NCBI RefSeq assembly: GCF_963921235.1
Contig: NC_086107.1
Location: 105,588,001 to 105,652,000, forward strand
Source: Mobula hypostoma
Taxonomy: Eukaryota
DNA length: 64,000 nucleotides
Direction: 5' to 3'
The position numbers and the translations under genes are program-made. The notes below the pieces were generated by a model. The model was given only the letters and a program-made list of their open reading frames with translations. It did not search any database and had not been told where the DNA came from. This document shows, piece by piece, positions 1 to 64,000 of the stretch; the stretch's first letter is position 1, and the number at the start of each line of letters is the position of its first letter.

Positions 1-309
1 GCGAGTGAGAGTTTTCCCCTGGAGGTGAGACAGGTGTCTATGGATCCAGGTTGGTGTCCACCCAAACTTGTCAGCTTCAACTCAGCTGAGCCTCCCACAC
101 CAAGGAACCTTTGTCGGGGATGATGTTGTCCCTCTCTCACACACTCCACTCTCCTGTCTGCTCAGATTCAGGAACAAGGCTCAGAGTGTTGGGGTTTCCA
201 GCTAAGGCCAATGGTTACCCACGGATTCCCAGGGTCATTAGTACAATCGTCAATGGATTGTTCACCAGAGAATGTTACAGCAAGAGATTGAAATCATAAA
301 TGTTGATAC

Positions 310-345
310 CTCGAGCTTCAGAGTGACTATTTCTTTCTGTAGAAT
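310..345 (-). CDS. Type-C exon: [12 protein letters not shown]
   Basis: ttccag|36 nt|gtatca. Confidence 0.7.
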
Positions 346-3300
346 CTGGAAAAGAAGGGAAAGAATTTCAGTTCACCAATCACAGGGCATTCTCTATGGA
401 CATTATCAGTTCAGCTCCAAAACATTCGGTCGCATTTTAATGACACTTCACTGTAAGCTGGTGATGTATAGTTGACAGATGACAGAACATAGAAAAGTAC
501 AGCACGGTCCAGGCCCTTCAGTCCACAATGTTGTGCTAACCCTTTCACCTACTCTAAGATCAATCTTACCCTTTCTACTACCATCAATCCTGCCAGAGCA
601 TTCCACGCAATTTCCACTCTCTGTGTATAAAAACCAACCTCTGACAATCCCCTGTACTTTCCCACAAACATGGGAGATCTGTTCCGTCCTGTATCCATTT
701 TCAGCTTGGGAAATTATCTCCGGCTGTCCACTCAATCTATGCCTTTGGTGTACACCTCTATCACACCACCTCTTATCCTCATTCTTGTGGTTAGACCACG
801 CTTGGAATATTGTGTTCAGTTCTGGTCACTTCATTGTTGGAAGGATGAGGAAGCTTTAGAGAGGGTGCAGAGAAGATTTACCCAGACGCTGGTTGGATTA
901 GAGAGCATGTCTTATGAAGAGATATTGTTCAAGCGAATGCTTTTATCTAAGGAGCAAAGACATCTGGGTAGCATCCTTGTAAATCTTCTCTGCACTCCCT
1001 CTAAAGCTTCTACATCCTTCCTATAAAGAAGTGAACAGAAATCATACAATACTCTAAGTGTGGTCTAACCAGAGTTTTATAGAGCTGCATCATTAACTTG
1101 TGGTTCTTGAACTCGATCCTGCGACTAATTCTGCCTTCGGGTTTGACTTTCCAAAGTGAATAATTTACACTTTTCTAAGTTGAACTCCATCTGCCATTTC
1201 TCAGCCTCTCCTGGAATAAATGCTTCTGCAATGCATCCAGTCTGCTCCCCATTCTATCTGATTCCTTGTGGATTCTGATGTCAAGTAACTAACCAGTGAA
1301 CTACACCTCTCAGACACAGATTATCTCAGTCAATAATCTCTGTATAGAAAGAAATCCACGAACCATCATCTTCTCGGGAACCAATCACTTTGATTCTCCT
1401 TTCTCCACTTTCTTTGGAAGCTGGAAGTTAAAAGTGTTTGATTATAAAATGGAAGGTGAGTGTGGAAACTCTCCCATCTTCAAAATGTATCCCTGTAACG
1501 TGCAGCTATCTGTTCACACTCACACACGTCACTGCCACTGATCTGAGTACCTCCCCATGATCTGCTCACCCATTGCCCAACACCGCACCTGAGGCTGGGA
1601 TTAGATCCAACTTTCTCCCGGGACACAGCGACCTGAATATGATCTCCCTGTGGTGAGTGAGAGTTTTCCCCTGGAGGTGAGACAAGTGTCTATGGGTCCA
1701 GGTTGGTGTCCAACCAAACTCGTCAGCTTCAGCTCATCTGAGCCTTCCATACCAAGGAACCTTTGTCGGGGATGATGTTGTCCCTCTCTCACACACTCCA
1801 CCCTCCTGTCTGCTCAGATTCAGGAACAGGGCTCACAGTGTTGGGGTTTCCAGCCAAGGCCAATGGTTACCCACGGATTCCCAGTGTCATTAGTACAATT
1901 GTCAATAGATTGTTCACCAGAGAGTGTGACAGCAAGAGATTGAAATCATAAATATTGTTACCTCGAGCTTCAGAGTGACTATTTCTTTCTGTAGAATCCG
2001 GAAAAGAAGGGAAAGAATTTCAGTTGACCAATGACAGGGCATTCTCTATGGCCATTATCAGTTCAGTTCTCAAACTCTCCCCCCATTTTAATGACACTTC
2101 ACTTTTAGCTGGTGATGAATTGTTCACAGATCATTGAACATAGAACAGTCCAGTACAGTCCGGGTGCTTCAGGCCCTAACGTTGTGCTAACATTTTAACC
2201 TTCTCCAATGTCAACCTTACCCTTTCTTCTCATAGCCCGTTATTAATCTTTTGTCCATGTGCCTTACAATCTCTTAAATGTCCTTCTACCATCACCCCCG
2301 GCAGCGCATTCAACACAATTACCAGTCTCTGTGTATAAAACACTAACCTCAGACATCCCCCTGAACTTCCCCACAAACACGTCGGTTTTGCTCCCTCAAT
2401 TTTCCATTTCCACCTTGGGCAAACATCCTTGGCTGTCTACTCTATCTATGTCTTTACTGTACACTTTGATCATACCACCTCTTATACCCCTTCTTGTGGT
2501 TAGAAAACACTTGGAAATTTGTGTTCAGATCTAGTCCCTTTATTATTGGAAGGATGAGGAAGCTTTAGAGAGGGTGCAGAGAAGAGTTACCCAGACGCTG
2601 GCTGGATTAGAGAGCATGTCTTATGAAGATATATTGACCAAGCAAATGCTTTTAACTAAGGAGTAAAGAGACACCTGGGTAGGATCCTCGTAAATCTTCA
2701 CTGAGTTCTCTCTAAAGTTTCTACATACTTCCTATAAAAAAATGATTACAATACTCCTAGTGGGGTCTAACCAGAATTTTATAGAACTGCAACGTAACCT
2801 GGAACTTGATCCCCCGACTAATTCTGCCTTCAAGTTTGATCTTCCAAACTGCATCACTTCACACTTTCCTGAGTTAAACACCATCTCCCACTTCTCAGCC
2901 TCTCCTGGAATAAATGCTTCTGCTTTGTATCCAGTCTGTTCCCCATTCTACCTGATTCCTTGTGGATTCTGATGTCAAGCAATTAACCAGTGAACTACTC
3001 CTCTCAGACCCAGATTAGCTCAGTCAACAATCTCTGTATAGAAAGAAATCCACGAACCATAATCTTCTCGGGGATCAATCACTTTGATTTTCCTTTCTCC
3101 ACTTTCTGTGGAATCTGAAAGTAAAAATTGTTTGATTATAAAATGGAAGGTGAGTGTGGAAATTCTCTCAGCTTCAAAGTGTATCTTTGTAACGTGTAGC
3201 TACCTGTTCACACTCACACACGTCACTGCCACTGACCTGAGTACTTCCCCATGATCTGCTCACCCATTGCCCAACACCCCACCTGAGGTTGGGATTAGAT

Positions 3301-6300
3301 GCAACTTTCTCCCGGGACACAGCGACCTGAATATGATATCTCTGTGGTGAGTGAGAGTTTTCCCCTCAAGGTGAGACAAGTGTCTATCGGTCCGGGTTGG
3401 TGTCCACCCAAACTCGTCAGCTTCAGCTCATCTGAGCCTCCCACACCAAGGAACCTTTGTTGGGGATGATGTTGTCCCTCTCTCACACACTCCACCCTCC
3501 TGTCTGCTCAGATTCAGGAACAGGGCTCACAGTGTTGGGGTTTCCAGCCAAGGCCAATGGTTACCCACGGATTCCCAGGGTCATTAGTACAATCGTCAAT
3601 GGATTGTTCACCAGAGAATGTGACAGCAAGAGATTGAAATCATAAATATTGTTACCTCGAGCTTCAGAGTGACTATTTCTTTCCGTAGAATCTGGAAAAG
3701 AAGAGAAAGAATTTCAGTTCAGCAATCACAGGGCATTCTCTGTGGCCATTATCAGTTCAGTTCTCAAACTCTCCCCCCATTTTAATGACACTTCACTTTT
3801 AGCTGGTGATGAATTGTTCACAGATCATTGAACATAGAACAGTCCAGTACAGTCCAGGTGCCTCAGGCCCTAACGTTGTGCTAACATTTTCACCTTCTCC
3901 AATGTCAATTTTACCCTTTCTTCTCATAGTCCATTATTAATCTTTTGTCCATGTGCCTTACAATCTCTTAAATGTCCTTCTACCATCACCCCTGGCAGCG
4001 CATTCAACACAATTGTCAGTCTCTGTGTATAAAAACCTAACCTCAGACATCCCCCTGTACTTCCCCACAAACACGTCGGTTTTGCTCCCTCAATTTTCCA
4101 TTTCCACCTTGGGCAAACATCCTTGGCTGTCTACTCTATCTATGTCTTTACTGTACACTTTGATCATACCACCTCTTATACCCCTTCTTGTGGTTAGAAA
4201 ACACTTGGAAATTTGTGTTCAGATCTAGTCCCTTTATTATTGGAAGGATGAGGAAGCTTTAGAGAGGGTGCAGAGAAGAGTTACCCAGACGCTGGCTGGA
4301 TTAGAGAGCATGTCTTATGAAGATATATTGACCAAGCAAATGCTTTTAACTAAGGAGTAAAGAGACACCTGGGTAGGATCCTCGTAAATCTTCACTGCGC
4401 TCTCTCTAAAGTTTCTACATCCTTCCTATAAAAAAGTGATTACAATACTCCTAGTGGGGTCTAACCAGAATTTTATAGAACTGCAACATAACCTGGAACT
4501 TGATCCCCCGACTAATTCTGCCTTCAAGTTTGATCTTCCAAACTGCATCACTTCACACTTTTCTGAGTTAAACACCATCTCCCACTTCTCAGCCTCTCCT
4601 GGAATAAAGGCTTCTGCTTTGTATCCAGTCTGTTCCCCATTCTACCTGATTCCTTGTGGATTCTGATGTCAAGCAATTAACCAGTGAACTACTCCTCTCA
4701 GACCTAGATTAGCTCAGTCAACAATCTCTGTATAGAAAGAAATCCACGAACCATCATCTTCTCTGGGTCCAATCACTTTGATTCTCCTTTCTCCACTTTC
4801 TTTGGAATCTGAAAGTAAAAATTGTTTGATTATAAAATGGAAGGTGAGTGTGGAAATTCTCTCAGCTTCAAAGTGTATCTTTGTAACGTGTAGCTATCTG
4901 TTCACACTCACACACGTCACTGCCACTGATCTGAGTACTTCCCCATGATCTGCTCACCCATTGCCCAACACCCCACCTGAGGTTGGGATTAGATGCAACT
5001 TTCTCCCGGGACACAGCGACCTGAATATGATGTCTCTGTGGCGAGTGAGAGTTTTCCGCTGGAGGTGAGACAGGTGTCTATGGGTCCGGGTTGGTGTCCA
5101 CCCAAACTCGTCAGCTTCAGCTCATCTGAGCCTCCCACACCAAGGAACCTTTGTCGGGGATGATGTTGTCCCTCTCTCACACACTCCACCCTCCTGTCTG
5201 CTCAGATTCAGGAACAGGGCTCACAGTGTTGGGGTTTCCAGCCAAGGCCAATAGTTACCCACGGATTTCCAGGGTCATTAGTGCAATCGTCAATGTATTG
5301 CTCACCAGAGAATGTTACAGCAAGAGATTGAATTCAGAAATGTTGATACCTCGAGCTTCAGAGTGACTATTTCTTTCTGTAGAATCTGGAAAAGAAGGGA
5401 AAGAATTTCAGTTCACCAATGACAGGGCATTCTCTATGGCCATTATCAGTTCAGTTCTCAAACTCTCACTCTCATTTTAATGACACATCACTTTAAGCTG
5501 GTGATGAATTGTTCACAGATCATTGAACATAGAACAGTCCAGTACAGTCCAGGAGCTTCAGCCCATAATGTTGTGCTAACCCTTTAACCTTCTCCAATGT
5601 CAATCTTACCCTTTCTTCTCACATAGTCCTTCATTTCTTTCATCCATGTGCCTTAGAGTTTCTTAAATGTCTCTCTAACATTACCCCTAGCAGCGCATTC
5701 CACACTATTACCACTCTCTGTGTATAAAAACGAATCTCAGACATAATATGCACAATTTCGTTTCTAAAAGGGTTTATCTAACGAATTAAATATTAAACAC
5801 ACAGCACATATTTTCCTTGCATGAATGTAGCGATAAGTCAATTATCAGGGGAAGACAGGGGAGCTTGAAGTAAGTGTTGAACGAACTTCCAGTAGAAGTG
5901 GTAGAGGCCGGTTCGATATTATGATTTAAAGAAAAATTGGATAGGTATATGGACAGGAAAGGAATGGAGGGTTATGGGCTGATTGCAGGTCAGTGGAACT
6001 AGATGAGAGATGAGAATAGCGTTTGGCACGGACTTGAAGGGCCGAGATGGCCTGTTTCCGTGCTGTACTTGTTATATGGTTATACGGTTATCCCCCTGTA
6101 CTGCACCTCAAACACGCGAGTTTTCCTCCTTCAATTTTCCATTTCCACCTTGGGAAAATATCCTTGGCTGCCTACTCTATCTATGCCTTTACTGTACACT
6201 TTGATCATAGCACCTTTTATCCTCATTCTTGTGGTTAGACCGCACTTGGAAATTTGTGTTCAGTTCTGGTCACTTCATTGTTGGAAGGATGAGGAAGCTT

Positions 6301-9300
6301 TAGAGAGGGTGCAGAGAAGATTTACCAGGACGCTGGCTGGATTAGAGAGCATGTCTTATGAAGATATATTGATCAAGCGAATGCTTTTATCTAAGGAGCA
6401 AAGACATTTGGTACCATCCTTGTAAATTTTCTCTGCACTCCCTCTAAAGCTTTTACATCCTTCCTATAAAGAAGTGAACAGAAATCAACACAATACTCTA
6501 AGTGTGGTCTAACCTGTGTTTTATAAGCTGCAACATTACCTTGTGGTTCTTGAACTCGATCCTGCGACTAATTCTGCCTTCAGGTTTGACTTTCCAAAGT
6601 GAATAATTCACACTTTTCTGAGTTGAACTCCGTCTGCCATTTCTCAGCCTCCCCTGGAATAAATGCTTCTGCAATGTATCCAGTCTGTTCCCCATTCTAC
6701 CTGATTCCTTGTGGATTCTGATGTCAAATAATTAACCAGTGAACTAATTCTCTCAGAACCAGATGAGCTCAGTCAACAATCTCCGTATAGAAACAAATCC
6801 ACGAACCATGAACTTCTTGGGATCCAATCACTTTGATTCTCCTTTCTCCACTTTCTTTGGAATCTGAAAGTAAAAAGTGTTTGATTATAAAATGGAAGGT
6901 GAGTGTGGAAAGTCTCCCAGCTTCAAAGTGTATCCCTGTAACGTGTAACTATCTGTTTACACTCACACACGTCATTGCCACAGATCTGAGTACCTCCCCA
7001 TGATCTGCTCACCGATTCCCCAACACCCTACCGGAGGTTGGGATTAGATCCATCTTTCTCCCGGGACACAGTGACCTGAATATGATCTCTCTGTGGCGAG
7101 TGAGAGTTTTCCGCTGGAGGTGAGACAGGTGTCTATGGGTCCAGGTTGGTGTCCACCCAAACTCGTCAGCTTCAACTCAGCTGAGTCTCCCAAACCAAGG
7201 AACCTTTGTCGGGGATGATGTTGTCCCTGTCTCACACACTCCACCCTCCCATCTGCTCAGATTCAGGAACAGGGCTCACAGTATTGGGGTTTCCAGCTAA
7301 GGCCAATGGTTACCCACGGATTCCCAGGGTCACTAGTACAATCGTCAATGGATTGTTCACCAGAGAATGTTACAGCAAGAGATTGAAATCATAAATGGTC
7401 GATACCTCGAGCTGCAGAGTGACTATTTCTTTCTGTAGAATCTGGAAAAGAAGGGAAAGAATTTCAGTTCAACAATGACAGGGCATTCTCTATGGCCATT
7501 ATCAGTTCAGTTCTCAAACATTCGCTCTCATTTTAATGACACTTCACTGTTAGCTGATGATGTATAGTTGACAGATTACACAACATGGAAAAGTACAGCA
7601 CGGTCCAGGCCCTTCAGCCCACAATGTTGTGCTAACCCTTTCACCTACTCCAAGATCAATCTTATCCTTTCCTCTCACATAGTCCTTCATTTGTCTTTCA
7701 ACTATGTGCCTCAGAGTCTCTTAAATATCCCTAATATATCGCCAACTACCATCAATCCTGGCAGAGCATTCCACGCAATTTCCACTCTCTGTGTATAAAA
7801 ACCAACCTTTGACAATCCCCTGCACTTCCCCACAAACATGAGAGATATGTTCCGTCCTGTATCCATTTTCACCTTGGGAAATTATCTCCGGCTGTCCACT
7901 TTATCTATGCCTTCGGTGTACAGCTCTATCACACCACCTTTAATCTCCTTCTTGTAGTTAGACCACACTTGGAGTATTGTGTTCAGTTCTGGTCACTTTA
8001 TTACTGGAAGGATGAGGAAACTTTAGAGAGGGTCCAGAGAAGAATTACCAGCACGCTGGCTGGATTAGAGAGCAGTCTTCTGAAGATATATTGATCAAGC
8101 TCTGGCTTATATCTAAGGAGCAAAGAGACATCTCCGTAGGATCCTCGTAAATCTTCTCTGTACTCTCTCTAAAGCTTCTACATCCATCCTATAAAGAAGT
8201 GAACAGAAATGAACACAATACTCTAAGTGTGGTCTAACCAGAGGTGTTGTAGAGCTGCAACATTACCTTGTGGTTCTTGAACTCGATCCCCCGACTAATT
8301 CTGCCTTCACATTTGATCTTCCAAACTGAATCACTCCACACTTTTCTGAGTTGAACTCCATCTGCCATTTCTCAGCCTCTCCTGGAATAAATGCTTTTGC
8401 TTTGTATCCAGTCTGTTCCCTATTCTACCTGATTCCTTGTGGATTCTGATGTCAAGTAATTATCCACTGAACTAGTCCTCTCAGAACCAGATTAGCTCAG
8501 TCAACAATCTCTGTATAGAAAGAAATCCACGAACCATCATCTTCTCGGGATCCAATCACTTTGATTCTCCTTTCTCCACTTTCTTTGGAATCTGAAAGTG
8601 AAAAGTGTTTGATTATAAAATGGAAGGTGAGTGTGGAAAGTCTCCCAGCATCAAAGTGTATCCCTGTAATGTGGAACTATCTATTTACACTCACACACGT
8701 CATTGCCACTGATCTGAGTACCTCCCCATGATCTGCTCACCCATTGCCCAACACCCCACCTGAGGTTGGGATTAGATCCAACTTTCTCCCAGGACACAGT
8801 GACCTGAATATGGTCTCTCTGTGGTGAGTGAGAGTTTTCCCCTTGAGGTGAGAGAAGTATCTATGGGTCCGGGTTGGTGTCCACCCAAACTTGTCAGCTT
8901 CAACTCATCAGAGCCTCCCATACCAAGGAACCTTTTTCAGGGATGATGTTGTCCCTCTCTCACACACCCCACCCTCCTGTCTGCTCAGATTCAGGAACAG
9001 GGCTCACAGTGTTGGGGTTTCCAGCCAAGGCCAATGGTTACCCACGGATTCCCAGGGTCACTAGTACAATCGTCAATGGATTGTTCACCAGAGAATGTTA
9101 CAGCAGAGATTAAAATCATAAATATCGATACCTCGAGCTTCAGAGTGACTATTTCTTTCTGTAGAATCTAAAAAAGAAGGGAAAGAATTTCAGTTCACCA
9201 ATGACAGGGCATTTTCTATGGCCATTATCAGTTCAGTTCTCAAACGCTTGCTCTCATTTTAATGACATTTCACTTTAAGCTGGTGATGAATTGTTCACAG

Positions 9301-12300
9301 ATCATTGAACATAGAACAGTGCAGTACAGTCCAGGAGCTTCGCCCATAATGTTGTGCTAACACTTTAACCTTCTCCAATGTCAATCTTACCCTTTCTTCT
9401 CACATAGTCCTTCATTTCTCTTTCAACAACCTCTGAACGCACTTTCAAGGTCTCTTCATCTTATTTGCAGAGTTTGCTGTTTTTTGGACTCCCCTACCAT
9501 GGGGAAAAGGCCGTCACCCTCCACCCTACCAATGCACCTCGTACTTTCTGTAAGTCTTCCTTCATTCCCTACGTCCCAAGGAATAATCACTGGCCTGGCG
9601 AACCTCTCCCTATAACTCACACTATCTGATCCGAGCAACATCTTTGTAAAAGGAACTTTGGCACATTGATGAATGATTTAAAAGTCTCTCCTCCAGCCTC
9701 CTGTAACTCACTATCCCTCCCCTCCTGCATTTTCACCAATCCCAGGAGCCAGTGGTACCCTTATCCTTTCCAATACAATTTTCTTCCTCACCCTGATCTG
9801 TATCCAATTTATTTATTCCTGAGAGTCCTCCTTCTGAATTTTGTTTATCACAGTTCCCTTCACCATTCCCCTGATCCGGAATAAATCCGAGTGCTCTGTA
9901 TAACGTTTTCCCTCCGCTCATCTGCCCGCTCCTGGATTCCTTACGGATTAGCTGGCGGGCAGGCACGCTCGCAAGCAGACAACTCCCCGTACGTTAGCGC
10001 GGTCAATAATCCCCACACAGAGTAATCCACGTACCGTCGTCTCCTCCGGACGCAAGCACTTTGACCTTCCTTTCGACGCTCTCATCGGAATCTGAAATAT
10101 AAACCGGATTCCAATTGTGGAACGAAATTCAGTGTGAAGGGTTCGCAGAGGTTGTCGGCCTCTCACGCGGCTATTTGCTTACACACTCTCAGTGTCTGCT
10201 GCCCAAAAGCCCAGGTTCGATGGTAAAGTACAGAAGCTGGTGTCAGCTGTATTAACCTTGAGCTTCTCGTCCATTCGATGAGACTGTCTAGCTCAGAACC
10301 ACCTTCCTTCAATAATCTTGATCTACCTCAGCCTTGAAAATATTTAGTAATACCCTCAGAGAAAATTGTACTCTGAATAAAGGGGTGACACCTTATCTTG
10401 AGCTAATACCCCTCGTGATTACACCCTCTGCCCTGCCAAAAACACCAGGGGGAGATATCACGTGAGGTACACGCTTTGGTAGGAAGAATAAAAGTGCAGA
10501 CTCTTTTCTAAACAGGGAGAGAATTCAGAAATCAGAGGTGCAAAGCGACTGTGAGTCCTAGTTCGGGATTCCCTCAGCTTGCAGGCTGAGTCGGCAGTAA
10601 AGGCAGCAAATACAATGTTAGCAGTCATATCAAGAGGACTGGAACATAAACAAGGATGTCCTGCTGTGGTTTTATTTAATGTTTATCAGACTGCATTTGG
10701 GACATTGTGAGTAATTTTAGGACCTGTAACTATTTACTCGGTTATTTATTTAGAGATAGAGTGTGGAGCAGGCCCTTTGAGCTCCAGCGCCCAGCAACCT
10801 AATTATTTAACCCGAACCTAATCACAGGACAATTTACAATGACCAATTAACATACTAACTTGTACATCTTTGGAGAAACCAAGAGGAAACCCACAAAGTC
10901 ACTGGGTGAATGTACAAACTCCCTACAGGTGGCTTTGGAATTGAGCTTCAAACCCCGATGCCCCGAGCTGTAATAGCAATGCGCTAAGGGCTACGTTACC
11001 ATGGCGATCATCCCCAAGGAAAGATCTTCTGGTCCTGGAGAAGGTCTAAGGAGAGATGTGCTGGTCCTGGAGAGGGTTTAAGGAAAGATGTTCTGGTCCT
11101 GGAGGGGGTTGAAGGAGAGATGTGCCAGTCCTGGAGATGGTCTAAGGAGAGATGTGCTGGTCCTGGAGAGGGTCTAAGGAGAGATGTGCTGGTCCTGGAG
11201 AGGGTTTGAGAAAGATGTTCTGGTCCTGGAGGGGGTTGAAGGAGAGATGTGCTGGTCCTGGAGGGGGTTTAAGAAAGATGTTCTGGTCCTGGAGGGGGTT
11301 GAAGGAGAGATATGCCAGTCCTGGAGATGGTCTAAGGAGAGATGTGCCGGTCCTGGAGAGGGTTTAAGGAAAGATGCGCTGGTCCTGGAGGGGGTCGAAG
11401 GAGAGATGTGTTGGTCCTGGAGAGGGTCCAGCGGGGTTTCACAAGAGTGATCCTGGCAATGAATGTCTGATATCTCTGGGCTTTCCCTCGGTGGAATTCA
11501 GCAGAGGGAGGGGGGTTCCTACTAAAACCTACCAGACACCGAAAGGCCTGGATAGAGTGGACGTGGAGAGAAGGAATATCAAGGATCCGAGGGCACAGCC
11601 TCAGAATAAAGGGATGTCCCTTTAAAGCTGGGATGAGGAGGAAGCGCTTCAGCTAGAGCATGGCGAATCTGTGAAACTTACTGACGGAGAGAGCAGTAGA
11701 AGCCAAATCATTGGATTATTTAAGCCAGAGGTTGATAGGTTTTCATGAAGTCTCCTTCTGGTAAAATGTTATTTTCCCTCCCCCCTGCTTCTATTCCCCA
11801 CTGTCCTTTTACCTCTTCTCATCTGCTATCACTTCCGCCTCCCCCGCCCCAGGACTCCTCCTCCTTCCCTTTCTCCGATGGTCCACTCTCCTATCAGGTT
11901 CCTTCATCTCCAGACCCTCAGCTTTCCCACCCACCTGGCTTCACCTGTCAACTTCCAGCTAGCCTCCTTCCCCTTCCTGTCACCTTTTTATTCTGGCGTC
12001 TTCCCCCTTCCTTTGCAGTCCTGGTGAAGGGTCTCAGCCTGAAACGCTGACTGTTTATTCACTTCCATTGATCCTGCCTCACCTCCTGGGTTCCTCCAGC
12101 ACTTTGTGTGTGTCGCTTTGATACGTTCTTGAGGTAAGTGGGTTAAATGCAATGGGGAAAAGGCAGGAGAATGAGGTTGATTAAAAAAAACCCATGACTG
12201 AATGGCGGAGCAGACTCAATGGGCTGGTGGTCTAACTTCTGCTCCAGTATTTTGTGGTCTTGTAGTCACAGCATCTGTCTTGTGGGCGCCACTGGAATTA

Positions 12301-15300
12301 TATATTTCAATGGGATCCCCTGTATTAACTATAGTGAGTATAAACCCAAAGTAGTAAACCTATCTTCACACAGCAATCTCCACATCTCAGGAAATCAGTC
12401 TATTGAACCATCTCCAATAGACCCTCCCTTATGTAGACATCAGAGTAGTCCACAAGAGGTTGCATCCCAATAAGAGCATATCTTCCTCAATTTTTTTTTC
12501 ACTCCAATACTCTTGCAACAAAGGCCACTAGTTCACCATTCATAGAGTACTCCAGCTCAGATGCAGGCCCTTTGGCCCATCTAGTCCATGCCAACCTGGT
12601 CTTCTGTCCTGTATGACTCCTTGACTTTACGTCTTTGCTTGGAGTAGATGGGCCATGATGCTTTTCATTGATGGGGCAGGCTTGAGGGGTGAGTGGCCTA
12701 CGACAGTGGCTATTTCCATGTTTTCTTTGCCCGGATGGGGATGGATTTAACTTGGGTCAGGTGAGTTTGGGTCGGTTTAATATTATCCCTGAGCTTCCAT
12801 TCTACACAGGGCGCATGCTGGTTGTGAGAGAGTCTGGGACCGAGGCCCAGCGGACAGAACGAGTCTGGTCGCCACACGCACGGATTCAGTAAAACCTCGA
12901 ATTGTCCACTCACTGGAGTTGTTGTTGTTCTGGTTCTTCTCTCCGCTCTCACCCGAATCTGCATCAGAGACAACAGAGCAACCTTTGATCACTGAGGAAT
13001 GTTTGTGAAATCTCCGCGTGCTGGAGCTGCTCCAGCCCCATCGGGTTCTCGTTAAACCAGGGGAGGGTGGCAATGTGTGAGAGGGGCTCTCTGCACACAC
13101 CCCGTTCCCAGTTTTCCCGGGGCGTGCAGATTTGGGAACGGCTCTCAGATCCCGCTCCACCACCCTGGCACCAAGCAGTCCCAGAACCCAGGGCAGAAGC
13201 TGGACCAGACCCAGAGCGGACTGTCCCACTCTGCCCTGAGAGTCGACTGCAATCAATGGTCCAGCCACTCTGAACACAGTGCGATCAGTTCGTATACAGG
13301 GTCTTCCTTTGCTTGGTTGCACCCTCTCCAGACGCTGTCTGACCTGCTGAGTGTTTCATTCAATTTCTGTCTTTACTTCAAACCCTTTAATTCTCTAATC
13401 AAGTTCTTTAATTCCTCATGGTAGTGCTAGTGTGACGCTATTACAGTGTCGCCATTGGGAGTTCAATTCCGTCATCTATAAGGAGTTTGTACATCCTCCT
13501 TGTGGAATGCACAGATTTCCTCCAGGTGCTCCAGTTTCCTCCTGCAGTCCAAAGACGTTAGTGCATTTTGGTAAAAGGAACAATAGTGCAGACTATTATC
13601 TAAATGGGGAGAAGGTTCAAACATCAGAGGTGCAGAGGGACTTAGTGGTCCTTGTACGAGACTCCCAGAAGGTTAGTTTAAAGGTTGAGTCTGTGGTAAA
13701 GAAGACAAATGCAATGTTGGTATTTATTTCAAGGGGAATAGAATACAAAAGCAAGGAGATAATGCTGAGCCTTTATAAGACACTAGTCAGGCCGCACTTG
13801 GAGTATTGTCAACAGTTTTCGGCTCCTCATCTCAGGAAGGATGTGTTGTTATTGGACAGAGTCCAGGGGAGGTTCAAGGGGAACATTCTGGGAATGAAGG
13901 GGTTAACATATGAGGAGCGTTTGGCAGCTTTGGGCCTGTGCTCACTGGAATTGAGAAGAATGCGGGGGGGGGGATCTCATTGAAACCTACTGAACGTTGA
14001 AAGGACTAGATAGGGTGGATGTGGAGAGGATGCTTCCTATGGTGGGGGTGTCCAGAACTAGAGAGCACAGCCTCAAAACTGAGGGGTGACCCTTTAGAAC
14101 GGAGATAAGGAGGAATTTTTTTTTTTAGCCAGAGAGTAGTAAATCTGTAGAATGCTCTGCTGCAGACTGTGGTGGAGGTCAAGTCTGTGCGTATACACCT
14201 AACAGCACTGTGGGTGTACCTACAACTCAGGGATTGCAACTAGGGATGGGCAATAAATGCTGGTTTAGCTGGCAATGCCCACATCCTGTAAATGAATTAA
14301 AAAATATATATATTTTAGGCAGAAGTTCCTGATCAGTCAGGGCATCAAAGGATATGGCGAGAAGGCAGGTGTATAGGGTTGAGCCAAATCTGGGATCAGC
14401 CATGATGGAATGGCAGAGCAGACTCAATGGGCTGAATGGCCTAATTCTGCTCCCATGTCTTATGGTTAGTTGGTCATTGTAAACTGTCCTGTGATTAGGC
14501 CAGGGTTAAATCGGAGGTTGCTGGGTTCCACGGCTCAAAGGGCCAGAAGGGCCTATTCTGCACTGAATTCCAATAAATAAATAAAAATAAGTCATCTTCT
14601 TTGTTATTTTTCTAACGCTCTCTTTGTTAGCCTCTCGCGCTGCTGTGAGCAAATCGTGGGCGTTACTCCTCAATCCCCCGTTGCCCTCCCAGCCACCTTT
14701 AAGCTGTGCTCAGGAAACTGTGTCCTCCTCATTTTCCTCATCCCTCACTCCGATCGCGAGGTGTTTCATATGACAAAGGCCCCAGTTCCTGTGGATGACC
14801 ACAGCCAAAAATCCCCACACAGAGAGAAATCCACAAACCGTCATCTTCCCTGGATCCAGTCACTCGGATTTTCCGCTCGCCGCTCTCTTTGGAGTCTGAA
14901 ATGGAAATCGGCTTCTGATTAGAAAATAGTAAATAGGCGTGAAAGGTTCACAGTATCAAAGTGTGTCCTTGTTACTGTTCATCACACTTACACTTTGCAC
15001 TCCCCCTACCCCACGAGCTTTCCCATTACCCAATGGCCACTTATGGTGTGGGGTCAAGGTAGGGCTGTTCTCCTAGTCACAGTGTCTCCTGGGATGAATT
15101 TGCGCATTGGTCCTGGGTGTGAAGCAGGTACCCATGCGTCCAGGCCGGCGTCTATCTCTAACCTGCAGAGCTGCACACAGATCCAGCGTCTCCCCAACAC
15201 TCCACCCTGCCAGCTCCTCAGGTACAGGAACAGGGAGCCCAGCACTGACCCAGCAAAGGCTCACAGCATTGGGTTTCCACGCAAGGTCAATGGATCCCAG

Positions 15301-18300
15301 CAGATTCCCAGTGACTTTAGTAGATTAGATTAGATTAGATTCAATTTTATTGTCATTGTGCCGAGTACAGATACAAAGCCAATGGAATGCAGTTAGCATC
15401 TAACCAGAAATGCAAAGAATAGTGTTATTTACAAAATAACTGCAAATAAAAAGTGCTACAGCACACAAATATAAAAGTACTGAGACAGTACAGTACGGAT
15501 GCAATACTGCTTAGCGCTGTGATGTGAGGTTCAGCAGGGTCACAGCCTCAGGGAAGAAACTCTTCCTGTGTCTGCTGGTGTGGGAGCGGAGGCTCCTGTA
15601 GTGCCTACCGGATGGGAGGAAAGTAAAAAGTCCATGGTTAGGGTGAGATGCATCCTTGATAATGCTTTTCACCCTGCCCAGGCAGTGTTTATGGTAGATG
15701 TTCTCAATGGTGGGCAATTGGGTGCCGATAATCCGATAGTACAAACGGCAATGGGTTATTTACCAGTGAATGTGATAGGGAGACATTGTATATGTCCATA
15801 CCTCGAGCTGCAGAGTGACTTTCTTTTTCTCCAGAATCTGGAAAAGCAGGAAAAGAATTTCAGTTCACCAGTCACAGGACATTCTCTGTGTCCCATCATC
15901 AGACGGGTTCTAACACTCTCCCTCCCGTTTTAATGACATTTCACTCTAACCCAATGACGTACTGTTCACAGATCAGAACTACCTTTAGTGTCTGGCCCAC
16001 TCTCGTTCTCGGCAGAGTCTGAAACACAAGGAAGAGAAGTTCAACGTGGTCAGGTGACCAAACGGTTTTCCAAGATCACAGTCCCCCCTGTGAGCACCGA
16101 CACACCCAGCACCAGTTCAGGTAGATTATTTGCATAGGAACACATTGGATTTACAGCACAGTACCTGGCCGAGTGACCCGGCGGGATTGAACCGGAGGTT
16201 ATGCTCCACACCAGTATCCACTGAGCTTCCACTCCCTCCATTTATTTCACCCCAGAGTGTTTACCAGCTCCTCCCCCTTTGGGGTGGGAGTTTCATATTC
16301 TTTCAATTCTCTGCTTGAGGAAACCACTTCTTTAATCATTTTTTTCAGTCACTGGCAACATTACACTGATGCTCTTAGTCTGGTCTCAGAGACAGGGTTT
16401 AACATCCTTGCTACATTTCTCCAATTAGCACTTTTCATTACTTTCTGAATCAAACACTGTTTCTCCACTTTTCTGGAGTACGTCTCACTGGTCAATTCAA
16501 TTCTTCATGACAGTTACAATCTTCCAGTCCTGTGATCTGTGTATCCCACCACAATGCCTTCTCTAGGGCCCACCTCTTCTCCAGGACCCACCACTGCACC
16601 TTTCCAGGCTCCAGGGCCTGGGCCTTCTCCAGGGCCTGGGATCCCCTCTGTAATAGCTAGACCAGCCCAGTACCCAGGGTCCTTGGTTTGCTTCTACCAA
16701 TGCTTGGACCACTGCAACTCCTGCTCTCCTGAAATGACCTTATATTTAGTTTCCACTTTTTTCTATATTATCCAATATTGTGATTTTCAGCAAATTAAGA
16801 ACAAATCTCCCAGGTCCCTTTGCTCTTTCCCCTATCCTGTTTAGGCATTTTCTTTCTCTGGAGCCTGCGGGCTCATTATTTACACCAACGATAACAGGTG
16901 CAGCCCCCCCGGTTACGAGCGCACCATTGACGCCCATACAGAGAGAATCACAAACCGTCATCTCCTCCGGATCTGAGCTCCTTAATTTTCCTTTCGCCGC
17001 TCTCTTTGGAATCTGAAATCAAAGGAAAATTCTGGTTATAAAGTGGGAAAACGGATGTGGAAGATTCAGGGTGTCAAAGTGCGTTGAACCCACACCATGG
17101 CGTTTGCTCACACTCACACACTTGTACACAACCCACTGGCCCGGGTGTCTCCCCAAGTGAGCTGCATTTCCATCACCCAAAAACTCTGCTCGGGGAGGGA
17201 TTAGGGTCCTTCATCTCCCCGGGATACTGTGACTCAAACCCCAGTGTCTCAGGGGTGAGTGTAAGTCTTTTTTTCTTACGTCTAGTTAATTATTTTTAAG
17301 AGCAGGGGTTCTCAACTTGGGATCGATGGACTCCTCAGTCAATGGCAGGGGTGCATAGCATACCAAAGCTTGAGAATCCCTGAATTTAAAGGCATTGTGC
17401 AGAACAGGCTCCTCCAGCCCAATAAGCCACACCTCCCAGCAATCCCTCCAATTAATCCCAGCCCAATCACCGGACAATTTACAATGACCCATTAACCTAC
17501 TAACCGGTATGTCTTTGGACTGTGGGAGGAAACTGGAGCACCCGGAGGAAACCCGTGGGCTCACCCGCTCACAGGAGGGATATACAAACTGCTTACAGAG
17601 CACGCCGGAATTGAGCTCCAAACTCTGACGCCCCAAGCCGTATAGCGTTGCGTTAATTGCCAGGGCATCCTGACACTGGGACAGGTATCTGTGGGTGCAG
17701 GTTAGTTTTCCCCCAAGTGGCCACCGGTTTCAACCCAGTTTCCTGAGGGTTTGGTGGCCAGGGATGAAGATGACCCTCTCCCGTACACTCTGCCCTCCTG
17801 ACCCCTCAGGTACAGGAACAGAGAGACCAGCACTGACTCTGGGCTCACAGCTGTGGGCCTCCACCAAAGGCCAATGGATCCCAACAGACTCCCAGAATCA
17901 TTAGTACAATCGTCAGTGGATTATTCACCAGAGAATGTGATAGGGAGACATTGAAATCATAAACATCAATACCTCAAGCTACAGAGTGACTCTCTTCTTC
18001 AGCAGAATATGGAGAAGAAGGAAAAGAATTTCAGTTTACCAAGCACAGGACATTCTGTGTCCCATTATTAGATCAGTTCTAAACCTGTCCCTTCCGTTTT
18101 AAAAAAATTTTCACTCTATCCTGGTGATGTATCATTCACAAATCAGGAGAACTACCTTGAGCCCACTCTCATTCTCGGCAGGGCCTAAGAGATTCAGTGT
18201 CCTGACCACACGGTCAGTTACCAGACGGGTATCTAAGATCCCGCTCCCCCTGTGATCGCAGACACACCTGTCACCAAGGCAAGTGACGTTGCCTCGTAGA

Positions 18301-21300
18301 TTATCTGCACAGAAGCTCATTGAATTTACAGTGCAGGATCCGGCTGGGTCACTCAGTTGTACCAGGGTTTGTGCTTCACACCAATCTCCATCTCCCTCTG
18401 TCACCATATCCTTCAATTTATACCAGCTACCAGCTGTGGGAGGGAGTTGCACATCCCCACCCACTCTCTGCCTGGGGAACTCTCCTTCATTAAATCATGT
18501 AAGACCACTGACAATCCAGTCTTTGTTCTCAATCACGTGTGGTACAGTCTACCCCATAAACACCCTCTCAGTTTATCATGGGTTGTAGCTGGTCTTTCCC
18601 CTTCCTATTCACGTTTCCATTACATGTCAGTTTCTTGTTAGCCTCAGCATCCCTGTTATCATCCTTGATCCGAAATACGTTTATTATCAAAGTATGTATG
18701 AAGTACACAACCCTGAAATTTGTCGTCCCACAGACAGCCACGAAACAAAGAAAACCATGGAACCTGTTCGAGGAAAAACATCAAACCCCCAACGTGCAAA
18801 AAAAAAAGAACAAATCGCATAAGTGGGCAAAAAAAAAAGAAAGAAAAGCACAGATCTATTATAAAACAAACTATTAAAACAGTCCTGGCACACTCAGTTC
18901 AGTTTAATCTAGTGCTGTGTCGTTCATTAATGTTAGGCTGTAGAGCCAGTCCACCCCGATCAAAATTGCACAAAATAGCAACCAAAAAAAGGAGTGACCA
19001 GAAACCAGAAACACGTCATAATGTGAAGTACAGGGTCCAACGCACAAACCACATTGATTCAGCCTTGCCTAAGATCCAGGACTCTGTACCATCCTCCAGT
19101 GACATCAAGTGAGAGGCAGGAAGATCGTTCGAACATAGGGACCTTCCTCAGGGAGCAGTGGATGAGAGGGGGAGACAGAGAGAGATCAACACACGCAGAC
19201 AACTTCCTTCGGCAGCAGTGAGTGAGCGGGAGAGAGAGAGAGAGGGAGACCAGACACACGCAGGTAAACGGCGCTGAACACCCACTCGCCTTCGGTTCTC
19301 GTCCTCGATGATTTCAACCTTCCTGGACACTTTAATTGGCGAGACCAGCGGGAAATGGAGTCGATCATGGGCTCGCGCGGTGCCTCCGGGCGGCATGCTT
19401 CGCTTGAAACCTCACCAAACCACCCCCTTGGAGACAGCAAAGTGCCAGATCACTCAATCCAAAAAGCACACCGCCAAGATGTAGATCACAGGCTCCGAAA
19501 GTAGCAGAACCACATTTGAAAGAAAAAGAAGGGAAGGAAGTGAAAGAAATAGTTTCGTGAACCATCTGGAGGATGTCGCCCTTGGTCGTGTTGCTCACTG
19601 GCACCATCTTCCCGGATGGAGCACTGTGGTACCCGTCTGGTTTCCTATGCATTCTCTGTGACAGAGAGACGAGCTCTGTTATAGAGCCATCGAGACACGT
19701 AGCACAGTGACAGATGCTTTGACCTACTGAGGTAGCACCAACCATCACTGGGCCCAACATCTGGTACAGGTGCAGTTCAACTCCAGAAATAATTCTCCTT
19801 GATGATCTTCCCATTCACAGAGAAACTTCTCCATTCCAACACTTTAGTCTCAATCCAGCGGATTTTCTGTACTGTAGACGCAAGAAATTGCAGAACCTAG
19901 AACAGCACACAAAATGTTGGAGGACCTCTGTGGGTCAAACAACATTGATGAAGAGATATTGATTGTCGGCATTTGGGGTTGAGACCCTTCATCTGGACTG
20001 AAAGGATAGTGGGGAGAAAGCCAGTATAGAAAGGAGAAGTGAAGAGTTGGAAGCAGGTGAAAGGTGGATCCAGGTGAGGGTCTATGATGAGCAGATGGGG
20101 GAGATGATGGATGGAAGAGACAAAGCACTGAAGATGATGGAGTTTGACAGGAGATGAAAGTGGAATGTCCCTTTATATTTGGGTCTGTTTAAAGCGGGGT
20201 GGCAGGGTGGAGATATATCTCTACCAAAGAAGGTGCAAGGTGATCCTTCCCTCCGCTAGCCTTCAGTTCACCCTTGGGCAAGGTGTAGCACCTTCTTAGC
20301 CCCCCCGATCAGGGTCAGGTGAAACCATGGGAGCAGGTGGTAGATGGTCATATGAGCAGCTGGTTCATATCACAAGTCCTGGTTACGTGACCACCGACGC
20401 CAGGCAGACAATCTCTGAAGACTATTGATAATGGCTGGAGTTTCCCGTCTTGTGAAGACACCATCCAGAAGAAGGCAATGGCAAACCACTTCTGTAGAAA
20501 AATTTGTCAAGAACAATTTGCCAGGATGTTTAAAGCAAAGGTTGATAGGTTCTTGATTAGAAAGACCATTGAAAGTCCTGGGGAGAAGGCGGGAGAATGA
20601 GGTACAGAGGGAAAATAAATCAGCCATGACAGAATGGCGAAGCTGACTTAATGGGCCATATGACTTAATTTTGCTCTTATCTCTTATGGTCTTAAAGTCT
20701 TTATACCTTACTCCCCTTTCTCATCCTATCAGATTATACTCCACCTTTTATACGCACATCTTTCAGCCCAGATCAGGGGTTCCCAACCTTTTTTATGCCA
20801 TGGACCAATACCATTAACCGAGGGGTCTGTGGACCCTATGTTGGGAACCTCTGGTCTGGATGAAGGGTCTTGACCAGAAACATCAACTGTCCATTTCCCT
20901 TCCTTGATTTTCAAATGGTTGAATTTAATATCAGAGAATGTACAAACGTTTGTATATACAACCTGAAATTCTTACTCTTCACAGACATCCACAGAACAAG
21001 AAACCCCCAAAGAATGAATGACGGCAATATCAGAACCTCAAAGCCCCCCTCCCCCTCGAAGTTATTCCAATTAATACCCCAGATCACTTAATAGACTTTT
21101 GTTTAGATTATACACAATACAGTTATATAATAAAGTAGGTATGGGCACGTGGCCAAATGGTTAAGGCATTGGACTAGCGACCTGAAGGTTCTGAGTTCGA
21201 GTGCCAGCCGAGGCAACGTGTTGTGTCCTTGAGCAAGGCACTTAATCACACATTGCTCTGCGACGACACCGGTGCCAAGCTGTATCGGCCCTTGCCCTTC

Positions 21301-24300
21301 CCTTGGACAACATTGGTGTCATGGAGAGGGGAGACTTGCAGCATGGGCAACTGCTGGTCTTCCATACAACCTTGCCCAGGCGTAGTGAAGACTTTCCAGG
21401 CGCAGATCCATGGTCTTGCAAGACTAACGGATGCCTTAATAATAATAAAGTAGCCTTAATAATAATAAAGTATTAAAAATAATAAAATAATAAGTGAACG
21501 TGATATGTTTCGGGGGATTGAGGGGAGAAGAATCCGGTAAGTTTAAAAGGGCACAAGAGAAAGAGGTGTTTAATTCATTGTGCTTTAAGGGAATCTCTCC
21601 CGTCACAGATGCCATTGCTCATCCCACCTGCAGCCAGCCTTTTACGCCCCTCAATCCTCATCCTAATCTGTCCTGAAGGTATTTGCCACTCACACCCACA
21701 GGCTGTTTCATATGATAACAGACACACTCCCATATAATCCCCGCACAGAGAGATCTACAAACCATCATCAGCTAGCGATACGGCCACTTTGATTTTCATC
21801 TCACCGCTCTCTTTGGAATCTGAAATGAGAAGGTTATAACCAGCGTGGACGTGTTAAACTGTGTCAGTGTGATGCATGGATCTTTGATCAAGCTCACACA
21901 GCCACACCAATTGGGTACTGCTCCTCTATCATGTAATGAGTTCTTCAGGCCCCTGTAGGGCACCAGAGAGCGTTGGGCTCTGAGGTTTCTAGAGCACCTG
22001 AATTGGTTAATTGTTGTTTAATAACAGTCATTAATCATTTAGAGTTCCTTGTGTTTTCCTCTGTAATGTGTTCTCCTGGTGCTTTCTATTTAAGCTTGAG
22101 TTTATTTTGATAGGCTCATGGATTCCATGTTAGTTGTATTATTTAAGCGTAAGCCTGATTAGAAGGCAATGGCAAGCCACTTCTGTAGAAAACTTGCTAA
22201 GATCAAGCAAGGGCATGGAAAGACCGTGATTGTACATGTCATACGCCATGGCGCACAATGAATGCACGACTATGAATGGTGATTGATCTCGCAAGGTTAC
22301 CAATTGGTCAACGTCCATAACTGCTAGTCAATTCTGTATGAAAATGCCATTTCTCTGTTCAGACTTCAGGACAGTGTGGAGACAGGGCTGTTCTACTCGT
22401 GCACATTAGATTAGATGCGATTGAGGAATGTGTGTGTGTGTGTGTTTGTTTCTAGAGTTCAGTTAATGAGCCTTCCACCAGGACGTTGGGACAGTTGCAA
22501 ATGGATCCAGGCTGTCAGAGTCACAGAGAGCGATAGATTCAAGGACTCATTGAGTACTACAGTACAAAACCAGGCCTTTCAGCCCATCTAGTCTATGCTG
22601 AACTATTATTCTACCTAGTCCTGTAGACCTGCATCTGCACTGTAGTCCTCATTACCCTTCCCATCCATGTACCCGTCTCAGATGTTACAATCGAACCCAC
22701 ATCCACCACTTCCGCTGGCAGCTCACTCCACGCTCTCCCCACCCTCTGAGTGAAGCTCCCCCCTCATGTTCCCCTTAAACATTTCATCGTGCACCCTTAA
22801 CCTATGACCTCTAATTCTAGTCTCACTCAACCTCGGTGGAAAAGGCCCGCTCGCATTTACCCTGTTCATACCCCTAATGATTTGTACACCCTTATACAAA
22901 ATGTAAAGTTTGTGAGAAGATCTGCTAGAGGCATTAAAGCCGTGAAGGATATTAGCACTGTAGACAGGCAAAAACGGCTCCCATTTATGGAGGGATCAAG
23001 AACTAAGAATACGAATTGAAGAGAGATTGGCAAAAGAAACAAAAATGTTATTTTGCCTAATTCCATTTATCCACGTCCATGCCATAGACCACCATAACCC
23101 CTGCATTCCTTTACCATAGACCACCATAACCCCTGCATCCCTTTACCCACCCAAACTTCTCTTAGCAGTTGCAAATGAAGCTGCATCCACCAGTGTGAAA
23201 ATAGGATAGAGAATGGAATCAGGCCTTTCAGCCCACAGCGTCTGTGCTGACCATCAAAGTACATTTATTATCAAAGAATGTATAAATTATACAACCTTGA
23301 GATTTGCCTGCTTCCAGACAGTCACAAAGCAAGAAGCCCAAAAGGACCCAATTAAAAAGAGACCAACACCCAATAAGCAGAGAAAGAGGGAAAAAAAACA
23401 CAAATCATGCAAACAATAAAAGCAAGCAACACTCAGTCTACAGTAATGCTACATGAATCACATCTTTATTCTAAACTTCCGCTGCCCTGATTTTATCACG
23501 ATCCACACGCTAGGGACCAATTAACGCTCCAACTCGTACATCTCGGGGATTTCCGAGTGAACGGGAGCTTCTAGAGGAAACCCATATTTGAACAGACTTT
23601 ATTCTCTGGCGTGTAGGAGACTGGGGAGAGATTTGAGAGAGGTATACAAAATGATGAGGGGTATAGGTAGGTGAAATGCAAGGTGGCTTTTTCCTCTGAG
23701 GTTGGGTGAGATTAGAACTAGAGGTCATAGGTTAAGGGTGAACGGTGAAGGGTTTAAAGAGAACATGAGGGGAATCTTCTTTGCCAGTGCGAGCTGCCTG
23801 TGCAAACAGTGGATGAGAGTTCAATTTCAACATTTAAGGGAAATTTGGACAGGTACATGGATGGGAAGGGTATGGAGGACTATGGTCCAGGTGCAGGTCA
23901 ATGGGACTAGGCAGATTAGATGGGCCAAAGGGCCTGTTTCTGTACTGTGGTGCGATGTGAACTCTACAGCTCACGGGGAGACTACGGGGACTCCATGTGG
24001 ACACCAGTCAAGGTCAGCATTGAACTGTGGACACCAGCGCTGAGCGGCAGTGGGTCTACAGACCGACCCACTGTGCTGCCCGGTGTTTACCGTCTCAAAC
24101 TAGAACAACTCCAGCACCCTTGAAGGTCCTAACAGATTCCTGGCATCATTAGCACAATAGTTCACTGGTGAATATTACAGGGACGCATTGAAGTCATAAA
24201 TATCAATACCTCGAGCTGCAGAGAGACTCTCTTTTTCTGCAGATTCTCGAAAAAAAAGGGAAAGTATTTCAGTTCGGTAGTCACAAGAAATTCTTAACCA

Positions 24301-27300
24301 GTTCTCAGAGTAGTTAAAAACTTGCCCTCCCATTTTAATGACATTTCACTCTATCTAGGGGATGTTCTGGTCACAGATTGGAAGTACTGTACCTTTGTTA
24401 TCCGGCCCACTCTCATTCTCTGTAGAGTCTGAAACACAAGGAAGAGTGTTTCAGTTTCCTGATCGCACGGTCAGTTACCCGAACGGTTTTTCAAGATCAC
24501 TCTCCCCCAGCACCTGGGTAAGTGATGTTGCCAGGTAGATTATTTGCACAGAAGAACACAATCTACAGCACAGGATCTGGCCGAGTGACCCGGCTGGGCT
24601 GTACCAGAGTTTGTGCTTCACACCAACCTCCCCTGGACCTCCATCTCCTGCTGCCACCACATCGTGTGATCTACTTCACACCCTAGTGTATAACAACTTT
24701 CTCATATCCTTCCCCTGTGAAATGGAGTTGCACATCAACCCTCCCCCAGCCCCCGGCCTGCGGAAATCTCCTACATTAGATCAGACTAGATCAGTGGCCA
24801 TATTACATTGCCAGTCCAGTCTTTGATCTCAAACACATGTTGTACTGTCTACCCCACAAACACCCCCTCCTTTTGAGCCCAGATTGGTTCTGGACACTCG
24901 TTGGCAAGTATAGGTATCCGCAACAGGTCATTTCTTTTTTGTTTGTTGCCATGTTTGTATTGCAGGCCTTGATGACCGTTGTGGTACCTCGTCTGGGGTC
25001 TCAGTACTCAGGTTTAAAGTTCAAGGTTCGAGTTTATTTATCACACGTACATTGAAACGTACAGTGGAACGTGTCGTTTTGCGTTGGCAACCAGCACACT
25101 CAAGGCTGTGCTGGGGGCAGCCCGCAAGTGGCCCCCACACATTTCTGGCGCCAACACAGCATGCCTGCAACGCTCGGCAGAATTACGCAGAGCACCGCGT
25201 AGAAAGCACCAGAACAACAGCAGGGCAAGGCCCACTCCTGCCTCCCACCCACCCGTGTGCATACACGGTCACCTAACCCCAGGGCAGGCTATCTTTGTTG
25301 GCTTCCAACCTTCAGCGGAATTGCACTGGGACTCAGGCCCACAAACGTCAAGCCTCGACTTCCCCAGTGGATAGGGAAATCATCTCTGCCATCTATTTTG
25401 TACTTATTTTAAAAATACAGCACAGAACAGGCCCTTCTGGCCCAATGAGCTATACCTATTTAACACTAGACTAAGCACAGGACACTTAAACAACACACAC
25501 AAACTGCTGGTGAACGCAGCAGGCCAGGCAGCATCTATAGGAAGAGGTACAGTTGACATTTCGGGCCAAGACCCTTCGTCAAGACTATCTGAAGGAAGAG
25601 GTAGTAAGAGATTTGAAAAAGGGAGGGGTTGGGGGAGTTCCAAAATGATAGGAGAAGACAGGAAGGGGAGGGATAGAGCTGAGAGCTGGAAAGTGGATTG
25701 GCAAAAGGGATACGAGGCTGGAGGAGGGAGGGGATCATCGGACGGGGGGCCTAGGGAGAAAGTGGTGGGGGGGAAGCCCAGAGGATGGGCAAGAAGTTAT
25801 AGTGAGAGGGGCAGAGGGAGAAAAAAGAGAGAGAAAAAGGGGAAAGGGAAGGAAGGAAGGAAGGAAGGGGTATGAAGGGGAGGTGGGACATTAGCGGAAG
25901 TTTGAGAAGTCAATGTTCATGCCATCAGGTTGGAGGCTACCCAGACGGAATATAAGGTGTTGTTCCTCCAACCTGAGTGTGGCTTCATCTTTACAGTAGA
26001 GGAGGCCGTGGATAGACATGTCAGAATGGGAATGGGACGTGGAATTAAAATGTGCGGCCACTGGGAGATCCTGCTTTCTCTGGCGGACAGAGTGTAGGTG
26101 TTCAGCGAAACGGTCTCCCAGGACACTTAACAATGACCCAATAACCTACTAACAAGAGAAAGTCTGCAGATGCTGGAAATCCAAAGCAACACACACGCAA
26201 AATGCTGGAGGAACTCAGCAGGCCAGGCAGCGTCTATGGAAAAGAGTAAACAGTCGACGTTTCAGGCCGAGACCCTTCATCAGGACTGGTGAAGAAAGAG
26301 AGAAGTCAGAATGGGAAGATGGGGAGAGGGGAGGTAGAAGGTGATAGGTGAATCCAGTAGAGGGGGGAGGTTCGGGCCGGCTGGTGGCGCAATGATATCA
26401 GTGCCGAACCCGGGAGCGGAGGTTCCTGGGTTCAAAACCAGTCGGGTCCGCTCCCGAGTATGCTTTCCATCCGTGCCGGGTTGCGTGTCGAGATCGCAAC
26501 TCGACCTCGTAAAATAAAGAGAAAATACTCCGAAAATGTCTGCGTGAGGAGCGGCACCCCACACAGTCTCTCTCTCGCTCCACGCCTTGTAAAGGCCATG
26601 AGAAGGACATCATCACGGATGCACGTGTGGACACGCAGACGCGCACGCATGCACTCACCAAAGAAAAAGGAGAGGGGGGAGGTGGAGTAAAGAGCTGTGG
26701 AGTTGATTAGTGGAAGAGATAAAGGGCTGGAGAAGGGGGAGTCTGATAGGAGAGGCCAGAAGGCCCGGGAAGGGAAAGGGGAGGTGATGGGCAGGTATGA
26801 GATAAGGTGAGAGAGGGAAATGGGAATGGGGAATGGTGACGGCGGCGGCGGAGGGGCCATTACCGGAAATTCAGTCTACCGGAGTAACCTGCTAACCCTG
26901 TGGGAGGAAACCGGTGCATCCGGAGGAAGCCAACACAGTCATGGGGAAGAGCGCACAATCTCTTTATGCACCTCACCGGAGTTAAACTCCGAACTGACGC
27001 CCCAAGCTGTAACTGCATTGCGCTGACCGCTACGCTTCGGTGGCTTCATAGTGTCACAGAGCGTCACACAGCATAGTGATAGACCCCTTGGCCCACTGAG
27101 TTAGCACTGACCCAACATCCGGTACACGTTCCCTGTGACAACTCCGCTCTGTAATCCTCTACATAATTTCCATTGATGGTCCTCCCATTTACCCCAGCAA
27201 AATTCCTGTAACTGGTACGTAGGTGGTAGCAATCCAGCGGAATTTCCATACTATTGGATGTTACTTTACTCTAGCACACTTAACGGAATTTTGTTAGGAT

Positions 27301-30300
27301 CTGAGGCAGCAGAACAATAAAAACTTCCTGTGAATCTGGTATGTTCAGAGGGATTGTAGGAAACAGAAGAGGAATAGTTTAATAAAGGTTCCACTTTAAA
27401 ACAGAATCTAGGGGGAGACAGGGGCATCTTATTAGGCTGTCTGAGATGGTTAGAGTGATAGAGAAGTACAGCAAAGAAACCGGCTCTTCAGCCCATCTAG
27501 ACCATGCCAAACCATTTAAACTGCCTACTCCCATCGACCTGCACCGCCACCATAGCCCTCCATACCCCTACCATCAACGTACCTATCCAAACTGCTCTTA
27601 AACATTGAAATCAAGCTCGAATGGACCACTCGTGCTGGCAGCTTGTTCCACACTCTCACGAACCTCTGAGTGAAAAAGTTTCCCCTCATGTTGCCCTTAA
27701 ACTTTCACCTTTCACCCTTAACCCATGACCTCTAGTTGTAGTTCCTCCCAACATCAGTGGAAAAAGCCTGCTTGCATTTACCCTATCTATACCCCTCATA
27801 ATTTTGTATACCTCTATCAAATCCCCTCTCAGTCTTCTACACTCCTAGGAATACAGTCCCAGTCTATTTAATCTTTCCTTATAACTCAGGTCCTCCAGAC
27901 TCGGCAACATCCTTTTAAATTTTCTCTGCACTCGTTCAACCTTGTTTACAGTTTTCCTGAGGGTAGGTGGCCAATTCTGCACACAATACATCAAATTAGG
28001 CCTCACCAATGTCTTATACAACTTCATAACATCCCATCTCTTGTACTCAATACTTTGACTTATTGAATTGTGAATCAGTCCCATCACAGATTACATTGCC
28101 TGTGATGTTCTTTATTCCCTTCGTTCTTCATGCTGATCTATCCCCAAAGGCGTTTGCTATTTACACCCACGCGGGGTTTGATTTGATAATGCACAGAGCT
28201 TCCATATAATCCCCACACAGAGAAATCCACAAACCATCATCCTCTCGGGATCCAATCACTTTGATTTTCCTCTCGCCGCTCTCCTTGGAATCTGAAACGA
28301 AAAGGCGATTTCCGGCTATAACATAAGATTGAGTGTGGAAGGTTCCCAGTGTTAAACTGCGTCAGTGTGACTTTTGAATTTCTGATCAAACTCACACAGC
28401 TACACCAATCTGGGTACTGCTCCTCTATCATGTAATGAGTTCTTCAGGCCTCTATGGGGCGCCAGAGAGCATTGGGCTTCACGGTGTTTGGAGCACCAGA
28501 ATTGGCTAATTGTTGTTTGATGAAAGTCTTTAAATGTTTTTCTCCCATGACTCATTCTTTGTAATGCGGTCTCCTGGTACCTTTTGTTTTACTTGTTAAG
28601 TTTATTTTGATAGGCTCGGGGATTCTGTGTTACTTGTATTACGAAAGTGGATGCCTGATTACCGCCGATCACGGGGTCCTAGTTTTGAGAATGTTACTTC
28701 TTGTGGTGTCGCTCAGCCGAGCCACCGATGTGCATTTGGAATTATTGTGAATAAACTCTGGTCGCCCTCTCTACATCAGAGTCTATCTTTCCTCCGCACC
28801 TGGGTTCTGATCCAGTGCGCATCATGACATATCACCCAGATATCTGATGAGAGTGGGATTGGGGTCCAGCTGAGGAAGGTGCGATGAGGCAAGGATTAAG
28901 ACAGACCAGGCAAGGATGTGGAAAAGAATCCAGTAAGTTTAAAAGGGCACAAGATAGAGAGGCGTTTAATTCATTATGTTTTAATGGACAGGGAATCTCT
29001 CCCATCACAGATGCTCATCCCACCTCAGCCAACCTTCTTACACCCCTCAATCCTCATCCTAATCTGTCCTGAAGGTATTTGCCTGTTTCCTGAGGGACTG
29101 GAGTCTGGGGATGAGAATGTCCCTCTCCCGCACACTCCACCCTTCTGGCTCCTCAGGTACAGGAACAGGGAGCCCAGCAATGACTCTGGGCTCATGGCGT
29201 TGGGTTTCCACCCAAGGCTAATGGATCCCAACCAGTTCCCAATTGTCAATCACCAATCAATGAATTATTCACCAATGAACGTGATAGGGAGACATGACGG
29301 ATTTCCGGCTTTGTTGGTTATTTTCCTGGTTCGTACGCCACACAAAATTGGCTTTTGCTTAGATGTTACGAAGTGCAGTATTCTTAGTTTTCTGGTGAAA
29401 TTGTTTCAAGATTTTGTGCTGATGATTTTTATCTTGTTATGCTAACTTGTTCTGACAAACTCCTTCTGCAAACCCCACTGCTCACCCCACCTGTGGGCTC
29501 CTCATCCCCCTCAATCCTCACCCTGATCCATCACTCACACCCATGGGTGTCTCATAGACATCGGACCTCGGTCCCAAATGTTAGAGCAGAAAATAATCTC
29601 CACAAACCATCATCTTCTCGGGATCCAATCACTTTGATTTTCCTCTCGCCGCTCTCTTTGGAATCTGAAATAAAAAAAAGGTGGTTTCCAGTTATAAAGT
29701 GGGAAAGAGTGTGCAAAGTTCGCAGTACTAAAGTACATTTGTGTTTGATCACTCAGTTACACTCACATCTAGGCCCCTTCCCATCTACTGTTTGCCTGTC
29801 GCCCAAGTGCTGAAAGAGAATTAGGTGACCTAATTGAAACCTATTGAATGTTGCAAGGCCTTGATAGATTGGGTGTAGAGAGGATGTTTCCTATGGTAGG
29901 AGAATCTAGGACCAGAGGACACAGCCTCAGAATAGAGGGGTGTCCTCTTAGAACGGAAGTGAGAAGGAATTTCTTTAGCCAAATGGTGAGTATGTGGGAT
30001 TCATTGCCACAGGTACCAGTGGAGGCCAGGTCATTGTGTATATTTAAGGCAGACATTGGTAGATTTTCGATGAGTCAGGGGACGGAGGGATATGGGGAGA
30101 AGGCAGGAGACTGGGTCCGAGAAGAAAAATGGATCAGCCATGATGAAGCAGACTCGATGGGCCAAACGGCCTAATTCTGCTCCTATATCTAATGGTGCTA
30201 TGGAGATGGGACTAAAGTGAGGCCTTTCACCAGGAGAATGAGAGAAGTGAAAGAGAGTCCTTGTTGGTGTCACAGAGGGAGTCAGAATAAAAACAAATCC

Positions 30301-33300
30301 ATCAGCACAATGAGTTCCCACAACCTATCAATCACCTGTTGTATTAATCCTAGTTTATTCTCCCGAAGTTCTCATCATATCCCTCTCCCACCAGATTATA
30401 CCACTCACTATGGCAAGTTTATACTGGTTAATTAACTCACAATTCCATACATCTTTGACATTTGGGTAGGAAACCACATGGTCACAGGGAGCGCAGGCAG
30501 ACTCTACACAGACGACAGCCAGACTGAACCCTGGTCTCCGGAGACGTGAAGCAGCTGCCCTACGAGATGCTCCACTGTGCTGACCATTGTTTTGTCGTCC
30601 CAAACCCTCGGAGATACACACACACACTTGTCCTGTTTCCTGAGGGACTGGAGTCTGGGGATGAGAATGTCCCTCTCCCGCACACTCCACCCTTCCGGCT
30701 CCTCAGGTACAGGAACAGGGAGCCCAGCAATGACTCTGGGCTCATGGCGTTGGGTTTCCACCCAAGGCTAATGGATCCCAACCAATTCCCAATTGTCAAT
30801 CACCAATCAATGAATTATTCACCAATGAACGTGATAGGGAGACATGACGGATTTCCGGCTTTGTTGGTTATTTTCCTGGTTAGTACGCCACACAAAATTG
30901 GCTTTTGCTTAGATGTTACGAAGTGCAGTATTCTTAGTTTTCTGGTGAAATTGTTTCAAGATTTTGTGCTGATGATTTTTATCTTGTTATGCTAACTTGT
31001 TCTGACAAACTCCTTCTGCAAACCCCACTGCTCACCCCACCTGTGGGCTCCTCATCCCCCTCAATCCTCACCCTGATCCATCACTCACACCCATGGGTGT
31101 GTCATAGACATCGGACCTCGGTCCCAAATGTTAGAGCAGAAAATAATCTCCACAAACCATCATCTTCTCGGGATCCGATCACTTTGATTTTCCTCTCGCC
31201 GCTCTCTTTGGAATCTGAAATAAAAAAAAGGTGGTTTCCAGTTATAAAGTGGGAAAGAGTGTGCAAAGTTCGCAGTACTAAAGTACATTTGTGTTTGATC
31301 ACTCAGTTACACTCACATCTAGGTCCCTTCCCATCTATTGTTTGCCTATCGCCCAAGTGCTGAAAGAGAATTAGGTGACCTAATTGAAACCTATTGAATG
31401 TTGCAAGGCCTTGATAGATTGGGTGCAGAGAGGATGTTTCCTATGGTGGGAGAGTCTAGGACCAGAGGACACAGCCTCAGAATAGAGGGGTGTCCTCTTA
31501 GAACAGAAGTGAGAAGGAATTTCTTTAGCCAAATGGTGAATCTGTGGAATTCATTGCCACAGGCGCCAGTGGAGGCCAGGTCATTGGGTATATTTAAGGC
31601 AGACATTGGTAGATTTTCGATGAGTCAGGGGACGGAGGGATATGGGGAGAAGGCAGGAGACTGGGTCTGAGAAGAAAAATGGATCAGCCATGATGAAGCA
31701 GACTCGATGGGCCAAACGGCCTAATTCTGCTCCTATATCTAATGGTGCTATGGAGATGGGACTAAAGCGAGGCCTTTCACCAGGAGAATGAGAGAAGTGA
31801 AAGAGAGTCCTTGTTGGTGTCACAGAGGGAGTCAGAATAAAAACAAATCCATCAGCACAATGAGTTCCCACAACCCATCAATCACCTGCTTGTATTAATC
31901 CTAGTTTATTCTCCCGAAGTTCTCATCATATCCCTCTCCCACCAGATTCTACCACACACTATGGCAAGTTTATACTGGTTAATTAACTCACAATTCCATA
32001 CATCTTTGAGATTTGGGTAGGAAACCACATGGTCACAGGGAGTGCAGGCAGATTCTACACAGTCGACAGCCAGACTGAACCCTGGTCTCCGGAGACGTGA
32101 AGCAGCTGCCCTACGAGATGCTCCGCTGTGCTGACCATTGTTTTGTCGTCCCAAACCCTTGGAGATACACACACACACTTGTCCTGTTTCCTGAGGGACT
32201 GGAGTCTGGGGATGAGAATGTCCCTCTCCCGCACACTCCACCCTTCCGGCTCCTCAGGTACAGGAACAGGGAGCCCAGCAATGACTCTGGGCTCATGGCG
32301 TTGGGTTTCCAACCAAGGCTAATGGATCCCAACCAGTTCCCAATTGTCAATCATCAATCAATGAATTATTCACCAATGAACGTGATAGGGAGACATGACG
32401 GATTTCCGGCTTTGTTGGTTATTTTCCTGGTTAATACGCCACACAAAATTGGCTTTTGCTTAGATGTTACGAAGTGCAGTATTCTTAATTTTCTGGTGAA
32501 ATTGTTTCAAGATTTTGTGCTGATGATTTTTATCTTGTTATGCTAACTTGTTCTGACAAACTCCTTCTGCAAACCCCACTGCTCACCCCACCTGTGGGCT
32601 CCTCATCCCCCTCAATCCTCACCCTGATCCATCACTCACACCCATGGGTGTCTCATAGATATCGGACATCGGTCCCAAATGTTAGAGCAGAAAATAATCT
32701 CCACAAACCATCATCTTCTCGGGATCCAATCACTTTGATTTTCCTCTCGCCGCTCTCTTTGGAATCTGAAATAAAAAAAAGGTGGTTTCCAGTTATAAAG
32801 TGGGAAAGAGTGTGCAAAGTTCGCAGTACTAAAGTACATTTGTGTTTGATCACTCAGTTACACTCACATCTAGGCCCCTTCCCATCTACTGTTTGCCTGT
32901 CGCCCAAGTGCTGAAAGAGAATTAGGTGACCTAATTGAAACCTATTGAATGTTGCAAGGCCTTGATAGATTGGGTGTAGAGAGGATGTTTCCTATGGTGG
33001 GAGAATCTAGGACCAGAGGACACAGCCTCAGAATAGAGGGGTGTCCTCTTAGAACGGAAGTGAGAAGGAATTTCTTTAGCCAAATGGTGAATCTGTGGAA
33101 TTCATTGCCACAGGCGCCAGTGGAGGCCAGGTCATTGGGTATATTTAAGGCAGACATTGGTAGATTTTCGATGAGTCAGGGGACGGAGGGATATGGGGAG
33201 AAGGCAGGAGACTGGGTCCGAGAAGAAAAATGGATCAGCCATGATGACATAGTGGAGCAGACTCGATGGGCCAAACGGCCTAATTCTGCTCCTATATCTA

Positions 33301-36300
33301 ATGGTGCTATGGAGATGGGACTAAAGTGTGGCCTTTCACCAGGAGAATGAGAGAAGTGAAAGAGAGTCCTTGTTGGTGTCACAGAGGGAGTCAGAATAAA
33401 AACAAATCCATCAGCACAATGAGTTCCCACAACCTATCAATCACCTGGTTGTATTAATCCTAGTTTATTCTCCCGAAGTTCTCATCATATCCCTCTCCCA
33501 CCAGATTCTACCACTCACTATGGCAAGTTTATACAGGTTAATTAACTCACAATTCCATACATCTTTGAGATTTGGGTAGGAAACCACATGGTCACAGGGA
33601 GCGCAGGCAGACTCTACACAGACGACAGCCAGACTGAACCCTGGTCTCCGGAGACGTGAAGCAGCTGCCCTACGAGATGCTCCGCTGTGCTGATCATTGT
33701 TTTGTCGTCCCAAACCCTCGGAGATACACACACACACTTGTCCTGTTTCCTGAGGGACTGGAGTCTGGGGATGAGAATGTCCCTCTCCCGCACACTCCAC
33801 CCTCCTGGCTCCTCAGGTACAGGAACAGGGAGCCCAGCAATGACTCTGGGCTCATGGCGTTGGGTTTCCACCCAAGGCTAATGGATCCCAACCAGTTCCC
33901 AATTGTCAATCACCAATCAATGAATTATTCACCAATGAACGTGATAGGGAGACATGACGGATTTCCGGCTTTGTTGGTTATTTTCCTGGTTAGTACGCCA
34001 CACAAAATTGGCTTTTGCTTAGATGTTACGAAGTGCAGTATTCTTAGTTTTCCGGTGAAATTGTTTCAAGATTTTGTGCTGATGATTTTTATCTTGTTAT
34101 GCTAACTTGTTCTGACAAACTCCTTCTGCAAACCCCACTGCTCACCCCACCTGTGGGCTCCTCATCCCCCTCAATCCTCACCCTGATCCATCACTCACAC
34201 CCATGGGTGTCTCATAGATATCGGACCTCGGTCCCAAATGTTAGAGCAGAAAATAATCTCCACAAACCATCATCTTCTCGGGATCCGATCACTTTGATTT
34301 TCCTCTCGCCGCTCTCTTTGGAATCTGAAATAAAAAAAAGGTGGTTTCCAGTTATAAAGTGGGAAAGAGTGTGCAAAGTTCGCAGTACTAAAGTACATTT
34401 GTGTTTGATCACTCAGTTACACTCACATCTCGGTCCCTTCCCATCTACTGTTTGCCTATCGCCCAAGTGCTGAAAGAGAATTAGGTGACCTAATTGAAAC
34501 CTATTGAATGTTGCAAGGCCTCGATAGATTGGGTGTAGAGAGGATGTTTCCTATGGTGGGAGAATCTAGGACCAGAGGACACAGCCTCAGAATAGAGGGG
34601 TGTCCTCTTAGAACGGAAGTGAGAAGGAATTTCTTTAGCCAAATGGTGAATCTGTGGAATTCATTGCCACAGGCACCAGTGGAGGCCAGGTCATTGGGTA
34701 TATTTAAGGCAGACATTGGTAGATTTTCGATGAGTCAGGGGACGGAGGGATATGGGGAGAAGGCAGGAGACTGGGTCTGAGAAGAAAAATGGAGCAGCCA
34801 TGATGAAGCAGACTCGATGGGCCAAATGGCCTAATTCTGCTCCTATACCTAATGGTGCTATGGAGATGGGACTAAAGTGTGGCCTTTCACCAGGAGAATG
34901 AGAGAAGTGAAAGAGAGTCCTTGTTGGTGTCACAGAGGGAGTCAGAATAAAAACAAATCCATCAGCACAATGAGTTCCCACAACCCATCAATCACCTGGT
35001 TGTATTAATCCTAGTTTATTCTCCTGAAGTTCTCATCATATCCCTCTCCCACCAGATTCTACCACACACTATGGCAAGTTTCTACTGGTTAATTAACTCA
35101 CAATTCCATACATCTTTGAGATTTGGGTAGGAAACCACATGGTCACAGGGAGCGCAGGCAGATTCTACACAGTCGACAGCCAGACTGAACCCTGGTCTCC
35201 GGAGACGTGAAGCAGCTGCCCTACGAGATGCTCCGCTGTGCTGACCATTGTTTTGTCATCCCAAACCCTCGGAGATACACACACACACTTGTCCTGTTTC
35301 CTGAGGGACTGGAGTCTGGGGATGAGAATGTCCCTCTCCCGCACACTCCACCCTTCCGGCTCCTCAGGTACAGGAACAGGGAGCCCAGCAATGACTCTGG
35401 GCTCATGGCGTTGGGTTTCCACCCAAGGCTAATGGATCCCAACCAATTCCCAATTGTCAATCACCAATCAATGAATTATTCACCAATGAACGTGATAGGG
35501 AGACATGACGGATTTCCGGCTTTGTTGGTTATTTTCCTGGTTAGTACGCCACACAAAATTGGCTTTTGCTTAGATGTTACGAAGTGCAGTATTCTTAATT
35601 TTCCGGTGAAATTGTTTTAAGATTTTGTGCTGATGATTTTTATCTTGTTATGCTAACTTATTCTGACAAACTCCTTCTGCAAACCCCACTGCTCACCCCA
35701 CCTGTGGGCTCCTCATCCCCGTCAACCCTCACCCTGATCCATCTCTCACACCCATGGGTGTCTCATATGATATCGGACCTCGGTCCCAAATGTTAGAGCA
35801 GAAAATAATCTCCACAAACCATCATCTTCTCGGGATCCGATCACTTTGATTTTCCTCTCGCCGCTCTCTTTGGAATCTGAAATGAAAAAAAGGTGGTTGC
35901 CAGTTATAAAGTGGGAAAGAGTGTGCAAAGTTCGCAGTACTAAAGTACATTTGTGTTTGATCACTCAGTTACACTCACATCTAGGTCCCTTCCCATCTAC
36001 TGTTTGCCTATCGCCCAAGTGCTGAAAGAGAATTAGGTGACCTAATTGAAACCTATTGAATGTTGCAAGGCCTTGATAGATTGGGTGTAGAGAGGATGTT
36101 TCCTATGGTGGGAGAATCTAGGACCAGAGGACACAGCCTCAGAATAGAGGGGTGTCCTCTTAGAACGGAAGTGAGAAGGAATTTCTTTAGCCAAATGGTG
36201 AATCTGTGGAATTCATTGCCACAGGTGCCAGTGGAGGCCAGGTCATTGGGTATATTTAAGGCAGACATTGGTAGATTTTCGATGAGTCAGGGGACGGAGG

Positions 36301-39300
36301 GATATGGGGAGAAGGCAGGAGACTGGGTCTGAGAAGAAAAATGGATCAGCCATGATGAAGCAGACTCGATGGGCTAAACGGCCTAATTCTGCTCCTATAC
36401 CTAATGGTGCTATGGAGATGGGACTAAAGTGTGGCCTTTCACCAGCAGAATGAGAGAAGTGAAAGAGAGTCCTTGTTGGTGTCACAGAGGGAGTCAGAAT
36501 AAAAACAAATCCATCAGCACAATGAGTTCCCACAACCCATCAATCACCTGGTTGTATTAATCCTAGTTTATTCTCCTGAAGTTCTCATCATATCCCTCTC
36601 CCACCAGATTCTACCACACACTATGGCAAGTTTCTACTGGTTAATTAACTCACAATTCCATACATCTTTGAGATTTGGGTAGGAAACCACATGGTCACAG
36701 GGAGCGCAGGCAGACTCTACACAGACGACAGCCAGACTGAACCCTGGTCTCTGGAGACGTGAAGCAGTTGCCCTACGAGATGCTCCGCTGTGCTGACCAT
36801 TGTTTCGTCGTCCCAAACCCTCGGAGATACACACACACACTTGTCCTGTTTCCTGAGGGACTGGAGTCTGGGGATGAGAATGTCCCTCTCCCGCACACTC
36901 CACCCTCCCGGCTCCTCAGATACAGCATTGACTCTGGGCTCACAACCTTGGGTTTCCAGACAAGCCCAGTGGATCACAGCAGACTGTCAGATTCATTGGT
37001 ACAATTGTCAATAGGCTAATCACCAGAAAGTGTGATAGGGACATAGTGAAATCATAAATATCAATACCTCGAGCTGCGGAGCGACTCCCCTTTTCTCCAG
37101 AATCTGGAAAGAAGGAAAAGAATTTTGGTTTATCCATCAGAATACATCCTCTGTTTCTCATTGTCAGAATGGTTTAAACCACTTCCTCCTAGTTTAATGA
37201 CATTTTACTCTATCTTGTTGATGTAGCATTCACAGATTAGAAGAACTACCTTTAGTATCTGGCCCACCCTCAGTTATGGCACAGTCTGATACACAGGGAG
37301 GGCAGTCTGAGCTTTCTCACCACACAGGCAGTTTCTCGAATGTGCTCTCTGGCCTGCTGTCTCTCCCCTGACTCCCCAGGTGTTCAATATGAAACAAGCA
37401 GCTTGTTAATCCTCATACACCCAGCATTCCTACACCAACCCGGTCCGCGATCTCTAATCCATGCGTGTTTGGAACGTGCGAGGAGCCTGGAGTACCCGGA
37501 GGAAACCCACGGGGCCACGAGGAGAAATTCTTTACAGACAGCAGCAGAATTGAACCCGGGTTGCGGGCGCTGTTTCGGTGTTACGGTACTGAGCTGCCGG
37601 CCTCCAGTTTGGAGCAAATATCCACAGTTCGTTCAGTCTTTCTTGGCAGTTTCAATCTTCAATTAGTTTCAAATCAAGAACCCGACCCGAGTACTTGAAC
37701 CAACCTGCACAATCCCTAAACCACCACCTCAATATAGATTCAAAAGGTTCAGATATTTAAGAGCATAAGACAAAGGAGCAGAAGTTGGCCATTCGGCCCA
37801 TCGAGTGTGCTCCGCCATTTTATCATGAGCTGATCCATTCTCCCATTTAGTCCCACTCCTCTGCCTTCTCACCATAACCTTTGATGACCTGGCTACTCAG
37901 ATACCTATCAATATCTGCCTTAAATACAGCCTATGACTTGGCCTCCACTACCACCCATGGCAACAAATTCCATAGATTCACCACCCTCTGACTAAAAAAA
38001 TTTCTTCGCATTTCTGTTCTGAATGGGCGCCCTTCAACCCTTAAGTCATGCCCTCTCGTACTAGACTCCCCCATCATGGGAAAAACTTTGCCACATCCAC
38101 TCTGTCCATGCCTTTCAACATTCGAAATGTTTCTATGAGGTCTCCCCTCATTCTTCTAAATTCCAGGGAATACAGTCCAAGAGCGGACAAACGTTCCTCA
38201 TATGTTAACCCTCTCATTCCTGGAATCATTCTAGTGAATCTTCTCTGTACCCTTTCCAACGTCAGCACATCCTTTCTTAAATAAGGAGACCAAAACTGCC
38301 CACAGTACTCCAAGTGAGGTCTCACCAGCGCCTTATAGAGCCTCAACATCACATCCCTGCTCCTATACTCTATTCCTCTAGAAATGAATGCCAACATTGC
38401 ATTCGCCTTCTTCACCACTGACTCAACCTGGAGGTTAACTTTAAGGGTATCCTGTACGAGGACTCCCAAGTCCCGTTGCATCTCTGAACTTTGAATTCTT
38501 TCCCTATTTAAATAATAGTCTGCCCGTTTATTTTTTCCGCCAAAGTGCATAACCATACACTTTCCAACATTGTACTTCATTTGCCACTACTCTGCCCATT
38601 CTTCCAATCTATCCAAGTCTCTCTGCAGACTCTCCGTTTCCTTAGCACTACCGGCCCCTCCACCTATCTTCGTATCGTCAGCAAACTTAGCCACAAAGCC
38701 ATCTGTTCCATGATCAAAGTGTGTCTGCAGTAGACAACCCTGAGATTTGTCTTCCCCACAGACAGCCACGAAACAAAAACCATGGAAACCATTCAAAGAA
38801 AAACATCAACCCCCCCCCACACAATAAAAAAAAACAAATCACGCAAATGACAAAGAAGAAAGAAAAACGAGCGACAAACAAACACAAAATTGAAAGAGTT
38901 CAGGCATATTCAGTTCAGCTCAGTGTTCATTAACTGCAGGCCACCCCGATTCAAAATCACCCAAAGTAGCAACAAAGAAAAGGAGTGACCAGAAACATAT
39001 CACAACTCAAACCACGTGTACATCACTATGACCACTTTGACCATTTTGTACTACATGTTCCAATTGTGTTCTTTTTCTATAATTTCTCATTTTGATTTAT
39101 ATTTTTTCTGGAGTATCTGATGTTGTTTTTGCACCTATACATACATGTACTTATGCACATCACAATAAATGTGACTTTGGCTTTGGTTTTGGTGTCTTCT
39201 CCATTGTTGTCTTTAATAGAGGACATTTCCACAGACATCTTCCATCTTTCCTGACGCCTGCAACCTCTCCTGTCCTGATTTTATCCCTGGACACCACTGG

Positions 39301-42300
39301 CGCACTGTCTCCAGGACCTCAGTCTCCTCGCACTTGTAGAGAGAGCAGTTCTGACCCCGGGCGTCCAGGTCTGCACTCACCAATGTCTAAATACACATTC
39401 ACCCGAACATTCATGTTCTTCTGAAATAGTTTTCCCTTGTTTATTCTTTTTATGATAATTCCTGGCTACTTTGAATGAGATGTAACTCTGTCTTACCTAA
39501 ACTCTGGTCTCCCCAACGCCCTTTTCCCAGGCCAGTAATGGCCATGTAAGATGGTGGAAAGTTTAGGGGAGACGTCAGAGACAGTTTCACGTACGGAGAG
39601 TGATAGGTGTGTGGAATGAACTCCTGGGGGTGGGGGTAAGGGCTGATACAAGAGGGACATTTACAAGAATCTTAGACAGGCACGTGTAAGGAAAATGGAG
39701 GGTTATGGGCTGCATGCCGGCTGCTGGTGTAATGGTATCTGCATCGGACTTCGAGTCGAGTTGTCCCAGGTTCGAATCCGGCCGGCTCCTTTCACGCTTT
39801 CCGTCCGTGCTGGGTTGAGCATCGAGCTAGCAACTTGGGCTCGTAAAACAGACAAAAATGCTAAAGAAACATTAAGGTTGCCGCCTAATGAGCCACAAGG
39901 CATGGAAAGGAACGATAATAATGGGCTGTGGAGTTGGTCAGTACAACATTGTGGGCTGAAGGGCCTAGACTGTGCCGTATATAATATGTTCTATTTCTAT
40001 TTACCCTCCTAGTTTCACGGGAGGTTGTCACCTCCTTTCCTCCCCAACAGAGTGAATCTCCTCATCCAAAGATATTTGCAATTTACTGCCTTGGGGTGCA
40101 TAGTATAGTATAGCATAGGCATCCGTTGGTCTCATGAGACCATGGATTTGCGCCTTGGAAGGTTTCCAGGGTGCAGGCCTGGGCAAGGTTGTATGGAAGA
40201 CCAGCAGTTGCCCATGCTGCAAGTCTCCCCTCTCCACGCCACCGATGTTGTCCAAGGGAAGGGCATTAGGACCCATACAGCTTGGCACCAGTGTCGTCGC
40301 AGAGCAATGTGTGATTAAGTGCCTTGCTCAAGGACACAACACGCTGCCTCAGCCAAGGCTCGAACTAACGACCTTCAGATCACTAGACGAACGCCTTAAC
40401 CACTTGGCCACGCGCCAACACTGAGGTGACTAACACGATAATGGACCCAGCTCCCCGGACAGCAGTGCAGAGTGGGCTGGAGTAATTGTTTCTGTTGAAT
40501 AACCGGTCTGTTCACTGTCCCACTGCCAGATCCCTGACTCCACACAGATCTGATATGAAATAAGTAGCTTTTTAACCCTCACAGTGCCAGCTCCCCCACA
40601 CCAGCTCAGTCAATAATCCCCACACAGAGAGATCCACAAACCGTCATCTTCTCTGGATCCAATCACTTTGATTTTCATCTCGCTGCTCTCTTTGGAGTCT
40701 GAAAGCAAAACCAGTTTTTGATTATAAAATATGTTATGTTTTGTATCTTCAAAACATTAAACTAATTCTAAGAAAACATGGGAGCCTGAAGAACAAACAT
40801 GAAAAAAATCTGCAGATGCTGGAAATCCAAAGCAATGCACATAAAATGCTGGAGGAACTCAGCAAGTCAGGCAGGATCTACAGAAAACAGTTAACAGTCG
40901 ATGTTTCGGACTAAGACTCATTATCAGGACTGGAAAGGAAGGGGAGAAGGCGGAATAAGAAGATTGGGAGAGTGGAGGAAGAAGTACAAGGTGGCAGGTG
41001 ATAGAGGGGAAGCAGAAAGGGGGAAGGGTTGAAGTGAAGATCTGGGACGTTGATTGGTGAAGGGGCTGGAGAAGGGGGAAACTATTCAGAGGGGACAGAA
41101 GACCATGGAAGGAAGGGAAGGGGGAGGAGCACTAGAGGGAAGTGATGGGCAGGTAAGGAGATAAGCTGAGACAGGGCACAGGAATGGGGAATGGTGAAGG
41201 ACAGACGGGGGGGGGGGTGGTGGTGGGGAGCAATTTCTGGAAGTTTGAGTAATCGATTACCCAGACGGAACCTGAGTGTGGCCTCATCATGGCAGCAGAT
41301 TAGGCCATGGACTGACATGTCAGAATGGGAATGGGAAGCAGAATTGAAATGGTTACCCACCAGGAAGTCCGAAGAATGTGGGTATAACTTTGTATTTTAC
41401 TTGAAGCGAGGAGTGCATGTATCACGAGGTAGAGTGATAACGTATGCAATTAACATATTTTTACATATAACCTGTAATTAATTATTTAAACAAACTATAT
41501 ATATGTATCTCTATCTATACATATACACACAAGATTTCTCAAATATTATTGAAATATTAAAAACACAACAAAATGGAAATTGATTGGGGGAGTTTCATCA
41601 TCATCAACACCAACACCATCATCATCATCATCATCATCACCATCAACATCATCATCATCATCATCATCACCATCAACATCATCATCATCACCATCAACAT
41701 CATCATCAGGTGCCGTGCCCAGTTTGAGCTTTGACTGCCATGGCCCACACACTCCTGTTCCGGGTCAAGTGGATCAATTCATTGGTATTCATTTCCAGTT
41801 CTCTGGCTGCTGTCTCCATCATCATTTGTCTTTGCCTTCCTCTTGCTTTCTTCCCGTCAATCTTTCCCATAATTACCGTGCATTCTAACTCCTCTTTCCT
41901 ATAGGGGGAGTTTCACAGTATCAAAAAGCTTCCATACAGTTCCCTCTATGTGTTAATTGTGTGGTGTGAGTTGGTGAAGTTCAAAGGTGTCAACAACACA
42001 AAAAACTTGTCCTAGTCCAACCATGTAGATCCAACGGCCAAGAAAGCATACTAACACCTCCAGTTCTTCAACAATCGATGGAAATTCAACATGAACCTGT
42101 TGACCCTCACCAATTTTTATAGGTACCCCATAGAAAACATCCACTCCAGATCCATCTCAGCTTGGTATGACATCCGCTGAATTGATAATTCACCAGAGAA
42201 TCTGATAGGGAGACATTAAAATTATAACTATCCGTACCTCGAGCTGCAGAGTGACTCCCTTTTGCAGTAGAGTCTGGAAAAGAAGGAAAAGGATTTTAAC

Positions 42301-45300
42301 ATATCCATTTCAAGACATTTTTTCCCTGCTGTCAGAATAGTTTAAATCTGTCCCTCTCATTTTTTCAACAATTAATGTATCCTGGTGATGAATCGTTCAC
42401 AGATCAGGAGACCTACCCTTAGAATCTGGCCCACTCTCATTCTCGGTCGAGACTGAAATGCAACGAAGATCATTTTAGCTTCTTGAGCACATGGTCAGTT
42501 ACCAAAAAAAAGGGTTTTCATCTCCTGGTGTGAAAATCACTGCGCCCACAAAGGGCAATTTTCTTCTTCATTCCCCGTTGCATCACAGGCAGTCTTACAG
42601 TGATGACCTTGGTCTCAGAAACAAGCCCTGACATCTTTGTCAGGTCGACCCTATCAACACCTCTCATTATCTAATGATAAGTGCAGTGGACTCTTTCCTG
42701 GAGGAGTTTCCTACTGATTATCCAATCTCTCCTAACAGGTACAGCCTCCCAGTCCTGGTATCACCCCTGAATACCACTTTGCGTCCTCTCCAGGGCCTCG
42801 GCCTCATTGTGGTGGAGAGTTCCAGCTCCGGGCCCAATGTCTGGGACAGCACTCTCCAATGTCATCACATTTTCAGCAGAACATCTCCATGATCCTGAAA
42901 TAACTTGAAAATGCTCCTTCCTGACCCTTCTGCTAATTACCCAGGTTATGAATACCCAACTTGAGGGGAGCCCTCCCATAACATGATTAAATTCAGAAGT
43001 CCAATGTGTGTACATTAAGTTCTTATCTACAGGTAGAAGAATTAGTTTCCTGTCTCTCTGTAATTTTCATAACAGTGTTCTTTCTTATTCATCTGATATG
43101 CTCTGGATTCAATTCATGGGGCAGTATAGTTATTATATAATGAGATTTTGGTGTATTTTCTGACTTGAGGACAAAAATTGATTTCTGGATTTGTGTAAAA
43201 ACAGGACCCATTGGTTACCCAAGTACCTAGATGCTTTGATTGAGTTATAATTATGTCTCCCCCGATCTCCATTCTCTCCTGACCCATTTACCCTACTACT
43301 TTCACAAGAGACTGTCATCTCCTTTTCTCCCCACCAGAGTGAGTCTCCTCATCCCCATTTGGATCTTTATCAATGTTATTGCCATTCACTGGGCCTTGGG
43401 GTAATTAACAGGCCCAGTTCCTGTACAGCAGTGCAGACTGCACTGGGGAAGCTGCTCCTGTTGTATATCCAGTCTGTTTGGAGTACTGGGAGCAGTTTTG
43501 GGCCCCTTATCTAAGAATGGATGTGCTGGCGTCGGAGAGGGTCCAGAGGAGGTTCACAAAAATTATCCTGGGAATGAAAGGGTTAATGTACGAGGAGAAT
43601 TTGATGGCTCTGGGCCTGTACTCGCTGGAGTTTAGGAGAATGGGGGTGGGGAGGGGAGACCCTTATCGAAACCTACCAAATATTGAAAGACCGAGGCAAA
43701 GTGGATGTGCAGAGGATGTTTTCAATAGCGGGAGAGCCTGAGACCAGAGGGCACAGCCTTAGAATAGAGGGGTGTCAACATAGAACAGAGATGAGGTGGA
43801 ACTTCTTTAGCCAGTGGGTAGTGATTCCATGGAATTCATTGCCACACACGTCTGTGGAGACCAGGTCACTGGCTATGTTTAAAATGGAGGTTGATAGGTT
43901 CTTGATTAGTCAGGGCGTCAAAGGTTATGGGGAGAAGGCAGGAGAATGGGGTTGAGAGGGATAGTAAGTCAGCCATGATTGAAAAGCAGAGCACTTGATG
44001 GACCGAATGGCCTAACTCTGCTTCTGTGTCTTATGGTGTTCTGTCCACACCGGCTTGATGTGAAAGAAATAGCTTTTTAACCCTCACAGTGAAAGCCCCC
44101 CCCCACCCCCCACACCAGCTCAGTCAATAATCCCCACACAGAAAGATCCACAAACCGTCATCCTCTCTGGATGCGATCACTTTGACTTTCCGTTCGCCGC
44201 TCTCTTTGGAGTCTGAAAGAAAGTAGTGTTTTATTATAAAATGGAAGACGAGCGTCTAAAGTTCCCAGCTTCCAAGTGCAAACATGTAACGTGTAACTAT
44301 CTGTCCACCTGATCTGAAGGTCGCTAGTTCGAGCCTCAGCTGTGGGCAGCGTGTTTGTGCCCCTGAGCAAGGCACTTAACCACACATTGCTCTAGTGTCT
44401 GTGCAAGGAGTGGCGCCCCACACAGACTTCCAATCTGCGCCTTGTAAGGCATGAAAATGCCTGACGCAGGCCTCTCATGGTCTGAGTCGACGTTCCCTCC
44501 CTCCCCATCTGTCCATCCTAACGCACTGCACGCACCCCCCCCCGATCTGGATGCCTCCCCATGAGCTGATCGCCCTTTGCCCAAAGCCCCAGCTGAGGCT
44601 GGGATTAGGGTCTGACCTTTACCCCGGGACACTGCAGCCTGAAATCCAGTGTCTCTGGGGTGAGTGGGAGTCTCCTGCCTCTGGGTCCAGGTTGGCGCCC
44701 ACCCACACCTGCCAGTTTCAACCCAGTCGCGCCACACACATGTCCTCTGTTCCGAAGCGCTGGTGTCCGGGGATGAGGGCGTCCCTCTCCCATCCACTCT
44801 GGCCTCCCAGCTCCTCGGATGCAGGAACAGGGTATGACGAGAGACATAGGTGGGTATGGTTAAGACCCAAGTGCTGGAGTATCTGAGACTAGAATCGAGG
44901 CATGATCCAAGATGGAAACGAGGACAGGGTTCTAAACTAGACTCTAGACTAGAATCCAAAGAAAAGCTGACGAATGAGCACTAAACCTCAGATCAGGTGC
45001 CCTCTAAATATTAAAATCTTGGCTTCAGTTAGCAGGGTGGGCCTGAGTCTTTAAATGTTATCCATATTCTGGAGAGTCAGAGCACCTAAACCCTGAAAGG
45101 CAGCATGGTCGGGTACATATCGTACACAGAGTGCCCAGCACTGGCTCTGAGCTCACAGTTTCTGGACTCCAGCCAAGGCCACTGGATCCCAACAGATTCC
45201 CAGAGTCATCAGTGGATTATTCACCAGAGAATGTGATAGGGTGACATTGAAATCATAAACATCAATACCTCGAGCTGCCGAGTGACTCTCTTTTTCAGCA

Positions 45301-48300
45301 GAATCTGGAAGAGGCAGATAAAGAAATCAATTCACGAATCACAAGGCTTTCTATTTCCCATCCATTGCACTCTTTTAAACTCCACCCGTTCCGCTTTTAC
45401 GACATATCCCAGTGACGTATTGTTGACAGGTCAGCAGACATACCTTTAGTGTCTGGCCCACTCTCATTCTCGGTAGAGTCTGAAACATAAAGGGAGAGAA
45501 TTTCAGTTTCCCGAGCACACCGTCAGCTACTCAAACATTTCTCAGAGTCCCATTCCCCCTGTGGACACCGAGACATTGCACTCTTTGAGGAAACTTCCCC
45601 CTCCTTCCCTGTGGGATCTCAGGATCATTGAGGATCTTACAGTAATGTTCCTGGTCCTGGTGTGAAACGCAAGCTCTGACTTCATCAGGCCGACCCCTCG
45701 TTAACGACACCTCTCGTGAAGCAATGTTTACGCTTCGTCTCTTTACAAAAGGGAATTTCCAGACTGTTCCTTCTTCCGGATAGTTTCAACCTCCCAATCA
45801 TCCCCATGCATCACTGATTCACCTTCTCCAGGGCCTCAGATCCGTGATTTTTGCACGGACCCCTTGGTGAATGGTAGGGGGTCCATGGCATTAAAAAAAG
45901 GCTGGGAGCCCCTTTGCGAGAGAGAGCAGCTCTCTGCCCTACGTCCGTGCTTGCAAACCCAGTTCAATCCAGGCTAATCAACTTTCAGTCAGATAACTGA
46001 TTAAAGATTATGATTATTGTTTTTAATCATAAGATAATTGTTTATTATCCTAGTAATAGGGTGCTACAGTAGCATGGTGGTCCTCCAGGTTTGGGGGTTC
46101 AGCTCAGGGATGACAACCCTGACTGGTGAAACAAAACTGTTACGGCAACAGCAATGAAGAATCCTTCTACATCTGAGTGTGACGGTATTCCTGAGTCTCC
46201 ACCCGGGACTTGCAAGAGGGACAGTAGTAAAAATTGAGAGGGAGCCACTGACACGATGAAGGAAGGCCTGAACACCGTCAGAGACAGAGGACCTTCATTG
46301 CTGCCCGAAACACCAGCGGCGTAACGGGCAGACAGAGGGTAGCGTGGTGGTTTGCATGACACTGTTACAGGTTGGGATGTTCCAGAGGTCAGAGTTCAAT
46401 TACAGCGCTATCTGTAAGGAATTTGCAAGTTCTCCTCATGACTGCGTGGGTTTCCCCCGGGTGCTCCGGTTTCCTCCCACAGTCCAAAGACCTACCAGTT
46501 AGTAGATTAATAGGTCTTTGTAAATAGCCTCCTGATTAGACTAGGGTTAAAAAGACGGGTTGCTGGGGGGTGCGGCTGCTTTGCGCTGTATCTCTAAATA
46601 AATTATTTATGATTAAAAATAAACTGTTAACTTTAATCCTAACAGTTAAAGAAGCCTGGACATGCTATTATAGAACTGATAACTGCTATCACACATGGTA
46701 ACAGTTCCAGGCATATTTATTTTTATTTGCACGATTTATTTTTATACTGAATTGACTCATTCTGGTTAATTTACACTTCCTTCCTGGATTTTCCCAATCC
46801 TTCAATCCAACTGCCTCAAGGCTAACCCTGCTGGTTTTCCATTTCACCATCCCGTTTCCCGGAGCATCCGTGTTCTTCTGAAATGATTTGTATTGGTTAT
46901 CCCTTTATTTTCTGCTTATTATTACAGCTAATTATTGTTACAGTTTCTTTTTCTTTCTATTATCATGTACTGCTTTGTACTGCTGCCGCAAAGTTAACAA
47001 TTTCACAACCTATGCCGGTGATATTAAACCTGATTCTATCACCTGTCTACTTCGAATGAGTTATGATCGCATCTCTCCACTTCTCTGTTTTCCCCCAACG
47101 CCATTTGCCGTCCTGTTTTCTCAAGAGCCCGTCTCCTCCTTTTCTCCCCACCAGAGTCTGTCTCCTTATTCCCATCGGGATCTTTATTGAAATTATTTGC
47201 CATTCACTGCCCTAGGGTAGTGTCAAGATCATGACAAGCTTGGTTTTACCATAAAACCAGGGCGAACCAAAAGGGTCAGACCAGTTACGCTCACAGATCT
47301 CGATTTTGCAGATGACGTAGTCCTGCTCTCTGACCAGATGGAGGAAGCACGGCAGCTACTGACAAAAGTGGAACTAGAATGCAATAAAGTTGGACTTCAC
47401 CTAAACGCTAAAAGGACAGAGTACATGGCGTTTAACTGCGACGAAGGTACTCTCAAGACCGTAGAGAATGATGCCATTAAGAAAGTCTTTGATTACAAGT
47501 ACCTCGGGTCAAGAATGATGAGTTCGGAGAAGGATATAAAGATACGGAAGGCGCTAGCGCGGAGGGCTATGAACGACATGAAGGAAATCTGGAAGTCGAA
47601 CCTGATCAGAGGGCTTAAAAAGAGGATTTTCGTAGCAGTCATAAAGTCCATTCTCACGTACGGATGCGAGACGTGGACACTCACCAAGACGATGCAAAAG
47701 TCTCTAGATGGTTGATATACACAAACGCTCTGGATGGCTCTTGACGTGAGTTGGCAACAGCACATGATGAACATCGAGCTCTATAACAACCTACCGATGC
47801 TCACCACTAAAATCGAGGCGACTAGCAGGGCACTGTCTACGCCACCCCGAGCTACCTGCCAGCCTAGTCATCATATGGGAGCCCAAGCACGGGAGGATGA
47901 ACCCTGGGCGCCCTCCCAAGACTATGGTCAACACGCTCCTAGAAGACAGCGGCGCGGCTAATGTAGATGAACTGAACACACTGATGAGGGAGAGGGAGAA
48001 GTGGAGAGTCCGTCATCGTGCCCGACGCCGGCCCCCTAGGCCTGAGTCGATGTAGTAGTAGCCCTAGGGTGATTGATATGATAATGGAGCCAGCTCCTGT
48101 ATGGTAGCGTAGTCTGCCCTGGGGCAAATGTTTGGATTTTATTTATTTAGCGATATCGTGCAAGGACAGGCTGTTCCGGCCCTTTGAGACGCACCACGCG
48201 GCTACCCACCGATTCAACCCTAGCCAAATCACAGGACAATTTACAATGAACAATTAACCTACGAACCGTAGTCTTTGGACTGTGGGAGGAAACCGGAGTA

Positions 48301-51300
48301 CCCGGAGGAAACCTGCGTGCGCACGGGAAGGAACAGATAAACTTGCTTGCAGAGGATGCTGGAATTGAACGCCGACCACAGGCGCCCTGAGCTGTAATAG
48401 CTTCGCGCTAACCGCCTCGCTACCGTTTCTGTTCTATATCCAGCCTGTTCACTGCTCCGCTGCCTGCCCCCGGCTCCACGCGGATTTGACGTGAAATACG
48501 CAGCTTTTTAACCCTCACAGTGCCAGCTCCCCTCCACACCAGCTCAGTCAATAATCCCCACACAAACCGTCGTCTTCTCTGGATCCGATCACTCTGATTT
48601 TCTGCTCGCCACCCTCTTTGGAACCTGAAAGCAAAACCAGTATTTGATCATAAAATGTGAAGAGTGTGTGGAAAGTTCAGTTTTAAAGTGCGTCTGTGTT
48701 CCCAGTCATATTCAAACGCTGTGTCCCTACTGATCTGACTCAGAGCGGGTGGGATTGTCCAGCTTTTTACCAGGTTACTACTAACTGAACCCCAGAGTCT
48801 CTGGGTCGAGTGGGTCTCCTACGCATTGATCTGAGATGCCTGGCTGCCGAGTTGGTGTCCTCCCAATGCATTAAGTTTTCCAGTCAACTCACAGACACGA
48901 GAAAGTCTGCAGAAGCTGGAAGCCCAAAGCAACAAGCACCTACAAAATGCTGGAGAAACTCAGCAGGTCAGGTAGCATCAATGGAAAAGAGTAGACTGGC
49001 AACGATTCGGGCCGAGACCCTTCTCGATAAGTTTCAAGGACCTTTTGGGAACTAGAATCAGGTCGGTTTGGAGGAGGACAAATCCCGACTCCAGCTCGTG
49101 GAAGGGAGTACAGGAATTAGATGCTGATACCCTGGGATTTCTGAATAGCCGATAGCGGATTATCAGATTTACTGTATGTAGAATGAACAGGAATAAACGT
49201 GTGCTGATATTTAAGTTTCATTCAAGTCTCCTTCCTGTCGGTCACCATAAACCAAAGGGGGATCTGGCCTTAGTTTTTGTATCCTCAAGGTTATTATAGC
49301 TGGGGATGGTAATGGGGGCAATCTCCCATTGCCTATTAAATCCTCCCAATGGCTTGCGCCTCAAATAGTCTCTGACAACCAAGTCCAGCTCCTGGCCTTT
49401 GCATGTGGCTTAGCAGAACAGTTTCTACTGACTGGAGAAGGGGCAAAGGCAGGTTTCTGGTGCCTTAAAGCCAATCACTTCCAGCAGTTGGGGAACATCA
49501 GCCGTGGTTGTAAGCTCATCTAGGAGAAGGAAAAACTCTGATCTGAAAGCCCTGCTGCCTTGAGGTTATATCCACTGATGGGGGAGGCTTCAGGAGTAAA
49601 CACCGAGGAAAAATCCAAAGTTGGAGTCCCTAAGGCCATCCTACGTTGAGTTCAACACCGACTGGCAACTCCTGCGACGCCGCTGGTTATTAACTGTATC
49701 AGTCCCTGCCGTTCCTTTGGATTCATCAGCTGCGTGGAGAGGGGGAGCTTGCCGCATGGGCCCTGGCTTGCGTAGACAGCTGGGATGCAACATCCATGGT
49801 TAACCCTGATTAACAGAGGACCTACACAGAGGCATTGGTGGCAAGTGTAGGGTGGTTCTGCCGAGCCTGTATAAAACTCTAGGATGGCAGCTTCTGGCCA
49901 ACGTCAGACACTTCACCTTAGCAAGACCATGTAGGACTTGTGGAGGGTACAGGAACAAGGATCTGGAATGGTTCCTGGGACAAAGGGTAAAGGTAGAAGG
50001 TCAGCCCGGAGAGAATGGGGTTGCTCTCCTTGGGGAGGCATTGGATAGAACATACCTAGATCATAACACTTTCTTTGGGGCAAACTGAAGGAAGCTGATC
50101 CTGGTAGCGGAAGATCTAAAGAGCAGGGGACACAGCTTCAAAATGGTGTGCAAAGATAGAAGGCATGTTTGTGGACCTCTGTTTGTACAGATCGTAGTTT
50201 TGATCTGAACGTGTCTGTCAATTAGTGCCCCGAACGAGGGATTGGGTTTGGGAACTGAGATAGAATAACATGCAGAGCTGTGGGTAACGGGATGGGGGTT
50301 GCTCTGTTAGAGCTGGCACAGACCTGATTGGCCAATTCTATGATTCTATGTTCTTACATGTTGGCGCGTGGCCAAGTGGTTAAGGTGTCAGTCCAGTGAT
50401 CTGAAGGTCGCTAGTTCGAGCCTCAGCTGAGGCAGCGTGTTGTGTCCTTGAGCAAGGCACTTAACCGCACATTGCCCTGCGACGACACCGGTGCCAAGCT
50501 GTATCGGCCCTAATGCCCTTCCCTTGGACAACATCGGTGGCGTGGAGAGGGGAGACTTGCAGCATGGGCAACTGCTGGTCTTCCATACAACCTTGCCCAG
50601 GCCTGTGCCCTGGAGACCTTCCAAGACACAAATCCACAGTCTCATGAGACTAATGGATGCCTATATACGTTCTTATATATCATTCTTACTTGTATTTTGT
50701 ACATCTTCTTCGCTATTACATTGCTCAACCATTCAGTGTGGGAGTGAACGTCACAGTCTATTTTTCACCTGGGTTGCTGCTTTGCATTGTGAATCTCTTT
50801 CCTAAATCTCATTCAATTTTTAGTTTTGCAAGAGCCCATGGCCTCCAGCTACCTCCCTACCTCCCCTACCCCTCAGTTCCTTCAGCACTGGGGGGTTCTT
50901 CCCTCGACCGGGCCTCCCCTAAACCAATTCCTTCTGCTTTGTATCTGGCCTTCCAGTCCCCGTTCTGTTGCTGGTATCCATGGATCGGATATCACGTACA
51001 TAAAGAGCTTGTTAATCCCCACTGACCCAGTCTATCCCATCGGTGGTGGGGAAACTGCTAGAGTCAGTTATCAAAGATGTGATAACAGCACATTTGGAAA
51101 GCGGTGAAATCTTCGGACAAAGTCAGCATGGATTTGTGAAAGGAAAATCATCTCTGACGAATCTCATAGAATTTTTTGAGGATGTAACTAGTAGAGTGGA
51201 TAGGGGAGAACCAGTGGATGTGGTATATTTGGATTTTCAAAAGGCTTTTGACAAGGTCCCACACAGGAGATTAGTGTGCAAACTTAAAGCACACGGTACT

Positions 51301-54300
51301 GGGGGTAAGGTATTGGTGTGGGTGGAGAATTGGTTGGCAGACAGGAAGCAAAGAGTGGGAATAAACGGGACCTTTTCAGAATGGCAGGCAGTGACTAGTG
51401 GGGTACCGCAAGGCTCAGTGCTGGGACCCCAGTTGCTTACAATATATATTAATGACTTGGATGAGGGAATTAAATGCAGCATCTCCAAGTTTGCGGATGA
51501 CACGAAGCTGGGCGGCAGTGTTAGCTGTGAGGAGGATGCTAAGAGGATGTAGGGTGACTTGGATAGGTTAGGTGAGTGGGCAAATTCATGGCAGATGCAA
51601 TTTAATGTGGATAAATGTGAAGTTATCCACTTTGGTGGCAAAAACAGGAAAACAGATTATTATCTGAATAACACACATCAAAGTTGCTGGTGAACGCAGC
51701 AGGCCAGGCAGCATCTGTAGGAAGAGGTGCGGTCAACGTTTCAGGCCGAGACCCTTCGTCAGGACTAACTGAAGGAAGAGTGAGTAAGGGATTTGAAAGT
51801 TGGAGGGGGAGGGGGAGATCCAAAATGATAGGAGAAGACAGGAGGGGGAGGGATGGAGCCAAGAGCTGGACAGGTGATAGGCAAAAGGGGATACAAGAGG
51901 ATCATGGGACAGGAGGTCCAGGAAGAAAGACAAGGGGGGGGACCCAGAGGATGGGCAAGAGGTATATTCAGAGGGACAGAGGGAGAAAAAGGAGAGTGAG
52001 AGAAAGAATGCGTGCATAAAAATAAGTAACAGATGGGGTACGAGGGGGAGGTGGGGCCTTAGCGGAAGTTAGAGAAGTCGATGTTCATACCATCAGGTTG
52101 GAGGCTACCCAGACGGAATATAAGGTGTTGTTCCTCCAACCTGAGTGTGGCTTCATCTTTACAGTAGAGGAGGCCGTGGATAGACATGTCAGAATGGGAA
52201 TGGGATGTGGAATTAAAATGTGTGGCCACTGGGAGATCCTGCTTTCTCTGGCGGACAGAGCGTAGATGTTCAGCAAAGCGGTCTCCCAGTCTGCGTCGGG
52301 TCTCGCCAATATATAAAAGGCCACATCGGGAGCACCGGACGCAGTATATCACCCCAGTCGACTCACAGGTGAAGTGTTGCCTCACCTGGAAGGACTGTCT
52401 GGGGCCCTGAATGGTGGTAAGGGAGGAAGTGTAAGGGCATGTGTAGCACTTGTTCCGCTTACACGGATAAGTGCCAGGAGGGAGATCAGTGGGGAGGGAT
52501 GGGGGGGACGAATGGACAAGGGAGTTGAGTAGGGAGCGATCCCTGCAGAATGCAGAGCGAGGTGGGGAGGGAAAGATGTGCTTAGTGGTGGGATCCCGTT
52601 GGAGGTGGCGGAAGTTACGGAGAATAATATGTTGGACCCGGAGGCTGGTGGGGTGGTAGGTCTGTTATTTGGGTGGGGTGGGGTACATCACACAGCATCC
52701 ACACAAACTAATTACCCAGTTTGGCGGGACCGAGGGCTGTTTCCCGAGACGGCAGCGAGCTGAGCGACCTTGAGGCTTGCCGGGGAGGGGGCGGGGGGCT
52801 ACACATGAATTATGGAAGGAATCTATTATGAATTATCAAAGAGCTTGACCAACATAGGGGCTGGTCAACCACCTCACCAGGGAGAGGACATCAACCCCAA
52901 TTGCTCCTCTATAATAGACTCCCAGACTGCGCAATCCCCAGAACTGGGGCAGTCCATCAGCTAACTCCCCATACCTAAGCGTCTCGTGGTGGACTGTGGT
53001 CCAAATTGTTATTTCTCTTGTAATTTGATCTTCTTTATGCTTGTTTACATGCTTATAATCAGCTGTTTGTCTGTAAACATTCAGTCGATTTTCAATCATC
53101 TGCAGCATAGCTGGCTCTGTGCTTTCTTTCTTCCTCTGTGAGCCTTAATCGAGACTGTCTTTGTTGTCTCACCAGCAATTCTTATCAGAGAAGATTTCCT
53201 TATAAGACCATAAAACATAGCAGCAGAATTAGGCCATTTGGCCCACCAAGTCTGCTCTGCCATTTCATCATGGCTGATCCAATTTTCCTCTCAGCCTCAG
53301 TCTCCTTCCTTCTCCCCTTATCCCTTCATGCCCTGACCAGTCAAGAATCTATCAACCTCTGCCTTAAATATACATCAAGACTTGGCTTCCACAGTCGCCT
53401 GTGGCAAAGAATTCCACAGATTCACCACTCTCTGGTTAAAGGAACTCCTCCTCATCCCCGTTCTAAAAGGACACCCTTCTACTCTGAGGCTGTGTCCTCT
53501 GGTCTTGGACTCCTCCACTATAGGAAACATCCTTTCCACATCCACTCTATCGGCCACCTTGAACCGGTTTTCAGTATAAAGAGAGGCCACGAGGCAGGTT
53601 CTCAGTTAGAGTGAGCTAGTTACGGTTAGAGTTAGTTCCCAGTTGCTGTGGTTCACTGATATTCCTTTAGTGAAATGTTTGTAACCACATGACTTGACTT
53701 CCAAAGAGCCATCTGGGCGATATCATCTCCAAATCCAACACTAGCTTAGGGTGGGATTAGAGTCATAGAGCTATACAGTACTGGAAAGGGTCTTTTGCTC
53801 ATGATATCAATGGTGATCTTTGTGCCTTTATTTGAGAGGGCCTCTGATGGCTGGGGTCTACCATGGTTATTGCGTTCCAGCAAGCCAGGGCAAGTGCAAT
53901 ATAAAGAACAAGCTGTTTATTTATTTATTGTGATATAGCGCAGAATAGACCCTTCCTCCCCTCGAGCCGTGCTGCCCGGAAATCCCCGATTTAACCCTGG
54001 CCTAATCATGGGACAATTTACAATGACCAATCAACCTACCAACCGGTACGTCCTTGGACTGTGGGAGGAAACCGGGGCGCCCACGTGGTCACGGGGAGAA
54101 CGTACAAACTCCTTACAGGCAGTGGCGGGAATTGAACCCTGGGCGCTGGCACTGTAAAGCGTTGTGCTGACCACTGCACTACCGTGCCTATATGCTACTG
54201 CCCATGCAGAAGGCTCCCCCCCTCCACGCAGCTGATCAATCCAAAGGAACGGCAGAGACCGATACAGTTTGGTACCGGTGGCGTCGCAGGAGTTGCCAGT

Positions 54301-57300
54301 CAGCGTTGATCTCAATGTAGGACTGCCTTAGAGACTCCAGCTCTGGATTTTTCCCTCGGCGTTTACCCTCGGAGCCTTCCCCATGAGTGGGTATAGCCGC
54401 AGGGCAGTGAAGGTTTGAAATCAGAGTTTTCCTTCTCCGAGATGAGCTGCCAACCACAGGTGACGAGACCCATCTGTCTGAAGTGACCGGTTTTAAGGTG
54501 CCAGTAAGCCGCCTTTGCCCCTTCTCCTGTCAGTAGAAATGGTTCCGCCGGGCTTAGTAGCTAAGCCACGCGTGAAGTCCAGGAGCTGGACTTGGTTGTC
54601 AGAGGCTGTTTGAGTTGTACGCCATTGGGAGCATTTAATAGGTGGTGGGCGCATATCCCCACTACCTCCCCTGGCAATGACAACCTTGAGGAACTTGCCT
54701 ATGTGCTGTGAGGAATATATCCTTCTGATCCTTGTGTCTAAATGCCTCTTGTGCATTATAGTTGTATCTGATTCCACCACAGCCCCGGCAGCATGTCCCA
54801 GAGATCAGTGACTCTGTTAAGAAGCCATCCTCCCTCAGGTCCACATAAGCCCCTCTCCGCTCAACTCCACCCTATGCCTGAGACACAAGAGGTTGCAGGT
54901 GCTGGAATCGGGAGCAATGGACAACCTGCTGGAGGGATTCAACGGGTCGAGCAGCGCCTATCGGGGCAGGGGGAGAGGAATTGTCGACGTTTCAGGCTGA
55001 AACTCTGCATCAGGACTGGGCTGCCATCAGGCTCGACCCTCTGAGCTCCTCCAGCAGATTGTTAAACCTACGTGCGCTTGTTTCTCATATATCACTGGAA
55101 AGAGATTCTGATGTTCTACCCCCTCTGTTCCTCAACCTGTACTCTTTCATCTTAGCTTTATCAAAACATACCAGAGGCCACAGCCTCAGAAGGTGTCCTT
55201 TTAGAACAGAGGTGAACAGGAATTCCTTTAGCCAGAGAGCGGTGAATCTGTGGAATTCATTGCCACAGGTGGCTGTGGAGGTCAAGTCATTGGATATAAT
55301 AGTTAAGGCAGAGGTTGATAGGTTCTTGACTGGTCAAGGTATGAAGGGATACGGGGAGAAGACAGGAGATTGGGGCTGAGAAGGAAAATGAATGAGCCAC
55401 GATGAAATGGCGGAGCAGACTCGATGGGCCAAATGGCCTCATTCTGCCCCTATATTTTATGGTCTTATGGTCTAATACAGAGAAATGTGTCATTTGTGTC
55501 AACGCCCAACACGATCCGGATCTGCGCCCTGGGCAGCCTGCAAGTGACACCAACATAGCATGCCCACAACTCAGTACCCCTAACCCATATGTCTCTGGAA
55601 TGTGGAGGAAACCAGAGCACCTGGAGGAAACCCTCTCGGTCAAGGGAAAAGGTACAGACTCCTTACAGCGGCAAGAATTGAAACCCAATCGCCAATGGCT
55701 GGAACTGTAGTCACGTTACACTAACCAATTCTTTACCTTGCCAGCCTTAAAATACCACTTAGCCGCCTTTTCACCGAGTAAAATAATCCAAACCTATCCG
55801 AAACTCTTTCCACTCTAGAGAACATTCTGCTAAACCCTCTCTATACCCTCTATACCCTATATCAAGCAGGAAGATTGGACAATGTGATCAATGAAATGGA
55901 AAGACTAAAGATTATCATGGGAATTAGCGAAGTTTGTTGGATAGGTGCTTGAACATGTCAGATTAGAAATAATACACTAGTTCACTCTTGTGGAACATCC
56001 TATCCTAATGGAGTAGGAATTCTTATGGATGAAAACATGGCAAAAAGTGTCTTAGAATATTGGGCAAAATCAGAAAGAATGCTCCTTGTTAGATTCAGAG
56101 GACAACTATTTGATTTAGCAATTATACAGGTATATGCACCAACAACAGATGGAACAAATGAAGATATAGATAAATTCTATGAAGAGCTTGAACAAGCAAA
56201 GAATGGATGCAAATCTCAAGATACTGTTACTGTCATGGGAGATCTAAATGCTAAAGTTGGACAAGGTGCTGATGGAAATAAAAATAGGAAAATTTGGACT
56301 AGGGAAAAGAAATGAAAGAGGTGAGAAATGGGTAGAATGGTGCAAGATGAATAATCAGGTCATTATGAATACCTACTTTAAAAACCATCCAAGACGCTTG
56401 TGGACCTAGAAAAGTCCAGGTGATGACACTAGAAATCAAATTGACTTTATTACTATAAACTAAAGATTTAGAAACTCAGTGACTCAATGCAAAACATATC
56501 CAGCTGCAGACTGTAATAGTGACCATAACCCAGTAGTATGTCATGTAAGAGTAAAACTTTAAAAACTAAAGAAGCAAAAACCCGAACAATCCCTTGACTA
56601 CTTGCAATTAAGTAAAGAAGAAAACTTAAGACAAAAATTTACAATTGAGGTAAGGAATAGATTTCAAAGTCTAGAAATAGAATCTGTTGAAGATGATAGC
56701 AATCCTGTAGAAATGAAATTTAACTCTCTAAAGGATGCCTTGGTAGAATCAGCAAAGTCAGTGATTCCTAAAAGAAAAATGCACAAAGAATAAATGGATG
56801 ACAGATGAAATCAAAAATCTAATGGAAGAAAGCAAATCCTATAGAATGTAAGTCCTTAGATAAAAAAGTTAAAAGCTTAGGTCAAAAAGCCAAAGAAGAA
56901 TGGTTAAACCAGGAATGTAAGCAAACAGAAAGAATCCCTATTACTGATCCAAAAAGGTTACATCAACAAATCAAGAATATCACTGGTAAAAAGCTCCTCT
57001 GTTCTTCAGGTGGATGTTTGAAAGCAAAGGACAGTACCATTATCATGAAAAAAGATGAGATTATGAACATACGGACAGAGTATATTCAGGAATTGTCTGA
57101 AGACGATCGAGGCAAAAAACCAGAAATTAAGAAAAGCATTGAAAGTCCGAGTATTTTAAAATCTGAAGTTCGTAATGCAATAAATAAGATGAAGAAAGGA
57201 AAGGCAGCAGGTCCTGATAAATTAGTAATAGAACAAATTATTGCCCTTGAAGATTATGGAATTGAAAAACTTACTGATTTAATCAATGACATTTATGAGA

Positions 57301-60300
57301 CTGGAATAATACCAGAAGAGATGAAAAAAAAAATCAGTAGAAGTAGAATGTGAATTACATAGGACCATAAGTTTAATGCGTCATATCACCAAGATACTTC
57401 TAAGAATTTTGATGACAAGAGCTAAAAGTAAGATACAAGCTGAAATAGGTAAAGAACAATGTGGCTTTGTGAAAGACAAAGGTACAAGAACGCAATATTG
57501 ATGTTAAGGATACTATCAGAACGAGCTATTCAAGTGCAAAAAGATTTGTTTGTTTGTTTTATCGACTACACAAAAGCATTTGATAAAGTGAAGCACAATA
57601 AGTTATTTGAAATATTACAGAAAACTCTAGATCTGGATTCGAAAGACCTCCGCCTAATCAGAAATCTGTACTGGGAACAAACTACCGCTGTAAGAATAGA
57701 TGGAGAAGTGAGTCAGTTTATGAAAATCAAGAGAGGCGTTAGACAATGGTGTGTTTTCTCCCCTGATTTATTTAATGCGTACAGTGAAACAATATTACAA
57801 AAAGTAAGAGACATCTTGGGAATCAAAGTTGGCGGTGAAAACATCAATGATTTCAGATATGCAGATGACACTGTGTTAATTGCAAGTACGGAGGAAGAAC
57901 TACAAAACTTAATTGATATAATTGTTGAAGAAAGTGCAAAAATGAGTCTATCTATCAATTGCAAAAAGACAAAATGCATGGTGATATCCAAAAAGAAGGA
58001 GAATCCTATCTGCAGGCTGAGAATAAATGGGGAAGACATAAAACAAGTAAAGAACTTTTGCTACTTAGGAGGCTGGGTGACATCAGATGGCAGGTGTGAC
58101 TTGGACATCAAAAGAAGAATAGGGATGGCAAAAGACACCTTTACGAGAATGAAGAGTATACTGACCAATACTAAACTAGGCATGACAACCCGCCTCAGAG
58201 TACTGAAATGTTACGTTTATCCAGTTATGTTATATGGCTCAGAATGTTGGACAATATCTAGTAATACGAGGAAACGAATTGTAGCAGCAGAAATGTGGTT
58301 TTTGAGGAGGATGCAAAGAACATCATGGACGAAACGAATATCTAACAAGGATGTCATGAACAGAGCAAACACAAAAAGAGAAATAATGTATGAGATCATG
58401 AAAAGGCAATGTAACTTCATTGGACATGCGATTAGGAAAGAGGAGTTAGAATGAATGGTAATTATGGGAAAGATTGAAGGGAAGAAAGCAAGAGGAAGAC
58501 AAAGACAAATGATGATGAAGACAGCAGCCAGAGAACTGGAAATGAATACCAATGAATTGATCCACTTGACCCGAAACAGGAGTGTGTGGGCCATGGCAGT
58601 CAAAGCTCAAACTGGGCACGGCACCTGATGATGATGATGATGATGATAATACTCTCTGCACAAAGAGACTTCGAAATTTTAAATAAATTATTCAATGATA
58701 TATTTCGAGGAGGGGAGGAGAGAAATGATCACATGACCAAAAGCAAGGTGACTGATTGGATGAGGGTGTTACCAAGCTCCAACGGGAGGAGGAGGCTTGG
58801 GGGAACTGCGTCACTGAGCTGAACAGTCTCACCCCAGAGAGATAGACAGATTGCACAGTCTCAGCTCAGTCAGGCTCAGGGTTCAGATGTACGAGCAAAA
58901 AAAACATAAAAAATGGGATCAGGAAAAGGCCATCCGGCCCATCGAGCCTGCTCTGCTATTTAATAAGATCATGGCTGATCTGGCAGTGGACTCAGCTCCA
59001 GCTACCTGGCTTTTCCCCAGAGCCCCTTAATTCCCCTGCTATGGAAGTATCTACCCAACTGTGTCTTCAATATGTTAGATAAGGTAGCCGCTACTCCTTC
59101 CTTGGGCAGAGAATTCCACAGTTTCAACAGTCTGTAGGAAAAGCAGTTTCTCCTCATCTCTCTCCTGAATCTATTCCCTTGAATCTTGAGATTATGTTCC
59201 CAAGTTCTAGTCTGACTTATTAGTTGATACAGCTTTCCTGCCTCTATTGTATCTACCCCTTTCAAAATGTTTGTATAAGAACTCTTCTCATTCTTCAGAA
59301 CTCCAGCAAGTGTAGTCCCAGGCAACTCAATCTCTCCTCAGAGGTTAACCCCCTCACCTCCGTAATCAACCTCGCGGTTCTCCACTAAACCACTTCCACA
59401 GCCAGTATATCTTTTCTCTAGTAAGGAGACCAGAGATGCACGCAGTACTCCAGGTGTGTCCTCACCAGTACCCCTGTACAGTTGCGGCATAAATCTCTCT
59501 GCTCTTAAGTTCGACCGCTCCAGCATTGAAAACCAGCTTCAAATGGTATGCTGGATATTCATGTGGACGGGTCAGATTCTTTCTTATCAGGAGGGTCCTA
59601 GCCTGTCCATAAAGTGAACCCCGCCTCGCCTATCACAGGGCAGAAATAGGCATCCTGCTGGGGCGAAGATATCAGCCTATTCTCTACACCTGAATGCTAC
59701 CCAGCCCCAACCAACTCTGGAGATCAGTGAATTCAAACAGAGTTGAAAGCACGGTTCATCACTTCAACCTTGATGCTGCCAGTGAACTAGAAAGCAGACA
59801 AGGTGCACGAGCCAAGGCTCGTCATTAAGGAGATGCTCTGCTGCTCCGCAGGTTCCAACCTGTGGCATTCCGGCTTTCTGGGATCACCCTCCTATTTTCC
59901 AGCACCCCCCGCAACCCCCGCTGCTACTCAATATAACACCAGCACGACAAGGACCCATCTGGTATCAAAACTGTATGATATTGTTGGAGGAACACGGCAA
60001 CTAACATAGACTATAGAACAATACAGCCCTTCGGCCAACAATGTTGTGCCAAAATTTTAATCTGCTCTTGAGATCAATCTAGCCCTTCCTTCCTACATAT
60101 CATCCATGTGCCCATCTAAGCGTTTCGTTAATGTCCTAATGTATCTGCCTTTACCACTGCCCCTGGCAGGGTGTCCCATACACCCACCACTCCCTGTGTA
60201 AACATCATCTGCGTAACACCCCAGACCTCCGTCTCCCGGGGGTCCGACATTGAGGAAGGGGGGTGCACTGAACAGTGCAACGGTAAGTGGATACATTGAC

Positions 60301-61534
60301 CATCACTGGGACCCTCCTCAGAGGGGTGGGGGGGGGGGAATGAGAGCAGAACATTACTTTCGGGAGGGAGGGGAGTGACCAGAAGCTTCACGTTGTAGCT
60401 TTATCAGTTGCGGTAGATGAACAGCGAAATGCAACACAGGATTTATTAGGAACCTGCTGCCTCACTGGCTGGGTCACTGCCAACTCAGTTAGCAGTGCCA
60501 GGAGATACTGGAGCATCTTGCACAAGGGCAGGTGAAAGGCATGCCAGTAAGGACTTGCACTCTCTCTTGACTATGTCTCTGTCTCTCTCTTTTGCCAACC
60601 TGTCTATTTATCTGTCTGTCTCCCTCTCCTACCTCCATCTGTCCTTCTCTCTCTCTCTGCTCATCTCACTTGTCACCATCTGCTCTTCTCTCTCTCTTTG
60701 CCTTTCAGTCTGTTTGGCTCTGTCTCTCTGTATCTTATCCTCCCCTCTGCCTCCGTGTAACAACGCAGAAAAGGAAGCTGCAACATGGACAAAATGCAGA
60801 CAGAAAGATATTAGATCTGTCAGTCTCTATTCGTCTCTTACTTCCTCTTGCCCTGTCCAATTCTACCTCCCTCTCTCTTTTACTCAGTCTCTCTGTCTAT
60901 CTCTGTCTTGTACTGTCTGACTCTCTATCACTATTCCTCATTTACTCTCCCTCTGTATATACTGTATTCAGTGGCCACTTTATAAGTACCTCTTGTACCT
61001 AACAGAGTGGCCTCTGAGTGTATGTTTGTGGTCGTCTGCTGCTGTAGCCCGTCCACTTCAAGGTTCAATGTGTTGTTCATTCAGAGATGCTCTTCTGCAC
61101 ACCGCTGTTGCTATTTGAGTTACTGTCACCTTCCCATCAGCTTGAACCAGTCTGGCCATTCTCCTCTGACCTCTCTCGTTAACAAGGCATTTTCACCAAC
61201 AGAACTGCCCTTCACTGGATATTTTTTTGTAGTTTTTCTCACCATTTTCTGTAAGCTCTAGAGACTGCTGTGCGTGAAAATCCCAGGAGATCAGCAGTTT
61301 CTGAGATACTCAAACCACCCCATCTGGCACCGACAATCATTCCACAGTCAAAGTCACTTCCCCATTCTGATGTTTGGTCTGAACAACAACCGAACCTCTT
61401 GACCTTGTCTGCATGCTTTTATGCATTGAGTTGCTACCAAATGATTGACTGATAAGATATTTGCATTTGTGAGCAGGTGTACAGGAGTACCTAATAAAGT
61501 GGCTACTCAGTGTGTCAGGAAAATGTTTTTGGAA

Positions 61535-61571
<37 letters not shown>

Positions 61572-63050
61572 AGATTTGCAAACTGACTCCTTCCACTTGT
61601 TCAGGTCCAGCACTACACCAGCCTTCCAAACCCAGCGAGAAAAGCCCTGTAAGTGGCAGAATGGGACTTTTCTGCTCGCTGTTACAGGGAACGAATAGAC
61701 TGATCAAGGAATCTTCTAATTACATTTAAATTGCAAACATACCAACCTCCAGTAGCAATTAGTCCTCAGTTATTGGCAGTAATAGCAAAAATATTCAGAT
61801 AGAAATCTTAAATCAGAATAGAATCGCAACAGGACACCGTGAAAGTTGAAGGAAGTAATGATACTGACCGTCTCTTTCATTAGAGTTTCTGAAGATCACT
61901 GCAAAAGACAGAGAAATACCGTGTCACAATGACGCTTCCAGTGAGATCGATCGATAACGACCAGTATCAACAGACCAATTTACCATGGAGGGATTTTCAG
62001 AATCTTTCTGACTGTTTCTGGGTTTTTCTTGCCTTGTTTTTCCTCACCCTCTGCCCCATTATTTGAACGTGAGAGGAGAACGGGGAGGTCTCCGCGTCCG
62101 TGCAGTGATGCTGGTGCCTTGCAGCATCTCCAGCACATCTGCAGTACCCACTGACTCGGGCTTCCTGCAACCATACGCTCCTGCCCTATTGCCTTTGGCT
62201 GGCGATCCATCCGATCTTGCTGTGGGTAAGATCGAGGATGGCACCCCCTCCCCGGAACCTTCTACAGACGCCCCTCCGACTGGGTAACGTTTGGGAAGAA
62301 ATTCGAGGAGGTTTAAACCTCTCCCCATGCCAGAGATCCTCACACTCCCTCCCCTCCCCAAGGGCTGCGGTGAAAATATGTGGCAGAGGTTTCCGGGTTC
62401 CAGTGACGGATCACGGGGTCGCTGCGAGGGTCGGTTGGGTTGCCGCAGCCTTGTGTAGTCGTAAGGTCGCCGAATCAACGCAGGGTCATCGTCAGGTAGT
62501 TACAAGGACTCACAACCATTGCAGGGATGGTGTAAGATCCCAATGTCACCGCAGGTGGTCACAAGGTCACGCCTGGGGTTTGCCGTAAGGCGTCTCCACC
62601 CCAGGCGGACCCGCAGGACGGCCGGGGTGCCGTGAGGGAGGGCAGGGGAAATGCGCCGCAGCCCCACGAGAACGGAGCGCAGGTTGCTGCTGCAGCGGGC
62701 AGGGTGGGGAGCGCCAGGCTGCGAGAGAACTCTGCCCGCTCTGCCCGCTCATCTTAAACCCGTCTTTGCAAATGCGCAGCTGGGATTTTTTTCCCCCTGA
62801 GAGTGCGAGGAAGCCAGGATGAATTAAGCGAATGATCCTACATCACGAAATGACTGCGCACTGAAAATCTTCCTTGGATTTTGCGTCTCCCAGGTAGGGG
62901 TAAGGTGCGAGTTAAATCCTTCCATGCTACAGATCTTTAATGCGGTGCTAACCGGACCAGGTTAACTCCTCTGCTCCGAGGAGACAGCCTACCTCCGCAG
63001 TAGGTATGGACCACCAGTCCGAGGAGAGCGAACAACAGCAGGCTTCTCAT
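310..63050 (-). CDS. Multi-exon gene (36 intact + 3 disabled micro-exons; 3' end outside window) for a secreted Ser-x-Glu-rich repetitive phosphoprotein, possibly MGP/osteocalcin family
   Basis: ATG plus 19-aa hydrophobic signal peptide ending at a phase-1 GT donor. All intact downstream exons are AG...GT bounded, 30/36/45/57 nt long and open in the phase-1 frame. Intact exons total 1699 nt (566 codons + 1 nt) with no stop; the frame runs off the window start. Confidence 0.85.
1364..1420 (-). CDS. Type-A exon: [19 protein letters not shown]
   Basis: ttccag|57 nt|gttcgt. Confidence 0.7.
1962..1997 (-). pseudogene. Type-C exon copy with lost acceptor (AG to GG)
   Basis: Plus strand reads gaatccgg where sister copies read gaatctgg; coding part intact. 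Confidence 0.65.
3058..3114 (-). CDS. Type-A exon: [19 protein letters not shown]
   Basis: tttcag|57 nt|gttcgt. Confidence 0.7.
3656..3691 (-). CDS. Type-C exon: [12 protein letters not shown]
   Basis: ttccag|36 nt|gtaaca. Confidence 0.7.
4752..4808 (-). CDS. Type-A exon: [19 protein letters not shown]
   Basis: tttcag|57 nt|gttcgt. Confidence 0.7.
5350..5385 (-). CDS. Type-C exon: [12 protein letters not shown]
   Basis: ttccag|36 nt|gtatca. Confidence 0.7.
5745..6089 (+). mobile_element. CR1-type LINE 3' fragment inserted in one array unit
   Basis: Absent from sister units; ends in a GGTTAT-like repeat tail; accounts for most of the longer 2056-bp period. Confidence 0.65.
6807..6863 (-). 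CDS. Type-A exon: [19 protein letters not shown]
   Basis: tttcag|57 nt|gttcgt. Confidence 0.7.
7406..7441 (-). CDS. Type-C exon: [12 protein letters not shown]
   Basis: ttccag|36 nt|gtatcg. Confidence 0.75.
8535..8591 (-). CDS. Type-A exon: [19 protein letters not shown]
   Basis: tttcag|57 nt|gttcgt. Confidence 0.75.
9132..9167 (-). CDS. Type-C exon: [12 protein letters not shown]
   Basis: ttttag|36 nt|gtatcg. Confidence 0.75.
10035..10091 (-). CDS. Type-A exon: (D/N)[18 protein letters not shown]
   Basis: tttcag|57 nt|gtacgt. Confidence 0.75.
10460..12260 (+). mobile_element. Degraded CR1-like LINE 3' portion, interrupted by a SINE (~10750-11005), the minisatellite and a Penelope-type terminal fragment (~11750-12120)
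   Basis: Similar to other CR1 copies in the window (GLDRVDVER and RGHSLRI motifs, 3' UTR). Confidence 0.65.
11016..11430 (+). repeat. 32-bp minisatellite (~13 copies) derived from CR1 ORF2
   Basis: Unit aaggagagatgtgctggtcctggagagggtct matches the CR1 [10 protein letters not shown] motif and continues into CR1 3' sequence. Confidence 0.85.
12914..12958 (-). CDS. Unique type-D exon: [15 protein letters not shown]
   Basis: atgcag|45 nt|gtgagt; a second in-frame donor (gtttta) would extend it to 12896 (63 nt). Confidence 0.65.
13419..14590 (+). mobile_element. V-SINE-like element split by a nested CR1 LINE fragment (~13561-14465)
   Basis: ggtgctccagtttcctcc...ccaaagac V-domain-like core; insert translates [17 protein letters not shown] resumes and ends in (AAAT)n. 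Confidence 0.7.
14839..14895 (-). CDS. Type-A exon: [19 protein letters not shown]
   Basis: tttcag|57 nt|gtttgt. Confidence 0.8.
15323..15737 (-). mobile_element. Rex1/Babar-type LINE 3' end
   Basis: [19 protein letters not shown]...[12 protein letters not shown]-terminal motif; (TCTAA)n tail; apparent TAGTA target-site duplication. Confidence 0.75.
15802..15837 (-). CDS. Type-C exon: [12 protein letters not shown]
   Basis: ttccag|36 nt|gtatgg. Confidence 0.8.
15983..16018 (-). CDS. Type-B exon: [12 protein letters not shown]
   Basis: tttcag|36 nt|gtagtt. Confidence 0.8.
16956..17012 (-). CDS. Type-A exon: [19 protein letters not shown]
   Basis: tttcag|57 nt|gtttgt. Confidence 0.75.
17973..18008 (-). 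pseudogene. Disabled type-C exon [11 protein letters not shown]
   Basis: Acceptor AG changed to AT, and CGA changed to an in-frame TGA stop. Confidence 0.8.
18156..18184 (-). pseudogene. Disabled type-B exon (29 nt, frameshifting)
   Basis: 7 nt shorter than the other B copies; most of the pyrimidine tract is deleted. Confidence 0.75.
18670..19620 (-). mobile_element. Unclassified interspersed repeat (related fragments near 20915, 23255, 38720)
   Basis: Shared tttattatcaaag...acaaccctga...cagacagccacgaaacaa block at four sites. Confidence 0.5.
21139..21452 (+). mobile_element. tRNA-derived SINE with CORE-like domain
   Basis: A/B-box-like head, gtccttgagcaaggcacttaa core, (TAA)n tail, ATAATAAAGTAG repeated on both flanks; homologs at 40100-40421 (-) and 50360-50666 (+). 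Confidence 0.75.
21763..21819 (-). CDS. Type-A exon: [19 protein letters not shown]
   Basis: tttcag|57 nt|gtttgt. Confidence 0.75.
24210..24245 (-). CDS. Type-C exon: [12 protein letters not shown] (weak GAG acceptor)
   Basis: ttcgag|36 nt|gtattg. Confidence 0.55.
24393..24428 (-). CDS. Type-B exon: [12 protein letters not shown]
   Basis: tttcag|36 nt|gtacag. Confidence 0.7.
25491..26122 (-). mobile_element. Penelope-like element 3' fragment (GIY-YIG C-terminus)
   Basis: GDRFAEH...VAAHFN...[20 protein letters not shown]. Confidence 0.8.
26372..26660 (+). mobile_element. tRNA-head SINE nested in a Penelope-type fragment
   Basis: ggtggcgcaatg...gggttcaaaacc A/B-box-like head; related copy at ~39716-39922. 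Confidence 0.6.
27455..28060 (-). mobile_element. CR1-like LINE 3' fragment
   Basis: [15 protein letters not shown]...ERVQRKF...[14 protein letters not shown]. Confidence 0.75.
28235..28291 (-). CDS. Type-A exon: [19 protein letters not shown]
   Basis: tttcag|57 nt|gtttgt; differs from the array copies only by synonymous changes. Confidence 0.8.
28431..28829 (+). mobile_element. Solo LTR (399 bp) with 5-bp TSD
   Basis: TGTAATGA...TCATGACA termini; TATCA at 28426-28430 and 28830-28834; internal AATAAA; truncated copy at 21932 to ~22160. Confidence 0.75.
29608..29664 (-). CDS. Type-A exon (1.55-kb array): [19 protein letters not shown]
   Basis: tttcag|57 nt|gtttgt. Confidence 0.8.
31158..31214 (-). 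CDS. Type-A exon (1.55-kb array): [19 protein letters not shown]
   Basis: tttcag|57 nt|gtttgt. Confidence 0.8.
32709..32765 (-). CDS. Type-A exon (1.55-kb array): [19 protein letters not shown]
   Basis: tttcag|57 nt|gtttgt. Confidence 0.8.
34268..34324 (-). CDS. Type-A exon (1.55-kb array): [19 protein letters not shown]
   Basis: tttcag|57 nt|gtttgt. Confidence 0.8.
35820..35876 (-). CDS. Type-A exon (1.55-kb array): [19 protein letters not shown]
   Basis: tttcag|57 nt|gtttgt. Confidence 0.8.
37068..37103 (-). CDS. Type-C exon: [12 protein letters not shown]
   Basis: ttccag|36 nt|gtattg. Confidence 0.75.
37250..37285 (-). CDS. Divergent type-B exon: [12 protein letters not shown]
   Basis: tatcag|36 nt|gtagtt; SxE motif lost. 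Confidence 0.6.
37764..38715 (-). mobile_element. CR1-like LINE 3' portion (RT end and 3' UTR)
   Basis: [10 protein letters not shown] and [13 protein letters not shown]...[14 protein letters not shown]. Confidence 0.85.
40100..40421 (-). mobile_element. tRNA-derived SINE (same family as 21139)
   Basis: Reverse-complement match to 21142-21440; (CTATA)n tail. Confidence 0.75.
40642..40698 (-). CDS. Type-A exon: [19 protein letters not shown]
   Basis: tttcag|57 nt|gtttgt. Confidence 0.8.
40790..41370 (-). mobile_element. Degraded Penelope-like fragment
   Basis: [17 protein letters not shown]...EATLR. Confidence 0.65.
41596..41900 (-). mobile_element. RTE LINE 3' end with expanded (GAT)n-type tail
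   Basis: Reverse-complement match to ~58432-58648. Confidence 0.8.
42238..42273 (-). CDS. Type-C exon: [12 protein letters not shown]
   Basis: ttccag|36 nt|gtacgg. Confidence 0.75.
42417..42452 (-). CDS. Type-B exon: [12 protein letters not shown]
   Basis: tttcag|36 nt|gtaggt. Confidence 0.75.
43478..44036 (+). mobile_element. CR1-like LINE 3' fragment
   Basis: [26 protein letters not shown]...TRGHSLRI. Confidence 0.8.
44156..44212 (-). CDS. Type-A exon: [19 protein letters not shown]
   Basis: tttcag|57 nt|gtttgt. Confidence 0.8.
45269..45304 (-). CDS. Type-C exon: [12 protein letters not shown]
   Basis: ttccag|36 nt|gtattg. Confidence 0.8.
45444..45479 (-). CDS. Type-B exon: [12 protein letters not shown]
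   Basis: tttcag|36 nt|gtatgt. Confidence 0.8.
47219..48060 (+). mobile_element. 5'-truncated RTE-clade LINE with 10-bp TSD
   Basis: DLDFADD RT motif, [14 protein letters not shown]; (TAG)n tail; GCCCTAGGGT at 47209-47218 and 48061-48070. Confidence 0.85.
48568..48624 (-). CDS. Type-A exon: [19 protein letters not shown]
   Basis: tttcag|57 nt|gtttgt. Confidence 0.8.
49300..49830 (+). mobile_element. Non-autonomous interspersed repeat (inverted copy at ~54195-54690), possibly RTE-related
   Basis: Reverse-complement homology between the two loci. Confidence 0.5.
50360..50666 (+). mobile_element. tRNA-derived SINE (same family as 21139)
   Basis: ggcgcgtggccaagtggttaagg...gttcgagcc head and the same body. 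Confidence 0.75.
51042..51669 (+). mobile_element. CR1 LINE reverse transcriptase fragment
   Basis: [32 protein letters not shown]; internal stop. Confidence 0.9.
51670..52660 (-). mobile_element. Penelope-like element with GIY-YIG endonuclease region
   Basis: [30 protein letters not shown]... Confidence 0.85.
55860..58648 (+). mobile_element. Near full-length, disrupted RTE-clade LINE (APE endonuclease + RT)
   Basis: [17 protein letters not shown] and SDH endonuclease motifs; [25 protein letters not shown]; (ATG)n tail; stops and frameshifts. Confidence 0.9.
58905..59510 (-). mobile_element. CR1-like LINE 3' fragment
   Basis: Degenerate TRGH...RRNCFS..LWNSLP motif and 3' UTR. Confidence 0.7.
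60965..61512. mobile_element. Tc1/mariner-type non-autonomous DNA element
   Basis: Imperfect TIRs cagtggccactttataagtac ... gtacctaataaagtggctactcagtg; no transposase ORF. Confidence 0.65.
61538..61568. repeat. (TG)n microsatellite
   Basis: Read directly. Confidence 0.9.
61869..61898 (-). CDS. Exon 2 (30 nt): [10 protein letters not shown]
   Basis: tttctctgtcttttgcag|TGATC...AGACG|gtcagt; strong pyrimidine tract, phase 1-1, contains S-N-E. Confidence 0.75.
62993..63050 (-). CDS. Exon 1 coding part: signal peptide [19 protein letters not shown]
   Basis: ggaaATGAGAAGCCTGCTGTTG...TACTGCGGAG|gtaggc; 58 nt, phase-1 donor; basic n-region, Leu-rich h-region, small residues near the end. Confidence 0.85.
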
Positions 63051-63128
63051 TTCCGCGCGTCCTTGCAGCAGGGAGGATGCCGTGAGCCGGAGACCGGGAA
63101 TGCAATGATCTGCAAGGGCAGACCTGGC

Positions 63129-63247
63129 TTTTTATGTCGTTCCTTCTGACTGTCGGAGTGAGTCATGTGATGCTGTGGCTTCTACCATCTGCCCACAGGA
63201 TGGACCAGAGGTGACCACAGCTTCCAAAACCGACCCCCCGCCCCCCA
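63129..63247 (-). promoter_or_regulatory. Putative proximal promoter: TATA-like CATAAAAA (63129-63136), AP-1 TGAGTCA (63159-63165), E/M-box TCATGTGA (63163-63170), Runx-type TGTGGTC (63213-63219), GC box (about 63234-63247)
   Basis: Motifs read directly, clustered 80-200 bp upstream of the ATG at 63050. Function is inferred. Confidence 0.55.
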
Positions 63248-64000
63248 CCTCCACCTGCCCGGTGATTCACAATCCTGACAGGACAAGCCATCGCGGGTCA
63301 CAATGTATAGGGGGAGAGTGTGTGTGTGTGTGTGTGTTTGTGTGTACGTGGTGATGCAGACAAGTTATTCCACCTCCCTGAGCTAATTCCGGGTAGATGT
63401 GGCCACGCTAGGTTTGCAGTCTATTTACATTCTCAAATGAAGTGCATCTTTTTTTTTTCCCGAATCTGGACATTGTTCCAGCCGGGGATTCCAAAGGGAT
63501 GCAATAATTTCACGGCTCTGACCCGCGGCTCTCCACGCCATGCCTGCTCTCTGCAGCCCAGCTCCTCGGTCGAAGAAATCGAGAATCACCCCCCCACCAT
63601 CCAAAACCTCCACACTGATCTTCCCACCTCACCCACCCAAACTCTGGAACCCTGCGGCCCTCATTCACTCACACTGTTCAACTCAAGTTTTTTGTCTTTT
63701 AACTATATGAATGTATACCGTCAAACGAGACAACGTTCCTCCAGACCAGGGTGTAAAGCGCAGTAGTACGCATAACACACAATAACTTATGATAAAATCT
63801 ACAGTTGAATTATGCATAAATAAAGTGCATAAATTTAATATATATTATAAAAATACAGAACACATTATCTGGTGACATTTCAAATGTGATGTGGCAGGGA
63901 GATTGGAAGCCTAATGGCCTGAGGGCAGAAATTGTTTCCCATCCTGACCATTCTTGTCTTTATGCATCGGAGTCTCCTGCCTCCCTTTCGTCCGTTCCGT

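Follow-up and report, generated by a model that had tools for sequence, protein, structure and literature searches.

The minus strand of the window (the whole 64,000-nt stretch analysed, C45:105588001-105652000 in a 3.48-Gb assembly of 200 contigs from the ray Mobula hypostoma) carries the 5′ part of a gene that spans at least 106,774 bp and is best read as a real, apparently unannotated orphan gene predicted to be transcribed into the message of a secreted, Fam20C-type phosphoprotein. The full model, for which the analysis was extended by 130 kb leftward and 20 kb rightward of the window, joins 72 intact exons (3,310 nt) into 1,103 open codons containing no stop; the last exon and the stop codon lie outside the model. 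A protein-coding gene is recognized by an open frame running over canonical splice sites and by purifying selection; both were found here, and the locus is very probably a functional coding gene. The observed exon series is not due to chance.

Exons were recovered by scanning for AG...GT blocks with a length that is a multiple of three and an open phase-1 frame, by blastn with each exon type, and by alignments. Canonical AG and GT ends are present in each of the 72 exons of the model, and the acceptor regions are 85–99% pyrimidine at most positions from -16 to -3. The introns measure 116–13,244 nt (median 1,089) and interrupt the frame in phase 1 in every case (71/71). Every exon after exon 1 is a symmetric phase 1-1 micro-exon of 30–57 nt, so that gain, loss, or skipping of any exon keeps the reading frame.

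The gene opens with a TATA-like box (ATAAAAAG, 63128..63135), 85 nt upstream of the ATG, which may serve as its promoter element. Exon 1 (62993..63050; 58 nt, ATG at 63050, donor gtaggc) comprises 19 codons and one base, which places the first intron in phase 1. Its 19-residue peptide consists of Met-Arg, an 11-residue hydrophobic core, and then His-Thr-Tyr-Cys-Gly; the suggestion, made earlier from the same DNA, that the product is secreted fits this N-terminus, which, read by eye, is built like a secretion signal that closes on small residues. Exon 2 (61869..61898; 30 nt, phase 1-1, acceptor ...ttttgcag, donor gtcagt) was read from the sequence and also recovered by the scan. The exon 1 sequence occurs a single time in the 3.48-Gb assembly, and all 29 six-frame matches to the A unit described below, obtained with a 19-residue protein query, fall in the present locus on the same strand. 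We are thus dealing with one gene and not a gene family.

Four types of repeated exon follow, which we call A (57 nt), B (36 nt), C (36 nt), and D (45 nt), all on the minus strand and given here in the order of transcription. The A exons were recovered by the scan, A1 additionally by blastn and alignment and A4–A8 by comparison of their units; the B, C, and D exons were recovered by scan and alignment except where stated. The first three groups are A1 (48568..48624), B1 (45444..45479), and C1 (45269..45304); A2 (44156..44212), B2 (42417..42452), and C2 (42238..42273; from alignment), the last intact and lacking a Ser-x-Glu motif; and A3 (40642..40698), B3 (37250..37285; from alignment), which is open and has its splice sites and a decayed motif, and C3 (37068..37103). 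A run of five A exons comes next: A4 (35820..35876), A5 (34268..34324), A6 (32709..32765), A7 (31158..31214), and A8 (29608..29664). Another complete group consists of A9 (28235..28291), B4 (24393..24428), and C4 (24210..24245). Exon A10 (21763..21819) is followed by two dead copies identified by alignment, a B copy (18156..18184) reduced to 29 nt by a 7-nt deletion that would shift the frame, and a C copy (17973..18008) with AT instead of AG at the acceptor and an in-frame TGA. Exon A11 (16956..17012) precedes the fifth intact B (15983..16018) and the fifth intact C (15802..15837), and A12 (14839..14895) precedes exon D (12914..12958), which is Asn-rich and has the donor gtgagt. The stop-free frame that surrounds exon D, 190 residues long, matches no Pfam family and does not resemble coding sequence.

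The remainder of the window is an array of A-C pairs. It comprises A13 (10035..10091), the sole A exon with a gta donor, with the C exon that opens the array (9132..9167); A14 (8535..8591) with C (7406..7441); A15 (6807..6863) with C (5350..5385); A16 (4752..4808) with C (3656..3691); A17 (3058..3114) with a dead C copy (1962..1997; from alignment), whose frame is open and whose acceptor reads GG; and A18 (1364..1420) with the window's last exon, a C (310..345; from the scan). The window thus holds 18 A, 5 intact B, 10 intact C, and 1 D exon. Exon 1 and the 35 further intact exons amount to 1,699 nt and 566 open codons, and the product of these codons contains 64 Ser-x-Glu and no Ser-x-Asp motifs.

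The sequence-only reading of this DNA had proposed a series of about 39 micro-exons in the order E1, E2, (A-B-C)x3, Ax5, A-B-C, A-(dead B, dead C), A-B-C, A-D, (A-C)x4, A-(dead C), A-C, with AG/GT ends, phases of 1-1 throughout, and an open product of about 566 codons. All of these elements were found in their places on the minus strand and the order was recovered exactly; the ends and phases agree for the window's intact exons, the 36 of which splice into 566 open codons, and alignment identified the lesions in the three copies (one B, two C) that it had called dead. It had also expected the gene to continue past base 1, which it does, with 36 more intact exons and three more dead copies in the next 44 kb or so, to about C45:105544278. 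The leftward search it advised for the terminal exons succeeded in part: the array was traced over this distance, and no last exon, stop codon, or polyadenylation site was found left of it, where there are many candidate acceptors and AATAAA signals, none preferable to the others.

In this left extension the array goes on with 11 A-C pairs and 2 unpaired A exons before it passes into a more diverged tail, made up of two further A exons, an A-like exon of 51 nt, five exons each of types B and C, and a D copy of 42 nt, the second in the gene. Mis-assembly could have altered the copy numbers in those tandem arrays of the gene that are nearly identical. An exon-like block of 39 nt at window coordinate -37162 was discarded, since dispersed sequences matching it occur elsewhere on both strands.

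The donor sites of the A exons are peculiar. A T at donor position +3 (GTTTGT or GTTCGT) occurs in 32 of 71 donors, namely those of 31 of the 32 A exons and of the 51-nt A-like exon. Donors of this kind are uncommon and weak among vertebrates, so the A exons may be weakly or alternatively included; since all exons are symmetric, any skipping of an A exon would stay in frame. Downstream of the older A exons, at a distance of approximately 10–45 nt (as at 44150-44120), a GT-rich stretch has been retained that closes with a run of G (…TGTGTGGGGAT). Its identity is about 0.6 in the older A units, compared with about 0.3 further out, and it may be an intronic splicing enhancer that aids the weak GTT donors.

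After removal of the predicted signal peptide, the product of the full model, which does not include the last exon, has 1,084 residues, with 17.8% Ser, 15.0% Glu, 12.2% Asp, 10.1% Arg, 9.3% Lys, 8.0% Gly, and 0.5% Tyr, a single Cys, and a calculated pI of 4.92. It contains 121 Ser-x-Glu motifs (11.2 per 100 residues), compared with 28.9 +/- 4.6 in 1,000 composition-preserving shuffles (maximum 44), and one Ser-x-Asp, compared with 23.2 expected; as the product is built of repeats, what the counts really describe is four types of exon. Of the 193 serines, 121 lie in Ser-x-Glu and 25 more in Ser-x-Ser. Almost all A, B, C, and D exons start with Asp-Ser-x-Glu. Each 19-residue A unit has three Ser-x-Glu motifs around a short basic-hydrophobic core, and the B and C units have one each, at the start. 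Stretches rich in Asp, Glu, and Ser alternate with the short basic-hydrophobic stretch Arg-Lys-Ile-Lys-Val-Ile-Gly. None of the exon types found encodes a domain-sized unit, and the product is probably disordered, with blocks of alternating charge.

The null hypothesis for such an array is tandem duplication drifting neutrally. Exon diversity is below intron diversity in all six sets of copies compared, both in the younger sets (0.062 vs 0.09–0.10, 0.026 vs 0.07–0.14, and 0.022 vs 0.17) and in the older ones (0.23 vs 0.48–0.51, 0.21 vs 0.48–0.52, and 0.21 vs 0.41–0.53). Gapped columns are absent from the exons of the six sets and number 19–146 per intron flank. The identity profile stands at 0.81 within the exon, falls to 0.50–0.55 in the adjoining 50 nt on each side, and is about 0.3 beyond. 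In the proposed frame, synonymous changes make up 55% (A) and 72% (B) of single-base codon differences, where 21% is expected, and third positions are the most variable. Crude omega, which like the diversities was computed from all pairs of paralogous copies and so from non-independent pairs among which gene conversion may act, is 0.22 for A and 0.10 for B in this frame, which is free of stops; the other two sense frames give 0.5–2.0 and contain stops.

The exon types differ in how firmly they are held. The C exons are weakly constrained at the amino-acid level (crude omega about 0.8). In the B exons, the antisense frame with the same wobble position comes close to the score of the proposed frame (crude omega 0.15), which leaves the splice signals and exon 1 as the grounds for assigning the strand. 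Three columns, Ser2, Glu4, and Glu7, do not vary among 14 A exons; they are the fixed residues of two Ser-x-Glu motifs, so that selection holds exactly the Ser-x-Glu residues; Ser5, Val12, and Asp18 are nearly invariant. Judged by these patterns, the copies do not behave as neutral repeats, and the exons are under a coding constraint that preserves the frame.

The duplications that built the array differ widely in age. Four 1.55-kb units of the A4–A8 run are 97.8–98.8% identical, and the A-C units are 83–99% identical and show a higher-order alternation of 1,722- and 1,865-nt units. In the A1–A3 units, the introns have diverged to about 0.5, which marks old duplications. Growth by tandem duplication of exon-plus-intron units through unequal exchange, partly old and partly recent, is supported by these comparisons. 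Six of 78 copies are dead, having lost the acceptor, the donor, or the frame, three of them in the window and three to its left; so small a number is a further observation against neutral drift. Two dead C copies (1997-1962 and window coordinate -17604) have the identical AG-to-GG acceptor change, with the frame open in both; the lesion was therefore copied with its unit, which is direct evidence for higher-order duplication of units that had already differentiated. The B and C flanks cross-match in blastn, and this, together with the Asp-Ser-x-Glu start common to the exon types, suggests that all of them may descend from one ancestral micro-exon.

Searches for relatives used queries that included intron-encoded flanks and 19 true residues each, so that distant relatives could have been missed in all three of the following comparisons. 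A 40-residue stretch containing exon A4, compared with longer proteins in a collection of 5.8 billion, gave 12 candidates sharing words with it, none significant. A 64-residue stretch containing exon 1, compared with proteins of near length in the same collection, gave one candidate and no match at E <= 10. A profile built from 13 A exons and a little flanking sequence had no matches among 1.84 billion representatives. We found no such gene described in the open-access literature searched, by text, a kind of search that cannot find a peptide by its sequence.

As a control, we took the single-exon TRIM56-like ORF approximately 125 kb to the left, which has a 100% identical NCBI/UniRef entry. 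The public proteome of this genome is therefore in the collection, and the present product appears to be missing from it. This neighbour (C45:105461987-105464038, minus strand) is an intact ORF with RING, B-box, and NHL regions, named E3 ubiquitin-protein ligase TRIM56-like, and its relatives in other rays, skates, and sharks are 49–82% identical. In the same region, C45:105472316-105474689 runs for about 2.3 kb with no stops in any of the three plus frames; it is a degenerate short-period repeat with a Pro/His/Ser/Thr-rich reading and looks like a minisatellite, not a gene.

With these results, the remaining claims of the sequence-only reading can be placed. That the locus is a single repeat-expanded gene agrees with the uniqueness of exon 1 and with the old and recent tandem duplication of exon-plus-intron units. 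Its description as lineage-specific fits the zero matches among 1.84 billion cluster representatives and the lack of any copy elsewhere in this genome, and its warning that annotation may miss the gene fits the absence of the A unit and exon 1 from the 5.8-billion protein collection, in which the neighbour's NCBI protein is present. On the whole, its interpretation is supported in part, with an extracellular matrix protein as a candidate identity of the product.

Words of exon 1 were also sought in sequencing runs. Among the runs that contain them, none is catalogued as RNA; four from a single study, tentatively RNA, contain 0.64–1.00 of the 11 words sampled. When these four were placed on 44100-63200, depth came mostly from dispersed repeats, and of about 1,000 joints the 15 available for inspection included none at the predicted junctions. 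The exon 1 bin has some depth in all four runs, with 0, 0, 0, and 0.25 in the adjoining intron bin; the uncovered parts are uninformative, and we let this placement count neither for nor against transcription. The introns contain decayed RVT_1 pieces on the plus strand, at 47221-47715 in the A1–B1 intron and at 51016-51552 and 57453-58454 in the 13.2-kb intron 2, which also has a GIY-YIG match on the minus strand (52059-52664), and a further reverse-transcriptase ORF lies directly upstream of the gene (L014:7707-9230). Such retroelement repeats swamped the placement of reads on the locus. Other repeats are a 32-nt minisatellite (12.9 copies, 84% matches) at 11016-11427, in the intron between exon D and A13, and a (TCA)38 tract at 41595-41708, in the intron between C2 and A3.

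A mechanism can be proposed that joins these features. Exon 1 would supply a short 5′ leader and a signal peptide, by which the product would enter the secretory pathway, and repeated unequal crossing-over would duplicate exon-plus-intron units consisting of A-B-C, of A alone, or of A-C. In the secretory pathway, a kinase of the Fam20C type would phosphorylate the Ser-x-Glu sites many times. The phosphorylated product would be a disordered polyanion that binds calcium or a calcium-phosphate or carbonate mineral, in analogy to acidic SCPP/SIBLING proteins, caseins, phosvitin, and starmaker, and outside the cell it would regulate how mineral forms or serve to transport calcium. The motif given for the Golgi kinase Fam20C is S-x-E/pS (PMC8348777). 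The present product contains Ser-x-Glu/pSer motifs of this kind, the residues of which are invariant among A exons. There are four Fam20-family loci in this genome, on C36, C45, C50, and C68; one of them lies on the same contig (C45:98364602-98379114), at about 7.2 Mb probably too far from the gene for this to mean anything. Taken as a whole, with the calcium or mineral mechanism included, the proposal of a real coding gene seems to us moderately probable.

In chemistry, the predicted product is close to the acidic SCPP/SIBLING proteins (DMP1, DSPP, SPP1) and to starmaker, itself a secreted, acidic, disordered protein rich in Ser-x-Glu: all are, or in the present case are predicted to be, secreted, acidic, disordered, and rich in Ser-x-Glu sites of the Fam20C type. 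The present gene differs from the SCPP/SIBLING genes in having far more exons (at least 72), denser motifs, and no sequence similarity detected with the 19-residue queries. Like SCPPs, its product is predicted to be secreted and acidic (pI 4.92), has many Ser-x-Glu motifs (121), and lacks a Kazal or calcium-binding domain. SCPP genes grew by internal duplication of short symmetric exons with one functional motif each (PMC3632108), lie at the SPARC-L/SPARC-L1 locus, and have phase-0 (class 0,0) modules (PMC9122587, PMC3632108), whereas all 71 introns of the present gene are in phase 1. The Pfam family SPARC_Ca_bdg has eight matches in this genome (E <= 0.001), on C1, C9, C21, C50, and C63 and none on C45, the contig of the gene, and we rejected an origin from the SCPP locus on this positional ground. 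By analogy, the locus would work like an acidic SCPP and is not a member of the family.

Two systems already described in cartilaginous fishes invite comparison. The elasmobranch scpp, present in sharks and rays and lacking any annotation at the time of its discovery, specifies a secreted protein that is rich in Asp/Glu and contains Ser-x-Glu sites; the gene was put forward as an SCPP of independent evolutionary origin (Leurs et al. 2022, PMC9122587). It lies tail-to-tail with sparc-L, copies the 5′ exon structure of that gene, has its first three introns in phase 0, and encodes a Tyr-rich region and repeats of PDYXXPXX, with Ser-x-Glu at a density of about 1.8 per 100 residues (PMC9122587). 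The present gene, by contrast, lies on a SPARC-free contig, has all introns in phase 1, and encodes 0.5% Tyr, and its 11.2 Ser-x-Glu per 100 residues are about twice the highest value in that study (5.1) and six times that of the elasmobranch Scpp (1.8). The expanded Spp2 (secreted phosphoprotein 24) family of cartilaginous fishes consists of secreted proteins that accumulated Ser-x-Glu in a lineage-specific manner and are linked to cartilage mineralisation in a cartilaginous fish, with one Spp2-like member lacking the cystatin-like domain (PMC13188829), and resembles the present product, itself predicted to be secreted, in this enrichment. All 12 Spp-24 matches in this genome at E <= 1 (four over the curated cut-off) fall within C18:136889911-137375682 and none on C45. 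An origin from the Spp2 locus was thus rejected by position, and no cystatin-like exon was seen at the present gene. The clustering of these 12 exon matches within 0.5 Mb on C18 suggests that Spp2 has expanded in tandem in this genome, as it is reported to have done in other cartilaginous fishes.

The exon architecture has parallels in unrelated genes. In elastin, an extracellular repetitive protein, a long run of small exons splits codons after the first base and permits in-frame skipping and duplication; the present gene is like elastin in this respect and unlike it in its acidic, Ser/Glu/Asp-rich product, elastin being hydrophobic and Gly/Val/Pro-rich, with Lys cross-link exons. The micro-exon genes (MEGs) of schistosomes, which are hard for gene finders, offer another parallel. 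They encode secreted proteins and consist of symmetric micro-exons of 3–81 bp separated by long introns (bioRxiv 10.1101/2023.06.21.545858). The likeness is one of architecture only, in which exon skipping keeps the frame, and the MEGs differ in belonging to an unrelated phylum and in their unrelated sequences and small proteins.

The gene may be real and its product secreted, and still have no part in mineral formation: the product could be a hydrated polyampholyte with a non-mineral extracellular role, for example a casein-like carrier of calcium and phosphate in the fluid that the uterus of a live-bearing ray secretes, a component of a mucus or gel, an adhesive, or a lubricant. Exon structure, constraint, and motif statistics are the same under this explanation as under the calcium or mineral one, and alternating acidic and basic blocks are as compatible with self-association or coacervation as with the binding of mineral. 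The host belongs to the myliobatiform rays, which feed their embryos with a uterine secretion, and recent growth in copy number suits a bulk secretory product. However, the literature searched yielded no protein inventory of ray uterine secretions for comparison, and Ser-x-Glu densities this high are best known from mineral-related and calcium-carrying proteins, so that this alternative overlaps in its chemistry with the calcium or mineral reading. We regard it as unlikely.

Still less probable, in our estimate, is a dying or dead gene or an unused array, in which the exon-like blocks would be relics amplified along with their introns and left unspliced today. The lack of an annotated product in the protein collections, the weak donors of the A exons, the six copies of 78 that are already dead, the loss of motifs from exons B3 and C2, and the failure to find the end of the gene left of the array would all fit. 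Yet 72 consecutive intact exons keep 1,103 codons open; old copies, with introns about 0.5 diverged, have no exon indels and show a frame-specific synonymous excess; and at exon 1 the ATG, the hydrophobic core, the donor, and the TATA-like box are intact. The youngest units (about 98–99% identical) are too young to weigh in either direction.

A polyprotein precursor, modelled on multi-copy neuropeptide or antimicrobial-peptide precursors, in which cleavage at Arg-Arg or Arg-Lys frees a short basic peptide from each A unit and the acidic Ser-x-Glu stretches are spacers, would account for the 29 dibasic pairs in the mature product, the near invariance of Val12 in the basic-hydrophobic core, and the predicted signal peptide ahead of many tandem copies, but is very improbable, because the released piece of about seven residues would lack Cys, a dibasic site at its C terminus, and a normally placed Gly amidation signal, because the best-conserved columns (Ser2, Glu4, and Glu7) lie in the supposed spacers instead of the supposed peptide, and because Arg-Lys and Arg-Arg vary among copies.

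Returning to the reading as a secreted phosphoprotein gene, to our knowledge cartilaginous fishes have long been described as lacking SCPPs, and the means by which their cartilage, teeth, and scales become mineralised, when the SCPP cluster known from bony vertebrates is missing, are still debated. The locus would add a third origin of Ser-x-Glu-rich proteins beside the elasmobranch scpp (PMC9122587) and the Spp2 duplicates (PMC13188829), to which recent papers point as independently evolved, and with 121 motifs and no detectable relatives it is much more extreme than these two. We advance only tentatively, and with some doubt, the wider proposal that it represents a third kind of hyper-phosphorylatable, secreted, calcium-binding protein, outside the SPARC-L/SCPP and Spp2 loci, which the ray lineage would have invented from scratch by amplifying one Asp-Ser-x-Glu micro-exon into at least 72 exons, an expansion that would still be under way.

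The gene shows how a disordered protein may grow by symmetric micro-exons, with old and very young duplications adjoining, dead copies skipped, and the frame always kept. At more than 100 kb, it would be invisible to ORF-based and probably also to homology-based annotation, and similar genes may hide in other large genomes. Expression in the lining of the uterus would make its product an analogue of casein with an evolutionary origin independent of mammals, and expression in tessellated cartilage, teeth, or denticles would make it a mineralisation factor specific to the lineage.

Follow-up and report, generated by a model that had tools for sequence, protein, structure and literature searches.

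Osteocalcin, or bone Gla protein (Bgp), is a textbook four-exon gene that encodes a precursor of approximately 100 residues. In matrix Gla protein (Mgp), the Gla domain is not known to be released by furin, and in teleosts the prodomain of osteocalcin 2 is reportedly encoded by one enlarged exon. This prodomain of the teleost protein (OC2/bgp1b) is described as enlarged, serine-rich, and acidic, and has been proposed to be phosphorylated and to bind calcium (as cited in PMC3517302). In cartilaginous fishes, Bgp lies in the Erp27-Mgp-Ddx47 locus, and the catshark gene has repeated exons, 13 exons in total, which the authors considered possibly catshark-specific and in which they predicted no functional domain (PMC8006282). 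The original prediction for the locus described here had invoked an extra Mgp paralog with an enlarged phosphorylation region in these fishes, which the literature contradicts: the phosphorylation site of Mgp2 has been lost, and the repeated exons belong to Bgp (PMC8006282). Cartilaginous-fish Spp2 has also accumulated S-x-E motifs, up to 21 of them (PMC13188829).

The Bgp gene of Mobula hypostoma

The window, a stretch of 64,000 nucleotides from the genome of M. hypostoma, almost certainly holds the 5' end of the single-copy Bgp gene of this genome (Table 1). The gene spans 112.7 kb, and the four exons of bony fishes are replaced here by up to 74: 75 phase-1 D-S-x-E micro-exon copies come after an exon 1 of 58 nt and an exon 2 of 30 nt, and the array is closed, 49.6 kb beyond base 1 of the window, by a docking/furin exon with an osteocalcin Gla exon behind it. 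This order, with propeptide exon(s) in phase 1 between the signal exon and a phase 1-2 docking exon and with the Gla exon last, matches Bgp. Both the signal exon, with its translation, and the S-x-E exon are as originally predicted, and the dozens of D-S-x-E exons proposed, more than 35 copies, were borne out by a seed scan, which found, downstream of exon 2, 36 copies in the window, 34 of them intact, and about twice as many in the whole gene (70 of the 75 with AG/GT and without a stop). On the opposite (plus) strand of the 264 kb scanned, the seeds gave 0 matches, and all 30 A-exon candidates scored, a lower bound, fall inside the gene. The broken copies in the window are both of module C, at 18008 (acceptor AT, in-frame stop) and at 1997 (acceptor GG). 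Joined together, the 74 intact exons form one open frame of 3,525 nt with a maximal predicted precursor of up to 1,174 aa, in which the S-x-E motif occurs 121 times and the furin site R-x-[K/R]-R once. A scan for hidden exons by acceptor profile left 2 of 72 sites uncatalogued against 1 on the control strand, neither of them convincing; exon candidates of 27 nt in the 1.55 kb units and of 51 nt at 5735 were rejected for weak splice sites.

Table 1. Features of the Bgp gene and its neighborhood (positions in the window unless a contig is named).
Feature	Position	Strand	Remarks
Candidate core promoter	63129..63165	-	AP-1-like heptamer 63159-63165, TATA-like box starting 63136; motif matches only
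Bgp exon 1, coding part	62993..63050	-	Signal peptide, 58 nt, phase-1 GT donor; joint 62993/61898 in 4/4 runs
Exon 2	61869..61898	-	30 nt, AG/GT, phase 1-1, 10 codons, one S-x-E (S-N-E)
Three A-B-C micro-exon triplets, 9 copies	37068..48624	-	A 57 nt, B 36 nt, C 36 nt
Six tandem A exons	28235..35876	-	Five inside recent 1.55 kb units, ~98% identical
Ten mixed copies, B C A c A B C A N A	10035..24428	-	Seed scan and RNA joints
(C-A)n block start, 11 copies in window	310..9167	-	1.6-2.1 kb units; continues ~19.9 kb past base 1
In-window Bgp gene body	1..63050	-	Gene continues past base 1
39 further micro-exon copies, 3 broken	C45:105,544,277-105,587,776		Past base 1, outside window
Docking/furin exon, 76 nt, phase 1-2	L006:1789-1864		Outside window
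Osteocalcin Gla exon with stop	L006:386-524		Outside window
Mgp1, separate gene	C45 ~105.720-105.729 Mb		69-77 kb upstream, outside window
Mgp2, separate gene	C45 ~105.972-105.979 Mb		~320 kb upstream, outside window
ERp27-like exon	C45 106.025 Mb		Best match ERp27, E 1.4e-6; upstream, outside window
DDX47	C45 105.499-105.502 Mb	plus	Exon 36 kb past Bgp stop, E 1.5e-32; outside window

Terminal exons and gene identity

The Gla-domain exon that was to be sought beyond base 1 on the minus strand was found there and is of the osteocalcin type, with E-x-x-x-E-x-C-E, a second Cys, and an osteocalcin-type C-terminus; it is single-copy in the genome. Its best matches in PDB are osteocalcins (10 sequences, E 8e-8 to 2e-3), with MGP at E 0.046, and its database homologs are shark osteocalcin-like proteins of 81-83% identity. 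Local scores are 195-225 against chondrichthyan Bgp, compared with 64 against the fish's own Mgp1 and 45 against its own Mgp2, and a tree of 13 rows and only 75 columns, whose bootstrap did not settle, groups it with chondrichthyan Bgp with support of 83/92. By these scores, it is not an Mgp-type Gla exon with a C-terminal extension. The penultimate exon has a docking site with F-16, A-10, and V-6, followed by the furin site R-P-R-R; the Mgp docking motif A-N-x-F reads A-N-S-V here. Genome-wide, Pfam PF00594 gave 19 matches, presumably mostly clotting-factor or PRRG-type Gla exons, and none at this locus, so that the Bgp Gla exon was missed; neither the Gla exon nor the docking exon nor P0002 matched any family in a local copy of Pfam.

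The neighboring genes, which the original prediction had proposed to check, include Mgp1 and Mgp2 upstream, between Bgp and ERp27, and the order Erp27-Mgp2-Mgp1-Bgp-Ddx47 is that of the known locus (PMC8006282); one of the two ERp27 candidate exons had no PDB match. The prediction of an MGP-family paralog with a duplicated exon 2 was thus right in family and mechanism and wrong in identity. The resemblance behind it is real: the Mgp1 of this fish also has a phase-1 exon 2 of 30 nt with D-S-x-E-S-x-E...D-D, module A agrees with it at 7 of 10 residues (P about 2e-4 in shuffles), making the two likely homologous by sequence, and the gene sits in the Mgp cluster. However, Mgp1 has one phospho-exon copy, which is kept in the mature protein, and a phase-1 S-x-E exon after the signal exon reflects common Mgp/Bgp ancestry, not Mgp membership. 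With osteocalcin-type terminal exons and a furin site, with Mgp1 and Mgp2 separately accounted for, and with no other Gla-core motif on the gene's strand within 200 kb to the left of the window, an extra Mgp paralog is extremely improbable and can be regarded as refuted, barring an Mgp-type last exon, so far unseen, to which the repeats would splice.

Splicing and integrity of the array

Spliced contigs from four runs (X1-X4), counted as RNA-derived only from their GT-AG joints and belonging to one study that may be the assembly's own source, join at least 10 of the 73 predicted junctions by GT-AG exactly at the predicted boundaries and show one skipped exon. The joints of exon 1 to exon 2 and of exon 2 to 48624, the latter removing a 13.2 kb intron in one step, occur in 4/4 runs; those of A to B and B to C in the triplets, and 28235>24428 from the tandem A block, in 3/4. 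Within the mixed block and out of it, the joints are 16956>16018, 15983>15837, 14839>12958, 12914>10091, and 10035>9167. One contig skips module B at 42452 (loose end 44156>42273, run X2), and a contig loose end at 9132 runs into an A-type exon; near-identical copies can be misplaced in contig mapping, as happened to one contig. The contigs start at 63073-63146, so the transcription start site is not fixed. Given the skipped B exon and the five broken copies, the isoforms actually made may fall far short of 1,174 aa.

The Gla exon is present in full in all four runs, and none of the at least 10 junctions listed is internal to the (C-A)n block or joins repeat, docking, and Gla exons to one another. 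The lack of a repeat>docking junction among those listed, and the proneness of tandem arrays to assembly errors, would suit a pair of separate genes, one with the repeats and one with the Gla exons, or an array inflated by misassembly. Either is very improbable, as the docking exon has a phase-1 start, a scan of the preceding 4.4 kb turned up no convincing internal exon, and in shark homologs C or B is followed immediately by the docking sequence; the region has no N letters, and none of the 120 pairs among 16 (C-A)n units compared is identical (identity 0.70-0.99).

Selection on the repeat modules

Purifying selection acts on modules A and B (dN/dS 0.19 and 0.14), while module C is weakly constrained (0.65). 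Exon identity is 0.77 against 0.49-0.54 for flanking intron, S2 and E4 are invariant in 13/13 distinct A copies, and the no-stop test is significant for A alone (P 0.027; B 0.45, C 0.22). The predicted propeptide holds its 121 S-x-E motifs against 29 ± 4.7 in 1,000 shuffles (maximum 49) and is a low-complexity polyampholyte (296 D+E, 216 K+R, pI 4.97, 1 Cys) low in aromatic and Cys residues.

The giant propeptide of Bgp may instead be a tolerated passenger that is cut off and degraded, with copy number drifting by unequal crossing-over as phase-1 exons keep the frame, and with only mature osteocalcin mattering. Recent near-identical duplications (98% in the 1.55 kb units, up to 99% in the (C-A)n block), broken copies (5/75), exon skipping, the dN/dS of module C, and the widely different lengths of relatives (124, 167, and 397 aa) speak for this, but the low dN/dS of A and B, the invariant S-x-E of A, and the 74-84% identity of A modules from this fish with those of a bamboo shark argue for selection on residues and not on frame alone. 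We therefore regard it as rather unlikely, and a neutral copy number could be compatible with a functional module. It has also to be considered that the propeptide is a polyprotein from which other convertases release many short phosphopeptides at the paired basic residues of the A modules. A conserved R-K or R-R pair in these modules (R in 10/13 and K in 11/13 distinct copies) and K-R-K in Heptranchias would fit; nevertheless, the only R-x-[K/R]-R site is at the canonical position and the pairs are mostly R-K with Ile next, a residue disfavored by convertases after a dibasic pair, which makes this reading improbable.

Comparison with relatives and with acidic phosphoproteins

The Bgp of the small-spotted catshark shares the signal exon, the exon-2-like start, a closely similar Gla exon, and the Erp27/Ddx47 locus with the gene described here, and its cDNA has A and B modules immediately before the docking exon; exon 2 here resembles that of catshark and bamboo shark. 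However, the catshark gene has 13 exons against up to 74, its repeats are mostly exon-2-like whereas A, B, and C are amplified here, and its furin site is altered (K-K-S-K-R) where the present one is canonical. Among automatic database models, bamboo-shark (Chiloscyllium plagiosum) 'osteocalcin 2-like isoform X13' (XP_043535381.1, 397 aa) has A, B, C, and N modules between signal and Gla parts, and Heptranchias perlo osteocalcin-like (XP_067830332.1, 167 aa) has A, B, and C modules before its docking and Gla parts. Isoform X13 has ~21 modules and 22 S-x-E compared with 70 and 121 here; its number implies many annotated isoforms, and the gap may be smaller, since X1-X12, outside the comparison, may be longer. 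Searches for long homologs with P0002 (294-2,000 aa) and with the 397-aa Chiloscyllium protein P0050 (696-2,000 aa) found none, and the representative protein library gave 47 matches, the longest of 298 aa; these blanks are weak because P0050 itself is hidden behind a 92-aa representative.

SCPP exons are in phase 0 and derive from SPARCL1, and classic dentine phosphoproteins are more acidic than a polyampholyte of the present kind. The propeptide described here resembles the acidic SCPP/SIBLING proteins (DMP1, DSPP, SPP1) and chondrichthyan Spp2 in being secreted (as predicted), rich in S-x-E, and poor in aromatic residues and Cys, and its S-x-E number, pI, and single Cys appear to fit an SCPP-like composition. 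Unlike them, it has repeats that are all in phase 1-1, a Gla C-terminus, and the Mgp/Bgp locus, so any likeness is convergent. Teleost OC2, also an osteocalcin with an enlarged serine-rich acidic prodomain, differs in belonging to a separate lineage and in having ~100 residues of low-complexity Ser/Asp/Ala in zebrafish.

Proposed function and significance

Bgp with a giant phosphorylated, mineral-modulating propeptide is the whole explanation we favor, with reasonable rather than high confidence, and the propeptide is somewhat probably a functional phosphoprotein. It has been lengthened by tandem duplication of phase-1 micro-exons. From the sequence and what is known of the family, the signal peptide would direct the precursor into the secretory pathway, three Glu would be gamma-carboxylated via the intact docking site, furin would cut at the single R-P-R-R to give normal osteocalcin and an acidic propeptide of ~120 kDa, and Fam20C would phosphorylate many of the S-x-E sites. 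The propeptide of ~1,100 aa may survive secretion and bind calcium phosphate as a disordered polyanion, and, once released, could modulate mineralization by analogy with acidic SIBLING/SCPP proteins or the teleost OC2 prodomain. All repeats are in phase 1-1 with a length that is a multiple of 3, so duplication, loss, and skipping keep the frame, and unequal crossing-over and splicing can tune propeptide length; the locus exemplifies well how micro-exons can be amplified without loss of frame, in blocks that can be dated.

Repeated Bgp exons had been described before, in the catshark gene and the bamboo-shark model; what is new is the scale, and the 5' part of what is probably a ray Bgp. The predicted precursor is up to ~twelve times longer than that of a usual osteocalcin, which would surprise specialists even with the 13-exon catshark form published. 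The repeats are not catshark-specific, and the locus supplies the 5' part absent from the batoid Bgp fragments (PMC8006282).

More tentatively, sharks and rays may have made their own large acidic matrix phosphoprotein from the throw-away propeptide of osteocalcin, so that one gene would give a small Gla protein and a DMP1/DSPP-like polyphosphoprotein whose length, ranging from some tens of residues in the elephant shark up to ~1,100 in M. hypostoma, would be tuned by micro-exon duplication and splicing; in rays, it could be among the main regulators of the mineral of dentine, denticles, or tesserae, in the role of the expanded SCPP family of bony vertebrates. Catshark bgp is upregulated in mineralizing vertebrae (PMC13188829), and the locus described here offers a concrete, conserved, S-x-E-rich candidate for an acidic phosphoprotein that mineralizes the teeth, scales, and tessellated cartilage of cartilaginous fishes, with peptide targets for phosphoproteomics.

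Identity and genomic locus of Bgp

A search for a Gla-domain exon past base 1 on the minus strand located one of the osteocalcin type, which is single-copy in the genome. Against PDB, this exon matched ten osteocalcin sequences with a best E of 8e-8 versus just 0.046 for MGP, and shark osteocalcin-like proteins match it at 81–83%. Its score was 195–225 against chondrichthyan Bgp versus 64 and 45 against the ray's own Mgp1 and Mgp2, respectively, and it clusters with chondrichthyan Bgp with a support of 83/92 in a short tree whose bootstrap is unsettled. Set against the Pristis Bgp fragment by eye, the docking stretch differs at 1 of 19 residues and the Gla stretch at 2 of 28. The gene is almost certainly Bgp (osteocalcin), and the original prediction of an Mgp paralog has a negligible probability, since the terminal exon is osteocalcin-type and Mgp1 and Mgp2 are separate genes.

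Both Mgp genes lie upstream on the Bgp strand, and the arrangement is that of the Erp27-Mgp-Bgp-Ddx47 locus described in passages of PMC8006282. Mgp1 is 68–77 kb right of Bgp exon 1, between Mgp2 and Bgp; its Gla exon appears diverged (long branch in the tree), and its exon 3 was not located. The same passages report batoid Mgp1 as off-locus (Amblyraja) or missing (Pristis) and propose translocation as possible (PMC8006282); its position within the cluster here indicates that this is not general. A weak match to Wbp11, a marker of the Mgp locus, was recorded 450 kb beyond the gene (NC_086107.1:105,084,679-105,084,807; E 0.015, above the cut-off). Between Mgp1 and Mgp2, on the plus strand at about 105,789,500 and 105,802,700 (stretches L054 and L056), a Cys-containing reading frame occurs in two identical copies separated by 13.2 kb, which suggests that some element was duplicated locally.

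Exon organization

The flanks comprised 200 kb left and 400 kb right of the window in a genome of 3.48 Gb. A seed scan identified 75 repeat-type copies downstream of exon 2, from 48624 to -43723, including 34 A (57 nt, one of 51), 10 B (36 nt), 29 C (36 nt), and two N (45 and 42 nt) micro-exons; 36 of them lie inside the window, and the same seeds gave no repeat match on the plus strand. AG/GT ends without a stop were found in 70 copies, the remaining five being broken. A search for uncatalogued exons with an acceptor profile gave just two extra sites versus one on the control strand, so the repeat catalogue is near complete.

Features of the Bgp locus (coordinates below 0 or above 64,000 are contig positions minus 105,588,000)
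Feature	Position	Strand	Description
Bgp exon 1	63050-62993	minus	58 nt, signal peptide, phase-1 donor
Bgp exon 2	61898-61869	minus	30 nt, one S-N-E
Broken repeat copy	18008	minus	acceptor AT and stop
Broken repeat copy	1997	minus	acceptor GG
Broken repeat copy	-17604	minus	acceptor GG
Broken repeat copy	-36699	minus	acceptor GC
Broken repeat copy	-40981	minus	donor AT
Docking exon	-48136 to -48211 (L006:1789-1864)	minus	76 nt, phase 1-2, carboxylase docking pattern and R-P-R-R
Last exon, Gla domain	-49476 to -49614 (L006:386-524)	minus	beyond final repeat
Mgp1	exons 140513, 136372, about 131776 (contig about 105,719,600-105,728,513; L047-L048)	same as Bgp	separate gene
Mgp2	about 391 and 384 kb	same as Bgp	separate gene
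DDX47 exon	36-40 kb past Bgp stop	opposite to Bgp	E 1.5e-32
ERp27-like exon	about +437 kb		E 1.4e-6, one of two tested exons

The donors of 32 of the 33 57-nt A copies are non-consensus (GTTTGT in 15, GTTCGT in 17; e.g., window 35820 and 8535), GTTTGT being used in RNA joints, and such weak donors may regulate A-exon inclusion. The introns contain a 32 nt minisatellite of 13 copies (window 11016-11427) and a (TCA)n tract (window 41595-41708), while a stretch of low GC (33%) and strong skew inside the 13.2 kb intron 2 (window 56001-58000) is likely a mobile-element remnant.

Transcript evidence

Every word sampled from the Gla exon and 3' UTR is present in each of four sequencing runs from one study. 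GT-AG joints were found in all four runs for exon 1>2, exon 2>48624, 15983>15837, 14839>12958, 12914>10091, and 10035>9167, and in three for 48568>45479, 45444>45304, 28235>24428, and 16956>16018. At least 10 of 73 predicted splice junctions are supported at exact boundaries among the joints listed for the 5' and middle parts of the gene, 15 in each list with 1,149 and 19 further ones beyond it, so that a junction's absence from the lists is uninformative. Loose contig ends add C-to-A joining of the (C-A)n kind and, with weaker support, A-to-A joining. One contig was placed on the wrong repeat copy, so copy assignment can err. Another, from run X2, goes from A (44156) to C (42273), skipping B at 42452, which counts against a single full-length product.

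The joining of repeats and docking/Gla exons in one transcript is predicted because the phase fits, homologs join them, and no convincing exon was found between the last repeat and the docking exon; two genes, or a mis-assembly, would be a very improbable explanation.

Selection and repeat history

The array is real, spliced, and under selection. Pairwise dN/dS is 0.19, 0.14, and 0.65 for A, B, and C, respectively, among intact copies clustered at 93% with one representative each (A, 13 of 32; B, 9 of 10; C, 11 of 25; the two N, the 51 nt A, and all broken copies were excluded), the pairs being non-independent and gene conversion possible. Exon identity is 0.77–0.79 versus 0.49–0.54 in flanking intron (random 0.43), with no variation at S2 or E4 among the A copies compared. 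Under neutral simulation, the 13 A copies would be expected to hold 3.0 stops, and finding none has a probability of 0.027; the no-stop test was not significant for B and C. Weighed beside these values, a passenger propeptide that is broken down while its copy number drifts is unlikely, though it is the foremost competing explanation.

Two young blocks, one of 1.55 kb A units with 98% identity and another of 16 (C-A) units with identity of 0.70–0.99 and none identical, are flanked by old A-B-C triplets. Module A and exon 2 of the ray's own Mgp1 match at both ends, with 7 of 10 residues shared (P about 2e-4); exon 2, B, and C did not reach significance in that comparison. The multiplication of an MGP-type phospho-exon, as first proposed, is therefore likely right, in Bgp and not in Mgp.

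Predicted product and putative function

Spliced in silico, the 74 intact exons give one frame of 3,525 nt across 112,665 bp, encoding 1,174 aa as an upper bound with all of them included: approximately 19 residues of signal peptide, 1,102 of propeptide, and 53 of mature protein. The predicted propeptide (~122 kDa, pI 4.97) has 17.6% Ser, 296 D+E, 216 K+R, one Cys, and 121 S-x-E versus 29 +/- 4.7 in shuffles (maximum 49), together with 11 N-glycan sequons, 39 [D/E]-S-G, and one R-G-D. The latter, in one of 34 A copies (NC_086107.1:105,553,911-105,553,967), is possibly due to chance, other A copies having mostly R-E-D, Q-E-D, or G-G-D. Most B copies carry N-E-S-G (e.g., window 45444-45479), a sequon overlapping an acidic S-G site, and the propeptide may also bear glycans or glycosaminoglycans. 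R-x-[K/R]-R occurs in the predicted precursor at the canonical site alone; cleavage of the propeptide at its internal dibasic pairs, as in a polyprotein, is improbable.

From what is established for the family, the signal peptide would be removed, GGCX would carboxylate three Glu, furin would cut at R-P-R-R, and Fam20C would phosphorylate S-x-E sites. Once freed, the propeptide would be secreted as a large polyanion, phosphorylated and disordered, which would bind calcium phosphate and modulate mineral, by analogy with the teleost OC2 prodomain, proposed to work likewise (cited in passages of PMC3517302). This role is moderately probable, in a case whose established part comprises identity, locus, exons, partial splicing, and constraint. 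Since the exons are symmetric phase-1, duplication and skipping would alter propeptide length with the frame kept.

Known relatives and significance

According to passages of PMC8006282, catshark Bgp has 13 exons with imperfect repeats, possibly catshark-specific and without a predicted domain, Mgp2 has lost its phosphorylation site, and batoid Bgp entries are docking and Gla fragments only. Passages of PMC13188829 report that mineralising vertebrae of catshark show upregulation of bgp and that Spp2 has accumulated S-x-E, and those of PMC8656109 do not include Bgp. Database models from Heptranchias and from Chiloscyllium plagiosum (isoform X13, 397 aa) have the same modules as Bgp here; RefSeq may contain longer isoforms, and the genome's own annotation could already include the gene. 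No Bgp of such size was found in listings of the open-access literature (subscription journals being outside scope), nor long protein relatives in protein database searches, the latter being weak evidence. Both the gene and the kind of repeat are known, but the scale is unmatched in the literature and databases searched, and its significance would be greater if the propeptide is a matrix phosphoprotein.
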